From: an uncultured Candidatus Saccharibacteria bacterium
GTDB taxonomy: Bacteria; Patescibacteriota; Minisyncoccia; Phycocordibacterales; DATDWN01
Direction: 5' to 3'
DNA length: 64,000 nt
Assembly (NCBI GenBank): GCA_964468795.1
Contig: CAYXWL010000002.1
Location: 5,459-69,458 of the forward strand
The notes under the pieces were generated by a model. That model was not told where the DNA came from. It made no database searches and saw nothing but the letters and a program-made list of their open reading frames with translations. Below, one piece after another: positions 1 to 64,000 of the stretch (positions are counted from its first letter, which is position 1; every line of letters starts with the position of its first letter). A program made the translations under genes and the position numbers.

Positions 1-107
1 ATCACAATGAACATGGCCGTGAACAAGATGGTCAGAGTGACTCCGATTGCACGTTGCATTTGAACCTCCTCACATAAAATTAATATAATTTTCAAAAACA
101 GTCAAAA

Positions 108-2186
108 CTATCTGAGTAAATCCTTATTGCCCATTTTCTTGCTTTCCTTTTTTTTCTTTAACTCTTTCTTTGCATTTTCTTCTATCATTTTTTGAAGCTC
201 TAGTATTTCGTCTCGAAGTATGGCAGCGGTTTCAAAGTCCAATATTTTTACCGCCCCTTCCATCTGCTTTTCCTTTTGCTTTATTAACTTTTGTGGATCC
301 TTTGAAAACTTTTCTTTATCAATTGCTACAAGTTCCGAAACAGCTTTTGCATGTTCTGTACGCATCTGATCCGTAATATCCTGTATCTTCTTTATGATAG
401 TTTTTGGCGTAATGTCATGCTCTTTGTTGTAAGCCATCTGAAGCTCCCTTCTTCGCGCAGTTTCTTTTATTGCATAATCCATTGAGCCTGTCATATTTTC
501 CGCATACAAAATTACTCTTCCGTCCACGTTTCTCGCAGCTCTGCCAATAATCTGTATTAGAGATGATTCGCTTCGCAAGAAGCCTTCTTTATCGGCATCA
601 AGTATTCCAATCAGAGTTACTTCTGGCAAATCCAGACCTTCTCGCAAAAGATTTACTCCCACAAGCACGTCAAACTTTCCTTTTCGAAGATTAGTTAGGA
701 TTTCAATTCTATCAATAGTTTTAATATCGCTGTGCAGATACTCAGCTTTTATTCCCCTTTCTTTCAAATACTCACTCAAGTCCTCCGCCATCTTTTTTGT
801 AAGAGTGGTAGCAATAACCCTTCCACCTTTTTCGATAGCTTTTTCCGATTCCTCTATGAGGTCCCAAACTTGTCCTCTGAAATTTCCTTTTTGAACAATA
901 GGTCTTACTTCGATAACTGGATCAACAAGACCGGTTGGTCGTATGACCTGCTCTACAACCTGCTCTGAATGTTCCCTTTCATAATCTCCAGGAGTAGCAG
1001 AGGTATAGATGGTTTGCCCAACTCTTTCTTCAAATTCAGAAAACTTGAGCGGTCTGTTATCCTTTGCACTAGGCAATCTGAATCCGAAATCAACCAAACT
1101 TTGCTTTCGAGAAGAGTCTCCGCCATACATTGCACCAATCTGAGGAACAGAAACATGGCTCTCATCTATGACAGTTAGAAAATCTGGACTGCCGTCCGCC
1201 TTGTGTGGGAAATATGATAGCAACGTATCAGGAGCCTCTCCCGGAAGCTTTCCTGAAAAATGACGAGAATAATTTTCTATACCATTGCAATATCCCATTT
1301 CCCTTATGAGTGCCAGGTCGTAGTTTGTTCGTCTCTTAAGCCTTTCCGCTTCAAGTATCTTGCCCTCTGCTTCAAGCTCTGCGAGCCTGTCCTTGAGTTC
1401 TGCTTTTATTGTTCTAAAAGCTCTCTCCACCTGATCATCTGTTGAAATGAAATGCTTAGCAGGAAACAAGAAGAACACATTTATATCTTCTAGAATTTCG
1501 CGAGTAATCGCATCTATTTTCGTAATATTGCTCACTACTCCGTCTAAAATATCTATTCTGTAAATTACTTTTTCAGAAACTGGCATAACCTCCACTGTAT
1601 TGCCCATAGCCCTGAAAAGTCCGGGCGAAAGATCCACACCCGTTCTTTCAAAATGAATGTCTACCAAGCGCCTGATAAAATCCGCGCGAGAAATTTTTTG
1701 TCCCTTTTCAACCTTCATGTTTACCCTCTCGTATTCGACAGGTGATCCCAAGCCGTAAATGCATGAAACTGAGGCTACGATAATAACATCTTTCCTGGTA
1801 AGCAGTGCTTGTGTAGAAGCATGTCGCAGTCTTTCTATCTCTTCGTTTATCATTGCCTCTTTTTCTATGTAAGTATCAGAAACCGGCATATATGCTTCTG
1901 GCTGATAGTAGTCGTAGTATGAAACAAAGTAGTGCACTGCGTTGTTAGGAAAAAATTCTTTGTACTCTTGGGCTAGCTGTGCTGCCAGAGTTTTGTTGTG
2001 AGCAATTACAAGAGTCGGCTTTTGAACTTCTTGTATTACATTTGCAACTGTGTAAGTTTTGCCGGATCCAGTCACGCCTAAAAGAGTCTGATGTCTCAGA
2101 CCTTTTTTTACACCTTCTACCAGCGCTTTGATTGCCTTTGGCTGATCGCCAGCTGGCGGAAACTCTCTATGAATTTCAAATTTCAT
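108..2186 (-). CDS. uvrB: Excinuclease ABC subunit B (UvrB). The likely start is MKFEIH at 2186; the listed ORF extends 22 codons further upstream.
   Basis: Walker A GVTGSGKT, UvrB helicase motifs and the C-terminal UvrB/UvrC interaction helix (EILELQKMIEE) are all present. Confidence 0.9.
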   Translation of the reverse strand: MKFEIHREFPPAGDQPKAIKALVEGVKKGLRHQTLLGVTGSGKTYTVANVIQEVQKPTLVIAHNKTLAAQLAQEYKEFFPNNAVHYFVSYYDYYQPEAYMPVSDTYIEKEAMINEEIERLRHASTQALLTRKDVIIVASVSCIYGLGSPVEYERVNMKVEKGQKISRADFIRRLVDIHFERTGVDLSPGLFRAMGNTVEVMPVSEKVIYRIDILDGVVSNITKIDAITREILEDINVFFLFPAKHFISTDDQVERAFRTIKAELKDRLAELEAEGKILEAERLKRRTNYDLALIREMGYCNGIENYSRHFSGKLPGEAPDTLLSYFPHKADGSPDFLTVIDESHVSVPQIGAMYGGDSSRKQSLVDFGFRLPSAKDNRPLKFSEFEERVGQTIYTSATPGDYEREHSEQVVEQVIRPTGLVDPVIEVRPIVQKGNFRGQVWDLIEESEKAIEKGGRVIATTLTKKMAEDLSEYLKERGIKAEYLHSDIKTIDRIEILTNLRKGKFDVLVGVNLLREGLDLPEVTLIGILDADKEGFLRSESSLIQIIGRAARNVDGRVILYAENMTGSMDYAIKETARRRELQMAYNKEHDITPKTIIKKIQDITDQMRTEHAKAVSELVAIDKEKFSKDPQKLIKQKEKQMEGAVKILDFETAAILRDEILELQKMIEENAKKELKKKKESKKMGNKDLLR

Positions 2187-2515
2187 AATTAGATTATAGC
2201 AGTGTGCAAAATAAAATATCGTTGAAGTATTATTTTTTAGGAGACTTCGCAAGGCGGGTAGCCGAGACTTGAGGAATTTTCCAGCAGGAAAATATCCGTG
2301 CTCCTAAAAAATAATACTGAGAAAGATATTTTATACTACAATACCTTAATTTCTCATGTACGAGAAGAGGGCGCCCAGTATACCTGAGTCGCCCCTGATT
2401 AAATCCGGTTCTTCTCGCACTTGCGTGCGCCCCTACGACCGGTAGCTTGGGGAATAAAATTACTGATATTATTATATACCCTATTTAAAATATGTCAATA
2501 GGGTCAGTTAGGTGC

Positions 2516-2547
2516 GAAAAAGGTGGTACTTTCGTACCACCTTTTTA
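2516..2547. terminator. Bidirectional rho-independent terminator.
   Basis: aggtggtac-tttc-gtaccacct is a 9-bp stem flanked by an A-run and a T-run. Confidence 0.6.
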
Positions 2548-2555
2548 AATTTGCA

Positions 2556-2927
2556 TTAGCGACGAACGAGAGGGAGGCTCTCCCACCAAAGCCGTGCAAA
2601 ATGGTAATCGAGAGCCTGCTCAGAGTTTGTGGGTATCCAGAGAAAATTCTTTCCTCTCTGGCCTGGGAGAGCAGGCACCTTTCTGCCGATTGCGTCTGTC
2701 TCCACACCCATCCTCTTGTTGAAATGCTTGCCTGTCTTGGGGTCAATCGAAATGCCGATGAGTCCCTCTTGCACAGTGGCACAATGTGCGCACTGAAGTT
2801 GAGCAGACTCGTAGTGATTTCCTCTCATCCTCCAGAGCTTGATTCCCCTTATGTTGCATGTAGAGCAGATGTACGGCACATCGGGCGATGGTTTGTAATC
2901 AGGCGTTCCCTGAGTTTGCATAATCAT
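2556..2927 (-). CDS. Questionable 123-aa ORF with CxxC...CxxC motifs inside a GC-rich island. It may be non-coding (structured RNA).
   Basis: Long ORFs occur on both strands here, as expected for GC-rich non-coding DNA. A terminator hairpin follows at 2516-2547. Confidence 0.2.
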   Translation of the reverse strand: MIMQTQGTPDYKPSPDVPYICSTCNIRGIKLWRMRGNHYESAQLQCAHCATVQEGLIGISIDPKTGKHFNKRMGVETDAIGRKVPALPGQRGKNFLWIPTNSEQALDYHFARLWWESLPLVRR

Positions 2928-2980
2928 GCACTCCCCCTTTTCCAGTAATATGTAATACCTTTTGTATGCCTTTTTGTCAA

Positions 2981-4195
2981 TTAGTAATTTAGATATGAGC
3001 TAAGAAATTCTCTTTTATATTCTTTAAAATTGCCGTGGAGAATAGATTCTCTCATTCTGTTAACCATGTTTGTCAAAAAATGAATATTGTGTATCGAAGC
3101 AAGTGTTGAGGCAAGCATCTCCTTTGCGTGGAACAGATGAGCCACATAACTTCGAGAGAAGTTCTTGCATGTGTAGCACTCGCACCCTGAATCAAGCGGA
3201 GAGAGATCGCTTCTAAACTGCTGGTTGTTCAGATTTATTTTGCCTTTCTTTGTGTATATGCCGCCATTTCTTGCCATGCGTGTCGGAGCGACGCAATCAA
3301 AAAGATCGCATCCATTCTCAACAGCTATGAACAAATCCTCTGGCTCGCCAATGCCAAGCAAATGTCGTGGTTTCTCTTTCGGTAAAATACTGTTGCACCA
3401 CTGCACAGCCTTATCCATATCTTCCTTGTCGAATGATCCGCCAATACCAAAGCCATCGAAATCGAGTGAGCCAATGTATTCTGCAGATTCTTTTCTTAAA
3501 GCTTCGTTCCTGCCTCCCTGCACGATTCCAAACAATGCCTGCCTTTCTGAATTTTCCTTAGACTTATGATAATCAAGACTTCTTTTCGCCCATCTATGAG
3601 TTCTCTCCAAAGCTTCTTTCTGATAATGAAGCGATTCGTGAGGAGATGTGCACTCATCGAAAGCAAAAATGATGTCTGCACCAAGGTTGTGCTGAATATC
3701 TATGGATTTTTCTGGTGTAAAGTAATGCGCATCGCCCTTTGTGTGATCTCGAAACATCACTCCGTTCGGATCAATGCGGGCGATCTTCGGCCTATTACCT
3801 TCGTCAGCACTTTCCGGTAATGCAAGCTCCTCGTCTTTCTTATGAGCAATCTTACTCATGCCTTTGTTGCCGTACGCTGCACCAAGTGAGAAAACTTGAA
3901 AACCTCCGGAGTCTGTCATAAGTGGGCCATTCCAATTCATCGCCCTGTGCAATCCTCCCATATTTTTTATTGATTCATCTCCGGGTTCTAAATACAAATG
4001 ATATGTATTGCAAATAATTGTCTGCACTCCAGTGTCTTTAGCTTGCTCGGGAGTGAGTGACTTTACTGTGCCTTTTGTTCCAACAGCAACAAAAGCCGGA
4101 GTCTGGATATCTCCGTGAGGTGTGTGTATCGTTCCAACTCTTCCCAATCCTTCTGAAAGTTCCTTGTGAATCTCAAACGAGAGAGGCTTTTTCAT
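2981..4195 (-). CDS. tgt: Queuine tRNA-ribosyltransferase.
   Basis: Tgt motifs are present (DSGGFQ, the zinc site CxCxxC...H region, and the LGIGEPEDL-like core). Length is 404 aa. Confidence 0.85.
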   Translation of the reverse strand: MKKPLSFEIHKELSEGLGRVGTIHTPHGDIQTPAFVAVGTKGTVKSLTPEQAKDTGVQTIICNTYHLYLEPGDESIKNMGGLHRAMNWNGPLMTDSGGFQVFSLGAAYGNKGMSKIAHKKDEELALPESADEGNRPKIARIDPNGVMFRDHTKGDAHYFTPEKSIDIQHNLGADIIFAFDECTSPHESLHYQKEALERTHRWAKRSLDYHKSKENSERQALFGIVQGGRNEALRKESAEYIGSLDFDGFGIGGSFDKEDMDKAVQWCNSILPKEKPRHLLGIGEPEDLFIAVENGCDLFDCVAPTRMARNGGIYTKKGKINLNNQQFRSDLSPLDSGCECYTCKNFSRSYVAHLFHAKEMLASTLASIHNIHFLTNMVNRMRESILHGNFKEYKREFLSSYLNY

Positions 4196-4633
4196 TACTA
4201 GAGATTAGCAAATAAATGTAATTTAAACAAAAGAAAAGCCGGTACCTACTGGTAGCGGCTGCACGTGTATGGGAGTTTGTCAGGGCTCTCACTTTCCTAC
4301 CCTCAAGCCTAAATGAATGGCTTCCCTTGTGTATTGTGTGGACATATGTCCTGTGAGTCTGCACAGTGAGAAGGTGCAAACGTTTTGTTTAAAAAGATCA
4401 AGAACTCAGGGCGGAGCTGAGAACCGCATGGCAAGCGTTCGTTGCCGCCGCCCTGAGAGAACATGAGATGTGGTAGTCGCACACGGCCCTGGTGGGGCAA
4501 GCAGCAGACAGGACATCTCACAGTTCTGTGTACATTATATCAACTGTATTTTTTCTGTCAAGTATTACAATAGTTCAATAAAAAATAGCCCTGTAACAGG
4601 CCATTTTTTCATGCGTACTTATTTTAGCTAAAA

Positions 4634-5104
4634 TTACTGCTGAGGTTTTTCGACTTTTAACAACTCGACGTCAAAAATCAAAGTAGACCCTGCTGGAATC
4701 GGTCCTACATTTTTCATTCCATATCCCAGTTCAGGAGGGATGGTGAGAGTTCTCTTGCCTCCAACTTTCATGCCAACTAGGCCTTCGTCCCATCCCTTTA
4801 TAACCATCCCTGATCCTAGAACGAACTGAAGTGGCTCCCCACGAGAAAGCGAACTGTCAAAAACATCTCCGTTGGTAAACTTGCCTGTGTAATGAACTAT
4901 CACCCTGTCGCCTGTTTGTGCAGTATCGCCAGTACCCACTACAGTATCGTTAACTATTAGACCTTGGTTTTGCATTTTTTTTGAAATGTTAGATTTGTCA
5001 CCTGTAAATAATGATATCAGAGCCTGTCCAAACACAAAGAAAAAACCTACTACAAAAACAGAAACCACAATAGCTACCCACTCGTTCTTGCTTAATGTTT
5101 TCAT
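4634..5104 (-). CDS. FKBP-type peptidyl-prolyl cis-trans isomerase, membrane-anchored.
   Basis: An N-terminal TM helix is followed by an FKBP domain ([16 protein letters not shown]...[23 protein letters not shown]). Confidence 0.85.
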
Positions 5105-5336
5105 CCCGTTAAAAATCCCATTATATTCTCCATTCAGTAGAAGATAACGGGACACAAATTATTTTAATAATACTCAATCAAATATTTAAATTTTAATCTG
5201 AACTTGGTAATACATATCTCCGTTATTTCTAACGAGATTCATAGGTTTAAGTATATTATTTTAAAAAAAGGATGCAAACCTAAAATTCACAACTTCTCTC
5301 ATTGCTTTAAGCTCTGGCAAAATATAAAATATATCC

Positions 5337-6086
5337 ATGTCTCACAAAAAGATCGTAAATATTCCAGAAAAGCATATTGATAGAAAGCCTCTTACAAAGA
5401 AAGAGCTTCACGATACGGCAGTAGAAAGAGTTTCGCTCATAGCCAAAGAATTCACAAACGGCTTTAATTTTCTCAGACGTTATCCGAAGTCTGTTACTTT
5501 TTTCGGAGGAAGCAGATTCCATGAACATGACAAGGAATATTTGAAAGCAAAATCTCTAGCCTCCAGAATTTCAAACGAAATCGGCTACGCTATTTTCACC
5601 GGCGGAGGCCCAGGAGTAATGGAGGGTGCAAATAGAGGTGCGTACGAATCTGGAGGCCAATCTGTCGGCCTTACAATCGAGCTTGCCGATCATCAGATTC
5701 AAAACCCTTATCTTACTGACAACCTCGATTTCTATTATTTTTTCAGCCGGAAGGTCAGCTTGGCATTTTCAGCAGAAGCTTATATTTTCTTCCCTGGAGG
5801 ATTCGGCACTTTTGATGAATTATTCGAAATTTTGACTTTGGTCCAGACAAAGAAAATCGAGAAAGTGCCTATTATTTTAGTTGGTTCTGATTTTTGGAAT
5901 GAGTTCGACAAATTTATCAGAAAAGAAATGCTTGGTAGCGGAACAATAGACGAACAGGATCTTTCGCTTTATACAATTACAGACGATGAAGACCATATTA
6001 TTGAAATAATCAAAAGTGTACCAATACATAATGGAATAAAGTTCCATTATAAAGATCTTGAATCTTCAGGAATTGAGATACAGTAG
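5337..6086 (+). CDS. LOG family protein (TIGR00730; cytokinin riboside 5'-monophosphate phosphoribohydrolase-like).
   Basis: GGGPGVMEGANRGA and PGGFGTFDELFE motifs. Confidence 0.8.
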   Translation: MSHKKIVNIPEKHIDRKPLTKKELHDTAVERVSLIAKEFTNGFNFLRRYPKSVTFFGGSRFHEHDKEYLKAKSLASRISNEIGYAIFTGGGPGVMEGANRGAYESGGQSVGLTIELADHQIQNPYLTDNLDFYYFFSRKVSLAFSAEAYIFFPGGFGTFDELFEILTLVQTKKIEKVPIILVGSDFWNEFDKFIRKEMLGSGTIDEQDLSLYTITDDEDHIIEIIKSVPIHNGIKFHYKDLESSGIEIQ

Positions 6087-6099
6087 AATATAAATATAT

Positions 6100-6201
6100 A
6101 AAAAAAACAAAACACTTTTATTCGCTGAAACTTTTGATAGACCAGACCCTACCCCTAACCCCTATTAAAAGTTTCAAGCTCAACAAGTGTTTTGTTTTTT
6201 T
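6100..6201. terminator. Long nested inverted repeat between the convergent LOG and xseB genes, probably a bidirectional terminator.
   Basis: A 17-bp perfect IR (6101-6117 / 6185-6201) encloses a 9-bp IR (6127-6135 / 6167-6175). The loop is C-rich (ccctacccctaacccctatt). Confidence 0.45.
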
Positions 6202-6412
6202 ATTTTTGTATTTCCTTCTTTATTTCCTTAAACTCGTTTTCAATTTCAGAAAGTCTTTCTCTTGAAGCCTTTATTAGTTCAGCACCTTCTTTTACATAAT
6301 CCAGACCCTTCTCTACATCAAGCTCAGACTGGTTTTCAAACCACGACACGATTTGTGCCAATTTCTTTAGAGTTTCATTCAGATTTATTTGGTTTCCGTT
6401 CTTTTTTGTCAT
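6200..6412 (-). CDS. xseB: Exodeoxyribonuclease VII small subunit.
   Basis: A 70-aa helical protein with the XseB signature, located immediately downstream of xseA. Confidence 0.8.
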   Translation of the reverse strand: MTKKNGNQINLNETLKKLAQIVSWFENQSELDVEKGLDYVKEGAELIKASRERLSEIENEFKEIKKEIQK

Positions 6413-6414
6413 AT

Positions 6415-7653
6415 TTATATTATTTGTGAGTTAATTATACCGTCAGACAATGTGATGTCTAGCTCATCGCCCTTTTTAACATCCATTGCACTCCTCAAAA
6501 CCTTACCTTTTGATCTTACAATGCTATATCCCCTTTTGAGCTGTCTTTCTGGGTTGTAAGAGTCTATTACTTTGCCGACTTGGGACAAATGATCGTCTAT
6601 AGAAGCATGCATGAGCGAGAATTCTCTGGAAAGCTCCTTGGAAGACTGCTCAATTTTTTCAAAAACTCTTTTTATTCCGCTTTCTATCCTATCTACAGAA
6701 CGCAAAAGCGTCTGCTCCGCTCGATGAAAAGTCTGGATAAATTCAGCGAACCTGCCCTGTATGATATTTTCGCCGGTTTCTATTGCGTACTGGCTGTCTA
6801 TTAGTGCCACCTGATAATTTACAAAAATCTTTTCTTCCGCAAGCCTTACCAAAGACAAGGCTTCCATCCAGCCCTGAGACAAAAGATTTGCCACAGCTGT
6901 AGGAGTAGATACATTTTTGTCTGAAACCATTGAAACTAATGGCTCGTCCTTGTCATGGCCGATTCCAGTAAGTACAGGCACCGGAAAATCTGCAACTGCC
7001 CTGACTAATACTTCGTTATTGAACGCCTGAAAAGATTCCAGCGAGCCTCCACCTCTCATGATAACTAAAACATCTAATTCTTCTTTTTTTAAAGTATTTA
7101 CAGCTGAAAGCAGATCCTTTATCGAATCCTGACCCTCAACTTTTGAATCAACAAACAAAATTTGAAATCCAAATTTGCCTATGTTTGTCAGAAAGTCGTT
7201 TATAACGGCTCCACTCTTTGACGTTATAACGCCTATTTTGCATGGATATTTTGGAATCTGCCTTTTTCTTAGAGGAGAAAACAAGCCTTCTAGTTCTAGC
7301 TGTTTTTTTAACTTATCATAAGCTAACTGCAAAGCTCCCTCGCCAACCATTTCGATAAGTTCAACTTGTAGGGAGAGCCCGCCATTCGGCTTATAGACTG
7401 CAGGATATGCGGTAATCACAACTTCCATGCCATCTTTTATAGGCACTCCGGAAATTTTAAAATCATTCTTCCACATAAAGCACTTAACAGTGCTGGCATC
7501 CTTGCTGTCCTTTATTGAAAAGTAAAGATAGCTTCTGCCCTCATACATCTGCACGCCGGAAATTTCTCCGATAATCCTAGCCTTTTCTGCCTTGAGAGAA
7601 GAATTGACTCTGTCCAAATATTGGCTCACAGGTATGATTTCTTTCTTATCCAT
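6415..7653 (-). CDS. xseA: Exodeoxyribonuclease VII large subunit.
   Basis: An OB-fold N-terminus is followed by the ExoVII large-subunit catalytic region. The gene is 412 aa and adjacent to xseB. Confidence 0.85.
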   Translation of the reverse strand: MDKKEIIPVSQYLDRVNSSLKAEKARIIGEISGVQMYEGRSYLYFSIKDSKDASTVKCFMWKNDFKISGVPIKDGMEVVITAYPAVYKPNGGLSLQVELIEMVGEGALQLAYDKLKKQLELEGLFSPLRKRQIPKYPCKIGVITSKSGAVINDFLTNIGKFGFQILFVDSKVEGQDSIKDLLSAVNTLKKEELDVLVIMRGGGSLESFQAFNNEVLVRAVADFPVPVLTGIGHDKDEPLVSMVSDKNVSTPTAVANLLSQGWMEALSLVRLAEEKIFVNYQVALIDSQYAIETGENIIQGRFAEFIQTFHRAEQTLLRSVDRIESGIKRVFEKIEQSSKELSREFSLMHASIDDHLSQVGKVIDSYNPERQLKRGYSIVRSKGKVLRSAMDVKKGDELDITLSDGIINSQII

Positions 7654-8278
7654 TTATTTTTTGAGTTTTATTCCTTCTGCTAGTCCAATATTCCACTATA
7701 GTAGGCAAAAGCGAAATGAAAATAATCATTACAACTATAGGTTCCAAGTACAAATGTGCCTTAGGAAAGATGGTGCCAAGATAGTAGCCAAGAGAAGTCA
7801 TGCCGACTGTCCAAAATGCACCGCCGATAATGTTGTACTTTAAAAACTTTTTATGATCCAAGTCCACAGCTCCAGCCAGAGCAGGACTGAACGACCTAAC
7901 AATAGGCACAAATCTGCCGATAATTACCGTTTTTGCTCCGTATTTTTCAAAAAACTCATGAGTATAATCCAGATGCTTTTTCTTGAACCAGTACTTGTCA
8001 TTGCTGTTTAGGATAAAAACTCTGACCCTCTCACCCACAAGATAGCTGAGGTAGTAACCGAGAGTGGCAGAAACATACAGGCCGACAATAAGAGCCCAGA
8101 ATTTGAAATCGCCTTTTGATGCCAGAAAGCCTGTGATAAAAAGCAGGCTGTCTCCCGGCAAAAAGAAAGTAAATGGAAAAGACTCAAGGAATATGATTAT
8201 AAAAACAATAACGTAGCTCCAGTTTCCGGCTTGGTGAAGAAAATTTGTTAAGTAATCCATATCCTGCAATTCTAGCAC
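7646..8278 (-). CDS. DedA/VTT-domain membrane protein.
   Basis: FLESFPF..LPGDSLLFITG motif with multiple TM segments. Confidence 0.75.
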   Translation of the reverse strand: MLELQDMDYLTNFLHQAGNWSYVIVFIIIFLESFPFTFFLPGDSLLFITGFLASKGDFKFWALIVGLYVSATLGYYLSYLVGERVRVFILNSNDKYWFKKKHLDYTHEFFEKYGAKTVIIGRFVPIVRSFSPALAGAVDLDHKKFLKYNIIGGAFWTVGMTSLGYYLGTIFPKAHLYLEPIVVMIIFISLLPTIVEYWTSRRNKTQKING

Positions 8279-8284
8279 AAAACT

Positions 8285-9010
8285 TTATCTGAAAGTAGGA
8301 TTCAAAATGTCAGAAATATCTGATTTTTTAAGGGGAAATTCGTTGATTCCCATGGCATAAGGACCGATCTGGTACTGCTGGAATATGAATACGATATTGC
8401 TAGGAGTTAAATACCAAGCTGAAAAGTTTTCTTCATTTGGAGATACGCCCGGATCAATCATGGCAGGCTGACTGTATTCTGAAAAGTTCTTATATGCGTA
8501 ATCTTTTGCAAGCTGAGATATTTTTACAAGGTAATTATCACCAAGCACGTCTGACAATTTCAACAGCTTGCCGGACTTATCATAGGTAAAGGTTGAAACT
8601 GATGTTCCTCCGTGAGCACCTCCAGTATATTCGTACACTTCTATTATGAATGAGATGCTTTTGGATGAAGTGGCAATTTTTGTGTTTGCATATAGCTGAA
8701 ATTGCACGTCTTCCCTGCCATACATTTCTTTAACCTGACTTTGGGAGATCGAACCAAAGTCTTTCTGGAAATCTGATATGACCTTGTTTATAAAAGAGTT
8801 AACCTCCGGATATTTTGTAGCGGAAGACTCCGGATAGGACATGTTTATAACGGCATAAGTAGTAGTAGCGTTGTAATTGCTGAGCTTTATCTCACTTTCC
8901 GTGCTTGTATTTTTTGGCAAATTAACAGGCTTATTCCTAACCATTGTGAAATACAGGCCAAGTATTATTAATGCAGTAAATATTGAAAATAAGATTATGC
9001 GTTTTTGCAT
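8285..9010 (-). CDS. Membrane-anchored DUF3298/DUF4163-like (RsiV C-terminal-like) protein.
   Basis: Signal anchor. The family was recognised from memory only. Confidence 0.45.
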   Translation of the reverse strand: MQKRIILFSIFTALIILGLYFTMVRNKPVNLPKNTSTESEIKLSNYNATTTYAVINMSYPESSATKYPEVNSFINKVISDFQKDFGSISQSQVKEMYGREDVQFQLYANTKIATSSKSISFIIEVYEYTGGAHGGTSVSTFTYDKSGKLLKLSDVLGDNYLVKISQLAKDYAYKNFSEYSQPAMIDPGVSPNEENFSAWYLTPSNIVFIFQQYQIGPYAMGINEFPLKKSDISDILNPTFR

Positions 9011-9050
9011 AATCTTATTTTATCACACAGTAAATGAAGAAGTTATAAGC

Positions 9051-10256
9051 TTATTCTATGAAAGTATATGCTTTTCCTTTCTTGCCAGCTCGCCCTGTTC
9101 TGCCGATTCGATGGACATAGTCTTCATACGTTGCAGGAATATCAAAGTTTATAACATGAGAAACTCCGCTAATATCTAGCCCCCTTGCGGCAACATCTGT
9201 AGCAACAAGAACCTGTGCATCATCGTTCTTAAAATTCTTCAATGCTCTTTGCCTTGCTGACTGATTTTTATCACCATGAATTGACTCGGCCCTGAGACCT
9301 CTCTCATTTAAGACTTTAGTTAGCCTCTCAACACCGTGCTTTGTTTTGCCAAAAACCAAAACTTTCACAAAATCCGGCTTCATAAGCATAGAGTGCAAAA
9401 TATCCAGCTTATTCTCTCCTTGGGAAACCCTGACCACATCCTGATCAACATTTTTAGAAGTATCAGATGTCTTTACAGAAATAGAGACAGGATTTTTTAG
9501 AAAATCATTGATGAGTAGCTTTATTTCTGGGGAAAGAGTGGCTGAGAAAAATAGCGTATGCCTATCTTTCGGCATAAGATTCATCATGAATCTCATATCA
9601 TTTATAAAACCCATATCTAGCATCCTGTCTGCCTCGTCTAAGACAACAGTTTTGAAATAAGATAGATTGAGGACTTTTCGCTCGATTAAATCTTTTATTC
9701 TTCCAGGTGTACCGATGACGAACTCATTTCGATACCTCAAATTTCTTATTTGGGCACCTATAGATGCGCCACCTACGCAAACTGTTGAATACAATTTCAT
9801 TCCTCGGATAAAACCGTTGAGCTCATCCTGAATCTGAATTGCAAGCTCTCTTGTAGGACATACGATAAGAATATTTTCTTTTGGATTTGAAAGGACTTTG
9901 TGAATTAGCGGAATTAAAAATGCAGCTGTCTTACCTGTACCCGTATTAGCAATTCCGACAATATCTTCACCTCTTAGAATGTGCGGGATTGATTTGTCCT
10001 GAATAGGAGTTGGAAGCTTGTATCCTTTGCTTAAAATATTTTCCTTTAATCTCTGATCAATGGCAAAATCCGCAAACTTGTGCTCAGGCACAAAATGCTC
10101 GACTGTTTCCGTGATTTCGGCACGATTAATAAACCTGCTTGGGTTTATATACTGGCCGGCTCCTTTTTTGGAGCCTCTTGTTGTTCTATTTCTAAAACCT
10201 GATCTTCCAAAAGACCTTGAACTCGTTCGCGAATGCGAACCTCTGCTTGTATGCAT
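9051..10256 (-). CDS. DEAD-box ATP-dependent RNA helicase with an N-terminal R/S/G-rich extension.
   Basis: Q-motif, GTGKT, DEAD (VLDEADRM), SAT and HRIGRTGR motifs are all present. Confidence 0.9.
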   Translation of the reverse strand: MHTSRGSHSRTSSRSFGRSGFRNRTTRGSKKGAGQYINPSRFINRAEITETVEHFVPEHKFADFAIDQRLKENILSKGYKLPTPIQDKSIPHILRGEDIVGIANTGTGKTAAFLIPLIHKVLSNPKENILIVCPTRELAIQIQDELNGFIRGMKLYSTVCVGGASIGAQIRNLRYRNEFVIGTPGRIKDLIERKVLNLSYFKTVVLDEADRMLDMGFINDMRFMMNLMPKDRHTLFFSATLSPEIKLLINDFLKNPVSISVKTSDTSKNVDQDVVRVSQGENKLDILHSMLMKPDFVKVLVFGKTKHGVERLTKVLNERGLRAESIHGDKNQSARQRALKNFKNDDAQVLVATDVAARGLDISGVSHVINFDIPATYEDYVHRIGRTGRAGKKGKAYTFIE

Positions 10257-10430
10257 ATTTTTATTATATTGAGATCTGTTAGCGTCTTTATTAAAACGAA
10301 AGCTCTGTCTCGTAAGTTTTCATAGCGGCAGCGCCCCTAACAGTCGAGAATGATCTCAAAACCGAAACTAGTGAGAATGACTCAATAAATATAGTATATA
10401 GTATCATTTTCCCATTGTCAATTATGTATA

Positions 10431-10460
10431 TTGACACATAGGCATAATGTATGCTATAAT
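10431..10460 (+). promoter_or_regulatory. Near-consensus sigma70 promoter (TTGACA, 18-nt spacer with TGn, TATAAT).
   Basis: TTGACA lies at 10431-10436 and TATAAT at 10455-10460. No annotated plus-strand gene lies downstream. Confidence 0.5.
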
Positions 10461-10559
10461 ATTACAAATGTCAGTACACCACAACCCGGGAAGTCTCACC
10501 CACTTTCAGAGCCCGCAGACGCATCACGCGCTTGCCGGCTTTTTATATATTGCAAAATA

Positions 10560-10600
10560 AAATATCCCAACCAGTTTATGATTGGGATATTTTATTGGAA
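10560..10600. terminator. Hairpin terminator.
   Basis: aaaatatcccaa-ccagtttatga-ttgggatatttt is a 12-bp perfect IR lying 3' of the DoxX gene stop. Confidence 0.6.
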
Positions 10601-10620
10601 CTATCGCCTTTCACAAATGC

Positions 10621-11148
10621 CTACCGAAACATTGCCCAAGAATGCTTTGCTCGGGATACATATCTGTCTAGTCCAATGTGTCCAGAAACTTTGTGCGCCA
10701 TCATAATTCCGATTGCCAAAAGCAGAAGAATTGGATTTGAACTCACTGTTCCCGAAAGCAAGTAATTTGTGTTCATTAGTGCTCCGAAAAATGCAGCTGT
10801 TACTGTAAATACTCCAAAGATAAGTCCAAGACCTACAAGCATTTCTCCATAAGTGATTGCATATGACCATGCATTAGCGTATGGAGCTACGCTGTGCTGC
10901 AAGAACCATGCATACCATGTTGTAACATCTGGATGCATACCTGTTGTTTTTGCCAACGCTCCATTAACAAATCCTGAAATCGCTACTCCGGATTTTGCAC
11001 CAACCCATACTCCTGCCGGATTTACGAGCTTCTCATATCCAGCATATAGCCACTCCCAGCCTACATAGAGCCTTACTAAAAACCAAAACCACGACATCCT
11101 AATATCTTCAAAAAAAATCCCATACAAACCACTTAAAATTTTTCGCAT
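10621..11148 (-). CDS. DoxX-family membrane protein.
   Basis: Four TM segments with a DoxX/DoxD-like N-terminus. Confidence 0.55.
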   Translation of the reverse strand: MRKILSGLYGIFFEDIRMSWFWFLVRLYVGWEWLYAGYEKLVNPAGVWVGAKSGVAISGFVNGALAKTTGMHPDVTTWYAWFLQHSVAPYANAWSYAITYGEMLVGLGLIFGVFTVTAAFFGALMNTNYLLSGTVSSNPILLLLAIGIMMAHKVSGHIGLDRYVSRAKHSWAMFR

Positions 11149-11230
11149 AAATTTTTTATTAAGCAGACTAATACAATATTAATTGTACCTCAATAAAAAT
11201 ATGCCGTAATGAGTAAAATCAGAAAACTGT

Positions 11231-12265
11231 TTATATCTTTGACTTGTCGTTCAAAATGAGATCTTGGTATATGTCTATTAGAGAAAAAAGCAGAGCCACA
11301 CTAACTGGTCCGAATATGAATCCCACTGGTCCAAAGAAAGCTATTCCGCCAAGGACCGCAAACAGCATGACAAGCTGATGTATTTCAGTGCCTTTTGAAT
11401 ACAGGTACGGAGCCAAAAAATTATCAATGCTGGATACCAGCAGCCCCCACCACGCCAGAAGGCCGATAGCCGAAGCAGTATCGCCTATGACATACATATA
11501 GGAAATTATAGGTATGAATACCAATGCTGTTCCAAAAGCAGGAACAAGCGAGGCAATAGCAGAAATAGCGCCCCACAAAGTCGGGTTTGGAACTCCAAAA
11601 ATCTTGAGACCGACCCCAGCCAAGAGTCCTTGGATAAGGGCAATAAGCAGAACGCCTTTTACTGTAGAGATAATGGACTGCTTCAGCTTTAGAATAATCA
11701 TCTCATCATACCTGTCCTTTAAAGGACTGAGATTTATTAAAATTTTCTTGAATTTTTCTCCATCTCGCAAGAAAAAGAAAAGAGAAAAGAATATGAAAAC
11801 TATGCTGGCCAATGTATCAAGCACTTGTCCCAATATTGTGGTTAAGTGATTAACAATATAGCCAGATGCCAACCTCAAGTACGAGCCGACATCAAGGTTA
11901 AAAAATGGATAATACTTTTGAATAGGCAGTTCTATCGCCGAAGTAATCCTCTGCAAGTAGTCTATCTCGCTCTGATTTGAAAACTTCCTGAACAAGTTTC
12001 CGGCTTCGTTAAATAATCCGGCCGAGAGCAGAAGGGTTGGCACTATTATCGTAAATATAAATATCATTACCACCAAAAAGGCAGCCCAGCCCTCTCTTCC
12101 TCCTAAGCGCCTTACCACATTTTTATATAATGGGTTTAGGACTACAGCTAGAATGCCTGCGAGTGCGATTACTTTCACAAAAGGCAGGAAAATAAAGAAA
12201 ATAAGCGTTGAAACAGCAAGCAGAAAACCTATGAAAAAATACCTCTGAATAGCGTCTCTTTCCAT
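11231..12265 (-). CDS. AI-2E family transporter (PerM/UPF0118).
   Basis: A 344-aa polytopic protein with the family-typical architecture. Confidence 0.75.
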   Translation of the reverse strand: MERDAIQRYFFIGFLLAVSTLIFFIFLPFVKVIALAGILAVVLNPLYKNVVRRLGGREGWAAFLVVMIFIFTIIVPTLLLSAGLFNEAGNLFRKFSNQSEIDYLQRITSAIELPIQKYYPFFNLDVGSYLRLASGYIVNHLTTILGQVLDTLASIVFIFFSLFFFLRDGEKFKKILINLSPLKDRYDEMIILKLKQSIISTVKGVLLIALIQGLLAGVGLKIFGVPNPTLWGAISAIASLVPAFGTALVFIPIISYMYVIGDTASAIGLLAWWGLLVSSIDNFLAPYLYSKGTEIHQLVMLFAVLGGIAFFGPVGFIFGPVSVALLFSLIDIYQDLILNDKSKI

Positions 12266-12277
12266 GACATAATTGTA

Positions 12278-12673
12278 CTACTTTGCTTCTTCCAAATCCA
12301 AGCAGACAGAATTCAGGCAATATCGCATTTTTGTTTCTGTCGGTCCATCATTAAACACATGACCCAAATGCGAACCGCATTTACTGCATACTACTTCTAC
12401 CCTATGCATGCCGTGAGAATAATCTCGAACTTCAACAACACTTCCGGGTATTGCCTTGTCGAAAGACGGCCATCCTGTCCCAGAATCAAACTTTGCTTCA
12501 GAAGAAAACAAATCTTGCCCGCAAACTTTGCATTTATATACGCCCGTTCTGTCATCATGCAATAGCTTGCCGGAAAAAGGCGCCTCTGTGCCTTTTTCAC
12601 GCAAAACTGAATACTCTTCGGCTGTCAGTTTTTTCTTCAGCTCATCTTCGCTATATTTTATTTTTGGTTCCAT
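12278..12673 (-). CDS. msrB: Peptide-methionine (R)-S-oxide reductase.
   Basis: Two CxxC zinc motifs and the catalytic RYCINS-like motif (MRYCLNSVCL). Confidence 0.9.
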   Translation of the reverse strand: MEPKIKYSEDELKKKLTAEEYSVLREKGTEAPFSGKLLHDDRTGVYKCKVCGQDLFSSEAKFDSGTGWPSFDKAIPGSVVEVRDYSHGMHRVEVVCSKCGSHLGHVFNDGPTETKMRYCLNSVCLDLEEAK

Positions 12674-12674
12674 A

Positions 12675-13232
12675 TTATTTTTTTGGATGATTTGCTAATA
12701 GATCTGCAAACTCTTTTTGAACTTTTTCTAGTTTAGGGTTTATGACAATTTGGCAATAAGGAGCTTCCCTGTTTCTCTCATAATATTCCTTGTGATAGTT
12801 CTCTGCAGGGTAAAACTCTTTTAAAGGCACAACCTCAGTTACTATTTTTCTACCATCGCTACTTTCATTATTCAGATCAGAGATGAATTTTTCAGAAATT
12901 TCTTTCTGCTCTGAAGTAGAATAGAAAATTATTGAACGGTACTGAGTGCCGACATCAGCTCCTTGCCTGTTTAATGTCGTAGGATCATGAGATCCAAAGA
13001 AAACCAGAAGCAAATCCCTAAAAGAGATCTGCTTTGGATCGAAATCAATTTTTATGCATTCCGCATGTCCTGTAGCTCCAGATGAAACCTCCTCATATGT
13101 TGGATTAGGAATACTTCCTCCGGAGTATCCTGGCTCTACAGAATAAACACCTCTTAGTATGTTGAAAACAGCCTCTGTGCACCAAAAGCACCCTCCTCCG
13201 AATACTACTATCTCGTGGCCGTTTTCTTCCAT
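12675..13232 (-). CDS. msrA: Peptide-methionine (S)-S-oxide reductase.
   Basis: GCFWC active-site motif. Confidence 0.9.
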   Translation of the reverse strand: MEENGHEIVVFGGGCFWCTEAVFNILRGVYSVEPGYSGGSIPNPTYEEVSSGATGHAECIKIDFDPKQISFRDLLLVFFGSHDPTTLNRQGADVGTQYRSIIFYSTSEQKEISEKFISDLNNESSDGRKIVTEVVPLKEFYPAENYHKEYYERNREAPYCQIVINPKLEKVQKEFADLLANHPKK

Positions 13233-13245
13233 AATTAACTCTTTG

Positions 13246-14370
13246 CTATTTCTTTATAACTCCAATCTTGTATGACTGTAAAATCCTGGTCGGATTGCTT
13301 TGTCCGCCATACTGATCGTTGAAAGCTGATGTTGCATCAACTCCGCACATAGACTTGATAGCTCCCTCTCCTCCAGGGTGCTTGCTTATCCACTTGGTTA
13401 AATCGTAAACTGAACCGCTTACAACTGAGTAACAGTTTGTTGTTAAATTGTGCTTTGATACTTCAGCCATTGTAAATGTCTGAGATGTAGTTGTGGCAGG
13501 CGCAACAGTAGCTGACGCTGAAGCTCCGACGGATAGCGTGGCCATTGGTGCTTCATCTCCTTCGTCTCCTTCATCATCATCATTCTCTTTCTCACCATAC
13601 GCATGATCATCCTGGCCCTCATTGTCCTTTCTTATTGTTGCAAAAGTTTTTGCCCTCGCGTTCTCACTGCCAGCAATTGCCAAGCCACCATTATCTTCCC
13701 CTTCTTCTTTATCGCCTTTTGCAAGCCTTACGACATCCAAAACGCCGATAGTAGTTGAAGATTTTGACGAATAGCCAGCTAGAATTTTTTCGTGATCATC
13801 CATCTCCTTTTTAAACTTTATCTTGACTTCGTCTGCTGTCTTGGTGTCGCCCTTGCTCTCTATTTTTGAAACTTGAGAATTGAAAGATTCTACTTCTTTA
13901 GAAAAATTAGTCTTGATTTCGCTATCTTGTTCTGCGGTGAGCTTTCCGCTTAGAGCCAAAGTCTCTGCCTCTGTCAGCCTCCTTACTGCCTGATTTAAAT
14001 CCACCATAGCGCTATCTTTCTCATTAAAAGCCAGCACTGATTGCATCTTTTCGTTTACATTCAGCTTAACTGGATAAAGTGCGTCACCTGGAAGAGACTT
14101 TTCAGCTAGGTAGCTTGTTCCTCCTCCAACAACAACCAAAAGCAAAAGTGCTGGAACTGCGATCTTGTATATAAATGATGACCATGCAAATGAGCTGGAT
14201 GTAGGAATATTGGTGCCAAAATTATTTTCCATATTATTTATTGATTTTATGCTTATTAAATTTGAAGATGCAAAATCAGCCACCCTGCCTCTGATGGCAT
14301 TTTTTTCCTCTGATGTCAGAGAAATTTTTTTTAGCTCTTCGATTGTTTTATCGCTATTATTCATATTCAT
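13246..14370 (-). CDS. Putative anti-sigma factor with one TM helix, a DUF5667-like extracytoplasmic region, an acidic linker and a C-terminal cytochrome b5-like heme-binding domain.
   Basis: The start overlaps the ECF sigma stop. There is a TM segment at about aa 65-90. The C-terminus reads TMAEVSKHN...YDLTKWISKHPGG...DATSAF, which is the cyt b5 signature. Confidence 0.65.
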   Translation of the reverse strand: MNMNNSDKTIEELKKISLTSEEKNAIRGRVADFASSNLISIKSINNMENNFGTNIPTSSSFAWSSFIYKIAVPALLLLVVVGGGTSYLAEKSLPGDALYPVKLNVNEKMQSVLAFNEKDSAMVDLNQAVRRLTEAETLALSGKLTAEQDSEIKTNFSKEVESFNSQVSKIESKGDTKTADEVKIKFKKEMDDHEKILAGYSSKSSTTIGVLDVVRLAKGDKEEGEDNGGLAIAGSENARAKTFATIRKDNEGQDDHAYGEKENDDDEGDEGDEAPMATLSVGASASATVAPATTTSQTFTMAEVSKHNLTTNCYSVVSGSVYDLTKWISKHPGGEGAIKSMCGVDATSAFNDQYGGQSNPTRILQSYKIGVIKK

Positions 14371-14857
14371 TGAATAATTCTTTTAACTTCTTAATCCCGC
14401 GATGCACGTGAACTGAAACCGTGTTTTCGCTTTCCCCAGTAATCTCGGCAATTTCAGATATATCCAGCTCATTTATATATCTCATCACCAAAGCAGATTT
14501 ATAGGGCTCGTCAATTTCATTTAAAAGAAGAATTGCCCTTTCGGCATCAAAACGCCTCTCTGCACTAGTAGGATCATCCGCTTTTGGATCAAAACCAGCT
14601 TCATGCATCTCATCGAGAGAAGTTTCCTTCTTCTTTCTGTACTCGTCGATTATTAAGTTGTTCAAAGTCCGATACAAAAAAGCCTTGAGGTTATTTATCT
14701 CATTGCCCTGAGCCATGTAGCCCCAAGTTTTTGTAAATGTATCCTGAAGAATATCCCTTGCCCTTTCCCTATCGTTTATTTTGAAATAGCAGTGCCTAAA
14801 TAAGGCATCTGCATGCTCATCGTAAGCTCTAAGAAAAGTTTGTGTCATATCCTCCAT
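14357..14857 (-). CDS. ECF-type sigma-70 family RNA polymerase sigma factor.
   Basis: Region 2 and region 4 (HTH: LDISEIAEITGESENTVSVHVHRGIKKLK) are both present. Confidence 0.85.
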   Translation of the reverse strand: MEDMTQTFLRAYDEHADALFRHCYFKINDRERARDILQDTFTKTWGYMAQGNEINNLKAFLYRTLNNLIIDEYRKKKETSLDEMHEAGFDPKADDPTSAERRFDAERAILLLNEIDEPYKSALVMRYINELDISEIAEITGESENTVSVHVHRGIKKLKELFNEYE

Positions 14858-14951
14858 ATGTAAAGACGAGTATAGATATAGCTTATTACAGTAGCCTTAT
14901 TGCATTATACAACAAAAAGTTCCATAAAATGAAACTCTAAAATCCGGCCTT

Positions 14952-16481
14952 TTAGACAAATCCAGGAAAGAAATCTATCTTAATCTGATTTCTAGGCACT
15001 CCCATCTTTTTGAGCTGATCTTCAAATGCAGTAACCATGCCGTGAGTCCCAGAAATATAGAACATTCTTTCCTTGTAATCTGGAACTTCATTCATTATCA
15101 TTTCTGAATTTATCATGCCCACCTTTGCTAATGGAAGCTGATTTTGATCAGTGGCATCATTCACTACATATACAGTTTTCATGCCAAAAGATCTTTCCGC
15201 TTCGTCAAAATATTCTTTGTAGACAACATCATGAACAGTCTTATTGGAAAAGAATAATGTGACTTCTCTTTTTTCTTGATTGTCAATCATGCTTTTTACC
15301 ATCGCTCTAAAAGGTGTGATGCCGATACCGCCCGCGATGAAAACCAATTTTTTTGAAGTATCTTGAGGAAGTGTAAAATCTCCGGCAAGTTGTGATGCGA
15401 TGATTTGGCTTCCAGGCTGAAGCGAGACTAGCTTATTTTTAAACGAGCTTGAATTTGGATAAAACTTTACGCCAAGCCTAACCCCTTCCTCTGTTGGAGA
15501 AGATGCGATAGTAAAATATCTTCTATTTCCTCTCAGATCAGGCTTGTCGTGGCCCAATGTCCACTCCAAATACTGGCCAGCTTTAAATTGAAGTCTGTTG
15601 CTATCAGAATTCAATATTTTCCAGACAAATTCGTACACATCTGCTGACAGCTTATTTTTTTCTTTTAGCTCAAGAAGGAGTCGCGCCCTAGGACTAGCTA
15701 AATAAGAGTACATATTGGCAATAAAAAGAGCCAATGCAGGAGAAGATGACAGAGGCCCTATACTAAAAACTAAGCTATAAAATAATCCTGAAAGTGAGCC
15801 GTAAATTATTTGCCGATTTCTTTGAGGCGGAGTGGTAAGAGGTTCAGTTAGTATTATTGTTCCGAAAAAGACCAGCGGGCCTGATACGAAAAGCTGATTT
15901 AAAGCTTCAATGGCAGATCCTCCGGACTTTGTTGCGGAAATAAGAGCTACAACTGTTGCAACTCCAGCAAAAATTCCAAACATCTGGAACCTTTTTACTT
16001 TCCTTAAAACTAGGAAGCCTAAAATTGAAACCGGCAGAAGCATAGCCATACTTCCCACCCACCATCCTGCCAAACCGCTCCCAAAGAGACTTAAGATTAC
16101 CAAGGTTATGGCCACAGGATTAAAAATGTGCTTCTTATTTATGGCAAAAATATATTTTGAGCCCATGGCTATGACTCCTGCCAGCAAAAAAATATTCAAA
16201 TCGTAAAATGAACTTATCGGTATCAAAGTAAAATAGAGAATGAGAGCAGTTATGAAAGAAGACTCCACGTTTGTCTGCACTTTAAATACCAGAGAAAAAA
16301 TCCAATTTGATACGTAGCACACAGATATAAGCACAAAGTAAGACAAAAGCATGGCGTAAGGAGAATAGTCCAAAATGCCTGTAAAACCTCCTATTAAAGA
16401 CAGCAAGAAAAGGATGGACAAGCCAAACAAGACAAGCTTGTACATTGTTATGCCATTCAAAAAATTATCAATATATTTCAT
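14952..16481 (-). CDS. Membrane oxidoreductase. A polytopic N-terminal domain (RnfD/NqrB-like or ferric-reductase-like) is fused to a C-terminal FNR-like FAD/NAD(P)-binding domain.
   Basis: About 8 TM segments. RRYFTIAS is the RxYS FAD motif and GGIGITP is the NAD-binding motif. Confidence 0.7.
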   Translation of the reverse strand: MKYIDNFLNGITMYKLVLFGLSILFLLSLIGGFTGILDYSPYAMLLSYFVLISVCYVSNWIFSLVFKVQTNVESSFITALILYFTLIPISSFYDLNIFLLAGVIAMGSKYIFAINKKHIFNPVAITLVILSLFGSGLAGWWVGSMAMLLPVSILGFLVLRKVKRFQMFGIFAGVATVVALISATKSGGSAIEALNQLFVSGPLVFFGTIILTEPLTTPPQRNRQIIYGSLSGLFYSLVFSIGPLSSSPALALFIANMYSYLASPRARLLLELKEKNKLSADVYEFVWKILNSDSNRLQFKAGQYLEWTLGHDKPDLRGNRRYFTIASSPTEEGVRLGVKFYPNSSSFKNKLVSLQPGSQIIASQLAGDFTLPQDTSKKLVFIAGGIGITPFRAMVKSMIDNQEKREVTLFFSNKTVHDVVYKEYFDEAERSFGMKTVYVVNDATDQNQLPLAKVGMINSEMIMNEVPDYKERMFYISGTHGMVTAFEDQLKKMGVPRNQIKIDFFPGFV

Positions 16482-16497
16482 ACAGATATAATACCAC

Positions 16498-17370
16498 CTA
16501 TCCTAAAAATAATTCAGCATTGAATCCATCAGATTTTTCTACCGAGTGATCGTCTTTCAATATAAGATACTCAAATTTAAAATAATCCTTCAATTTATCA
16601 GCGCTAACAAAATACAAACCCGTTGCCACCAAATCAGCCACAAGCGTGGTTTCTGCCAAAGTCCATACTGCAGTAATTCCTTCTGGAGATGACAATTTTT
16701 TCGGATCAATAACATGATGAAATCTCCCCCATTTTCGCCTATTTCCGGAAGATCCGCACAAACTCATATTTAGCAAAGGCACAACGCCTATCGCCTCGCT
16801 CATGTCTTCAGGATTTTCTAGCCCGACTCTAAGTGAATCCTTGGTGGCGTTTCTCTGGCGCATATCTCCGCCTGCATCAACGCAGTATGATGAGACTTGA
16901 TGAACTTCAAGTTTTTCAGAGACAATATCTACCAAGTAACCCTTTCCGCCTGCGCCAAAATCAAGCAGTGACGGCTTGATAATGCACAGAGTCGGAGCAA
17001 GCCAATTCATCGCCTCCTCCCAAGGCAAAGGAGAAACCATTTCATTTTCAACAAAAGAATATTCTGGATCATAGCCTGCCTGAACCATTACCTTGCCGAT
17101 AAGAGGAGTGACGAGACCGCCTGTTGCATCATACATTTTCTTGTAAGTCTTAAGCATCAGATCTGCATCTTCTGGCAAAGTATACCTACCCGGGGTAATT
17201 GACATTTCTGTCACCAATGAGTCTTTTCTGAATCTAGAATAAGTTTTATCAAAATCATTAATCCTAGCTCTTATCTCTTCAAGCAAAACAACCTCCTTTT
17301 CTTTTGGGAGGTTGTCTAGAATATCTATTTGCCAAAAAGTTCCTATTGCTTCGAACTCGAACTTTATCAT
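16498..17370 (-). CDS. apbE: FAD:protein FMN transferase (ApbE family).
   Basis: ApbE fold motifs (GGLVTPLIGK...DAGGD). Confidence 0.8.
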   Translation of the reverse strand: MIKFEFEAIGTFWQIDILDNLPKEKEVVLLEEIRARINDFDKTYSRFRKDSLVTEMSITPGRYTLPEDADLMLKTYKKMYDATGGLVTPLIGKVMVQAGYDPEYSFVENEMVSPLPWEEAMNWLAPTLCIIKPSLLDFGAGGKGYLVDIVSEKLEVHQVSSYCVDAGGDMRQRNATKDSLRVGLENPEDMSEAIGVVPLLNMSLCGSSGNRRKWGRFHHVIDPKKLSSPEGITAVWTLAETTLVADLVATGLYFVSADKLKDYFKFEYLILKDDHSVEKSDGFNAELFLG

Positions 17371-17374
17371 GTTT

Positions 17375-17854
17375 TTATGCCTTAGCCTCAGTCTTTATCT
17401 TTAAAAGAGCATCCATGAAGCCCTTAGGTGTAAGAGATGACCCAGAGATCTTTGTCACGGATATATCGCTTATTTTTTTACCAACAACGTAAGATTTGTA
17501 TCCTGAAATAAACTTGTTTTGATAGTTCTTTGATTCAGGCTTTATTGCCGTATTGATTACAGTTGCGTCTGCAACAACATCATTCTTTATAACGAGCTTC
17601 ACAGACAAACTTTCCACACCGCTAGGCACCTGATAAGTTCCAGATGCTTCATAAGTTCCATCCTTATAAGAAAGAGGGTTGGCAGAAGTGTTATCGCTAG
17701 GATTTTGAGTTGCAGGTACTTCCACAGGGTTTTGCGGACTAGAGATTGCTTGCTGTTTCTGTGAGTACTTGAAGTAGCCGAAATATGCAACTACAAGCAC
17801 TAGCACGATTACTGATATTTTTATCGCAGGATTGCTCTTTTTTTGTTCATCCAT
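17375..17854 (-). CDS. Membrane-anchored FMN-binding domain protein (FMN_bind; NqrC/RnfG-like).
   Basis: N-terminal TM anchor. The C-terminal FMN_bind region carries an SG[S/A][S/T] motif (TKISGSSLT) that could be an ApbE flavinylation site. Confidence 0.6.
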   Translation of the reverse strand: MDEQKKSNPAIKISVIVLVLVVAYFGYFKYSQKQQAISSPQNPVEVPATQNPSDNTSANPLSYKDGTYEASGTYQVPSGVESLSVKLVIKNDVVADATVINTAIKPESKNYQNKFISGYKSYVVGKKISDISVTKISGSSLTPKGFMDALLKIKTEAKA

Positions 17855-17921
17855 CTATTTTGCCAAATAATGTTAATTTAAAAATTATAATACACAAACC
17901 TTAAATATAAAACCTCCCAAA

Positions 17922-18314
17922 CTATGGCTCCAGATATAACTTTCCGGCGTTTTTCCACATCCTTTTGTGCATACTTTTCCTGTTTTCAAATATTCTATGC
18001 ACGTCGTTTGGAGACAAACCATTTTCCTGTAGAATCTGCTTCATTGTCTTTCCCTGCTTAAGCTCGCTCTGTACTAGCTCAGGATCAAGGCCTAGTTGCA
18101 ATGCAATGGCTCCTGCCCTGCTTTGAGTATTCCATCTCCTCATCATATGCATACCGCTATCAGCAGTAGATTGAGTATATGCCGGAGCTTTATCTGAGTA
18201 AGTTTCTGCCAGAGCAGTATTGCCGGCACTCATAATAAGCATACCCGCTACTATACCCGAACTAGCTCCTGCTAAAATGGCCTTTTTGACCCTCTTATAT
18301 CTTTTATTTTTCAT
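17922..18314 (-). CDS. Secreted hypothetical protein.
   Basis: Signal peptide. No family recognised. Confidence 0.4.
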   Translation of the reverse strand: MKNKRYKRVKKAILAGASSGIVAGMLIMSAGNTALAETYSDKAPAYTQSTADSGMHMMRRWNTQSRAGAIALQLGLDPELVQSELKQGKTMKQILQENGLSPNDVHRIFENRKSMHKRMWKNAGKLYLEP

Positions 18315-18390
18315 TATGAATATTAAGGTTTGTAAATTTTCCTATATTCATAACTACAACTGAAAATCTTTTTTATTTCATATAAAGAAA

Positions 18391-19110
18391 CTAGTAATTA
18401 TCCTCCAATCTGCCTACTCCATAAGCCCTTATTTCGCCATCTACAACTTCGCCCGCCACAAATACTTTTTCCCCAATCTGCAAAAAATCTGTAGTGCTTG
18501 CATGGCTCGGAAAGATAACTTTTATCGTCCTCCCTCCATCATCTTCTCTTAACGAGTTTAGCCTGATCTCAAATGTATTGCCGTAAAGCGAAGTTATTTG
18601 GCCCTGAAACACCCCTCCACGGCCGTTTGAGCGCCTAATGCCCTGATACATCGCGCCCATAAGAGGTAGCTTATCCTGCTCAGCTCTCTTCATCATTGAT
18701 GCATGGAAAGAATCAAAGTTAATCAATGTTGCAAGAGTTGAAATTAAAATGAGAGTGCCAAAAAACAAATAAATTACAGGACTATGATAAGCAAATTTGA
18801 ATTTCTTTAAAAGAGAATCGAATATTAAAAGAAAAAATAGGTCAATAAGCAAAATTAGCCAAGGAAAAACTATAAAGAAATGGTAAAGGCCCCTTCCACC
18901 AAAGCCCAATAGATAGTAATAGCCACCAGTTTTAACAGAAAAAAGTATATAACTGACAAGCAGAACAGATAATATGAACACAAAGAATGCGAATATTCCA
19001 AGAAGAGCTATTTGCAAGGCAAAGTAGAACTTCGGGCGCATTCTTATCTCGCCTGCCTCTATTTTGCTTAGCACTTTTTCTCTGATGTCTTGCATGGTTT
19101 CTTCTTTCAT
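18391..19110 (-). CDS. Polytopic membrane protein, putative anti-sigma factor partner.
   Basis: It lies immediately downstream of the ECF sigma gene with a 1-nt gap. Confidence 0.45.
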   Translation of the reverse strand: MKEETMQDIREKVLSKIEAGEIRMRPKFYFALQIALLGIFAFFVFILSVLLVSYILFSVKTGGYYYLLGFGGRGLYHFFIVFPWLILLIDLFFLLIFDSLLKKFKFAYHSPVIYLFFGTLILISTLATLINFDSFHASMMKRAEQDKLPLMGAMYQGIRRSNGRGGVFQGQITSLYGNTFEIRLNSLREDDGGRTIKVIFPSHASTTDFLQIGEKVFVAGEVVDGEIRAYGVGRLEDNY

Positions 19111-19111
19111 T

Positions 19112-19690
19112 TTATTTTTCTATATTCAATTTATCGTATTCCTGCTTCATCATTTCCTTGGCCCTCATTATTCTAACCCCAACAGTACCTATTGGTATCT
19201 GCAGAATTTCAGCGATTTCCTTATAGCTGAATTCCTCAATATAATATAGAACTAAAATTTCTCTGTACTTCGGATCAATTTTTGACAGAACCTTGTCTAC
19301 AACTTCTTTGACTTCTTTTTGCTCCCTCTCTCTGACGATGGGATCATCGTTTTCTGTCACCGTATGCGACAAGATAGTATCGAAATCGAACAAGTAAAGA
19401 GGGCTTAGAGCGTTCTTTTTTAGAGCATTAACATATGTGTTGTGCGCAATCCTATAAATCCAAGGAGAAAATCTTTGCGATGTGTTAAAGCTTTGTATGT
19501 TTTTGTACGTTTTTATGAAAACATCTTGCACAACATCCTCGATATTGTCCTTGTCGGAAAGAAATTTCCTGCCATATCGAAAAAGCTTTGGCTGATATCT
19601 TTCCATAAGAACGCCGAATTTTTCAGTATCCCCCTTTTGCACCATCTCTGCTAATTTTTCGTCAGAGAGATCTGACTCGCTATTGCTCAT
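19112..19690 (-). CDS. ECF-type sigma-70 family sigma factor (second copy).
   Basis: Regions 2 and 4 are present (EILVLYYIEEFSYKEIAEIL). Confidence 0.85.
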   Translation of the reverse strand: MSNSESDLSDEKLAEMVQKGDTEKFGVLMERYQPKLFRYGRKFLSDKDNIEDVVQDVFIKTYKNIQSFNTSQRFSPWIYRIAHNTYVNALKKNALSPLYLFDFDTILSHTVTENDDPIVREREQKEVKEVVDKVLSKIDPKYREILVLYYIEEFSYKEIAEILQIPIGTVGVRIMRAKEMMKQEYDKLNIEK

Positions 19691-19738
19691 CTCTCTACTA
19701 TACTACTACTACAAAAAAGCACCATTAAATATTCCAGA

Positions 19739-20206
19739 CTAGTTCATCTTTTCTACATGGAAAGTAACAACATAATCTTTCTGAGGAATCTCTCCGGCCT
19801 CTGAATGCTTTGCAGGCTTTACATCCTTGATCAAAATAGAGTATCCCTGAAATTCATAGGCAGTATAATCAGACACCATCTCCCTGTTTTCTTTAACTTT
19901 ATCTATTTCAAGCGCCACATTCAGCTTCACATTTCCTGCCTGGATGCACTCCACATCCGCAGGACACCTGCTGTCTTGACTTACCGATACAAATGCAACT
20001 TTTAAGTCTCCTGATACGGCCTTGTCTCCAACTTTCAGGACCAAATCTCTCGGCTTAGATGGAACGTATGGGCTTTCAACAACCTTGATATCTTTTATTT
20101 TTTGGAATTCTTTTCCAAAATAAAAAGCTGCTGCAAAAGTAAGTACAAATAAAATTACTGCCAAAAGCTTTGAATACCACGTTACCTTGTTCCATTCTAT
20201 AGTCAT
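19739..20206 (-). CDS. Membrane-anchored hypothetical protein.
   Basis: TM anchor. No family recognised. Confidence 0.4.
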   Translation of the reverse strand: MTIEWNKVTWYSKLLAVILFVLTFAAAFYFGKEFQKIKDIKVVESPYVPSKPRDLVLKVGDKAVSGDLKVAFVSVSQDSRCPADVECIQAGNVKLNVALEIDKVKENREMVSDYTAYEFQGYSILIKDVKPAKHSEAGEIPQKDYVVTFHVEKMN

Positions 20207-20264
20207 GATTTTAAATATAATAATAGCAAACTGTTAATGCTGGCTATTATTATATAAAATTTTT

Positions 20265-20885
20265 TTAAAATCCTAAATCTTCATTTACAAACACAATCAC
20301 GAACTCGCGACCCATCATTTTATTCTCTTTCTTTAAAATGAGAAGCTTGGAATACATGGTGCCGGGATACCCTACGCTTTTCATTCTCTGATCTTCAAGA
20401 GGTACCACGTATTCATCAATCCTCTTCATGGCCTCATCTAAATTTTTTGCAATTTTTTTAGTGCTTACTACTAGAATTATATGAGTAGAGGTGAAGGCTA
20501 GGTGCGGAAGCTGGCTACCTGTGTTTGAAGCCACTAGAACTTCGCCAGTTTCTGTAACTGCGTGTGCGGATCCTAGATAGTAATCCGAAAGCACAGATTC
20601 CTTTCTCAGCTTATTCTGCTTTTCCTTATCCTGTTCGGCTAAAATATTCGCATGGAGATTGTTCCATCCATGGTCGCCAGATTTTAAGTACTCTAAAAAA
20701 CCAATCTGATTGAGCGTGGTCGAGGCTCCGTTCATGACAGAGGAACCTTTTGGAATAAGACTCTTTATGGCTTCCATGGCTTCCTCCTTTGTCTCGACAG
20801 TCCTCACTATAAAACCGTTATCCTCTAAATTTTTAGTTGCAGTTAAGACAGAATCTGAACTGGCTAATTCAGCAAAATTTTTCAT
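20265..20885 (-). CDS. LUD domain (LutC/YkgG-like, DUF162) protein.
   Basis: GAS.T...G.L and E.G.V.V.S motifs typical of LUD domains. Confidence 0.55.
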   Translation of the reverse strand: MKNFAELASSDSVLTATKNLEDNGFIVRTVETKEEAMEAIKSLIPKGSSVMNGASTTLNQIGFLEYLKSGDHGWNNLHANILAEQDKEKQNKLRKESVLSDYYLGSAHAVTETGEVLVASNTGSQLPHLAFTSTHIILVVSTKKIAKNLDEAMKRIDEYVVPLEDQRMKSVGYPGTMYSKLLILKKENKMMGREFVIVFVNEDLGF

Positions 20886-20937
20886 GATGAATATAGATTA
20901 AAGTGAATAATTGCTATAATTTTAATTTTGAAATATA

Positions 20938-22215
20938 TTAATGCAACGCCTGAACCCCAATATCTCCTCCCGCTTTTCTACCTCTATGACCTTTTGCAAA
21001 GAGTATAAAGACTATTCCCGAAAGGATTATGATGCCTCCAGAAATAGCCAGTGGTGCATAGTATGCAATCGAAGCGGCAATATAACCTGATAAGACCGGA
21101 GGTACGGACTGAGCCAAGGCTTGGACCGATGCATTGATTCCAAGTATCTCTCCTTGGATTTCAGGCCCAACTGATCTGCTGATCAGGCTTCCGATATTAG
21201 CTTGCGACAATCCCATGCATATTGAGAAAAACGGCGTGATGAGAAGAAGCTGCCACCAGACGGTAGGCAAAAATTGGCAAAGAATAAAAATACCCGTTCC
21301 AATTAGAGAATAATCCAATATTTTTCTTTCATTCCAAATTCCGCTGATTCTCCTTACTATAACTGCCTGAGAAATGGCTATCCAAATTCCGACATAGGCA
21401 AAGTAATCCCCGATATTCCCTTGGGTAAAATGAAAACGGGTTAGAAGAAACACGGCGGAAAAAGTGGTAAAGAAGGTAAAGCCACCTTGAAACAAAAAGT
21501 TGGTTAAAAAGTATGGCACCATGCCTTTTATTCGCAAAGCTTTTCCGATATTTTGAAAAGACTTAAACAGATGAAGCTTGACTTCCTTCCCTTTTGTCTT
21601 AAGTGTTTCCGGAAGCAAAAATATTACTGAAAGAACATTTAACAAGCATAAAATTGCTGCAAACCAAAATGGCGTTGCGGCATTAAACCAAGACAGCACA
21701 CTTGGGTCAGACAACTTTCCACCCAGATAAGGGCCCAATATAAAGCCTATTCCAAATGCCGCACCCATGAGCCCGAAATTCTTTGCTCGATTTTCAGGAG
21801 TAGAAACGTCAGCAATGGCAGCTTGCGCCACTGCGATATTTCCGCCCGTAATTCCATCAAAAGCACGGGATACAAAAAGCAATAACAAGCTTTGTGAATG
21901 GACGCCAATTGCAAACATTACATATGACAGGCAAGTGCCGAAAAGTGAAATAGCCAGCACGGGTTTCCTGCCAAACCTGTCCGACAACTCTCCCAAAATA
22001 GGAGTGGCAAGAAATTGCATAAAAGGAAATATTGCTGTTAAAAAGCCTAGCAATATATAACCTTGACTCACACTGAAACCTTTTGGCAAAAGGTAAAAAG
22101 GAGAGGATGGATTGGCCAGAAGCTGTGGTATGACAGGTATAAGTATACCTATTCCCAGCAAGTCAATAAACACTGTCGCGAGTACGGAAATTAAAACTCT
22201 GTTATTTTTTGGCAT
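20938..22215 (-). CDS. MFS transporter (DHA1/TetA-like).
   Basis: Twelve TM segments. MFS motif A reads GELSDRFGRKPVL. Confidence 0.85.
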   Translation of the reverse strand: MPKNNRVLISVLATVFIDLLGIGILIPVIPQLLANPSSPFYLLPKGFSVSQGYILLGFLTAIFPFMQFLATPILGELSDRFGRKPVLAISLFGTCLSYVMFAIGVHSQSLLLLFVSRAFDGITGGNIAVAQAAIADVSTPENRAKNFGLMGAAFGIGFILGPYLGGKLSDPSVLSWFNAATPFWFAAILCLLNVLSVIFLLPETLKTKGKEVKLHLFKSFQNIGKALRIKGMVPYFLTNFLFQGGFTFFTTFSAVFLLTRFHFTQGNIGDYFAYVGIWIAISQAVIVRRISGIWNERKILDYSLIGTGIFILCQFLPTVWWQLLLITPFFSICMGLSQANIGSLISRSVGPEIQGEILGINASVQALAQSVPPVLSGYIAASIAYYAPLAISGGIIILSGIVFILFAKGHRGRKAGGDIGVQALH

Positions 22216-22260
22216 TGTGATATTATATCAGAAAGTTATGAAAAGGAGATAAACGAAAAC

Positions 22261-22890
22261 TTAAAACATGACAAGACTATTGAGCAGATTTTGGAAATCA
22301 TTGCGTATCGGTTCGTTTGGAGAATCATACTCAACTGCAAATATATAGATTTTGTAATTATTATTCAGAACCACCACTTCATTCTGGTACAGACCGCTGG
22401 CACTGTATCTTACGCCACTTACTCCGCCGAAAGAGACACTCTCAGGCCTTATTCCGCTCGGCCTGTAATTTGCAACTGCGCTGTTATTATTTATCCATTC
22501 TTGAGCAGAAAGATTCTTGGCGTTTTTGAATATTCTTATGCTGATTGACCGAGGCAGTTCCCTAGGTACAGAACTTTTTTTATATTCCTCATATTCATTT
22601 TTGTAGAACAAAGATATGGATTTTTCAATATCCTTATTCGAATCAAGCGCTGAGGGTGTCTGCTCGATGAGTGCATAACCTTCTGGATCAATCTTATATG
22701 AAAAGCTTATACCAAAATCTTCATTCCAGTATTTTTGAAATGTTGACCCATTGCTTTTATAAATCTGACTGCCTCCTGTCTCGTATTGGTTTCCGCTCAA
22801 TGCTTTGTTCTCTTTATATTTATAAAAGCTACCAATCAGGATTAGTGACAGCACGATGAGACCCAGTATGTATGCAAGATATTTTTTCAT
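22261..22890 (-). CDS. Secreted/lipoprotein-like hypothetical protein.
   Basis: Signal anchor. Confidence 0.4.
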   Translation of the reverse strand: MKKYLAYILGLIVLSLILIGSFYKYKENKALSGNQYETGGSQIYKSNGSTFQKYWNEDFGISFSYKIDPEGYALIEQTPSALDSNKDIEKSISLFYKNEYEEYKKSSVPRELPRSISIRIFKNAKNLSAQEWINNNSAVANYRPSGIRPESVSFGGVSGVRYSASGLYQNEVVVLNNNYKIYIFAVEYDSPNEPIRNDFQNLLNSLVMF

Positions 22891-22934
22891 GTTTTTTGTT
22901 TAACCTAATAATGTCTAAAAATAATGATTTATAA

Positions 22935-23378
22935 ATGAAGATATTATATAATTTTTATATGAGCAGAACAGAGCCAGTAATCAAAGATGCATTCTGGAGA
23001 TACATGACCAATCTTTGGTGCCTTATTGCATACATAGCAATTATATATGATTTTATTTACGATCACGCTCTTGGCCAGTTCCTTGCCTCTATTTTGGTAA
23101 TCTACGTATCCTTGCTTGTCATTTTCGTCGGCGTTAAGGAATTTGAAAGGTGGTATGAAATAAGAAGTGGCAGGCATCCGGGAGAAATATTCGTATTTGG
23201 ATGGACAGCTCTTATGGTTGGATTGGTAATGGCAAAATTTATTTTTCACAAGACTTCTCCCATTCCCGAAGAAGTCCTCTCGACATACATCGCAGTGCTC
23301 AGCATTATGGCCATTAGCCAAAAGTCTAAGAAACTCAAAGCCCAAAAGAAAAAGATTGGAAAGGAAAAAACTATTTGA
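22935..23378 (+). CDS. Small polytopic membrane protein (hypothetical).
   Basis: Three or four hydrophobic segments and a K-rich tail. Confidence 0.4.
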   Translation: MKILYNFYMSRTEPVIKDAFWRYMTNLWCLIAYIAIIYDFIYDHALGQFLASILVIYVSLLVIFVGVKEFERWYEIRSGRHPGEIFVFGWTALMVGLVMAKFIFHKTSPIPEEVLSTYIAVLSIMAISQKSKKLKAQKKKIGKEKTI

Positions 23379-24663
23379 TAGGAGGCTTGCTAGCAGTATT
23401 TTTCAAAGCCTCTATTATGGAAGCGCTCCTGAAATGCTTCGACAATTGGCTTTTCCAGCTTGCCTTGCTTGTGTCCACATCAGGATCAACACCTCTGCCT
23501 TCGATAGGCAGGTTGTCATCCCTCAAGGTTATGCTGTTTACCAGAAGCAAAGAATATTTTGTAGATGTAGATATTTCTGTTGTAATCGGATAAGTATTTT
23601 CTACAGTTCCCCATCCTCTTGTATGAGTTCCTATGATTTTGCCCAAATGTAGCCTTTTAAATGTAGATGATATGACTTCAGCAGTTGATTGACTCATTCC
23701 ATCTGTGATTATTGCCACATCTCCATACCTCACAAGGTCTGCATACTTTGGCTGGACTGTTCTCTGAACATCAAATTTCCCTTGATGGAACAAGTCGAAA
23801 GCGTATTGGTTCTGTCCTGTAAAGAGGCCGACAAAATTCTGCACAAAGTCCAAAGCTCCCCCGACATTTCCCCTCATATCAAGTACCAAGCTATCCAAGT
23901 TTTTTGTTGTGGAAGCATTGTCAATTGCTTTTGCAAATTCATAAAAAGTTGTGGGTGATATCTTGCTTATGTACAAATACAAAGTGTTGCCTATTTTTGA
24001 TGTAAAAATAGTTGGCTCGATTTGATTCTGATCATACAATGTCTTACTGTCAGGATTTGTTAAGACTTTTTTGGCATAGGCGATCTGATCTTTTATTGCC
24101 TCCTTGTCAGTAGATGTTGAACTGTTAATCTCCTCTTGTTTTTTCTTATATGCATTTATAACTTGATCTATATTTGCTCCTTTTTCTATGCCGAGCGTCT
24201 GATAAAGATCTTTGGATGGATTAATATTGCTTACATTCTGTCTCAGATCCTTTTCTTGCTGAGTTGAAAGTATTCCATTCCTTCCAACCGGCTGAAGGTT
24301 GTAAAGGACCACCATTATAGTGTTTAGAGCCAAGTTCTTTTTTGCTTCGGTGGTCGTGGCCAGTTTCATTTCAGAAGCTATCATCTGAGACACCGCTTCT
24401 CTTGTGGATGTCGCCAGCGTCTGAGTCCTGCCTGAAACTTTTTCGAGCGATAGTTTGAAATAATTGTTCAGGTTGTATGAATTCGGGCTGTCAAAATAAT
24501 TGTCGCTAATAAGATCGTATGCTTCCATGCTAAACCTGACATAAACATCTCTCTCTGATTCCGTCTTGTACTTTATTTGCTCTTTTCTAGAGGATGAATA
24601 TGCAAAATAGCCAGCAGTCGCAATAGCAATGATTATAAAAGCTGAAACTAATTTCTTTTGCAT
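23371..24663 (-). CDS. Carboxyl-terminal processing (S41 family) peptidase.
   Basis: LVLDMRGNVGGAL and DGMSQSTAEV...GTHTRGWG S41 motifs. Confidence 0.75.
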   Translation of the reverse strand: MQKKLVSAFIIIAIATAGYFAYSSSRKEQIKYKTESERDVYVRFSMEAYDLISDNYFDSPNSYNLNNYFKLSLEKVSGRTQTLATSTREAVSQMIASEMKLATTTEAKKNLALNTIMVVLYNLQPVGRNGILSTQQEKDLRQNVSNINPSKDLYQTLGIEKGANIDQVINAYKKKQEEINSSTSTDKEAIKDQIAYAKKVLTNPDSKTLYDQNQIEPTIFTSKIGNTLYLYISKISPTTFYEFAKAIDNASTTKNLDSLVLDMRGNVGGALDFVQNFVGLFTGQNQYAFDLFHQGKFDVQRTVQPKYADLVRYGDVAIITDGMSQSTAEVISSTFKRLHLGKIIGTHTRGWGTVENTYPITTEISTSTKYSLLLVNSITLRDDNLPIEGRGVDPDVDTSKASWKSQLSKHFRSASIIEALKNTASKPPIK

Positions 24664-24665
24664 CT

Positions 24666-25232
24666 TTACTTTCCTATTTTTCCAGTGAAAATACTAAATT
24701 TCAAATTGCATGGGCAAGTTTTCGGAGTATTTTGCGCTTTGTTAACAGCCTCAGAAACATAATTGAATATTATATAATCATCACCCTTGTAATATGCCCA
24801 CTCGGAACCGCCGGGACCATCTGCCGAAAAGCTAACTTTTTGCAACCACCCCGAATTATTAAGTTTTTCAAAATAATATTCCTGAAAAGGCTTAACGGTC
24901 TTTGATATGTCAGTAATATTCTTTATCTCTTCGGAAACAACTTGAGAGCCAATAAGTCTCTGATCTTTTAAAGTTATGGTACTACTAGATTCCTTGCCCC
25001 ATGTTATCTGTGGGTACAATGGGTAAATGACAGAGTTTAGCAAGCCTTTAAATTCCGGACATTTTGCAAAACTGCATGCAGGTGCAACTCTGCTGACATA
25101 TGAACCGTCTGGACAAATTTGAGCGTCCTGAGCGCAGAAAACTGCCTCCTGCTTAGGGTTAAAATTTTTATATGCAACTACCGCAATAAGAACTATTGAG
25201 ATGACTATTAGAGCTAAGCCTGTTTTGTTCAT
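24666..25232 (-). CDS. Secreted hypothetical protein.
   Basis: Signal peptide. Confidence 0.4.
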   Translation of the reverse strand: MNKTGLALIVISIVLIAVVAYKNFNPKQEAVFCAQDAQICPDGSYVSRVAPACSFAKCPEFKGLLNSVIYPLYPQITWGKESSSTITLKDQRLIGSQVVSEEIKNITDISKTVKPFQEYYFEKLNNSGWLQKVSFSADGPGGSEWAYYKGDDYIIFNYVSEAVNKAQNTPKTCPCNLKFSIFTGKIGK

Positions 25233-25320
25233 ATAAGCGAAGTTAATTAGTAATTTACCTCGCCTATATTATAGCACTAAGAGATGCAAGACCAAGCAAT
25301 TACGGCATTTGATAATATGA

Positions 25321-25480
25321 CTGTTCTTTGCAGTTAACTTCCTTACACGAAATCTGGCTTTGTTCCTAATCTGGCTTTGGTATTCCGGCTTGGAACAAAG
25401 CCAGATTTCTGTTCTTTGCAGTTAACTTCCTTACACGAAATCTGGCTTTGTTCCAAGCCGGAATACCAAAGCCAGATTAG
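25321..25480. repeat. Composite repeat element: a 46-nt perfect direct repeat ×2 (25321-25366, 25409-25454) interleaved with inverted repeats. The 12-mer core AATCTGGCTTTG occurs 5× in F,F,R,F,R orientation.
   Basis: Located by direct reading of the sequence. The element overlaps the 3' part of the listed ORFs 25343..25564(-) and 25377..25577(+). Confidence 0.8.
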
Positions 25481-25564
25481 GTCGAATATGATTAAAAGCA
25501 ATATGCCTCCAATTAGAGCAGATGGAATATTCTTATCTTTTGATAATTTTTCCATCATGCACAT
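25343..25564 (-). CDS. Small membrane protein ORF. The N-terminal ~35 aa look genuine, but the 3' half is encoded by the repeat element and may be an artefact or an insertion.
   Basis: MEKLSKDKNIPSALIGGILLLIIFDLIWLWY followed by repeat-encoded residues. Confidence 0.25.
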   Translation of the reverse strand: MCMMEKLSKDKNIPSALIGGILLLIIFDLIWLWYSGLEQSQISCKEVNCKEQKSGFVPSRNTKARLGTKPDFV

Positions 25565-25569
25565 GCATA

Positions 25570-25722
25570 TTATTTAATAGGATTTGTTCCTTGAATAATC
25601 CGGATCAAGAACATAATAATTGCCGCCACCAGTAGCAAATGGATAAACCATCCGATGCTATAAACGCCTACAACACCTAGAAGCCAAAGAATCAATAATA
25701 TTACAGCGATTGTTACTAACAT
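25570..25722 (-). CDS. lmo0937-family-like small membrane protein (~50 aa). It is not in the ORF track because it is under 60 aa.
   Basis: Translation MLVTIAVILLILWLLGVVGVYSIGWFIHLLLVVAAIIMFLIRIIQGTNPIK. Confidence 0.45.
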   Translation of the reverse strand: MLVTIAVILLILWLLGVVGVYSIGWFIHLLLVAAIIMFLIRIIQGTNPIK

Positions 25723-25736
25723 ATATTTTTATTTAA

Positions 25737-25907
25737 TTAATTATTTTTTCGGCGCTTTTTTGAAGCACCAGCTTCTGATAATCCGATAGCGATTGCTTGT
25801 TTGCGAGATGTGACTTTGTTGTTGCCCTTGCCGCTTTTGAGCTTTCCTTCCTTAAACTCGTGCATTACTTTTTTAACTTTCTTCTGCACATTAGTTTTTT
25901 GAGCCAT
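25737..25907 (-). CDS. Small basic hypothetical protein (~56 aa), also absent from the ORF track.
   Basis: Translation MAQKTNVQKKVKKVMHEFKEGKLKSGKGNNKVTSRKQAIAIGLSEAGASKKRRKNN. Confidence 0.4.
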   Translation of the reverse strand: MAQKTNVQKKVKKVMHEFKEGKLKSGKGNNKVTSRKQAIAIGLSEAGASKKRRKNN

Positions 25908-25912
25908 GGCTA

Positions 25913-26443
25913 TTAAGTTATATTATATGTGCTTACCTCAGATGCACCGCAATCTTCCATGACTCTAGCAACCTCCTTGTCTATATCTTCTTCAGTATCG
26001 ACCGATACGAGGATGTCTCCGGATGAGATGCGCGTAGAATAATATTCTGCCCTTTCCTTTCCTACACCCATATCAACAAGAGCTCCTATAATGCCTCCAG
26101 CGGCAGCCCCCGTCACTGCTCCTGCAGCAGTTGTGCCTACAGCTGTTGTTATGCCCAAAGCGCTAGCAAGAGGTCCCGCAACCACTAATGGTCCGACAAC
26201 GGGGATTATTCCTGCAACAGCAGCAATACCAGCCAGTGCGCCAATAGCCGCTCCAGCTTTAGCCCCAGTTTTTGCTCGTGATGCGTCCTCAGCATCTGCC
26301 GGACTCTCTACAACCTCTTCTTTGTTGTTTTTATACAAATATGAAATGCTGCCCGAATCAACATCTAAGTCGTCTTGCAATTGACTTATAGCTTCTTCGG
26401 CGTCATTTCGATCGCTGAACAAACCCATGGTTATTTTTCTCAT
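25913..26443 (-). CDS. General stress protein 17M-like (YflT-type N-terminal domain) with a Gly/Ala-rich glycine-zipper middle region.
   Basis: N-terminus MGLFSDRNDAEEAISQLQDDL, then a GxxxG-rich segment. Confidence 0.55.
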   Translation of the reverse strand: MRKITMGLFSDRNDAEEAISQLQDDLDVDSGSISYLYKNNKEEVVESPADAEDASRAKTGAKAGAAIGALAGIAAVAGIIPVVGPLVVAGPLASALGITTAVGTTAAGAVTGAAAGGIIGALVDMGVGKERAEYYSTRISSGDILVSVDTEEDIDKEVARVMEDCGASEVSTYNIT

Positions 26444-26517
26444 AATTAATTGTTATTATTATTCCTTGCTAACACAAAAATTATCCCATGTGCTGTATGT
26501 ACAATCAGTGAAGAAAG

Positions 26518-26545
26518 CAAAAAAACGCCTAAGTGGCGTTTTGTT
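26518..26545. terminator. Hairpin terminator downstream of the SWIB gene.
   Basis: aaaaaacgcc-taagt-ggcgtttt. Confidence 0.6.
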
Positions 26546-26573
26546 GCTAAAAAATATTCTTTAAATAGGGAAC

Positions 26574-26828
26574 TTAAGATAGGTGCTTTGAAACAAGCTT
26601 TGTCATCTCGAACATGCTAACTGTTGCCTTTCCGCCGAAAACTTTCTTTAGATTTGCATCAGCATTTATGTTTCTCTTGTTCTTTTCGTCCTGTAGTCCG
26701 TTCTTCTTGATATAAGCCCAGATCTTCTTTACGACTTCTGATCGAGGCATAGGACCCTTTCCAACAACTGCAGCCAAGTCTTCGCTTACATTCATTGGCT
26801 TCATAAACGCTGAATTACTTTTTGCCAT
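26574..26828 (-). CDS. SWIB/MDM2 domain protein.
   Basis: LAAVVGKGPMPRSEVVKKIWAYIKKNGLQDEKNKRNINAD...MFEMTKLVSKHL. Confidence 0.8.
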   Translation of the reverse strand: MAKSNSAFMKPMNVSEDLAAVVGKGPMPRSEVVKKIWAYIKKNGLQDEKNKRNINADANLKKVFGGKATVSMFEMTKLVSKHLS

Positions 26829-26939
26829 AATTAATTTTTATTATTTATAAATACGTCGGCTATAAACTGACTTTTCTATTATACAATATAGTCTTTTATA
26901 AAGCTAGTGTTTCTAGAGGGAAAAAGATATAATTGTCCT

Positions 26940-27515
26940 ATGACATGGTATGAAAAATTATCTTGGAAGCATTATTTATTAATTGGTATTGGAATTATTA
27001 TTCTTCAAATCGGGGTACTTTCTTGGCAGGGACATATACCTATTTGCTCCTGCGGGCATGTGAGACTGTGGTACGGCGCATTGAACAGCCCCGAGGATTC
27101 TCAGCAGATATCAGATTGGTATACTTTTTCCCATATTATCCATGGCTTTTTATTTTTCTGGCTCCTTGGTCTTGCAACAAAGAAAAAATGGCCGTGGGAG
27201 TTATATCTTGTTTTAGCAATAGCAATAGAAGTCGGATGGGAAATTCTAGAAAATAGCCCTCTGATAATAAACAGGTACAGAGAAACTGCCTCCCTTATGT
27301 ACTATGGAGACAGCATTTTGAATTCTGTATCGGACGTCGTGGCTATGATTCTAGGATTTATTCTTGCAAGCAGACTTAGGGTTTGGATTTCAGTGGCACT
27401 TGTGATAAGCATGGAGCTTTTTACCTTAGACATGATCCGCGATAATCTGACTTTGAACATCCTCATGCTCATTCAGCCATTTGAAGTTATAAAAAACTGG
27501 CAATTAGGCATTTAA
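26940..27515 (+). CDS. DUF2585/UPF0314-like membrane protein.
   Basis: Four TM segments with family-like W/H-rich motifs. The ORF is listed from 26907; the start was chosen at MTWYEKL. Confidence 0.5.
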   Translation: MTWYEKLSWKHYLLIGIGIIILQIGVLSWQGHIPICSCGHVRLWYGALNSPEDSQQISDWYTFSHIIHGFLFFWLLGLATKKKWPWELYLVLAIAIEVGWEILENSPLIINRYRETASLMYYGDSILNSVSDVVAMILGFILASRLRVWISVALVISMELFTLDMIRDNLTLNILMLIQPFEVIKNWQLGI

Positions 27516-28012
27516 AAGTTCGGTTCATCAGCTGATGGGCCATAAATTGAAGGGACTGGAATATTGTTTAGCCTCATATAAACTGTAAGTTGGCCTCGAT
27601 GATGAACCCAGTGGTTTATCATAGACGAGATGTTGTCCCAATTAGGCAGAGACATCAGCACTTGGTCGTTGTTTTTTAACGAAAAGATTTTTTCCATGTC
27701 CTCATCCTTTGCATTCTCTAAGGCTTTCTTAGCCCTTGAAATGTTTTCATCATAGAATTTAAGCAGATCTTCTGTCGTATCCCATTTAAATCTCGGCCAT
27801 GTTACAAAATCAATATCGCCAACTTCCAAACTATGAGCAATCCATAGCGGCATTTCCGACACTACCTGCACAAGAGATCCCATCTTCATAGATCTGTCGT
27901 GAGGCTTGTATTCCTTTAATGTTGCATCAAACTTTTCAATGCATCTCCTAGTTGCCTTCTCCTCCATCTCCATTTCTTTCAAGAATAATTTTCCAAGTGT
28001 AGTTTTTTCCAT
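27512..28012 (-). CDS. DinB/YfiT-like (DinB_2) damage-inducible family protein.
   Basis: HWVHHRGQ motif. Confidence 0.6.
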   Translation of the reverse strand: MEKTTLGKLFLKEMEMEEKATRRCIEKFDATLKEYKPHDRSMKMGSLVQVVSEMPLWIAHSLEVGDIDFVTWPRFKWDTTEDLLKFYDENISRAKKALENAKDEDMEKIFSLKNNDQVLMSLPNWDNISSMINHWVHHRGQLTVYMRLNNIPVPSIYGPSADEPNF

Positions 28013-28031
28013 TTTTTTATATTAAGAATAA

Positions 28032-29774
28032 TTATGCAGTGGCGCTTTGCTCTCTCCACAGAGCTGAATAAAGCCCCGGCATTTTAAGCAGTTCTTCGTT
28101 TGTCCCCTGCTCTGACAATTTTCCTCGCTCAAGCACAAATATTTTATCAGAGTGAATGACTGTTGAAAGCCTGTGCGCAATCATAATAGTCATGAGTTCA
28201 GGGCGATTTGCATTAATTTCTTTTATTGTCTGAGTAATCTCCCTCTCTGTCATAGTATCTAGACTTGAAGTTGCCTCGTCAAAGATAATTATTTCTGGGT
28301 CCCTTAGAAGAGCCCTGGCGATGGCAAGCCTCTGTCTTTCACCTCCAGAAAGCTTGAGGCCTCCCTCGCCGATTTTCGTATCCAGACCGTTTCCACCTCT
28401 TTCGATTATATTTTGTGCCGCTGAATGTTTTAGCGCAAGCTCACACTCCTCGTCAGTTGCACTAGGCTTTACGAACAGCAGATTGTCTCTAATCGTGCCA
28501 GCAAAGAGCTGTGTGTCCTGAGAAACATACCCGATCTTCTGATGCAGATTGTCGTAATCCACCTCGGAAGATTCTATGCCGTTAATAAGTATCTTGCCTT
28601 TTACAGGCTTATAAAGTCCGAGAATAAGCTTGATTACTGTTGTCTTTCCTGCACCAGAAGGACCGACAAACGCAACTGTTTCCCCTTTATCTATCTTGAA
28701 AGAAAGATCGTTTACAGAATTCTCGCCATTGTCTTTGTAGGAGAAGAGAACATTTTTAAATTCAATTGAATCAACAGTATCAACAATTTTTGGATTTTCC
28801 GGCTTTTTCTCCGGCTCCATATTCAATATATCCTGTAGCTTTTCCATGCTAGCCTTTGTCTCCTGATAAGAATTTGAAAGAACGCCAAGCTGGTAAAGTG
28901 GTTGGAATATAAAGAACTGGTAAATATACAGCGTAAAGTACTGACCGAACGTAATAGTTCTCTTGAATATGAGCCACATTAAAAGTAGCGATAGAGTTGC
29001 AGCAACTGCGTTTATTAGTGTGCCTTGAATAAAGCTTAGAGCTCTAATCAATTTAATTTTCTTGAGTTCCAGAGCAAGAATATCATCGTTTACTTTGTTC
29101 AATCTCTTCGTTTCCTGCAATTCAAGGCCAAGGCTTTTTACAAGCTCAACGTTCCTAAGCGTTTCTGTTGTAGATCCGGCAAGCGATGCTGTTTCTGTCA
29201 CAATCTGTCTCTGTGCGGTTTTAATCTTGTTGGAAAGGAAGAATTGGATAAATCCCATTGTCGGCAAAAGCAGAGCATAAAACAAACCGACAGCCCAAAA
29301 AACGTGGAAGGCATAACCTAGGACAAATATGATAGACACTGACGACAGAAACACTATCTGAACAAAATTAGTTATAAGGCCCTGCACATCCGTTCTGGCT
29401 TTTTGAAGCTTCAAAAGCAATTCGCCGGACCTTTGATCTTCAAAAGCGGAATACGGCAAAGAAAAAGAGTGCTCGATGCTTGCTGAATACAAATTTGCTC
29501 CCACTCGCTGAGTGATTATGCTTACATAGTAATCCTGAAAATTCTTTGCCACTCTGGAAATAAAGGCTACCAGCATAGACAAAAGCAAAAGCGATATTAC
29601 GCCTTTAAAAAATTCCTGCGATGGAATAGACAGAGCTTTTGAAGCATATTTATCAACGATTATTCTGAATATCTGAGGATCAAGCAGTGAAAAAACTTGG
29701 TTTATGGTTGCCAGAACCAGAGCCCCAGACAAAATTTTCTTATGTTTCTTAATATATTGCCAAAGTAAGTTCAT
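28032..29774 (-). CDS. ABC exporter, fused permease and ATPase (MsbA-like).
   Basis: Six TM segments. Walker A GPSGAGKTT, signature LSGGERQR, Walker B IIFDEATSSLD. Confidence 0.9.
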   Translation of the reverse strand: MNLLWQYIKKHKKILSGALVLATINQVFSLLDPQIFRIIVDKYASKALSIPSQEFFKGVISLLLLSMLVAFISRVAKNFQDYYVSIITQRVGANLYSASIEHSFSLPYSAFEDQRSGELLLKLQKARTDVQGLITNFVQIVFLSSVSIIFVLGYAFHVFWAVGLFYALLLPTMGFIQFFLSNKIKTAQRQIVTETASLAGSTTETLRNVELVKSLGLELQETKRLNKVNDDILALELKKIKLIRALSFIQGTLINAVAATLSLLLMWLIFKRTITFGQYFTLYIYQFFIFQPLYQLGVLSNSYQETKASMEKLQDILNMEPEKKPENPKIVDTVDSIEFKNVLFSYKDNGENSVNDLSFKIDKGETVAFVGPSGAGKTTVIKLILGLYKPVKGKILINGIESSEVDYDNLHQKIGYVSQDTQLFAGTIRDNLLFVKPSATDEECELALKHSAAQNIIERGGNGLDTKIGEGGLKLSGGERQRLAIARALLRDPEIIIFDEATSSLDTMTEREITQTIKEINANRPELMTIMIAHRLSTVIHSDKIFVLERGKLSEQGTNEELLKMPGLYSALWREQSATA

Positions 29775-29891
29775 CCCGTTAGAAATCGAAAACTAAAGTT
29801 TTCTTAAATTAATTCTGATAATCATTGAAAAAAATTTCACCCAATTCCACATGCATTAAATCATTAAACGATAGTAGCAGATTAGACAAAG

Positions 29892-30542
29892 TTATGAAAG
29901 CTGGAACTCTTTTGATTCATCATCTCTCATCGAAACAAACTCTATGCCATTTTGCGATAGTACAGCCTCAGGCATTTTATGGAAAATGGCCACTTTATCG
30001 GACTGTATCATTCCGTCATGCACAGGAAATGCAAATTTAGGCTTTAACTTCAATGCATATCTGATTGAGTCGCCTATTTTGCACCATGGCCCTGCCACAG
30101 GGAGTGCCAGCACTGAAATCTCTTTCATTGGATCGCAAAAGGCGTCGCCCGGGTAAAATAATTCTCCTGCAATTAAATAGCCGGTATTCTGAACCTGTCC
30201 AATCTCTTCAAATATTTCTTCATGCTTATGATCAAATGCCTCTATGGAAAGCCCATCAATACTTTTGCTATCGTTCCCCTCCAAAACAGTATAGGCAATA
30301 TGGGCTTCATCCAGCTTTTTACCAACAGCGCTGTTTGTAAATATTTCCACTTGAGGATTATTTATTATAATTTTCTTTACAGAATCGGTATGCAAATGAT
30401 CTGCATGCTCGTGAGTAATAAGCACTATATCTATTCCAGAAATATTGTTTTGCTTATCTGTAAAAGCACCAGGATCTGTCAGTATCCTTTTGTATTTTGT
30501 TTCTATGAGAAGGCAACAATGTCCAATCTTTGTTATTTTCAT
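29892..30542 (-). CDS. MBL-fold metallo-hydrolase.
   Basis: ITHEHADH (HxHxDH) motif. Confidence 0.8.
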   Translation of the reverse strand: MKITKIGHCCLLIETKYKRILTDPGAFTDKQNNISGIDIVLITHEHADHLHTDSVKKIIINNPQVEIFTNSAVGKKLDEAHIAYTVLEGNDSKSIDGLSIEAFDHKHEEIFEEIGQVQNTGYLIAGELFYPGDAFCDPMKEISVLALPVAGPWCKIGDSIRYALKLKPKFAFPVHDGMIQSDKVAIFHKMPEAVLSQNGIEFVSMRDDESKEFQLS

Positions 30543-30704
30543 TCGGGTAGAAAATTAAATTTTTTAGTAAACTGACAGCCGGGTAATTTAAGTCATATAC
30601 TTTCAAATTATACCAAATCGAACAGTATTAGTTACAAGAAAACCCGGCTAGGCCGGATCTTCGTGCATGAAAACCGTTTTATATTCAAATAAACTTAAAT
30701 ATCA

Positions 30705-30956
30705 TTACCTGTTTCCTCCTCTATTTCCTCCGTCTTCACTTCCTTCTTCACCACCTTCTCCGCCTCCGAGAGCAGAAGCTACATCGGCACTATTTGTAAA
30801 CTGCCTGTTAGGCAAACCGTTTAGAGCATCAATTATCTCCTTTGGCGCCTTGTTGTTTTTTGCGTAACTTATGAGTTCCTGTTTTGTTGCAGGATAATCG
30901 GCGCCACCCAAACTCTTCTGAACATCTGCAGGATTCATAGTTTTTGTATCCGCCAT
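30705..30956 (-). CDS. DUF2795 domain protein.
   Basis: VQKSLGGADYPATKQELISYAKNN...EIIDALNGLP, with a Gly/Glu-rich tail. Confidence 0.65.
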   Translation of the reverse strand: MADTKTMNPADVQKSLGGADYPATKQELISYAKNNKAPKEIIDALNGLPNRQFTNSADVASALGGGEGGEEGSEDGGNRGGNR

Positions 30957-31072
30957 ATATTTATTTTTATTTGGTTAATTTTAATTTCTGCACTATTAAA
31001 CCTAAACTGTCTTGTGCAGTACGTACACCATATCAGATACGCAATTAAAACCATGTGAAGCAATATAACATA

Positions 31073-31101
31073 AACAAAATACCCCCAATTGGGGGCATTT
31101 T
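31073..31101. terminator. Hairpin terminator 3' of tyrS.
   Basis: cccccaattggggg is a perfect palindrome followed by a T-run on the minus strand. Confidence 0.6.
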
Positions 31102-31120
31102 GCTCCAATTATTACTACAA

Positions 31121-32323
31121 TTAAGGAATAAGTTTTATTACCTTGAGCTTTCCTCTTTCTAGAACAACTCCGGAAGATGAGATGGATAAATTTGAATCCT
31201 CTCTCATCGTTTCGCCATTTACTCGGATACCTCCTTGTTCCATGAGCTTTTTTGCCTCAGTTTTGCTTGAAACAAAGCCTACTTTTATAAGGGCATCCAC
31301 TAGAGAAATTTCTTCTGCACCCAGATTAAACTCTACAGCATTGTCTTTGTTCTTGTTTTGAAATCTCTCAATGAAATCATTCTGTGCTTCACTGGCACCA
31401 TCCTCCCCATGAAAAAGCTTAACGAGTTCGTGTGCCAGCTTCATTTTTGCATCCCGAGGAGGAAGTGAAAGTATTTCCTTAATTTCGTCTTTCGAAAGCA
31501 GTGTGCAATTTAGGAAAAGTATCTCCATCATTTCATCAGGCTGAGACATAATCTGTCCGTACATGTCTGAAGCCCCCGTATCCAGAAATACGCCAGTACC
31601 TTTGCTCTTTGACATTAGTTCCCCAGTCTTTGGGTTTTCCATCAAAGTCACTGCTACGACAAATTTTTCCTTGTTATTAATTCTCTTCTGCAAAGTTCTG
31701 CCGGCTAGCGCGTTAAAAGTCTGATCTGTTCCGCAAATTTCGACATCTACATCCATCATCGCCGAATCATAGCCTTGCATAAGCGGATAAAGGAATTCAT
31801 GCAAGAATATAGGTTTTCCTTCAGTCATCCTCTTTTGAAACATATCTCTCTCAAGCATTTGCTGTACAGTAAAGTTTGCAGAAAGCCCGATCAAGTCTTC
31901 CATCGAAAGTTTTGAAAGCCAGTCGTGATTGTACTTTATAATAGGAGGATTTTTCTCATCATCGAAATTCATCAGCGGGCGAATCAGGCTCTTCCACTTC
32001 TCCACATTCGCCATAACCTCTTCGCGAGTAAGCTGTTTTCGGGTTGAAGATTCTCCGGTCGGATCTCCTATCCTTGCTGTAAAATCCCCGAACAAGACTA
32101 TAGCCTCATGTCCCAGCTTTCGGAATTTTTCCAAAAGCATAATATTTTTTGCATGACTTAAATGCAAAGTCGGCGCTGTAGCATCAAACCCAATATAAAA
32201 CCTCATTCTCTCTCCCGAAGAAAGCTTCTCTATGAACTCTTTTTTAGTAGGAAGGACCTCAACAATTGTTCCTCTGTCCATTATTTCCTCAATTGCCTTC
32301 TTGTCCGTGATTACTTCTGACAT
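31121..32323 (-). CDS. tyrS: Tyrosine--tRNA ligase.
   Basis: HIGH region (APTLHLSH), KMSKS-like (LMSKSKG) and a C-terminal S4 domain. Confidence 0.85.
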   Translation of the reverse strand: MSEVITDKKAIEEIMDRGTIVEVLPTKKEFIEKLSSGERMRFYIGFDATAPTLHLSHAKNIMLLEKFRKLGHEAIVLFGDFTARIGDPTGESSTRKQLTREEVMANVEKWKSLIRPLMNFDDEKNPPIIKYNHDWLSKLSMEDLIGLSANFTVQQMLERDMFQKRMTEGKPIFLHEFLYPLMQGYDSAMMDVDVEICGTDQTFNALAGRTLQKRINNKEKFVVAVTLMENPKTGELMSKSKGTGVFLDTGASDMYGQIMSQPDEMMEILFLNCTLLSKDEIKEILSLPPRDAKMKLAHELVKLFHGEDGASEAQNDFIERFQNKNKDNAVEFNLGAEEISLVDALIKVGFVSSKTEAKKLMEQGGIRVNGETMREDSNLSISSSGVVLERGKLKVIKLIP

Positions 32324-32370
32324 GAAAATAATATACCAAAAATATGACCCGTTAGCCAGGTTGGCTGTTT

Positions 32371-32967
32371 TTAATGCAGGTTAAGTATGTTTTGAGCGAG
32401 CTCAGGAAACTCCGACTGGTTAAAATGCATCTTATCTTCAAATACTTTCATCTCTGCATTACGCAACGCCTTTGCGTATTTCTCGGCGTCTTCAAAAGGC
32501 ACCACAGGATCATCTTTGCTGTGATATATGAATATTTTTTCTACTTGCGAAGATACGTATTCTAAATTTTCTAAATCAAAACCTGCAAGATGATTTTCTT
32601 CCCTTGTACAATAAGGAGCAGCTAAAAGAATCAGGGCCTTAATCTTTTTTTGAGAATTATTTTCTGACAAGTACTTTGCCAGGAAAATCCCACCCAGAGA
32701 GTGTCCGACGAGTATGATGCCTTCATCCACCAAGCTCATAATTTTCTCAAACCAAATCTTCCACTCCGTATATTGCGCATTTTGCGAATTTGGCATCTGT
32801 GCCACAAACACATCGTAATCCTCACCTAATGCCGTTTGGAAATTTCCTTTCCACCCACCAGGCCTAAGCCTTTCCAACTTTGGTGTTTTACTTTTTAAGT
32901 CATTCAAATAAAGCTCATATGTATCGAACGCGTCTCCTCCGTTTATTATAAGTACTTGCTGTTTCAT
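32371..32967 (-). CDS. Alpha/beta hydrolase (YdeN/RBBP9-like serine hydrolase).
   Basis: GHSLGG nucleophile elbow. Confidence 0.65.
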   Translation of the reverse strand: MKQQVLIINGGDAFDTYELYLNDLKSKTPKLERLRPGGWKGNFQTALGEDYDVFVAQMPNSQNAQYTEWKIWFEKIMSLVDEGIILVGHSLGGIFLAKYLSENNSQKKIKALILLAAPYCTREENHLAGFDLENLEYVSSQVEKIFIYHSKDDPVVPFEDAEKYAKALRNAEMKVFEDKMHFNQSEFPELAQNILNLH

Positions 32968-33315
32968 TTATTTAAATTCAAATAATACTTTATTAAAATC
33001 AACTATTCTACCCTTTTCATCTACTTTTATCTTTTCCTTTTTATATAATTTTAATCTTTCTGATTTATGCTTTTCATCTGTCCAAACTTTTCCGTCTGCA
33101 TACACAATCCTGTGCCAAGGAATTTTCTTGTTGCCAGAAAGCCAAGCTTTATAAAGTATGGAGGTAATGCTCTGTGAAGCCATGGGACCCGCTCCCGCTG
33201 CTTTTGCTATCCTGCCGTATGTAGAAACTCTGCCTTTTGGAATTGATAAGGCTAGTTTTAAAACTCTGTCAGAAAATGTTTGCATTTTATTTGAATACAA
33301 CTGATCCGCTGTCAT
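32968..33315 (-). CDS. Alkyltransferase-like (ATL) protein: an MGMT/Ogt DNA-binding domain with Trp replacing the active-site Cys.
   Basis: The motif is PWHRIV where PCHRV would be expected. The start may instead be at MQTFSD (33285). Confidence 0.65.
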   Translation of the reverse strand: MTADQLYSNKMQTFSDRVLKLALSIPKGRVSTYGRIAKAAGAGPMASQSITSILYKAWLSGNKKIPWHRIVYADGKVWTDEKHKSERLKLYKKEKIKVDEKGRIVDFNKVLFEFK

Positions 33316-34183
33316 ACATTAAATCAATAACCAATTCTCCTTTTCCTGTGAAATGGTAAATCTGAAATTGACTAAGTAATTTTGTGAAATCTGATTCCTT
33401 TGAACCCTCGCAATACATAAGTGTTGTATAAGTATCGCTTATTTTTATTTTTCCTTTGCTTGCCGTGTATTTACCCCCAACATGGTTGCAGTCCGTAGTC
33501 GCAGTAAAAGTTCCATCTTTTTTAAACGAAATTGAAAACTTTTTGCTATCAAGGACTATTTTCTTGCCATCATTATATGTACCGCTCTGAAAGAACCATT
33601 GCTTCATGCTGAGCGTCATTTTGCTTGCATCAGCTTCTCCCTCAAAATTCTGGACAACTTCGCCCCATTCTAAATTTTTAGGATCCAAAAGAAGATACAA
33701 GCTCTTGCCCAAAGACGGCTGTGCTGTCATCGGTTCACCAGGCTTTCTGTCGGCATAATTGACAATCACTATTCTGTTGTCGCCGGAATTCGTAGTCTGC
33801 GGAGCAATCCTATCGCCTATAAAAACCGCATTTGTTCCGACATATCCATTTTCCTTATTTAGCGCTCCTACTAAATAATAAAACGTTCCGCTTCCTCCGG
33901 TTGTCTGGGTTATAAGGAAAGCAACATCTTCACGACCATCTCCATCAAGATCTTTCTTAATCTCATTTCCAAAGTATCTGGTTGTGATTTTTTCTGCTGA
34001 TCCAGGAGCGGATGGCTTTTCTGACACACCATTTACCAGCCTTATCTTCTCTCCAGAAATAATGTATTCGATATTTTTATAATCAGATTTTAAATATATT
34101 TCTTTTTCCCTCTTAATTAATAAATAGTATGCTCCGCCAAGCAAAATAATAAGTAATGATAAGTAAATGGCATATTTTTTCAT
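33287..34183 (-). CDS. Secreted protein with a C-terminal META (HslJ-like) domain.
   Basis: Signal anchor. META-like KQWFFQSG...LMYCEGS. Confidence 0.5.
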   Translation of the reverse strand: MKKYAIYLSLLIILLGGAYYLLIKREKEIYLKSDYKNIEYIISGEKIRLVNGVSEKPSAPGSAEKITTRYFGNEIKKDLDGDGREDVAFLITQTTGGSGTFYYLVGALNKENGYVGTNAVFIGDRIAPQTTNSGDNRIVIVNYADRKPGEPMTAQPSLGKSLYLLLDPKNLEWGEVVQNFEGEADASKMTLSMKQWFFQSGTYNDGKKIVLDSKKFSISFKKDGTFTATTDCNHVGGKYTASKGKIKISDTYTTLMYCEGSKESDFTKLLSQFQIYHFTGKGELVIDLMYDSGSVVFK

Positions 34184-34219
34184 AGCTTAATTATACCACC
34201 ATGGGCACAACGTCAAACA

Positions 34220-34248
34220 AAAAGCCCGGCTAGCCGGGCTTTTTGTCT
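34220..34248. terminator. Hairpin terminator.
   Basis: aaaaagcccggc-tagc-cgggcttttt. Confidence 0.65.
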
Positions 34249-34252
34249 TTGT

Positions 34253-34615
34253 TTAGATTGTCTGTCGTCTTCGAATTCCCTCCTTGTCTTCGAGCATGTG
34301 GAAACCTGTGTTTACCAGAGCTAGTACGATTCCAAAGAAGAATGCTGACCAGAATCCTGATACATCAAACCCTGGAACTACTCTAGCCGCTAGCATTATA
34401 AGCAAGGCGTTTATCACGAGCGAGAACAGACCGAGCGTAAGGACATTTATAGGCATTGCTATAATGTTTACTACTGGCCTTATTAGAATGTTAATCAAAG
34501 CTATGACTATCGCCGCTATGATCGCTCCAGTAATCGTAACTGTTGCACCTGGAATAATGTAAGCGGTAATAATTATTGCTAAAGCCGATACCAATAAATG
34601 AATTACTGTTTTCAT
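34253..34615 (-). CDS. Phage holin family 4-like (DUF360) membrane protein.
   Basis: A 120-aa protein with 4 TM segments and a DUF360-like pattern. Confidence 0.55.
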   Translation of the reverse strand: MKTVIHLLVSALAIIITAYIIPGATVTITGAIIAAIVIALINILIRPVVNIIAMPINVLTLGLFSLVINALLIMLAARVVPGFDVSGFWSAFFFGIVLALVNTGFHMLEDKEGIRRRQTI

Positions 34616-34694
34616 AATTATTATTTATTTAAATAATAATACTTTCCAATTATATATATTTGACCTTAAATTAGGATGAACTGATTTTTGAAGC

Positions 34695-35144
34695 CTAGCT
34701 TATCAAGTTTTTAATTACATTAAGAGGAAATGAAACCAAGATTGTTCCGAGCAGGATCAAGGCTAGGCCAATTCCTGTCTGAACAGTGAAGCCTTCTCCT
34801 AAAATTATTACAGCAAGAATTGCAGTGAAAATAATCGAGAGCTTGTCTATAACCGTAACGGCAATGGTCGGCCCCCCAGAAAGTGCGTGATAAAAGAATA
34901 TCCACGACAAAGCTCCGCCTAGGCCGGACAGCACGACAAACAACCACTGCTTTGAGGACAAAGAGCTTAGTGACAAGTAAGATATCTTCCCCAAAGAGAC
35001 GGCTGCGACAAAAACAATTAAAGCCATGACAATGCCCCTTATCGCAGTAAGCAGATTTGGATCTACGCCTTTCAGCCCCATCTTTGCAAAAATAGTGCCC
35101 ATGCTTGCCATAACTGCTCCCAAAATTGCGTAAAGAATATACAT
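34695..35144 (-). CDS. EamA-like small DMT-family transporter.
   Basis: Four or five TM segments with an EamA-like G-rich motif. Confidence 0.55.
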   Translation of the reverse strand: MYILYAILGAVMASMGTIFAKMGLKGVDPNLLTAIRGIVMALIVFVAAVSLGKISYLSLSSLSSKQWLFVVLSGLGGALSWIFFYHALSGGPTIAVTVIDKLSIIFTAILAVIILGEGFTVQTGIGLALILLGTILVSFPLNVIKNLIS

Positions 35145-35148
35145 ATAA

Positions 35149-35562
35149 TTATCTCCAGATAGCCAAGATTATACCCATAACAGCAGAGCATATTGCGAAC
35201 GAAACATTATCAAACAACCATAGCTTCCAGGACTTGCCCATCCATATAACATCTATTGAGGTAGTGGTAAGAACATTACCTAACCAGAGCCAAAGTCCGA
35301 TTATCATGCCCTTGTACCAAGTCATTTCCCCTATTACAGCAGAGTACGACGATATCCAAATTGCTCCGCTAAGCACAAAAGCTTGCACAACATTTGAAAA
35401 ATAATTCCAAAACATCTGGGCTTTCATTTCGGACAATTTCTCATTGCCTGTTGGAGTAATTTTCGCCAGTCTCATCCAGACTTTTCCAAATAAAGGACCG
35501 TGAAAAAGAAAACCTATAACAAAACAAACTGCAGCAGAAATAAGTATTGGAAATATGCCCAT
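35149..35562 (-). CDS. DUF1761-like membrane protein.
   Basis: Four TM segments. Assigned by pattern memory only. Confidence 0.4.
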   Translation of the reverse strand: MGIFPILISAAVCFVIGFLFHGPLFGKVWMRLAKITPTGNEKLSEMKAQMFWNYFSNVVQAFVLSGAIWISSYSAVIGEMTWYKGMIIGLWLWLGNVLTTTSIDVIWMGKSWKLWLFDNVSFAICSAVMGIILAIWR

Positions 35563-35579
35563 AAAATTATATTTTGAAC

Positions 35580-36221
35580 CTAATTACACCTTCTATTATT
35601 AGCATTTCGTATAAGGAGCAGATCATCCATTGTAACCTGGCCATCAAAATCAACGTCTGTGTTAAATAAGCAAATTGCAGAAGTAGATCCTAGGCACAGC
35701 TGAGCATAACGTGCGTCTGCTGTATTAACAGATCTGTCATTATTTACATCATAAAGAAGAATATTGCCAGGGTCATTTGCCATAACAGTGACCCTATTAG
35801 AGTATTCAAGCTTCGTTTTTAGCAAATAAGACTGGCCATCTGGACATGTCTTGTACATATACATTCGCCAATTAGCAGGATCATTTGAAGGGTCCTTTGG
35901 CAAGGCTGATATATACCTACCAGAGACTAATCTATTCAAGCTTATGCCAGTGGCCCAGTTGCTAGAGCTTGGGAGATCTGTACATTTGACTGTTCCTCCG
36001 CTAGTAAAGCATTCATTTGAGGCAGTAACTGGATAAGAATTGTGATCAGAATAATATAGTTCAAGTGCCTGCTGGAAAGACTTTAGATCAAGTTTTCGTG
36101 AGGCATCTCTCTGCCTGACTCTGGCAAGCGACAAGCTGTTGTAGACGATTGATGATAATAGGCTAATTATAGAAATAACGACCAGTAGCTCTATTAACGT
36201 AAATCCTTTTGAATTTTTCAC
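35580..36221 (-). CDS. Type IV pilin/pseudopilin (prepilin N-terminal methylation motif) with a C-terminal dockerin-like tandem repeat.
   Basis: KGFTLIELLVVISIISLL at the N-terminus. The C-terminus carries DVNNDRSVNTADARYAQL and DVDFDGQVTMDDLLLI, which are dockerin type I-like Ca-binding repeats. Confidence 0.75.
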   Translation of the reverse strand: MKNSKGFTLIELLVVISIISLLSSIVYNSLSLARVRQRDASRKLDLKSFQQALELYYSDHNSYPVTASNECFTSGGTVKCTDLPSSSNWATGISLNRLVSGRYISALPKDPSNDPANWRMYMYKTCPDGQSYLLKTKLEYSNRVTVMANDPGNILLYDVNNDRSVNTADARYAQLCLGSTSAICLFNTDVDFDGQVTMDDLLLIRNANNRRCN

Positions 36222-36366
36222 GGTAAGTGTAGATAATGAATATGCTTTTATATTAACAAATTAAAATATACGTGCCTAGTAAACTTATCCTTGTTTATCA
36301 TGTTTCTTTTTATTCAAAATCAATACATAGCAAAAAGTCTAAAAAAGTGTAATATTATGAGCACAT

Positions 36367-36440
36367 TGGGGGATCGTCTAACGGTAGGACATCAGGTTTT
36401 GGTCCTGAGTATCGGGGTTCGAGTCCCTGTCCCCCAGCCA
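36367..36440 (+). tRNA. tRNA-Gln (anticodon UUG), CCA-encoded.
   Basis: The cloverleaf was folded by hand: acceptor TGGGGGA/TCCCCCA, D stem GTCT/GGAC, anticodon stem TCAGG/CCTGA with loop TTTTGGT, T arm CGGGG-TTCGAGT-CCCTG. Confidence 0.85.
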
Positions 36441-36532
36441 GCTTGAGATAGTTTCGGACTCCGAGGAGGGTCGCGAAATGGCTCAAGTACCTATTCTGAC
36501 ATCGCATACCTGCTGAGCGCAGTATTCAAGAA

Positions 36533-36566
36533 AGAAAAAGCACCAAATTAGGTGCTTTTTCTTTCT
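36533..36566 (+). terminator. Rho-independent terminator after the tRNA.
   Basis: aaaaagcacc-aaatta-ggtgctttttc. Confidence 0.6.
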
Positions 36567-36609
36567 CTTCAAAAATCAAGCTAAAACTGGTATAGTTTAG
36601 ATATTATTT

Positions 36610-37104
36610 ATGAAAATAAAATCTCAGTTCGCTGATAAGGAAGGAAAATTAGCAGAAGTTACATATGAAGATGCTAATTCATTTGATCATCTTTTAGACA
36701 AGAAAGTGACGCAAACATATGGTGTCTGTTTTGTCGAAAATAAAATAGTTATTGTTTACAGTATAAAAGGTGGTGGTCACTGGATTCTCCCAGGCGGAAG
36801 TATTGAAAAAGGAGAAACTTTTGAAGAATGTCTAAAAAGAGAAATTCGAGAAGAATCAAACATGGAGGTTATTTCTTTTGCTCCAATTGGGTATCAGGAA
36901 GTTCGCTTTGATGGAAAGATATTTAATCAATTACGCTATATTTGTATAGTGAAGCCTTATGGAGATTTTATTTCTGATCCGGACGGAAGTATTACTGAAA
37001 TAAAACTAATTGATCCAAAGGAATACAAACAATATTTTGATTGGGGTGAGATCGGAGAAAGAATTATAGAAAGAGCGATAGAACTTAAGAATAAATTAGT
37101 ATAA
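36610..37104 (+). CDS. NUDIX hydrolase.
   Basis: Nudix box GGSIEKGETFEECLKREIREESNM. Confidence 0.8.
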   Translation: MKIKSQFADKEGKLAEVTYEDANSFDHLLDKKVTQTYGVCFVENKIVIVYSIKGGGHWILPGGSIEKGETFEECLKREIREESNMEVISFAPIGYQEVRFDGKIFNQLRYICIVKPYGDFISDPDGSITEIKLIDPKEYKQYFDWGEIGERIIERAIELKNKLV

Positions 37105-37111
37105 TAAAATC

Positions 37112-37615
37112 ATGGAAATAAAATCTCAATTCAAAAGTCGTAATGGAGAAATGATTGATTATGTATACAGAGAAGGCTCTGATCCAATAGAAGGATTAGA
37201 AGGAAAAATTCTACAGGCCGTTCATGGCTTTTGTTTTTATGGAGATAAGTTAGTTGTGGTATATGCAGGCGACAAAGGTTACTGGACATTTCCTGGTGGA
37301 GGCATAGAACCAGGAGAAACATGGCAAGAAGCCACAGTTAGAGAAGTAAAAGAAGAATCAAATATGAAAGTGCTACATCAAGAATTGATTGGTTATATAG
37401 ATGTATATGAAAAAGATAGAATCATACGACAAACCAGATCACTCTGCATTGTCGAACCATATGGAGATTTTGTTTCTGACCCAGATGTAGATATCACAGA
37501 GATCAAGCTGGTTGACCCTAAAGATTATGGACAGTATGTAAAATGGGGTGAAATTGGAGATCATATTGTTAAACGAGCTTTAGAAATACGGAGCAAGTAT
37601 AATGGATTAATATAA
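37112..37615 (+). CDS. NUDIX hydrolase, a tandem paralog of the previous gene.
   Basis: Nudix box GGGIEPGETWQEATVREVKEESNM. The two proteins are collinear and about 45% identical. Confidence 0.8.
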   Translation: MEIKSQFKSRNGEMIDYVYREGSDPIEGLEGKILQAVHGFCFYGDKLVVVYAGDKGYWTFPGGGIEPGETWQEATVREVKEESNMKVLHQELIGYIDVYEKDRIIRQTRSLCIVEPYGDFVSDPDVDITEIKLVDPKDYGQYVKWGEIGDHIVKRALEIRSKYNGLI

Positions 37616-37619
37616 TCAT

Positions 37620-38903
37620 ATGAAAAAACATATTATAATAGCAACATATGATGGAATAGGTACTCATTATTCAGGTGTTGGTACAATTGCAAAAAATATC
37701 ATATCTTCTCTAACTGATATATCAAATAGTTTAGATATGAAAGTTAGTATTGCTTATATTAATATTGATAAAACATCAAAAGTATTTAATAAAGACTGTT
37801 TTGAGGCAGCAAATAATCTTGTAAATAAAACTGGCGGGCAGATGATACCTTTGTGTAATTCTACTAAAGGTCAGAGTGAATGGGATATGTGGAGAAGTTT
37901 TAATGAATGGAATTTTTCTTGTGTATCTCTCGTTACAACCTTGAATTTGCTTCTAAAAGAGGATGAGGATAATGTCATTATTTTAAATGACACACCTTTT
38001 TTATTTTTTGCTAAGTATAGAGATTTAGTTACAGTTAAGAATTTGAAATGTTTTTATTTTCCACTCAGTACTGGTAAAAACCATGCTTTTGGTGATGAAG
38101 ATTGGAGAAATAATAGAATAAGAGTTGAAAAAAAATGTTTCGAACTAATTGAGTTAGAAAAGGATTCGAAAGTAATATCTCTTGGTAAAAAATTTGCAGA
38201 ACGCATGCACGAAGATTACGGACTTAATTTTAATGAAAAAGATTATTTACAAAATGGTTTATGTTTTGAAAAGTACAGGGATTTTCTTGATGAAAAATTT
38301 AATAACAAGGATCTTCTAAAATTTGGAATAGATATTAGTGAGGACAAAAAAATAATCTTTGCATGGGGGCGATGTTCTACTGCTAAAGGTTTTAAAGAAT
38401 TGGCACAGGCTTGGGTTCTTGCACACATAAGCCTACCAGATCATTTTTTAGTTTTGCAAATACCGAATAATTCTGGAGAGAATGAATATTTTCAAGAAGT
38501 AAAAAATATCTTAAGTGATATACCTAGAGTCATAATTATTGATGATTTTAATCCAAGTATTTGGAAAACAATCTTGAGAAATAAAAATACAGATGTTGTG
38601 TGTATACCTTCACTAATGGATCCATTCCCTCACACCTCAATTGAAGCAAAACTTTTTTCAAAGGATATGAATTATATAACATTGATTAGTGATGTTGATG
38701 GAGCAGTAGACGCCTTTGAAAAGGATGAGTGCTTTTATGTTGATCCCAGAAACAGTGATCAATTTTCTAAAAAGATAATTGAAGCAGTAAATCTAAATTA
38801 CTCTGAGAGGAGAAAACTAATTGAAAGAAGTGACAAAACTAGGGAAAAATTTAATTTTCATAAAATAATGTCCTCTTTCATCAAAGATAATCTTAATTGG
38901 TGA
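37620..38903 (+). CDS. Glycosyltransferase, GT-B fold (family 4/1-like).
   Basis: The C-terminal IPSLMDPFPHTSIEA matches the GT4 PS..E.FG...EA signature. Confidence 0.55.
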   Translation: MKKHIIIATYDGIGTHYSGVGTIAKNIISSLTDISNSLDMKVSIAYINIDKTSKVFNKDCFEAANNLVNKTGGQMIPLCNSTKGQSEWDMWRSFNEWNFSCVSLVTTLNLLLKEDEDNVIILNDTPFLFFAKYRDLVTVKNLKCFYFPLSTGKNHAFGDEDWRNNRIRVEKKCFELIELEKDSKVISLGKKFAERMHEDYGLNFNEKDYLQNGLCFEKYRDFLDEKFNNKDLLKFGIDISEDKKIIFAWGRCSTAKGFKELAQAWVLAHISLPDHFLVLQIPNNSGENEYFQEVKNILSDIPRVIIIDDFNPSIWKTILRNKNTDVVCIPSLMDPFPHTSIEAKLFSKDMNYITLISDVDGAVDAFEKDECFYVDPRNSDQFSKKIIEAVNLNYSERRKLIERSDKTREKFNFHKIMSSFIKDNLNW

Positions 38904-39643
38904 TGAAAATTAGACTTAATAATGTAACATTGCTGGGGATAGATTGTGTTAACCCAAAACAACTGTTAACTGCAATTAATATTTCTACAAGTAAGATAGA
39001 TTTTGAGTCTGTTAAGATTTTATCATCAGAGAATATTAATGATAGTAGACTAGTGAAAATTCCAAAGATATCCTCCATGCAAGAGTATTCGTTGTTTTGT
39101 TTAAAAGATTTGTATAAATATGTCGAAACAGATTTTGTTCTACTTATTCAATGGGACGGATTCATCCTAAATCCAGAAAGTTGGACTGATGAGTTTCTAA
39201 ATTACGACTACATTGGCGCACCCTGGGTCGTAAAAGATTGGTCTATAAATGATTTTGGATTTCCAGAAAAATTGAGGGGCACACGCGTTGTTGGTAATGG
39301 AGGTTTTTGTATTAGGAGTAGAAAATTTCTTGAAGTTTCGTCTAGGTTATATAAGTATAAAATATTCAAAACTTATCATCCAGAAGATATAGCGGTGAGT
39401 GTTTGGTATAGAGATTTATTTATTAAAGAAGGGATCAAGTTTGCTCCTGTAGAATTGGCTAGAAAGTTCGCTATTGAAGGAGGTGATGATGTGTACCACA
39501 ATCAATTTGGTTTTCATGGGTTTTACACAGATTTGGACAAATGGATGAATGAAAATAAGCAATATATGAATGTTGTTCAGTCTTATTATGATTTTAAAAA
39601 GAATATAAAAAAATATTGGAAGCCTGATGAAATAGTAATTTAA
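38897..39643 (+). CDS. DUF5672-like protein, commonly found in glycan-synthesis clusters.
   Basis: VVGNGGFCIRSRKFL motif. Assigned from memory. Confidence 0.4.
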   Translation: MVMKIRLNNVTLLGIDCVNPKQLLTAINISTSKIDFESVKILSSENINDSRLVKIPKISSMQEYSLFCLKDLYKYVETDFVLLIQWDGFILNPESWTDEFLNYDYIGAPWVVKDWSINDFGFPEKLRGTRVVGNGGFCIRSRKFLEVSSRLYKYKIFKTYHPEDIAVSVWYRDLFIKEGIKFAPVELARKFAIEGGDDVYHNQFGFHGFYTDLDKWMNENKQYMNVVQSYYDFKKNIKKYWKPDEIVI

Positions 39644-39712
39644 TCCAGTAAAACATTATTAGATAGAAAATCAAGAAATCTAAAAACATTTTTACTGTGT
39701 TATAATACTAAA

Positions 39713-40459
39713 ATGATTTTTCGGTGGTCCATTTGGGGTGATCATATTTCAAAAAATATAGAGCTACTGCAGTACAGCATAGCTTCTTTTCAGAAGTATT
39801 TTGGAAACAATAACCAATACATTATTTATACAGATAATATAGAGTTTGTTACAAAGTATTTTGATTCAAGTATAATTGTAAAACTCTTTTTACAAGACTC
39901 CGTATTTTTTTTAAAATCAAAAGCTACGTGGATGAAATGGTGTCCAAGTGTAAGGTTAGATTTAAGGGAAACGGAGGTATATGTAGATTCAGATGTTTTC
40001 CTTTTAAAATATCCGAAAGAAATTGATGGTTTTATAAATGATCCACAGTTGAAATTTGCAATAATGGATGAATTTAATGGGCAGTCCTGGCAACATGGTG
40101 CAATGGCACGTAAATCAACAAATCAAACTCCTTTTGTTAATGCTGGTTTTTTTATTCAGAAATCAGGTTGCGACATAACACAAGATTTACTAAGTGAATT
40201 TGAGTGGTGGAAGCAAAATGTGCCAACAAATGAACAAACTCATCATGATGAGCAAGGTGCATTAGCAGTAGCACTTACAGACCATTTAATTAATGGTGAA
40301 TTGTGTATTTTACCAAAAGATAAGTATGTGCTAATTGGTCCAAATGAAAATCAGGAAATAAAAAACCTCGAAAATATTACTATGTTTCATGCTGTATATC
40401 CGGATCATCCAGCCTTCTACAAATTCAAGAATTATCTTGATGATTTACTAAAAGAGTAA
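39713..40459 (+). CDS. Putative nucleotide-diphospho-sugar transferase with a DxD motif.
   Basis: YVDSDVFLL. Confidence 0.35.
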   Translation: MIFRWSIWGDHISKNIELLQYSIASFQKYFGNNNQYIIYTDNIEFVTKYFDSSIIVKLFLQDSVFFLKSKATWMKWCPSVRLDLRETEVYVDSDVFLLKYPKEIDGFINDPQLKFAIMDEFNGQSWQHGAMARKSTNQTPFVNAGFFIQKSGCDITQDLLSEFEWWKQNVPTNEQTHHDEQGALAVALTDHLINGELCILPKDKYVLIGPNENQEIKNLENITMFHAVYPDHPAFYKFKNYLDDLLKE

Positions 40460-40479
40460 GTTCAAAATTTTCGTTATAA

Positions 40480-42189
40480 ATGTTACAATCGAACAATATG
40501 GATCGTAGTAAAATTGCTATTCTCATGTCGGTGAGAAATGAGGAATCATATATTGATCTAAATATTTCCTATCATCTGGATTTAGGTTTTGATTACATAT
40601 TTATTGCTGATCATTGTTCAACTGATAAAACTCAAGAAATACTTAATTCATATAAAGATAATTCGAGAGTAGTTGTGATCCAGGAAACAAACCCAATTTT
40701 TGATCACGCAAGAATTGCAAATAATCTCTTGAGCTACGCAAAGTCAAAATATAGAATAGATTGGTTCATTTTTTTAGATGTTGATGAGTTTCTTTCAATA
40801 AAGGAAAAAGATGTGCATGACTTTGTTGATAGATTAGAAAAAAACAATATTCCATATGCAACTATTGGTTGGGCGAATGCTCTTTTTGATTATACTTTCA
40901 AAGATTATACTTGTTCTCCAACTCACCCTGTGGATACAACAAAATATTTTTATCCTTGGCCAGAAAAAACTTGGCAAGAGTATGGACATTTTAGAAAAGC
41001 AATTGTTAAAAATCACGACAAAATGGAAATAGTTGTTGGTGGTCATTATGTTCGTACGGAAAATAATCCAGATTTTTTTGGAGTATACAATTGGAACCCT
41101 TTCATTGTTCCTCCACATGAAGCTAAATTATTACATTTCGAATTTCGCGGGAAGGCTGATGAAATATATGGGAAATGGAAAAAACTTGCAGAATTTGAGA
41201 ATGACTCAACCTCAAGCCAGAATGCACCTTGGATGGAGAGGATCGAGACGATTAGAGGCTATGTTAAGGAATTTGAGGGTCATCTTGAGAAGATAAATAA
41301 AAGATGGTTTTCAGAGCACAGGACTTTTTGGGGGACAATCATTACTGACGATAAAATTAGTTACGATACTACCTTAGTTAAGTGGTATGGGAAATATTTG
41401 AAAAGAAAGATAGAGAATGGAGAAATTAGATCAATGTGTTTAGTGAGGAGGGGTCATTTGGGAGATGTTATTATGACTGAACCTGTTGCACGATTTTTAT
41501 CTAGCTATGCTAATGATATATCATTGGTAACTGAAATAAAGGAAGCTAGTAAAATATTTAATACTTACAGCAAGGTATACCCTTTTGATGATCTTGTTAC
41601 TGGTAAAATTCGTGCAGATGCTGTCATTAGACTTGTGCATGAAAGAAGTGACAATAAAAAAACATATATACAAGGATATATGGAGTCTATTGGTTTTTCT
41701 GATACAAAGATTAATGATATCCCGCTCATTTCCGATTCGTGGAAAAAAATTGTTGATGAAGAATACATTCTTATTGCACCTCATACAAGTTTGTGGGAAG
41801 AAAAAAAGAGGAATTGGGGTTATGATAAGTTTGTTGAGCTTAAACGTTTGATTGAAAAGGAATTTAACATTAAGTGTGTAATTCTAGAGAAAGACTATTC
41901 TTTTTCAGATATGATGTCACTCATTAAACATTGCAAATTTATTGTAGGAAATGATTCTGGACCAACGGTTATTGCACAGAGTTTTAATAAGAAATCATTT
42001 ATAATTTTCGGTGCAACTCACCCAAAGTATTTACATTTATCAGAAAATGTGGTATCAATATACGATAAAGATCGTCATAAACTTTGTTCTCATGTAAGTA
42101 GAGAAGAAGAAATGAGATGTTGTGAAGAGTTTTGTATGGATAGAATTAGGGTTCCTGATGTTTTGGATACAATCAAAATAAATATATGA
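40480..42189 (+). CDS. Bifunctional glycosyltransferase: an N-terminal GT-A (GT2/GT92-like) domain fused to a C-terminal GT9 heptosyltransferase-like domain.
   Basis: The N-terminus reads MSVRNEESYI...IADHCSTD. The C-terminal half carries MCLVRRGHLGDVIMTEPVARFL, the GT9 signature. Confidence 0.55.
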   Translation: MLQSNNMDRSKIAILMSVRNEESYIDLNISYHLDLGFDYIFIADHCSTDKTQEILNSYKDNSRVVVIQETNPIFDHARIANNLLSYAKSKYRIDWFIFLDVDEFLSIKEKDVHDFVDRLEKNNIPYATIGWANALFDYTFKDYTCSPTHPVDTTKYFYPWPEKTWQEYGHFRKAIVKNHDKMEIVVGGHYVRTENNPDFFGVYNWNPFIVPPHEAKLLHFEFRGKADEIYGKWKKLAEFENDSTSSQNAPWMERIETIRGYVKEFEGHLEKINKRWFSEHRTFWGTIITDDKISYDTTLVKWYGKYLKRKIENGEIRSMCLVRRGHLGDVIMTEPVARFLSSYANDISLVTEIKEASKIFNTYSKVYPFDDLVTGKIRADAVIRLVHERSDNKKTYIQGYMESIGFSDTKINDIPLISDSWKKIVDEEYILIAPHTSLWEEKKRNWGYDKFVELKRLIEKEFNIKCVILEKDYSFSDMMSLIKHCKFIVGNDSGPTVIAQSFNKKSFIIFGATHPKYLHLSENVVSIYDKDRHKLCSHVSREEEMRCCEEFCMDRIRVPDVLDTIKINI

Positions 42190-43205
42190 CTGACTCAGAA
42201 ATGAAAATAAAATTATCCTATATAACAGGTTTGAAGCCTGTGGTTTTAGATGAATTAAAAAAAATTAATTTTGAAATAATTAGTGAAGATACCGATTCAT
42301 TTTTTATCGAATTTTCAGAAAAGGTCATACAACAAGTAAAAAAGCTAAGGAGTGTAGCTCGTGTGTATCTAGTTATGCAAGGCGATACATATCACCCGAC
42401 ATATATTTCAAACCATAAGTCCGTTTTAGCTGGTCTTATTAATATGGTTATTGAGTACTATGACTTCAAGACATTCAAAATTAGCTGTGCCGGGTCTGAT
42501 TCGCCTGAAGTTAGAAGTATTGCAAGATATATACGAGATACCTATATACTGGAGGAAAATGACGAGGCAGACTTAAAGATACATATTATAAAACTAGATA
42601 GTGGTTGGGAGATGGGTGTACAAATAACCCCACGTCCTCTTTCAGTGAGAGATTATAGAGTTGTTAATATGAGTGGAGCAATGGATCCAACAATAGCATA
42701 TGCAGTAAATTCTTTTTGCAATCTTGATTCAGCACATTCGTATTTGAATATATTTTCGGGCAGTGCAACTTTATTAATTGAGGCGGGACAATGTTATCCA
42801 AACTTGAACAAATTACTTGGTTTTGATAATGAAAAGAAACATCTGTCCTTGTCTGTTCAAAACATTAAAAAGGCAGGTCTTATAGAAAGAGTTCAAGTGA
42901 AGGAATTGGATATTTTTGATAAGCCAGACCTAGGTAAATTTGATGCTATTGCCTCTGATTTACCTTTCGGTATGTCAATTTTAAAAGGTGAAGATCTAGA
43001 AAAACTATACGAAACTTTTATTCAATATTGTGAGGATGTGTTAAATACTACTGGTAGATTGGTTGTCTATACTAGCGAATATGAAATCATTGAACCTATT
43101 CTACTTAAGTCTAAATTCAAAATAATTCAGTCATTACAGTTAAAATTTATAACTAATGTAGATGCGTATTTAAGACCCAAGATAATTGTTTGTGAATTCA
43201 AATAA
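42186..43205 (+). CDS. THUMP-like / UPF0020 family SAM-dependent methyltransferase (N2-G/N6-A RNA methylase-like).
   Basis: FSGSATLLIEAG is the SAM motif I-like region; ASDLPFG is the D/NPPY-type catalytic motif. Confidence 0.55.
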   Translation: MTDSEMKIKLSYITGLKPVVLDELKKINFEIISEDTDSFFIEFSEKVIQQVKKLRSVARVYLVMQGDTYHPTYISNHKSVLAGLINMVIEYYDFKTFKISCAGSDSPEVRSIARYIRDTYILEENDEADLKIHIIKLDSGWEMGVQITPRPLSVRDYRVVNMSGAMDPTIAYAVNSFCNLDSAHSYLNIFSGSATLLIEAGQCYPNLNKLLGFDNEKKHLSLSVQNIKKAGLIERVQVKELDIFDKPDLGKFDAIASDLPFGMSILKGEDLEKLYETFIQYCEDVLNTTGRLVVYTSEYEIIEPILLKSKFKIIQSLQLKFITNVDAYLRPKIIVCEFK

Positions 43206-43207
43206 AT

Positions 43208-43960
43208 ATGGAAGAGGTTGATCTAAGAAAATTTTTAGAAAAATACAGAGATAGTAGGGTTGATTTTTACCGTTTCCCGGGAAATTATGGAGATTCACTA
43301 ATCTGGCATGGTACAAAAATACTACTAAATAAACTTAATATCATTGAAGATTACGTTGAAATATCTTCTCAAAAAAAGAATAACGTACTATTTATAGACG
43401 GTGGAGGTAATTTTGTTGATTATTATTCAGATGTAAAAAATTTCTTAATTGAGAAAAAAGATTTGTACAAGGAAATAGTCATCTTACCTCATACTATTTT
43501 TGGTAATAAGCAGATTGATATTCTAAATAGTTTGTCTGGTGATATTACAGTGTTTTGTCGTGAAAAAACTTCTTTCAAATTTGTAAAGGAAAATTTTACC
43601 AAAGGGAATATTTTTTTATGGCATGATTGTGCTTTCTATAATTCTTTTCCAAAATCAACATCTGGAACTGGGGCGCTTAATGCTTTTCGATCAGATATGG
43701 AATCTACTCTTAATGAATTACCCCATACAAATGAAGACATATCATATAATGGATATGCTACAAAACCTCTTGATGAGTTCATTAATATATTAAATAAATA
43801 CGAGCAAGTTAATACAGACAGGTTGCATGTAGCCATATGCGCTACACTTCTTGGAAAGCAGGTAAAATTATTTCCAAATTCGTATTATAAAAACAAGGCA
43901 GTTTTTGATTATTCTTTAAAAAAATTCCCTAATATAATTTTTGTTGATAAAATATCCTAA
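43208..43960 (+). CDS. Polysaccharide pyruvyl transferase family protein.
   Basis: An N-terminal GNYGD motif and a C-terminal DRLH motif. Confidence 0.55.
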   Translation: MEEVDLRKFLEKYRDSRVDFYRFPGNYGDSLIWHGTKILLNKLNIIEDYVEISSQKKNNVLFIDGGGNFVDYYSDVKNFLIEKKDLYKEIVILPHTIFGNKQIDILNSLSGDITVFCREKTSFKFVKENFTKGNIFLWHDCAFYNSFPKSTSGTGALNAFRSDMESTLNELPHTNEDISYNGYATKPLDEFINILNKYEQVNTDRLHVAICATLLGKQVKLFPNSYYKNKAVFDYSLKKFPNIIFVDKIS

Positions 43961-45276
43961 ATACTTACTATTTTATTAGCTAAGGTGATCTTACTCCTTA
44001 TGCATGAAAGTAATTCTCTCTTCTCAATATTAGAAGCTTCTTTGAGTACATACTTTGCATAATTTCTGATATCTATATCTTTAACCTCGATTTTTTCTTT
44101 AGTTCCAAGAATGACTCTCTGGAATTTTTTCACTCTTTCTACTTCAGCTTTAATTTTTTCTTTTATACCTATCTCATTAAGATCAATTTTATCCATAAGT
44201 AATACAAATTGTTCAATCAAATCTTCCTCATTTATGTACCCAGACTTACAATGCTTATCTTTAAATTTTGTGCATCCATAATAAACATAACGATGTACAT
44301 TTCCATTCTTCTGTTTCTTAAACTTCTCGTCAGCAGTAATACCAGACCCACATAAACCACAAGTCATAAGTTTGGTAAAAGCAAACTCTTTATCTTCAAC
44401 TCGAATAACTTGTCCGTTTATCTGAGTTTGAACTTGATCAAATAATTCTTTGGTTATCAGAGGTTCGTGTATGCCTTTGTACCAAAGACCGCTTTTCTTC
44501 GGAAACTCAAAAGTTCCGTAATAAAAATCACTTTTTAAAATTAAATATATATTACTCAGTGTTAAGCCTTTATTTCCATTTGGAGTTTTAAAATTGAGTT
44601 CAAATTTCAGCCAATGGTATAGTTTCTTTCCTGTCCATTTCTCGTAAGCAACTTTCTCAAACATTTTTCTAATGATGTGGCCTCGTTCTGGATCAATGTA
44701 CACATGACCTTTACGATCAGCCCTCATTTCATTTAAATAGCCCATAGGGGCTGGTGCAGGCCATAGACCCATCTCACATCTAGTTCTCAGTCCACGCTTA
44801 ACATTGATACTTTTATTGTCGTTCTCAAGTTTTGCATGAGATCACAAAATCATGAGTAGAAACTTTTCGTTTGGTGAATTCTGGAATGACTGACCATAAG
44901 TTCTAATTTGATGTAGTTTCTTTTCGTCCATTAAATCCACAAGAGTTCCAAGGTCACCAGCATTTCTACTTAAACGGTCTGGTGCCCATGTCAAAATACC
45001 TGTGTATCTTCCAGAATTGAGATCACGGATAAGTTCATTAAACACAGGTCTTTGTCCTGATGCTTTGGCAGAATAAGATTCACGTCTAATATCAATTATT
45101 TCAAGATTTTCTCTTTCAGCGATTTGTAGCATTTCTTTTACTTGAGAATCAATTGAGAGCGCTTGTTTCTCGTCAGATTCAGTTGATTTTCTAGCATAAA
45201 GACAATATCTGACTTTATCTACTGGAACTGCATCTGGTGCCCATATTTGAGCCCCTCTGTTTATTACTGCTTCCAT
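43957..45276 (-). pseudogene. Large serine recombinase interrupted by one in-frame TGA at about 44842-44844, the position where the intact paralog has a conserved Cys. The ORF track shows it as 43957..44772 plus 44842..45276.
   Basis: The N-terminal resolvase domain carries YARKSTE (catalytic Ser). The C-terminal recombinase and zinc-ribbon domains are also present. The sequence is collinear with 57072..58394 across the stop. Confidence 0.75.
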
Positions 45277-45318
45277 ACCTATATTGATGACGCAATGGTT
45301 CTGGGAGTCAAGGAGATA

Positions 45319-45894
45319 TTAAGTATCTTTGTCCACATCTGGATCCATCATTTTATCAACCTCTCCCTCTTTCTCGGTATCGATTTTCCACTCTATATAT
45401 GAGGCATTAAATATATCTATTAGATTTTGTTCATCATTACAGAACACCTTAATAAATGGTTCAAATATTTGGTAAGCAATATCTGCCTCAAAGTTTTTCT
45501 CTAAATCGTAAATAATTGAAAACATAGTTTCAAAGTTGTGACCTTTCTTAACTGGTTTACTCACTATGTCAGAATCTCTAGTTAATAGAGAACTATAATG
45601 TTTACCTTTTTCTTTCTGCATATATCTAGAATCATTATGAGACAACCAAAAGGTTGCAGACTTATGTTCTCCTCTTTGAACTCCTTTTATAATTACAGTT
45701 TCAGCAGATCCATTAATTGCTTCTCGTCCAACAAATAAAGCCATGACAACTTTTTTGTTAAATGTTGGGTGTCGCATAATCCATCTATAGAATGTGCTGT
45801 GGTCTATTCCAACTTTATTACAGACATACCGAACATTAGGAATTACTTCCAATTCCTTAACAATTCTTTTGGTTATGTCATCTCCATATCGCAT
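45319..45894 (-). CDS. HTH protein, phage terminase small subunit-like.
   Basis: The N-terminal HTH (GIDHSTFYRWIMRHPTFNKK) is homologous to 61088..61537. Confidence 0.45.
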   Translation of the reverse strand: MRYGDDITKRIVKELEVIPNVRYVCNKVGIDHSTFYRWIMRHPTFNKKVVMALFVGREAINGSAETVIIKGVQRGEHKSATFWLSHNDSRYMQKEKGKHYSSLLTRDSDIVSKPVKKGHNFETMFSIIYDLEKNFEADIAYQIFEPFIKVFCNDEQNLIDIFNASYIEWKIDTEKEGEVDKMMDPDVDKDT

Positions 45895-45896
45895 GG

Positions 45897-46601
45897 TTAG
45901 TTTATCTTACGAGCTTTGTCGCCAGTAAACATTTCGTACCTTTTAATTATTAGATCTACAAAGACAGGATCGATTTCGACCATAAAACATTTTCTTTTTA
46001 GCTGGTGAGATGCAATTAGTTCTCCACCACTACCACCAAAAAGTGAGAGGATATTATCTCCAATTTTTGTACACCGTTTGATTGGCTTATCATGAAGAGT
46101 GATAGGTTTCTCTGTTGGGTGTTCGTATAGATTTCCGGATAATCTTCGAATAGCCCAAACATCAAACATTTCCATGTAGTTTTCAATCATCTCATTGCCT
46201 GTCCCAATATCTTTATTTAATACTTCATCATAATTTCTATGATGTGGAGAAAGATAAGGTTTTCCTTTTGTCCCATAAACACAGGGTTCATAGACTTTTG
46301 AAAATGCTACCTGTGGTGTGGGATTTGCTATTCCTTTTAACCAAATACAGATTCTCTTAAAATCAATACCGATTTCTTTATATATGGAAGCAATCAGTGG
46401 TGTATATGTTTGGTCGCAGTAATAGAAGAAGTGGGCACTGGTATTTGTAACCGAGAAGGCATTACTGATTGTTTTCTTCAGAAACTCCTCATAGTCTTTA
46501 TCGTTTTTATTATCAGTACTAGAACCACCATAGTTTTTAGTGCCACCAATACCGTTTTTGTAGGAAAGGTTAATATTGTAAATTGGGTCACAGTAAACCA
46601 T
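45897..46601 (-). CDS. Orphan DNA methyltransferase (beta-class N6A/N4C). It is an N-terminally truncated paralog of 61485..62768 and lacks the ParB-like domain.
   Basis: DPIYNI is motif IV (DPPY-like) and FGGSGG is the SAM motif. About 60% identity to its paralog. Confidence 0.7.
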   Translation of the reverse strand: MVYCDPIYNINLSYKNGIGGTKNYGGSSTDNKNDKDYEEFLKKTISNAFSVTNTSAHFFYYCDQTYTPLIASIYKEIGIDFKRICIWLKGIANPTPQVAFSKVYEPCVYGTKGKPYLSPHHRNYDEVLNKDIGTGNEMIENYMEMFDVWAIRRLSGNLYEHPTEKPITLHDKPIKRCTKIGDNILSLFGGSGGELIASHQLKRKCFMVEIDPVFVDLIIKRYEMFTGDKARKIN

Positions 46602-46603
46602 AT

Positions 46604-47880
46604 CAATTTTCTCCTTACCAACAACTTTCTCAAAGATAGTATCACTTGTAGAACAAGCACAAAAAGCTAAAGCTCCAACTCAAGAATTTATCGATAGTTT
46701 CGCAAAATATTACACACCATCAGTTGTTGTTATTGCTGCAATTATTGGTATAGGAATACCACTCCTTACTGGAGATGTATTCACTCTTTGGCTTGAGCGT
46801 GCAATAACACTTCTTGTTATTGCGTGTCCTTGTGCACTTGTTATCTCTACACCTGTAGCGATTACTTCAGCAATAGGTGGAGCATCAAAAAAAGGAATTC
46901 TAATGAAAGGAGGTAAGCATCTTGAAGAACTTAAAAATGTTCGGGTAATTGCTTTCGATAAAACTGGAACTTTAACTCTTGGAGAACCTTACATTTCTGA
47001 TGTTATTGCTTTTAATGGCTTTACTGAAAAGGATGTTCTTGAGGATGCTGCAGGTGTTGAACAATTTTCTTCTCACCCTCTATCTAAAAGTATATTAGCT
47101 TTTGCAAAAGAAAAAGGTATTAGTCCTCACACAATGCAAAATTATCAAAATATTTCTGGTAAAGGAGGAAAGGCGACCTGTATGGTATGTGACGATCTCG
47201 AACATTGTGTAGGTAATTTAAAACTTATGGATGCTCATGATATTTCAACTGAAGAAATACTTGAGAAAACAGAAAAATTTGAACGAGAAGGAAAAACGGT
47301 GGTTTTGGTAAGTGAAGACAAAAAAATAATGGGCGCATTGGCAATTTCAGATAGAATTCGCAATGAAGCCAAAGATACTATCAGTAAACTTAACTCTCTT
47401 GGGGTACAAACAGTAATGCTTACTGGAGATAACCAACATGCCGCTTCGTTTGTTGCAGAAAGTTTGGGAATTAAAGAAGTTTACGGATCACTTCTTCCAG
47501 ATGAAAAGGTTCAAAAAATTCAATTGCTTAAAGATAAGCATAATTCAGTGGCAATGGTTGGAGATGGTGTAAATGATGCTCCATCTTTGGCTCTATCAAA
47601 TGTTGGTATTGCCATGGGTGCAAGAGGATCAGATGTTGCGATTGAAACTGCGGATGTTGCTCTAATGAATGACAATATTTTGAACATTCCAGCAATGGTG
47701 GAGTTAAGCAAAAAGACAATAAAAACTGTTAAGCAGAATGTAACGGCAGCTCTTGTGGTAAAAGTTGCTTTTGTTGTCCTTGCAGTGTTCGGTATCTCCA
47801 ATCTTGGTATCGCAATTGCTGCCGACACCGGAGTGGCGATACTCGTTATCTTAAATGGATTAAGGCTATTTAAGGCCTAA
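46604..47880 (+). pseudogene. 5'-truncated heavy-metal P-type ATPase (ZntA/CadA-like), C-terminal two-thirds only.
   Basis: The in-frame translation from about 46604 contains CPC (IACPCAL), DKTGTLT, GDGVNDAP and a C-terminal ILNGLRL. The N-terminal HMA and TM1-4 are absent. The fragment abuts the truncated methyltransferase start. Confidence 0.7.
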
Positions 47881-47941
47881 AAATAAGGCTAAATAATGGG
47901 TTGAAATTAGGGGTCTTTTTGGGTACAATTGGGGCTCCCTC

Positions 47942-49135
47942 ATGAAATCAATCATAATGGTTGGCCTGACAGGAATTCTTACATTTACCGGACTGGGAGT
48001 AGGCCTTATACAAGACAAAAATCAATCAACAACGCCAGAAAAAGTATCAGTAAAATCAGTCAGTGACTTACCGGAAGGCGTAGTAAAAGAATACAAAGTA
48101 GAGAAGGGCGATACATTCGCTGAGGTTATGCTTGCACAAGGCGTATCTTATAATGACATTAATGCTATTCTCGATTCTGCAAAAAACGTATTTGATTTTA
48201 CTACTGTTGGTGCTGGTAAAGTTCTAAAATTTGTTTTTGTGAACAAAGCTTTTGCTGCAATGGAATACCCACTTAACAGTGATACTGTGGTTCACGTAAA
48301 AAAAGAAGGAGATGGATTTAAGGTGGCTGAAGAGGATATTCAGTACGACATAACTCAAGTTACTGCTCAGGGTACTATTACTGACTCACTATTTATGTCC
48401 GCAAAAGATGCGGGTGTGGATGATAAGGTTATTTTAAAAATGGCAGAAGCCTTTTCGTGGGATATAGACTTTGCAACTGATATTCAGTCCGGTGATAGCT
48501 TTAAGGTTGTTTATGAAAAACGGTCATTTGACGGTAAGCCAGCTGGAGCTGGAAAACTTCTAGCAGCTGAGTTTACGAATAAAGGGAAAACTCAGACTCT
48601 GTATCGTTACGAAGATGCTTTTTATGATGAGAGTGGTAAGTCTGTGATGAGACAGTTCTTACGTTCTCCACTTAGTTATTCATATATTAGTTCGGGGTAT
48701 GAGGGTTCTAGAGTTAACCCTGTTACTAGAAAAGTTGAGGCTCACTTTGCTATAGATTATGCAGCTCCGTTAGGAACACCAATCGTTGCTTCTGCTAAGG
48801 GTACTGTTTCTTATGCTACTTCAAAAGGTGGACTTGGTATTACAGTCGAAATTAAACATGGAGGTTCTTATCTTACTCAATACGCACATATGTCTAGAAT
48901 TGCTAAGGGTATAAAAAATGGTGTTGAAGTTAATCAGGGTGACATAATCGGATACGTAGGATCAACTGGTGTTTCTAGCGGTCCTCATCTTCAATATGCG
49001 ATGTATAAGGGAAATACAAAAGTAAATCCGCTCAATGAAGAGTCTTCTAGAGAAATATCTATCGAGGAAAAAGATCGAGCTGACTTTGAGGGTACAACAA
49101 ATAAACTTAAGTTGGTGCTGGGCGCTAAAAATTAA
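47942..49135 (+). CDS. M23 family metallopeptidase with an N-terminal secretion anchor.
   Basis: HFAIDYAAPLGTP...GSTGVSSGPHLQY are the M23 HxxxD / HxH motifs. Confidence 0.8.
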   Translation: MKSIIMVGLTGILTFTGLGVGLIQDKNQSTTPEKVSVKSVSDLPEGVVKEYKVEKGDTFAEVMLAQGVSYNDINAILDSAKNVFDFTTVGAGKVLKFVFVNKAFAAMEYPLNSDTVVHVKKEGDGFKVAEEDIQYDITQVTAQGTITDSLFMSAKDAGVDDKVILKMAEAFSWDIDFATDIQSGDSFKVVYEKRSFDGKPAGAGKLLAAEFTNKGKTQTLYRYEDAFYDESGKSVMRQFLRSPLSYSYISSGYEGSRVNPVTRKVEAHFAIDYAAPLGTPIVASAKGTVSYATSKGGLGITVEIKHGGSYLTQYAHMSRIAKGIKNGVEVNQGDIIGYVGSTGVSSGPHLQYAMYKGNTKVNPLNEESSREISIEEKDRADFEGTTNKLKLVLGAKN

Positions 49136-49695
49136 TTAGGGCTACTTTTTGCAGGTGCTGGGTTGTCTGACTGATTTATCTGCTTGTCTACTTCACAGAT
49201 GCAAATGAATATAAACAGAATAAGAAAATTTCTACACGATGGCAAAGTGTGTTGCTCAAAATGCGATCAAAATTGAGTCAGTTCTCGACTATTTAAAAAA
49301 TCATCTATATCTCATCTCCTTCTTTTCGAGATCAATATCTGGATATTTGATCCACTACCTTCGAGTGTTGGTGTCGTATTAAATCATGGCTCTACAAAGT
49401 GGAAATTGTGTTTCCGGGTTCACGTTGGAATGCTCTTAAGGATATACTTTATGCAGATGTTATTACAAACAACAGTCTAACTTGATGCTACAACCAGTTA
49501 GACCAATCCTTTGGAACTATGTGAGGAAATCTCTCTAAAGGGGGTGTTTAGCCAAACAAATAATGATATATAAAAATAGAAAAGACAGTTAAAAAGATGA
49601 AGAGAAAGCCAATAAAATATATTTTGGCTGGGCTAGGTGTGTAACTTTCCTCATTCATAAATAAATCTTATCATTTATATGTTAAAATGTCTTAA

Positions 49696-50790
49696 ATGAA
49701 ATCTATCAAATTAGACATCCCTTTTCTTGTTTCAACAATTCTTCTATTTATAGTCGGTCTTCTTATCTTTTTCTCGGCTTCATTTGGTTTGCTTGCAAAA
49801 CAAAAGTTAAGTTACGGTGATATTGTTTTGAAACAACTAGTTATCGGAGGATGTATAGGAATGCTTGCTCTTCTTTTTACATCTCATTTTGATTATAGAA
49901 AATGGAGGAAATATGCTTTTTATCTCTTCCTTTTCGGGATTTTCTTAAACCTTATAGTTTTCATTCCTCAAATTGGCTATACCCACGGAGGAGCAACACG
50001 ATGGATATCTTTAGGGTCATTCACCTTTCAACCATCAGAGTTTTTAAGACTAGCTACTGTACTCTATTTTTCAGTCTGGCTAACTTCCGTAAAAAATAAA
50101 GTTAATACTTTTAATTACGGTTTTGTTCCTCTTTGTATAATCCTTGCAATTACAGAGGGGGTACTTCTTCTACAACACGATACTGATTTAGTTATTGCAG
50201 TTGCACTTATGGGAATGTTTATCGTTGCGGGAGGAAAAATTAAACATCTTTTACTTTTATTTTTCATACTTGCCATCAGTTTAACTGCTTTGGTTTATAC
50301 TCGCCCATATGTGAAAGACCGCCTGAATACATTTTTACATCCTGCAAGTAATCCTTTAGGTTCTGGTTACCAAATCCAACAATCATTGATTGCTATAGGT
50401 TCGGGAGGTTTTTCTGGGAGAGGTTTTGGTCAAAGTATCCAAAAGTTCAATGTATTACCTGAACCAATTGGAGACTCAATTTTTGCAGTAGCAGGAGAAG
50501 AGTTCGGGTTTATTGGAACTGTGAGTTTAATTTTACTATTTCTTGTTTTTGCAATGAGAGGACTAAAGATTGCTTCAAATAGCAAAGACTCGTTCGGTAC
50601 ACTACTTGGAACGGGAATTATCTTAATAATAATTGGGCAAGTCTTTACGAATATAGGAGCAATGGTAGGCATATTGCCTCTTACAGGAGTGCCACTTTTG
50701 TTCATAAGCCAAGGTGGAACTTCTCTCATTTTTGCTCTTGGAGCTACAGGAATTGTACTGAATATATCTAAACAACAGAAAATCAAATAG
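49696..50790 (+). CDS. SEDS family protein (FtsW/RodA).
   Basis: Ten TM segments with FtsW/RodA conserved motifs (GDSIFAV..EEFGFIG). Confidence 0.8.
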   Translation: MKSIKLDIPFLVSTILLFIVGLLIFFSASFGLLAKQKLSYGDIVLKQLVIGGCIGMLALLFTSHFDYRKWRKYAFYLFLFGIFLNLIVFIPQIGYTHGGATRWISLGSFTFQPSEFLRLATVLYFSVWLTSVKNKVNTFNYGFVPLCIILAITEGVLLLQHDTDLVIAVALMGMFIVAGGKIKHLLLLFFILAISLTALVYTRPYVKDRLNTFLHPASNPLGSGYQIQQSLIAIGSGGFSGRGFGQSIQKFNVLPEPIGDSIFAVAGEEFGFIGTVSLILLFLVFAMRGLKIASNSKDSFGTLLGTGIILIIIGQVFTNIGAMVGILPLTGVPLLFISQGGTSLIFALGATGIVLNISKQQKIK

Positions 50791-50795
50791 TACTA

Positions 50796-51284
50796 AAATC
50801 AATCACCAAACAAGTAACTCCTCATCATGCCATTGACTACACCACAAGTGCAGGAACTCCTGTTATTGCTACAGCAGATGGAAAAGTTACGCTGGCTGGA
50901 TCAAAAGGTGGACTTGGAATAACTGTAGAGTTAAAGCATGGAAGTTATCTCACTCAATATGCTCATCTTTCAAAAATTGCAAAGGATGTAAAGAATGGAG
51001 CCAGTATCTTGCAAGGAGACGTCATCGGATATGTGGGATCGACCGGCATCTCAACAGGACCTCATTTGCAGTATGTAATGTTTGAAAATGGAAATCCGAT
51101 AAATCCTCTTACCGCTGATTTTCCACGTGAGAATTCATTGTCTGATTCAGAAATCGACAATTTCACTACGACAAAAAAACAAACTCCAGGATATCTTGAA
51201 GTAAACAAAGTTTTACACATATCAAATTTGACTATATACCCCCCTAGGGGTATATTTGCTGTATATGAAATATATGGATATTAA
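50796..51284 (+). pseudogene. 5'-truncated M23 peptidase fragment, a paralog of 47942..49135.
   Basis: The translation in the frame of ORF 51009..51284, from 50796, gives HHAIDYTTSAGTPVIA...GSTGISTGPHLQY. About 70% identity to the M23 catalytic domain above. It begins 6 nt after the rodA stop. Confidence 0.5.
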
Positions 51285-51540
51285 AAATAAGGCAAAAGTT
51301 CTCCATCGACTCAAGTTGATTGAGGGACAAATAAGAGGTCTGCAAAAGATGGTCGAGAACGATACCTACTGTATTGATGTCATCACACAAACATCAGCAG
51401 TAAAGCAAGGGCTTTCTAATGTGGAAGATTTGCTTCTTGAAAACCATCTTGATCATTGTGTGCATCACCAAATGCATTCTGGTCAGACCAAAAAAGCTAA
51501 GGATGAGATTATAAAGGTTTATAAGTTGAAGCGAAAATAA
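51274..51540 (+). CDS. csoR: CsoR/RcnR family metal-sensing repressor.
   Basis: RLKLIEGQIRGLQKMVE...C..V..Q..A...GL. The Cys/His ligand positions are present. Confidence 0.8.
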   Translation: MDIKNKAKVLHRLKLIEGQIRGLQKMVENDTYCIDVITQTSAVKQGLSNVEDLLLENHLDHCVHHQMHSGQTKKAKDEIIKVYKLKRK

Positions 51541-51547
51541 TTTATAT

Positions 51548-53872
51548 ATGACTACAACAAATATATACAAAGTGAAAGGAATGCATTGTGCCTCATGTGC
51601 CAGTATTATTGAAAAGACGTTTAAGAAGACAGAAGGGGTGCATTCTGCAGAAGTAAACTATGGGACTGAGACAGCCAAGGTTGCCTTCGATGAATCTAAG
51701 ACAACTCCACATCATCTCTCTAAAAAAATAGAACCTCTGGGATATTCATTAGCTCTAAATCAAAAATCAGGTCATTCTCATAGTGCTCAATCTGCTGAAG
51801 AAATGGGAATGTCAGCAGATGAACATGCGGCACATTTAGGTCTAAACCAATCAAAAGAAGAGAAACTTGCTGAGGTTGCAGATATGAGGGTAAAAGTTCT
51901 TTCCGCTATTCCACTCTCAATTTTTGCAGCTTTCGTTATGGGTTGGGATATTTTGGCTCAATATAAAGCTGTGCCTGTAATGAGTTACACGCTTAAAGAA
52001 TTTTTTCATCACCTATTGCCGATTTTTGCCACATACACTCTTTTTGTTGTAGGTAAACCTTATCTAATGGGATTTTATAGATTTTTAAGATACGGAAAAG
52101 CCAATATGGATACATTGATAGGCATTGGAACAGTTGCTGCATTTTTATATAGTTTTGCAGTTACAGCTTTTGAGGAGGTACTTCGACCTTTTATTAATGT
52201 TGATTATCAATACTACGATGTAACGATTGTGGTTGTTACATTTATTGCACTTGGTAAATACCTTGAAGCTAGATCAAAAATAAAAACTGGTGATGCTATT
52301 GAAAAGCTTCTAAATCTTCAAGCAAAGACGGCTCTTGTTGTTCGCGATGGAAAAGAAGTAGAAATTGGAGTTGGCGAAGTCGAACATGGAGATTTAATAA
52401 TTGTAAAACCTGGTGCGAGAATTCCGGTAGATGGTGTGATAACCGAAGGATCCTCCTTTGTCGATGAGTCCATGGTTACAGGTGAGCCGATGCCAGCGCA
52501 GAAAAAGATTGGCGATAATGTTGTTTCAGGAACAATTAATACAAGTGGCTCATTTACATTCAAGGCGACCAAAGTTGGTTCAGAAACTCTATTGGCTCAA
52601 ATAATCAAGATGGTTGAAGATGCTCAAGGTAGTAGAGCACCAATCCAAGCTCTAGCAGATAAGATTTCGGCCATTTTTGTTCCGATTACTCTCGTCATTG
52701 CCTTTCTCACGCTCGGAGTATGGTTACTTATCGGCACTAACTCACTAGGTTTTTCACAAGCACTATCTTTCGGTCTAGTTTCTTTTGTGGGAGTTCTCGT
52801 CATCGCGTGTCCGTGTGCTTTAGGACTCGCTACACCTACAGCGATTATTGTTGGAGTTGGCAAGGGGGCAAAAGAAGGAATTTTAATAAAAGATGCAGCA
52901 ACACTAGAGAAGTTACATAAAGTAGATACTGTCATTGTAGACAAAACAGGGACAATAACTATTGGCAAACCAACTCTTGTAGATATTGAAAATATGTCCG
53001 ATCTTAATAATGAGCAGTTTGTATCAATTATTGCTTCACTTGAGAAAAAATCTGAACATCCTATTGCTCATGCGGTAGTGAATTATGCTCATGAAAAGAA
53101 TCTAAATATTGAGGATGTTTCAGACTTTGAAGGTATTCAAGGTAAGGGGTTAAAAGGAAGAATTAAAGAAACAGAATACTTTGTTGGAAATGTAAAACTT
53201 ATTTCTGATTTAGGGATATCATTTGATACATCAAAAATTGAGCAGTTTACTCTACAAGGTAAAACTCCTGTTATTCTTTCTACCAGTGAAAAGATTTTGG
53301 GATTTGTGATGGTTGCTGATGAAATTAAGAACGAATCAAAACAAGCTGTAGCCGATCTTCATAAGCTTGGAATTAAAGTCGTAATGCTTACTGGTGATGA
53401 TGAAAAAGCCGCAAAATATATTGCTTCACTAGTCGGAATTGATGAGGTGATCGCACATGTATTGCCACAAGATAAATTAGCAAAAATACAAGAGTTACAG
53501 ACTCGAGGGAAAATTGTAGCTATGGCTGGAGATGGTGTGAATGATGCTCCAGCATTAGCACAAGCAGATGTGGGTATTGCTATGGGTACAGGTACTGATG
53601 TTGCAATAGAATCTGCAGGAATTACCCTTCTTGGTGGAGATATCTCTAAGTTGGTAAAGGCCATTAAGTTATCGAAAATAACAATGAGAGGTATTAAGCA
53701 GAACCTATTTTGGGCATTTATCTACAACGTTATTGGTATTCCACTTGCTACTGGTATTTTTTATCCAGTTTTTGGTTGGCTTCTTAATCCTGTGTTTGCT
53801 GGTTTTGCTATGGCAATGTCATCTGTATCAGTAGTATCAAATTCTCTTCGAATCAAAGCGAAAAAAATATGA
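51548..53872 (+). CDS. copA: Copper-translocating P1B-type ATPase.
   Basis: N-terminal HMA (GMHCASCA), then CPC, DKTGT, GDGVNDAP and MSSVSVVSNSLR. Length is 774 aa. Confidence 0.9.
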   Translation: MTTTNIYKVKGMHCASCASIIEKTFKKTEGVHSAEVNYGTETAKVAFDESKTTPHHLSKKIEPLGYSLALNQKSGHSHSAQSAEEMGMSADEHAAHLGLNQSKEEKLAEVADMRVKVLSAIPLSIFAAFVMGWDILAQYKAVPVMSYTLKEFFHHLLPIFATYTLFVVGKPYLMGFYRFLRYGKANMDTLIGIGTVAAFLYSFAVTAFEEVLRPFINVDYQYYDVTIVVVTFIALGKYLEARSKIKTGDAIEKLLNLQAKTALVVRDGKEVEIGVGEVEHGDLIIVKPGARIPVDGVITEGSSFVDESMVTGEPMPAQKKIGDNVVSGTINTSGSFTFKATKVGSETLLAQIIKMVEDAQGSRAPIQALADKISAIFVPITLVIAFLTLGVWLLIGTNSLGFSQALSFGLVSFVGVLVIACPCALGLATPTAIIVGVGKGAKEGILIKDAATLEKLHKVDTVIVDKTGTITIGKPTLVDIENMSDLNNEQFVSIIASLEKKSEHPIAHAVVNYAHEKNLNIEDVSDFEGIQGKGLKGRIKETEYFVGNVKLISDLGISFDTSKIEQFTLQGKTPVILSTSEKILGFVMVADEIKNESKQAVADLHKLGIKVVMLTGDDEKAAKYIASLVGIDEVIAHVLPQDKLAKIQELQTRGKIVAMAGDGVNDAPALAQADVGIAMGTGTDVAIESAGITLLGGDISKLVKAIKLSKITMRGIKQNLFWAFIYNVIGIPLATGIFYPVFGWLLNPVFAGFAMAMSSVSVVSNSLRIKAKKI

Positions 53873-54305
53873 TAAAAAAATTATTTACAATTTTTGTTCT
53901 ACTTAGCTTCTTATCAATAGGGATTTTCAGTCTTAATTCTATTGGTCATGGAGTCGAACATACTTCAGGATGTATATTTTCTGTAGCAGATAGTACTCCA
54001 TGTCCAGAAAATATAATTGCTATGGCAATGTACCACTTACAAGCATATGTGTCATTTATGAATGTATTACCGCCAACTCAATTCTTATCAATAATGTTGC
54101 TTTTGTGTATTGCGGTATTAAGCACGTTATTTTATTTGAATAAATTAATAAAACTAATTTTAGTAAGTCGGGGTTTGAGGGTAAGAAGTCTGAATCCTGA
54201 GCTTGCTTTAATTCATCCCCAAAAAATTACTAAGTGGCTTTCTTTATTTGAGAATTCTCCGTCGTTGCACAAGATTTCTATTATTACTTCTAATTATATA
54301 AATCT
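53869..54305 (+). CDS. Membrane-anchored hypothetical protein with an N-terminal His/Cys cluster. The listed ORF runs to 54489 and overlaps the YHS ORF in another frame, so a frameshifted fusion is possible.
   Basis: GHGVEHTSGC...TPCPEN after a signal anchor. Confidence 0.3.
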
Positions 54306-54506
54306 ATGCAAATACAAAATCTTAAGAAAAATACAAAATATAAGTATCTTGATCCAAGAGTCGTTATCGATCTTGTTTGTGGAATGGAACTCAATTCAGA
54401 CAAAATTAAAGCAAGTAAAGAATATAAAGGTAAAACATACTACTTTTGTGCTACTCACTGTAAGAAACACTTTACAGCTGACCCCGTGAAGTATGTTGGA
54501 GAATAA
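54306..54506 (+). CDS. YHS (TRASH-like) metal-binding domain protein.
   Basis: DLVCGMEL...GKTYYFCATHCKKHF. Confidence 0.6.
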   Translation: MQIQNLKKNTKYKYLDPRVVIDLVCGMELNSDKIKASKEYKGKTYYFCATHCKKHFTADPVKYVGE

Positions 54507-54528
54507 TTAATAAACTAACTACACAAAT

Positions 54529-55173
54529 ATGAACAATAACCAGAACAACAAAATATTGTTTGGAATAGGAGGGATCGTTATAGGCATCATTCTTGCGGGA
54601 GTGTTTTATCCGATGATGCGTTACGGTGGTTATGGAATGATGAATTGGAGAAACAATTCAATCTCAGACCAAAGAGTAAATGGGAATACCCAGATTAGTA
54701 CTACTATCGACAAACATTTCATTGAGCAAATGATTCCTCATCATGAAGGAGCAATTGCTATGGCAAACTTAGCGTTTCAAAAAGCTAAGCGTCCAGAGAT
54801 TAAAACTTTGGCAACAGCAATTATTTCAGCTCAGACAACAGAGATTCAAAGTATGAATGTCTGGTATAAGGACTGGTTTGGAGTTACTGCTCCGAAAGTA
54901 AGTACGGGAATGATGAGTGGAGGCATGATGTCGCAAGGCGGGATGCATATGGGAGGACAAGAGGATATGACTGCATTAGAAAATGCATCTGATTTCGACA
55001 AGGCATTTATAGAAGAAATGATTCCACATCATCAATTAGCAATTATGATGGCGAATATGCTTCAATCAGGAACAAATCGTCCTGAAATGCAACAGCTTGC
55101 AAAGAACATTATTTCCTCACAATCAAAGGAGATACAACAAATGCAAGCTTGGTATGTGCAGTGGTATAAGTAA
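54529..55173 (+). CDS. DUF305 domain protein, a family often encoded next to copper-resistance genes.
   Basis: Two repeats, FIEQMIPHHEGAI and FIEEMIPHHQLAI. Confidence 0.75.
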   Translation: MNNNQNNKILFGIGGIVIGIILAGVFYPMMRYGGYGMMNWRNNSISDQRVNGNTQISTTIDKHFIEQMIPHHEGAIAMANLAFQKAKRPEIKTLATAIISAQTTEIQSMNVWYKDWFGVTAPKVSTGMMSGGMMSQGGMHMGGQEDMTALENASDFDKAFIEEMIPHHQLAIMMANMLQSGTNRPEMQQLAKNIISSQSKEIQQMQAWYVQWYK

Positions 55174-55200
55174 ATTTATTAAAATAATAATATAAATAAT

Positions 55201-55422
55201 ATGAAAAAATCATCATTTATACATGCAGTTTCAATTGTAACAGCTATATGGGGAGCATTAGCTCTTATTGGTGCGTGGCTTGCGGGAGTTGATGGAACTA
55301 TATGGGGTTTTACCTATCAGCATTGCATCAATGACGCAATTATTCTAATGCTCATTTCAATTTCAGCTGGTATATGTGCAATGTACCGTTATCAGTTAGA
55401 GAAAGATAATATCTCAAAATAA
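55201..55422 (+). CDS. Small membrane protein.
   Basis: Two TM segments. Confidence 0.35.
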   Translation: MKKSSFIHAVSIVTAIWGALALIGAWLAGVDGTIWGFTYQHCINDAIILMLISISAGICAMYRYQLEKDNISK

Positions 55423-55423
55423 A

Positions 55424-55615
55424 ATGGAAGAAAATTCACAAAATACTTTCTCAAAAAGGACGTGGACTATAATTTTGGTCATAGGACTTATAGGATTAGT
55501 CCTACTTTTGAGAAATCACACATCACATTTACTCATAGCTTTGCCTTACATTGTTTTATTGGCATGTCCACTTATGCATATTTTTATGCATGGAGGACAT
55601 GAACATGGTAAGTAA
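55424..55615 (+). CDS. Small membrane protein with a His-rich C-terminus (DUF2933-like).
   Basis: MHIFMHGGHEHGK tail. Confidence 0.4.
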   Translation: MEENSQNTFSKRTWTIILVIGLIGLVLLLRNHTSHLLIALPYIVLLACPLMHIFMHGGHEHGK

Positions 55616-55633
55616 AATAATCTCGTAAATATT

Positions 55634-56653
55634 ATGACAACTCAAACACAGAAGTATACCTTTCATGTGTCTGGCACTCACTGTCCATCATGTAAAATCT
55701 TCATCGAGGATACTCTAAATGAACAGATTGGTATCCAGCAAACATATGTTGACTTAAAACATGAGACTGTTTCAGTTGAGACTATTCTTGATGAGAACAA
55801 GCACAGACTCGCAGAAATATTAACTGAGAAAATAAGACATAATGGCTATTTTCTATCTGTCGACAAGAGAACTAAAGAGAAAAAAGATAATGGGATTATC
55901 TGGCAGGCATTACCCATTGGACTTGTATTTCTTGCTCTGTTCTTTATTATCCAAAAATCAGGAATACTGAATTTTGGATTAGGTGGGACGGTAACTCCAG
56001 TAACCAGTTTCATTATTGGTTTAATCGCATCAGTTTCTAGCTGTCTTGCAGTAGTTGGAGGACTTGTTCTTTCTCTCTCTGCAACAGTATCTCAAGATAA
56101 AATTAGTGATGTAAAACCGATGATGCTTTTCCATGGGGGGCGTCTTATCAGTTTTGCTGTGCTTGGGGGTGTGCTTGGTTCGATTGGCAGTGCAATAGGT
56201 ATAAGTTTTACAGTCACGGCAATACTTGGGATCATAGCATCAGTTGTGATGATAGTGCTAGGGCTTAATTTGGTGGGAGTATTTGATAAAAATATGATCT
56301 CTCTACCCTCAGGAGTTTTCAACTTCTTCCGCAGAGTAGAGCATAAGACGATAGCTCCATTCTTAGTGGGTGTCGGTACATTTTTCTTGCCTTGTGGTTT
56401 CACTCAAGCAATGCAAGTAGCGTCACTTTCAAGCGGTTCGTTTATTTCTGGACTCTTGATCATGGGAGCATTTGCCCTTGGAACGTTTCCAATGCTTGCA
56501 TTGTTATCATTTGGTTCAGCATCCTTCTCACAATCAAGACATGCTCCACTCTTCTTCAAATCAGCAGGTATTTTGGTGATTGGCCTCGGAGTCTTCGCAC
56601 TTCTGGCAGGACTTGCTGGTCTGGGTATTATTGAACCATTATTTAATATATAA
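55634..56653 (+). CDS. HMA domain fused to a TauE/SafE-type (sulfite exporter family) membrane protein.
   Basis: The N-terminus carries GTHCPSC (CxxC HMA). The C-terminal part is polytopic with Gly-rich TM helices. Confidence 0.6.
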   Translation: MTTQTQKYTFHVSGTHCPSCKIFIEDTLNEQIGIQQTYVDLKHETVSVETILDENKHRLAEILTEKIRHNGYFLSVDKRTKEKKDNGIIWQALPIGLVFLALFFIIQKSGILNFGLGGTVTPVTSFIIGLIASVSSCLAVVGGLVLSLSATVSQDKISDVKPMMLFHGGRLISFAVLGGVLGSIGSAIGISFTVTAILGIIASVVMIVLGLNLVGVFDKNMISLPSGVFNFFRRVEHKTIAPFLVGVGTFFLPCGFTQAMQVASLSSGSFISGLLIMGAFALGTFPMLALLSFGSASFSQSRHAPLFFKSAGILVIGLGVFALLAGLAGLGIIEPLFNI

Positions 56654-56669
56654 TTTTACAAATCAATCT

Positions 56670-57071
56670 ATGCAAAAAAATACAATCATATCTATTATCA
56701 TCAGCATTTCTCTCATCGGGGCCACACTTTATTTCATTTCTGACAAATCTGCTCCGACAGACACAAACGAATTTGCACAGTCACAAAATGTTGAAATAAG
56801 AGACGGCGTGCAGTATGTGACTGTAACTGCAAAGGGTGGTTACTCTCCTCGCATTACGCAAATAAAGGGTGGTATTCCGACAAAACTAGTAGTGAAGACT
56901 GATGGTACATATGATTGTACAGCTTCTCTCACTATTCGATCAGTTGGATTTCAAAAGGTATTACAGCCAACAGGAGAGGAAACCATTGATTTAGGCACTC
57001 CAAAATCAGGCGAAAAAGTACAAGGGGTATGCGGTATGGGGATGTATAATTTTCAGATTAAAGTAAGTTAG
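56670..57071 (+). CDS. Secreted cupredoxin-like domain protein. The ORF is listed from 56580; the start was chosen at MQKNTII.
   Basis: Signal anchor plus a beta-rich ~100 aa region with a C-terminal GVCGMGMYNFQIKV. Confidence 0.4.
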   Translation: MQKNTIISIIISISLIGATLYFISDKSAPTDTNEFAQSQNVEIRDGVQYVTVTAKGGYSPRITQIKGGIPTKLVVKTDGTYDCTASLTIRSVGFQKVLQPTGEETIDLGTPKSGEKVQGVCGMGMYNFQIKVS

Positions 57072-58394
57072 TTATTCGAGCGTTATCTTTTTATCCTTTA
57101 ATGTAATCTTATTCCTCAAACACCCCAACAACTCTCTCTTCTCTCCATCAGTTCCATTTCTTAGGATGTATTTACAATAGTTACGGATATCAATATCACC
57201 AACTTCAATCTTGTCTTTTGAATTGAGTACTATCTGATTAAACTTTTTAAATCTCTGTACTTCGTTTTTGATTTTCTCCTTTATTCCTATCTCATCTATA
57301 TTGATTGTCTCCATCAATTCTTCAAATTGTTTAATCAAATCTATTTCGTTAATATATCCACCTTTGCAATTCCTATCTTTGGATCCATTACAGCCATAAT
57401 ATACATGTCTATTAATACTCCCATCTTTTAATTTTTTGAATTTCTCATCTGGAGTAATACCAGAAGAACATAGTCCACAAATCATCAACTTAGTAAAAGC
57501 AAATTCTTTGTTCTCAGTCCGTATTACAGATCTCTTCATCTGTTCCTGTACTTGATCAAATAATTCTTTAGTAATAAGTGCTTCATGTTTCCCTCTATAC
57601 CAATTACCCGAATCTTTAGGATATTCAAAAGTTCCATAGTAGAAGTGATTTTGTAGGATCATATACACATTACTCAAAGTTAAGTTTTTGTTTCCACTTG
57701 CTGTCTTAAGATTTAAATCAAATTTAAGCCAGTTGTATAGTTTTCTCCCACTCCACTTTTCATATGCTACTTTTTCAAACATTTTCCTAATAATAGGTGC
57801 TCTCTGTTTGTCGGTATATATCACTCCTTTCTCTCCAACATTTTTACTGTTCAAGTACCCAGTCGGAGCGACAGACGGCCATAATCCCATCTCAACTCTA
57901 GTTTTCAATCCACGTTTTACGTTTATACTTTTGTTGTCATTTTCTAACTTGGCTTGGCTACAAAGTATCATTAGTAAAAACTTCTCGTTAGGTGAATTAT
58001 GAAAATGTTGTCCGTATGTACGAATTTCAAGTAATTGTTTCTCATCCATCAAGTCTACTAGTGATCCTAAGTCTCCCGCATTCCTGCTCAATCTATCAGG
58101 AGCCCACGTCAGTATTCCATTAAATCTTTTTCTTCTAATATCTTCCAGTAGTTCCTTAAACACAGGTCTTTGACCTGAATCCTTAGCGGAGTGAGATTCT
58201 CGACGAATATCAATTATTTCTAAATTTTCTCTTTCAGCGATATTAAGCATTTCCTTTACCTGGCTATCAATACTTAGTGCTTGCTTCTCATCTGATTCAG
58301 TTGATTTTCTAGCATACAAACAATATTTAATTTTAATTGTTGGTAAGATTATTTCTTTTCCTATTAGTCCTGTCGATTGTATATGTATTTCCAT
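57072..58394 (-). CDS. Large serine recombinase (intact).
   Basis: Resolvase domain (YARKSTE), recombinase domain and a C-terminal zinc ribbon (CGLCSS...YYGC). Length is 440 aa. Confidence 0.85.
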   Translation of the reverse strand: MEIHIQSTGLIGKEIILPTIKIKYCLYARKSTESDEKQALSIDSQVKEMLNIAERENLEIIDIRRESHSAKDSGQRPVFKELLEDIRRKRFNGILTWAPDRLSRNAGDLGSLVDLMDEKQLLEIRTYGQHFHNSPNEKFLLMILCSQAKLENDNKSINVKRGLKTRVEMGLWPSVAPTGYLNSKNVGEKGVIYTDKQRAPIIRKMFEKVAYEKWSGRKLYNWLKFDLNLKTASGNKNLTLSNVYMILQNHFYYGTFEYPKDSGNWYRGKHEALITKELFDQVQEQMKRSVIRTENKEFAFTKLMICGLCSSGITPDEKFKKLKDGSINRHVYYGCNGSKDRNCKGGYINEIDLIKQFEELMETINIDEIGIKEKIKNEVQRFKKFNQIVLNSKDKIEVGDIDIRNYCKYILRNGTDGEKRELLGCLRNKITLKDKKITLE

Positions 58395-58424
58395 ATATAT
58401 ATTAATGACAGAACCAACAACTCT

Positions 58425-58436
58425 GCATAGCTATGC
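58425..58436. other. 12-bp perfect palindrome gcatagctatgc, 30 nt upstream of the recombinase start. It is a candidate operator or att core.
   Basis: Direct reading of the sequence. Confidence 0.3.
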
Positions 58437-58587
58437 AAAACTACCGATTCGTCGCATACTCGCATTAGGTCTTAGCAAAATAACTAACCTGCGATACGAT
58501 TGGAATTAGAGAACAAAATAGAGTATCATGTTCTTAACAATTTAATAGATAGCCTAACCCCTTGTATTCCAAGGATATGGCTAAAAT

Positions 58588-58629
58588 CCGTTCAAAGTAG
58601 AAAGCTCTTCGTCAGAGCACTTTGAACGG
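58588..58629. repeat. Nested inverted repeat ccgttcaaagt...gctct-tcgtc-agagc...actttgaacgg. Further direct copies of ccgttcaaag lie at 58588 and 58707.
   Basis: Direct reading of the sequence. Confidence 0.6.
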
Positions 58630-58719
58630 TCCCTCTGGGAAACTGGAGGTGGGTGTCGCAAGACATCGCTGGCGGAGAGCTTTGTGCTATCTGCTAATTA
58701 ACAAAACCGTTCAAAGATT

Positions 58720-59568
58720 ATGGAAAATATAAACCAGTCTTCTGAGGTGAAGACTAAAAACATCACCTTATCATCTGTTTTAAAATGGATTTTTGGAGTT
58801 ATCTTTACTATGGTAGGAGTAACTTCAATTTTTTCAGACTTTCTTCCAGGGATATCATTTCTAGTTATTGGGCTCATTTTTCTTCCGCCATTTAATAAGT
58901 TCCTGAAAAATAAATTTAATTTTGTTTTGAGTCGTAACGTAAAAATAGGAATTGTCAGTATTTTAGTTGTCCTAGCTGGGGCGACAATGGATACCAAACC
59001 AAAAGATGTATCGGAAACGACTCCAAATGTTACAAATTCTCAAAAAGAATCAAACACGGTAACATCTCCAGTAGTGGCTGAAGTAAAACCAAAAACTCTT
59101 GAAGAGAGAATAAGCGGGATCATAAATTCTTCACTCGGGGCACAAACAAATACAAGTAAACCACGTCTAATAAGTGTTGAAGTAAGTAAATACACACCAT
59201 CAATGCTTTCGGATTATGGATATAAGTCCTCTGATGATGTTTCAAGTATTTTTATCATAATAAATGCCGACGAAAATATAACAACCAATCTTCAGAAGAG
59301 TACCCTGAACAAAGAAGCGTTTGAATTGGCAAAAGCAGTATTTCCGATCGATCACACTATCGCGGACTTGATTATTTGGGAACAACTTCCAGTACAGGAT
59401 AAGTATGGAAATATAAAAGATGGCACAGCAATAGTTTATGGAATTTCTCGTCCATTGTTTTCTAAAATCAATCTAGATAATTTCTTCTATAACGACCTGC
59501 CTAATCTTCTGAGATCGGAGATTAGGAATGATGATCGAAATAGTTACTTTGAGAAAATCACGTTTTAA
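58720..59568 (+). CDS. Membrane hypothetical protein (phage-region cargo).
   Basis: Two N-terminal TM segments and an S/T-rich extracellular region. Confidence 0.45.
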   Translation: MENINQSSEVKTKNITLSSVLKWIFGVIFTMVGVTSIFSDFLPGISFLVIGLIFLPPFNKFLKNKFNFVLSRNVKIGIVSILVVLAGATMDTKPKDVSETTPNVTNSQKESNTVTSPVVAEVKPKTLEERISGIINSSLGAQTNTSKPRLISVEVSKYTPSMLSDYGYKSSDDVSSIFIIINADENITTNLQKSTLNKEAFELAKAVFPIDHTIADLIIWEQLPVQDKYGNIKDGTAIVYGISRPLFSKINLDNFFYNDLPNLLRSEIRNDDRNSYFEKITF

Positions 59569-59575
59569 TTATTCA

Positions 59576-61095
59576 CTATTTATTACTAGGCATAGTTTTC
59601 TCAACATCCACATAATCTGAATGATAAATAGTGTCATCATCGTTATCATTTCCTCCCAACCAAAACATTATGATAGTACCTTCATTTGAGTGCTTATTAA
59701 GTGTTGAATTAATAAGTAATGAAAAAGCGTCTGCGAGGTCGTCGTGTTTCTCCACTCCAAAACCAACGAGTTGCTCAATGAGTTGTTCACATCCATGTCT
59801 GGGAAACTTTATCATCCCAGATTTTATTGACTCGATGTTAGAGATAATCTTGTCCGTTTATCACCCTTAGGTTTTACAGCTTCCGCTTCAATACCGTTGA
59901 ATTCTAACATCTGTGGTAAAGCTTCTTGATAAGCGACACTTTCTACAAATAATGTATCGCTACTAAGTGGCATTTGAGTATTTTTAAAGTTCTTCATTAA
60001 TTCCACTTGAGCCGGAAAGTTTAATTTTTGAACAATCGGATTTGGTAGAATGTAGATTCGCATTTTTTCGCATCGGCTGTAGACGTGAGCTGAGACAATT
60101 GCTGTAAAGTCTGCGGAGTCTTTTTCTGATATAGCCAAGTCAGCTCCGGCATAGGTTCCACGATACGCTTTGTGATTTATTCCTGGTAGTTCGTCATAGA
60201 ACTGAATCCACTCAGGATATATTACCTGATCATCACTTGGAATGATTCTAAGTAAGTACTCTCTTTGCCATGACACCTCACTGGCAACTTTCAACTTTTC
60301 TTCCTCTACATCTTTTTCCGTTGGATATTTTCCGCGCCATAAACAAACATTTTCGTTATCAAGTAGCGGATATTGTTTAAATACTCCTTTTGATCGATCA
60401 TTTTCTATATCTTCTTTAATTCTCATGAGAAGAGAATCTTCATGCAAAAGGTTTCCAACAATAATGAGTCTAGTCTTACGATCTCCAGCAGGTATAACTT
60501 CACCATAGAGCCATTGGTATGTTTTATTTCGTCCTTCACGAGTTTTTGTTGATTGCACATCTTCAATATCGTCACAAATAATTAAATCTGGACGGTGTTC
60601 GTTGTGTCTGATACCACGAATACTCTGTTCGGTTGAAGCGACTGTGATTCTTGCCCCACTTTTATTAAACACAAGAGAATAAGACCCCCACTCGTCGCTT
60701 TGCTCCTGAAATGGCCCGAGGTCTTTTTTCAGAAGTTCATTATTTTCAAGTTCTGTACGGATATTCATCATGTGTTGTTTTGCTTGTGTCCGTGTCTGAC
60801 AGAAAATCACACAAAATTTCTTTTGTTGTTTTCCTAAAATTGCCCAGATTGGATATGCAGTGGTAACCATTGTTGATTTTCCGGAACCACGAAAGGCTAC
60901 CACGTACATATTTTCAGTTGAACTTTTTTCTAGATTATGAATAATCTCTTTTTGGAAATCAGCGGTTTCATATTTCACATAATGGGCATAATAGAAATGA
61001 AAGAAATATAAGAAACTATCTTTTGTAATTGATGTTCTAACCAACTTGTCTTTCATCATTCTATTCACCAACTTGCCATCAATAATTTTAGTCAT
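59576..61095 (-). pseudogene. Phage terminase large subunit, split by a frameshift near 59816-59840 into 59824..61095 (ATPase and nuclease N-terminal part) and 59576..59815 (C-terminal HDD nuclease motif).
   Basis: Walker A VAFRGSGKST and Walker B-like LIICDDIED. The downstream ORF carries the terminal EKHDDLADAF motif in another frame. In its own frame, upstream of its Met, that ORF continues ...ISNIESIKSG into the first ORF. Confidence 0.65.
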
Positions 61096-61537
61096 GTTTT
61101 TTATTTATGTTTCTTATGGATTTTGATTTGGTCAGAGATGCAAGTTTGAGAGCTTGTTTTACAATTTTGGCTTGACCAGGTGTCAGTTCTTCAGATTCTT
61201 CTTTTGTGGTGATTTCAATTTTGTCTTTGTAGTTGGCGTTTCTATGACGAAGCCAGAAGCTGATTGCTGGCCAGTTTTTCTCCTTAATCATCGTAAGTAG
61301 TTGGCTTTCACTCATATCATTTACTAAAGCTACACCATTAGCAAAAGCCTCATCCATTTTCTTTGAAAAGATAGGATCCTCTTTCTTCCAACGGTATACA
61401 CTATTTCTGGAAAGTCCTGTTTTTTCACAAGCCACCTGGACTATGGGTACTTTCGCAAGCTCTGCCAGAAATTGATCCTGAAATTTATTCTTTTTCATAG
61501 TGTTCAATGAATGCTTTGTTACCTGTAAAAGCTTCAT
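61088..61537 (-). CDS. Terminase small subunit-like HTH protein.
   Basis: HTH (GLSRNSVYRWKKEDPIFSKK). It lies immediately upstream of, and overlaps, the large terminase subunit. Confidence 0.5.
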   Translation of the reverse strand: MKLLQVTKHSLNTMKKNKFQDQFLAELAKVPIVQVACEKTGLSRNSVYRWKKEDPIFSKKMDEAFANGVALVNDMSESQLLTMIKEKNWPAISFWLRHRNANYKDKIEITTKEESEELTPGQAKIVKQALKLASLTKSKSIRNINKKHD

Positions 61538-62768
61538 ATCTTTTTATAATGAGATCACAAAATCTCGGTTCTAATTCGCACCCATATATACGTCGACCTA
61601 GCTGTTCGCCTGCGAGTAAGGTACTACCTGATCCAAGGAAACTGTCCAGAATTATGTCGTTCGGCTTAGTACATCGTTTTATCGCTTTTTCGTGTAAGGT
61701 TATCGGTTTAGAAGTAGCATGTTCGTAGTCTTTGGCTGAGAGGCGTTTTGCTGTCCATATTTCTATAAATTCATCAACTTGTGAGACAAGATCATTACCC
61801 GTGCCAAATTCTTTATTCATCACTTCATTGAGATCCATAATTGATTCGGCAAGATATGGTTTTCCGCGGACACCATATACCGCAGGCTCATATGCTTTAT
61901 TGCAGTACACTTTCGGCACAGGATTTTGTGAATTTTTTAACCACAGACACACTCGCTTGTTGCTTATACCCAGCGCTCTGTATACATCCTGAATTAATCC
62001 GATATAAATTTGATCACAGTAGTAGAAGATGTGAGTATCTACATGTGATACAGCTAGTGCTGAAATGAGACTATTCTTAATGAAAAGTTTATATTCTTCA
62101 AAAGTGCGTGAGTCATTTACATTTCCTCCATAATTTTTGTTTCCACCAATACCACCGTCATAATCTATCTTGATGTTATACACTGGATCTGAATAGATCA
62201 TGGACACCTTTTCATTTCCAAGTAGTCGTTTCAAATTTTCCTCACTGGTCGAGTCTCCACAAATAATTTTGTGATTACCGAGATGGATAATATCACCGAG
62301 CTTAGTTTTTGGTTCAGTAATTTTTTTGAGTTCCTTCTCAATATCAAAGGAATCATTTTTTGTCTCATTGTCCTCATCCCAAAACTTTGCAAGCTCAATA
62401 CTGTCGAACCCAGCAAAAGACAGAGTCTCCATATCAAACGATTTCAGTAAATCATAATCCCAGTCACCACCGAGCTTGTTTGATCCAATGAGATATTCTC
62501 TGGATTCTTTTTCTGTAAGTTTTCTATTTGGTACTCTAATATCAATCAATTCATTACCTCGACCAAGTAACTGCAGAGCTTTTATTCTTTGGTGACCCGC
62601 AAGAATTTTTCCATCATGATCTATCGCTGGTATCTCCACAAGATTAAACTTCCTCAAACTTCTCGTTAAATTAGACATTTGTTTGTCACTGATTTTGCGA
62701 GGATTGACCTCTTGGGGGATAAGGTCATCTACACGTTTTTGGACCGTCGTCCATGAAAGCTTTTTCAT
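61485..62768 (-). CDS. ParB-like nuclease domain fused to a DNA methyltransferase (phage orphan MTase).
   Basis: The N-terminus has a ParB/Srx-like region (AGHQRIKAL). The C-terminus carries DPVYNI and FLGSGS methyltransferase motifs. Confidence 0.75.
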   Translation of the reverse strand: MKKLSWTTVQKRVDDLIPQEVNPRKISDKQMSNLTRSLRKFNLVEIPAIDHDGKILAGHQRIKALQLLGRGNELIDIRVPNRKLTEKESREYLIGSNKLGGDWDYDLLKSFDMETLSFAGFDSIELAKFWDEDNETKNDSFDIEKELKKITEPKTKLGDIIHLGNHKIICGDSTSEENLKRLLGNEKVSMIYSDPVYNIKIDYDGGIGGNKNYGGNVNDSRTFEEYKLFIKNSLISALAVSHVDTHIFYYCDQIYIGLIQDVYRALGISNKRVCLWLKNSQNPVPKVYCNKAYEPAVYGVRGKPYLAESIMDLNEVMNKEFGTGNDLVSQVDEFIEIWTAKRLSAKDYEHATSKPITLHEKAIKRCTKPNDIILDSFLGSGSTLLAGEQLGRRIYGCELEPRFCDLIIKRYEAFTGNKAFIEHYEKE

Positions 62769-62933
62769 ACTATTTTATTAATTTATTTTTAATAAAATGT
62801 ATGGATATAGAAAAAACCTATTCCACACACGAAATAGTCAAAGTCCGATAAACTTCAATCTATTTCTTGCGCGGAATAGGCATGGCTTGGAGGCGATACG
62901 CTATTCTACTTTTTACAACGCAGAAACTTATAC

Positions 62934-63347
62934 TTATATTTTATTACTATCTATATTTTTTGCAAGTTTCCGAAGGATTCTCTTGCCATTTTTGCTTTTT
63001 ATAAACTCAACAGTGTCTTTTCCAGGAAAAACAGGTATACCATCTCGTGGTAAGGCAAGTAATATCTTGTATCCTTTCAATTCTTCTTCCCGTACCATTT
63101 TTATAAAATCAGGATCTTGTCTAAGAAACTCTACAATAAAGTTTTTACCGTCGGCCATCTCTGATTTATGTATGGGTGCATATACTCTCCCGGGTTTATC
63201 AGATTCAAATGCTTTTTTGAACTTTTCTCCAATAGATACAGTCAGTGTCTTTTTACTCGTGTGAAATGCAACATCAGTTATTTGCATGATTTTATATTTA
63301 AAGTCATCTCTTCGTTCAAATGGTTTGAGTTGTAGTTGGTATTCCAT
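62934..63347 (-). CDS. Hypothetical protein.
   Basis: A charged, K/E-rich 137-aa protein with no recognised family. Confidence 0.35.
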   Translation of the reverse strand: MEYQLQLKPFERRDDFKYKIMQITDVAFHTSKKTLTVSIGEKFKKAFESDKPGRVYAPIHKSEMADGKNFIVEFLRQDPDFIKMVREEELKGYKILLALPRDGIPVFPGKDTVEFIKSKNGKRILRKLAKNIDSNKI

Positions 63348-63406
63348 ATAGAAGAGTATAACAAGGACTTGCTTTTTTGTATAGGGTTCTGTATACTATT
63401 TATACC

Positions 63407-64000
63407 ATGACAAATAACCTTAGTGACAAAGACAAAAAAGCTTTTGCCCTTATCCGCAACAAGATTATCAATTATGGTAAAAACCCTTCTCTTCGTGAGA
63501 TAAACGAAGTAACAGGGGGCAAATCTCCAAGATCTGCGAGTCTTGTGGTAGGCAGACTGATTGAAGCTGGATTGATTAAAAAGAATGGAAGAAATATCAT
63601 TCTTGCAAATACACAGCCAGTATCTTCTGTCAGTACTATCGATATCCCCCTATTAGGAGCTGTTCCTTGTGGAGCACCAATGTTTGCAGAAGAAAATATA
63701 GAAGCCTATATTCCAGTTTCAACAGCACTGGCAAAAAAAGGTTCTATATATTTTCTATTGCGTGCAGTCGGTGATTCTATGAATCAAGCTGGTATCAATA
63801 GTGGTGATTTACTTCTTGTTCGCCAACAGGAAACAGCTGAGAATGGTGAAAAAGTTGTTGCTCTTATCAATGATGAGGCAACAGTGAAAATTTTTGAAAA
63901 AGCTGATGGCGTTGTTATCCTTAGACCAAAATCTAGCAATAATGCACACAAGCCGATTATATTAACAGATAACTGTATGATCCAAGGAGTAGTTGTTGCG
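63407..64000 (+). CDS. lexA: LexA-like repressor, partial (continues past the window end).
   Basis: N-terminal winged HTH. The S24 peptidase region reads LLRAVGDSM (catalytic Ser) and ends ...KP near the Lys. An imperfect CTGT-rich palindrome lies at about 63373-63392. Confidence 0.7.
   Translation, partial: MTNNLSDKDKKAFALIRNKIINYGKNPSLREINEVTGGKSPRSASLVVGRLIEAGLIKKNGRNIILANTQPVSSVSTIDIPLLGAVPCGAPMFAEENIEAYIPVSTALAKKGSIYFLLRAVGDSMNQAGINSGDLLLVRQQETAENGEKVVALINDEATVKIFEKADGVVILRPKSSNNAHKPIILTDNCMIQGVVVA

Follow-up and report, generated by a model that had tools for sequence, protein, structure and literature searches.

Two Colinear Large Serine Recombinase Modules Beside a tRNA-Gln Gene Are Probably Neighboring Copies of One Kind of Mobile Island That Is Common Across Patescibacteria

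The DNA under study, termed here the window, is a 64,000-nucleotide stretch of a chromosome from the Patescibacteria (candidate-phyla-radiation, CPR). Two gene modules, A (43957-46664) and B (57072-62768), each centered on a large serine recombinase (LSR), lie downstream of a tRNA-Gln gene and are accompanied by metal-resistance and cell-wall genes. The features of the region are given below; L-numbers are labels of the related loci and contigs with which it was compared.

36367-36440, plus strand: tRNA-Gln(UUG) (ARAGORN and Rfam)
36441-36590, plus strand: tRNA-side att half-site GCTTGAGATAGTTTCGGACTCCGAGGAGGGTCG (36441-36473), then a conserved trailer with a terminator-like hairpin
36610-43960, plus strand: candidate cargo arm of element A (Pfam, composition, and position as in the family architecture)
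43957-45276, minus strand: large serine recombinase A (Pfam PF00239, PF07508 and PF13408; one-frame translation)
45319-45894, minus strand: TerS-like helix-turn-helix (HTH) protein of the compact (A) subtype (weak Sf6_terminase and HTH_Tnp_1 matches in Pfam)
45897-46664, minus strand: methyltransferase A (PF01555 positions 3-220 of 221), 5' third with the ParB-like domain deleted
46612-46664, no strand: deletion junction that joins element A and the B cargo arm, where two divergent genes lack their 5' parts
46612-47880, plus strand: Zn/Cd-type P1B ATPase, 3' fragment (PF00702)
47942-49135, plus strand: M23 peptidase with Csd3 N2 domain, cargo (Pfam)
49696-50790, plus strand: RodA/FtsW family protein, cargo (PF01098, E 6e-91)
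50802-51200, plus strand: second M23 peptidase, C-terminal 133-aa fragment (homology to M23 of other loci)
51256-57071, plus strand: copper block (Pfam)
57072-58394, minus strand: large serine recombinase B, intact, 440 aa (Pfam; phrog_95 integrase, E 5e-61)
58551-58667, plus strand: LOOT RNA, RF03000 (Rfam 79.6 bits against a gathering score of 46.4, full-length 1-121)
58720-59568, plus strand: variable membrane-anchored protein of 282 aa, LOOT-led (position homologues in L036, L037 and L032)
59576-61095, minus strand: terminase large subunit (TerL), split (phrog_38, E 1e-66)
61088-61537, minus strand: TerS-like protein B, terminase small subunit (phrog_4044, E 2e-9)
61485-62768, minus strand: intact N4/N6 DNA methyltransferase with a fused ParB-like domain (PF01555)
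62934-63347, minus strand: orf137, conserved 137-aa protein, first in the methyltransferase operon (same position in 18 loci)
63407-64024, plus strand: LexA-like S24 repressor, transcribed away from the operon (full-length protein of L083: PF00717 and PF01726)

A preliminary description of this DNA had viewed the two modules as alike in gene order and orientation, and the genes and order that it gave were confirmed with Pfam and PHROGs. The modules are colinear, with recombinases that are 70% identical, methyltransferases that are 50% identical at the protein level (A against residues 190-419 of B, E 1e-88) and TerS-like proteins that are 28% identical (E 2e-14). The nucleotide similarity for which a dot-plot had been advised was detected by blastn as a colinear, ungapped match of 69.7% over 1246 nt (E 1.5e-148), well above what chance would give. 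Both recombinases possess the PF07508 and PF13408 domains and the motif LYARKSTESD, along with the resolvase domain PF00239 (Pfam E 5.8e-16 for A and 3.5e-20 for B). The closest solved structure to recombinase B is that of the SPbeta YokA LSR (E 2e-12), with a sequence match over residues 24-362. This recombinase has >8000 homologues, the best 120 of which are all at least 73% identical. Methyltransferase B matched phrog_498 (E 8e-83) and the ParB-like phrog_620 (E 2e-23).

Several of these genes had been described as damaged. The decay in the present genome is modest and partly polymorphic. Recombinase A is interrupted by a lone in-frame TGA at 44842-44844, at a codon that is TGT (Cys) in B and in homologues, but it is not frameshifted. 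The gene is intact (439 aa) in assemblies L100 and L101 from the same population (99.98% identical), and the stop codon is a strain polymorphism. Methyltransferase A is missing its ParB-like N-terminal ~168 residues, with homology to the L044 enzyme stopping at residue ~169, but its PF01555 catalytic domain is whole. The frameshift in terL of module B is real: alignment to the intact genes of L077, L080 and L082 placed a 1-nt deletion near position 59824, and the identical lesion is present in four independent assemblies (L083-L086). The intact TerL of L077 matched phrog_38 with E 1.5e-78. Module A does indeed lack terL and the hypothetical gene, but this absence, together with that of LOOT, is native to a compact subtype rather than a product of decay. 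terL-less relatives of this compact subtype are L044, L058, L066, L035 and L069, and TerS-like protein A is 85% identical to that of L044.

The right-hand part of module B leads into orf137, for which 42 homologues were found, none of them annotated, and whose AlphaFold model (pLDDT 79.6) yielded no fold match in the PDB. The adjacent LexA-like gene had been taken to be partial. It is complete in the genome (205 aa), is cut by the window end at 64000 alone, and holds an equal position in 16 loci. The capsid or portal genes that were to be sought beyond 64 kb were not in evidence, as the 8.7 kb past the window end contain no structural phage genes.

The LOOT motif is recorded as Rfam RF03000 (Weinberg et al., 2017; PMC5737381), and the available part of that publication gives no function or genomic context for it. 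The copy described here is located 52 nt upstream of the ORF for the 282-aa protein, which has no match in Pfam. Of the related loci, 42 contain LOOT RNA, and almost every copy precedes a variable ORF that runs in the same direction; the motif scored 72-88 bits in eight further loci. Different genes occupy the LOOT-led slot in other loci. LOOT RNA is a component of the LSR islands, and its placement 50-85 nt upstream of the variable ORF suggests a 5' leader and not a free-standing small RNA.

The genes between the modules had been interpreted as metal-resistance cargo bracketed by A and B. Instead, they form the LSR-proximal cargo arm of B, and the same synteny recurs beside both recombinase subtypes: in 13 loci the LSR stop codon adjoins either the copper block or an M23 gene. 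The copper block comprises genes for CsoR, CopA, orf206, DUF305, two small membrane ORFs, HMA-DsbD_2 and a cupredoxin-like protein, and it also abuts the recombinase stop codon in L008, L044, L045, L007 and L074. As in CsoR-CopA operons, the gene for CsoR (PF02583, E 4e-26) neighbors that of an HMA-containing P1B copper ATPase. This ATPase (774 aa) has a CxxC HMA motif at the N-terminus, and the identical gene of L085 was assigned HMA, E1-E2_ATPase and Hydrolase domains by Pfam. In L001, L004, L006, L009 and L077 it is an M23 gene that borders the recombinase stop codon, and a RodA/FtsW gene is present in the equivalent arm of L006 and L008. The Zn/Cd ATPase and the second M23 gene are truncated as first described. 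The ATPase fragment is homologous from 46612, being 76-79% identical to the L004 and L006 ATPases (643-646 aa) from residue ~224 onward, and the M23 fragment is 75-80% identical to M23 proteins of L001, L004, L006 and L007 but only 56% identical to the other M23 protein in the window. Defense candidates in the present island are PDC-M48A/B and PDC-S16, whereas relatives carry CBASS and Shedu domains (L002 and L001) and, in further loci, reverse transcriptases, type III restriction-modification and PDC-S11.

The candidate arm of element A contains two NUDIX genes and genes for glycosyltransferases, DUF5672, a methyltransferase and a polysaccharide pyruvyl transferase, with a GC content of 0.28-0.33. 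A NUDIX pair also follows the attP-like junction in L004. This cluster is probably the cargo arm of A, an assignment that is uncertain because the close relative L044 has NUDIX/glycosyltransferase genes across tRNA-Gln.

A search for flanking repeats revealed att-like sequences on both sides of the region. The 3' end of tRNA-Gln, CCAGCCA (36434-36440), is proposed as the attL core and the left island boundary. The trailer that follows is conserved in L044 and L097-L099, with similarity lost directly after the hairpin; contig L102, from an independent assembly, terminates at 36437 inside the att core, and GC content falls past 36 kb. The distance from Dus-holB to tRNA-Gln is 2.3-4.4 kb in L097 and L064 compared to 32 kb here. 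Among 70 related loci, 35 have a tRNA with its 3' end facing the LSR, 1-10 kb downstream and always on the minus strand (Gln 17, Ser 12, Trp 5, Asn 1). The hairpin/core motif is within 55 nt of 28 of these 35 tRNAs, but of none of 19 other tRNAs. At the opposite side, a block TCACTTTTGT[CA]ACTTTT... is situated upstream of the LSR in 45 of 85 loci, and downstream once only, in a tandem array. The terminal bases of the block agree with the tRNA type in all 16 cases (Gln 6/6, Ser/Trp 10/10). In the present genome the distal block is at 65803-65925 (extended coordinates) with a perfect 17-mer, and ends with CCAGCA at 65920-65925. The locus has, as tRNA-associated islands do, a boundary tRNA and a far-end repeat of its 3' end. 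The attP-like junction of L004, GCTCGAGTCGGC-CA-GCCAAGTCGAGC, is palindromic at 19 of 26 positions. Identity of the end cores is not higher inside one locus (0.62) than between loci (0.59). No empty site or circular junction was recovered, and a pattern search of JGI metagenomes gave 0 matches. Integration at tRNA 3' ends is well supported.

The LSR is 66-97% identical in 80 species-representative Patescibacteria loci, in ~40 of which the genes for methyltransferase (MTase), TerS, TerL and LSR are colinear in that order, with terL-less versions recurring. The order ParB-methyltransferase, TerS, (TerL), LSR, without a portal, capsid or replicase gene, is found in ~45 of 86 related loci. Clustering of 88 loci recovered the LSR in 86, MTase in 56, TerS in 55, TerL in 44, orf137 in 18 and LexA in 16; among the shared families there was none for portal, capsid, tail or replicase proteins. 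Elements range from 2.5 to about 30 kb, and nine minimal ones comprise no more than the block, the LSR, a single gene and the tRNA. Overall there are at least 368 confirmed stretches with relatives, in several hundred species-level genomes at minimum. Relatives of TerL in IMG/VR belong to elements of like kind only, and TerL is at most 31% identical to TerL proteins of cultured phages. In L001 and L004, for example, the LSR is 95% identical and TerL only 48%. As the identities of the LSR and the MTase-TerS-TerL genes are uncoupled, the two parts reassort.

The two colinear modules are probably neighboring copies of one kind of mobile island, adjoining the tRNA-Gln gene, that is previously undescribed yet very common across Patescibacteria. 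From the tRNA outward, the family layout starts at the tRNA 3' end and its att core, followed by a cargo arm of variable content; the LSR gene, which runs convergently to that arm; an optional cassette of LOOT RNA and variable ORF; an optional TerL; TerS and the ParB-methyltransferase; an optional orf137 with the divergent LexA-like repressor; a second cargo arm in which anti-phage genes are frequent; and a constant terminal block of ~125 nt whose last bases repeat the tRNA acceptor end. In the tRNA-proximal position, element A is the compact, terL-less subtype, whereas element B is the full subtype, with the metal-resistance and cell-wall block as its cargo arm. The unit is accordingly larger than the two modules as first delimited: it is a composite genomic island of ~29.5 kb, from 36441, with tRNA-Gln on the left, to ~65925, where the att block on the right is outside the window and the final 1.9 kb extend past its end. 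A deletion at 46612-46664 eliminated the far end of A along with the att junction between the elements and the first part of the B arm; the finding of no second distal att block within the window counts as support for this junction. Loci L042 and L073 provide precedents for tandem elements. The architecture, boundaries and lesions of the island are observed here, and they bear out the earlier view of tandem integrative elements with cargo that show erosion. That this CPR chromosome harbors a single composite island at the tRNA-Gln 3' end, built from two tandem LSR-family elements, is held with good confidence. Element B, or the entire composite, may still be mobile.

The LSR would recombine a dyad-symmetric attP with the tRNA 3' end. 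The LexA-like protein would hold the methyltransferase-TerS-TerL operon off until DNA damage or infection, upon which TerS and TerL would package the excised island into capsids of a helper phage, with the methyltransferase protecting the DNA. The LSR, LexA-like protein, TerS and TerL provide the integrase, repressor and packaging genes expected of a phage satellite in a setting devoid of virion and lysis genes: no structural gene families were present in the 88 loci or in the 8.7 kb past the window end. A replication module (primase or replication initiator plus origin), another hallmark of satellites, was not among the shared clusters of these loci. Neither a helper phage nor replication genes nor a pac/cos site was found for the island, and TerL is absent in many members and broken here. 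The phage-satellite lifestyle is what we infer from these genes, and the packaging step is plausible although we lean slightly against it. The broader proposal is more tentative still, and rather doubtful as a whole: that these are undescribed, phylum-wide, self-integrating satellite-like islands with an LSR that would be retargetable through an attP core fitted to each tRNA type, packaged into helper capsids by their own module, in which a LOOT leader controls a swappable surface or exclusion gene.

Alternatively, the LSR and att sites might constitute a self-sufficient minimal element, and MTase-TerS-TerL-LexA a distinct module with no role in packaging, such as a domesticated unit or one directed against phages, that only travels within larger versions or acts as a favored landing pad; any movement would then be due to LSR excision and an unrelated transfer route. 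The minimal elements with an LSR and one gene, the uncoupled LSR and TerL identities, the LexA-adjacent arm full of defense candidates and the lack of a known helper phage agree with this scheme. Nevertheless, the MTase-TerS-TerL module without exception lies between the att boundaries and keeps a single orientation with respect to the LSR, the TerL of most members is an ATPase-nuclease homologue of full length, and none of TerS, TerL, orf137 and LexA is recognized as a defense protein by PADLOC, which makes the scheme improbable. It is very improbable that the modules are what is left of two once-complete temperate phages that lost their structural, lysis and replication genes independently. 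TerL, TerS, the ParB-methyltransferase, the LexA-like repressor and the serine integrase are typical phage genes, and terL is frameshifted and several genes truncated. However, no portal, major capsid, tail or lysis genes were present in the window, its extension or the related loci, and the compact order without structural genes recurs in dozens of species (~45 species-level genomes and IMG/VR contigs), a convergence on one architecture that is not expected of independent decay. Moreover, the att-bounded units of 2.5-18 kb have constant termini, and the LSR is under purifying selection, as judged from 95% protein versus 85% nucleotide identity. Finally, that A and B arose by duplication within this genome, as a composite transposon-like unit bracketing the metal genes, is scarcely credible even though they agree in gene order and direction and their recombinase genes are 70% identical in nucleotides, because each has much closer relatives in other genomes (A to L044, 80-91% nucleotide identity; B to L008, 82-93%), the TerS-like proteins are only 28% identical, A is a distinct terL-less subtype, and the copper block is tied to a single recombinase in many genomes. 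Modules A and B are instead different subtypes of a Patescibacteria-wide LSR element family, neither duplicates nor decayed prophages.

The islands share with known LSR elements and prophages (SPbeta SprA/YokA, TP901-1 Int, Tn5397 TndX, Tn4451 TnpX, SCCmec Ccr) the three-domain recombinase, composed of a resolvase catalytic domain with a YxRxS(T) serine motif, a recombinase domain and a zinc ribbon. Likewise, the recombinase gene is close to one end, and the candidate att site would resemble theirs in being dyad-symmetric with few shared bases. Habitually, tRNA 3' ends are the target of tyrosine integrases, whereas LSRs usually select protein-coding genes. The islands differ from known LSR elements in targeting tRNA 3' ends with an att core that matches the tRNA type and in having a cargo arm between the recombinase and the att site, and their LSR is only ~26-28% identical to those of cultured phages. 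Like phage satellites (SaPI/PICI, capsid-forming PICI, P4-like), they are integrated islands of small size (7-18 kb) that encode an integrase and a repressor as well as a small terminase of their own, lack virion and lysis genes, and have hotspots occupied by defense genes; a large terminase is often present. Unlike satellites, they employ a serine and not a tyrosine recombinase, have Patescibacteria as host range and depend on a helper only putatively, and no primase/replication module or capsid-remodeling genes were found in them. P4-type islands and tycheposons, which use tyrosine integrases, are likewise inserted at the 3' end of a tRNA gene whose terminal sequence is repeated at the opposite boundary, and they too accrete in tandem, deviate in composition and carry adaptive genes; the islands differ from these in recombinase family and in a tRNA repeat of ~6-7 nt versus tens of nucleotides.

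To our knowledge, almost nothing is known of gene exchange among CPR bacteria, and we know of no conjugation systems in Patescibacteria. The islands are a defined mobile unit with recognizable ends and a conserved recombinase, and across elements their cargo covers resistance to copper and zinc, enzymes of the cell wall, glycosylation and numerous defense systems. The orphan LOOT motif acquires a concrete, testable genomic context. A serine recombinase lineage that acts on tRNA 3' ends and whose att cores change in step with the target is relevant to the study of recombinase specificity, and it might serve as a genetic tool in organisms for which none is available at present. If the islands are satellite-like, they would be a main route of horizontal transfer in Patescibacteria, including that of metal resistance and anti-phage defense.

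Open reading frame (ORF) mapping and domain scans bore out the gene inventory that the preliminary description gave for modules A and B, each of which encodes a large serine recombinase, a TerS-like protein and a DNA methyltransferase.

Genes of modules A and B and of the interval between them (ORF map and domain scans, unless stated)
43957-45276, minus strand: large serine recombinase A
45319-45894, minus strand: HTH/TerS-like protein A, 191 aa
45897-46664, minus strand: methyltransferase A fragment
Between the modules (domain scans): ATPase fragment, M23 peptidase, RodA/FtsW, M23 fragment, CsoR-CopA-DUF305-HMA/DsbD-cupredoxin block
57072-58394, minus strand: large serine recombinase B, 440 aa
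58720-59568, plus strand: 282-aa ORF of module B (ORF map)
59576-61095, minus strand: TerL B, spread over two frames
61088-61537, minus strand: TerS-like protein B
61485-62768, minus strand: ParB-domain N4/N6 methyltransferase B

The two modules are related, as had been proposed. The recombinase genes aligned without gaps across 1246 nt with 69.7% nucleotide identity (E 1.5e-148), and the methyltransferases and TerS-like proteins were 50% and 28% (E 2e-14) identical, respectively. They are not duplicates of each other. A recombinase gene 80-91% identical at the nucleotide level to that of A was found in L044, a locus of Parcubacteria C7867-006, and one that is 82-93% identical to that of B was found in L008, another related locus. 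As closer recombinases reside in these separate loci, A and B are independent acquisitions. The outline of the first interpretation stands, in that the modules are integrative elements in tandem that carry cargo and are partly eroded. It erred on duplication, on an origin from prophages and on how far the unit extends.

The recombinase has >8000 database relatives. The best 120 all were at least 73% identical, and the named hosts among these 120 were Parcubacteria, Paceibacterota and other Patescibacteria. In species-representative genomes, at least 368 relatives were confirmed by a scan, and 80 loci were fetched. When the window proteins were mapped onto the fetched loci, the order methyltransferase > TerS > TerL > recombinase was colinear in ~40. 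Two layouts without terL also recurred, one of which possesses an A-type TerS-like protein (L044, L058, L066, L035, and L069), and the compactness of A therefore is native and not the outcome of decay. Clustering of ORFs from 88 loci placed the recombinase in 86, the methyltransferase in 56, TerS in 55, TerL in 44, orf137 in 18 and a LexA-like protein in 16, and produced no common portal, capsid, tail or replicase family. The compact layout of a subtype and the lack of a shared structural family in the 88 loci argue against the proposal that the modules are prophage remnants. Contigs labeled viral in IMG/VR with the closest TerL had the same layout as the family, and TerL proteins and recombinases of cultured phages were at most ~31% identical. 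Among close relatives the recombinase was 94-97% identical as protein but only ~85% as DNA, which indicates purifying selection.

Nine minimal elements of 2.5-3.6 kb (L046, L048, L051, L054, L055, L060, L072, L075, and L081) each consist of a constant terminal sequence termed the block, the recombinase gene, one variable unrelated gene and tRNA-Trp or tRNA-Ser. The existence of these elements denotes the recombinase and its sites as the autonomous mobility core to which methyltransferase, TerS, TerL and LexA are accessory. Tandem arrays with an internal block were present in L042 and L073. Five elements are on short contigs in bins outside the Patescibacteria (L012, labeled Woesearchaeota, and L020, L035, L065, and L076, labeled Chitinophagaceae, Gammaproteobacteria or Flavobacteriaceae), for which mis-binning is likelier than a wider host range. 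The searchable literature contained nothing relevant on serine recombinase islands of CPR bacteria and the family appears to be undescribed there. It is grouped here with known kinds of element, namely serine recombinase islands and satellite-like elements.

One boundary of the elements is a tRNA gene. In 35 of 70 loci scanned, the recombinase had a tRNA 1-10 kb downstream of it (Gln in 17, Ser in 12, Trp in five, and Asn in one), invariably encoded on the opposite strand and with its 3′ end pointing toward the recombinase. Recombinase A and tRNA-Gln (36367-36440) have the same arrangement in the window. A hairpin and a C[AT]CGAG core directly 3′ of the tRNA accompanied 28 of the 35 recombinase-facing tRNAs, but 0 of 19 tRNAs elsewhere in these loci. 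A long direct repeat of the 3′ half of tRNA-Gln was discarded as a candidate, as BLAST detected none >11 nt. Instead, the flanking repeat, a tRNA end copied at the block, is only ~6-7 nt long and was located by family comparison.

Further features were noted near the tRNA. Conservation of the ~150 nt after tRNA-Gln (36441-36590), which hold a terminator-like hairpin and a GC-rich hairpin region, was 84-90% in L044 and L097-L099. A small RNA may be encoded there, or the stretch may be the inner end that is constant in the compact subtype. Similarity in the tRNA-Gln trailer ends just past the hairpin and is followed by NUDIX, CsoR or S51 peptidase genes, depending on the locus. In L040, L055, L060, and L072 a perfect inverted copy follows the tRNA-side core, e.g., AGCTAGCACGAGATGTGTTGT TACAACACATCTCGTGCTAGCT in L072, which creates a long palindrome beside the tRNA. 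Three independent assemblies break in or at the end of tRNA-Gln: L102 at 36437, inside the att core, and L103 and L105 at 36412. An assembly-graph branch at the att site, caused by island-free or differently occupied cells, would give such breaks.

The block marks the opposite end of the element. It opens TCACTTTTGT[CA]ACTTTT, is ~125 nt long and is on the same strand as the tRNA. In 45 of 85 loci it preceded the recombinase, and only once, within a tandem array, was it downstream. The block end copies the acceptor end of the tRNA at the opposite boundary: all 6 Gln loci read (C/G)AGC(C)A, and all 10 Ser/Trp loci read CCGC(C)A. Where it directly abuts the hairpin site (L004, L045, L049, and L046) the two form an imperfect palindrome, which in L004 matches at 19 of 26 positions around CA. 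This is the expected appearance of a serine integrase attP, and the junction is a predicted site of this type. The identity of end cores was 0.62 within loci versus 0.59 between loci, an uninformative comparison. No other DNA of the family is as conserved as the block (GTGTCACTTTTGTCACTTTTT ... GC[AT]CGAGAYRCGTCG ... CTTACAGGGCTTG ... GGTTCTAAC[AT]CGAG ... tRNA-like end), which matched no Rfam family and also is found at L001 ~2950-3075 and L077 ~1240-1362, among others. As it is ~118 nt upstream of the recombinase start in minimal elements, it may also contain a promoter or operator for this gene. A retron-like tie to a neighboring reverse transcriptase was rejected as the adjoining gene differs in nearly every locus.

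The window was extended at its right edge by ~8.8 kb with L083, a contig that is identical to it. The extension carries, in order, the complete LexA-like gene, DUF2188, PDC-M48A/PDC-M48B, histidine phosphatase and small ORFs, holB, dus, and folD. The extension contains no structural phage genes, such as the capsid or portal genes that were to be looked for past 64 kb. DUF2188 (PADLOC PDC-S16), PDC-M48A (E 2e-58) and the MBL-fold PDC-M48B (E 4.5e-39), at L083 7017-8740 (extended 64029-65752) directly after the LexA-like gene, are candidate anti-phage systems. A perfect copy of the 17-mer of the block occurs at 65803 and the block (extended 65803-65925; L083 6844-6966, minus strand) finishes GGTCGCCAGCA at 65925, just past the PDC-M48B gene, with the conserved histidine phosphatase following. 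The window itself has no other copy of the block. The limits of the island, 36441-65925, therefore were drawn from the tRNA-Gln end and this sole block copy. The unit reaches past the window edge and exceeds the extent first assigned to it, and the internal A/B junction has been lost in a deletion. The island reading fits both the distance of dus-holB from tRNA-Gln, which is 2.3-4.4 kb in L097 and L064 versus 32 kb in the window, and the drop in GC content at 36 kb from ~0.39 to 0.28-0.38. The end of L102, a contig of another sample, within the att core agrees with it as well. A search of JGI metagenomes with the empty-site pattern gave 0 matches, a rescan with the trailer returned three contigs with no clear empty site, and exact lookup of the right-flank His_Phos_1 protein for island-free contigs did not find an identical protein. 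The island-free site is predicted to read ...GAGTCCCTGTCCCCCAGCAATAAAGATATTTTATAAAT and the circle junction of the excised island ...GGTTCTAGCTCGAGGTCGCCAGCCAGCTTGAGATAGTTTCGGACTCC.

In 13 loci, which include both recombinase subtypes, a copper block or M23 peptidase gene was 0-10 nt from the recombinase stop codon. The cargo arm of B on the recombinase-proximal side therefore is made up of the genes for metal resistance and the cell wall at 46.6-57.07 kb. The 3′-terminal ~60 nt of the recombinase gene vary in concert with the adjoining cargo. The arm looks to have accreted as ATPase′-M23, RodA-M23′ and the copper block; no recombinase remnants were found in the 49.1-49.7 kb gap. The NUDIX/glycosyltransferase cluster is, by position, the arm of A. 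This assignment is less certain as L044 carries these genes on the other side of tRNA-Gln, although a NUDIX pair directly after the attP-like junction in L004 favors it. The NUDIX-NUDIX-glycosyltransferase clusters of the two genomes (L044 16411-20698 versus window 36367-38903; 70-91% identical) are on opposite sides of tRNA-Gln, implying rearrangement around the att site, possibly by the recombinase. Other arms in the family include CBASS and Shedu domains, reverse transcriptases, type III restriction-modification systems, and PDC-S11. As a separate observation, all 35 long ORFs in the housekeeping part of the window (1-36260) stop at TAA (26) or TAG (9), whereas at least four island genes (36600-64000) stop at TGA, which suggests that the host genome strongly avoids TGA and that the island genes are foreign.

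The elements also carry a structured RNA. Between recombinase B and the 282-aa ORF, Rfam identified a full-length LOOT RNA (RF03000) at 58551-58667 on the plus strand (79.6 bits versus a gathering score of 46.4). Profile searches located LOOT in 42 related loci, e.g., L001 9727-9839, L002 9724-9851, L044 7697-7812, and L077 9731-9848, and the Rfam model confirmed eight. The RNA was placed divergently upstream of the recombinase, downstream of the recombinase, or, in the compact subtype, upstream of the methyltransferase; minimal elements lack it. In nearly all cases a same-strand ORF begins 50-85 nt downstream. As this ORF differs by locus, usually specifying a small membrane-anchored protein, LOOT is suggested to be the 5′ leader of a swappable cassette. 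The searchable literature yielded no published function for LOOT.

Recombinase A is a single reading frame with one TGA where recombinase B has TGT. The same population is represented by two other assemblies that are 99.98% identical and have TGT and an intact 439-aa recombinase A, so the TGA is polymorphic among strains or, conceivably, the window record is wrong here. The changes TGT>TGA and CAA>CAT, 6 nt apart (window 44836-44844 versus L100 721-727), set the window apart from the two assemblies; either the gene was knocked out very recently or the sequence is locally in error. An alternative genetic code was ruled out by the TGT codon in the other assemblies and by ATGA start/stop overlaps in the island, which establish TGA as a true stop in this region. 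Methyltransferase A has a complete PF01555 domain but is missing the ParB-like first ~168 residues, and homology of the ATPase fragment begins at residue ~224 of 646-aa homologues. The deletion junction is at 46612-46664, where these divergent, 5′-truncated genes come together. TerL has a 1-nt deletion compared to three intact homologues, and four independent assemblies, each 100% identical to the window, share the lesion. The second M23 copy is a 133-aa C-terminal fragment with 75-80% identity to M23 of other elements and 56% to the full copy in the window.

The gene content accommodates a phage satellite in which the LexA-like protein would repress the divergent orf137-methyltransferase-TerS-TerL operon, the terminase of the island would package excised DNA into capsids of a helper phage, and the methyltransferase would protect the packaged DNA. 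The packaging step is tentative and we lean slightly against it. TerL is optional across the family and broken in this genome, no replication module or pac site was found, and a search for a helper phage by TerL retrieved only elements of the same kind from IMG/VR, with cultured phages at ≤31% identity, each of which counts against packaging. In contrast, there is good support that the serine recombinase integrates site-specifically at the 3′ ends of tRNAs, that elements accrete in tandem, and that cargo is exchanged beside the recombinase gene. Recombinase B, TerS, methyltransferase B and the LexA-like gene all are intact here, recombinase A is intact in some strains, and B, or the composite as a whole, may still excise in this genome.
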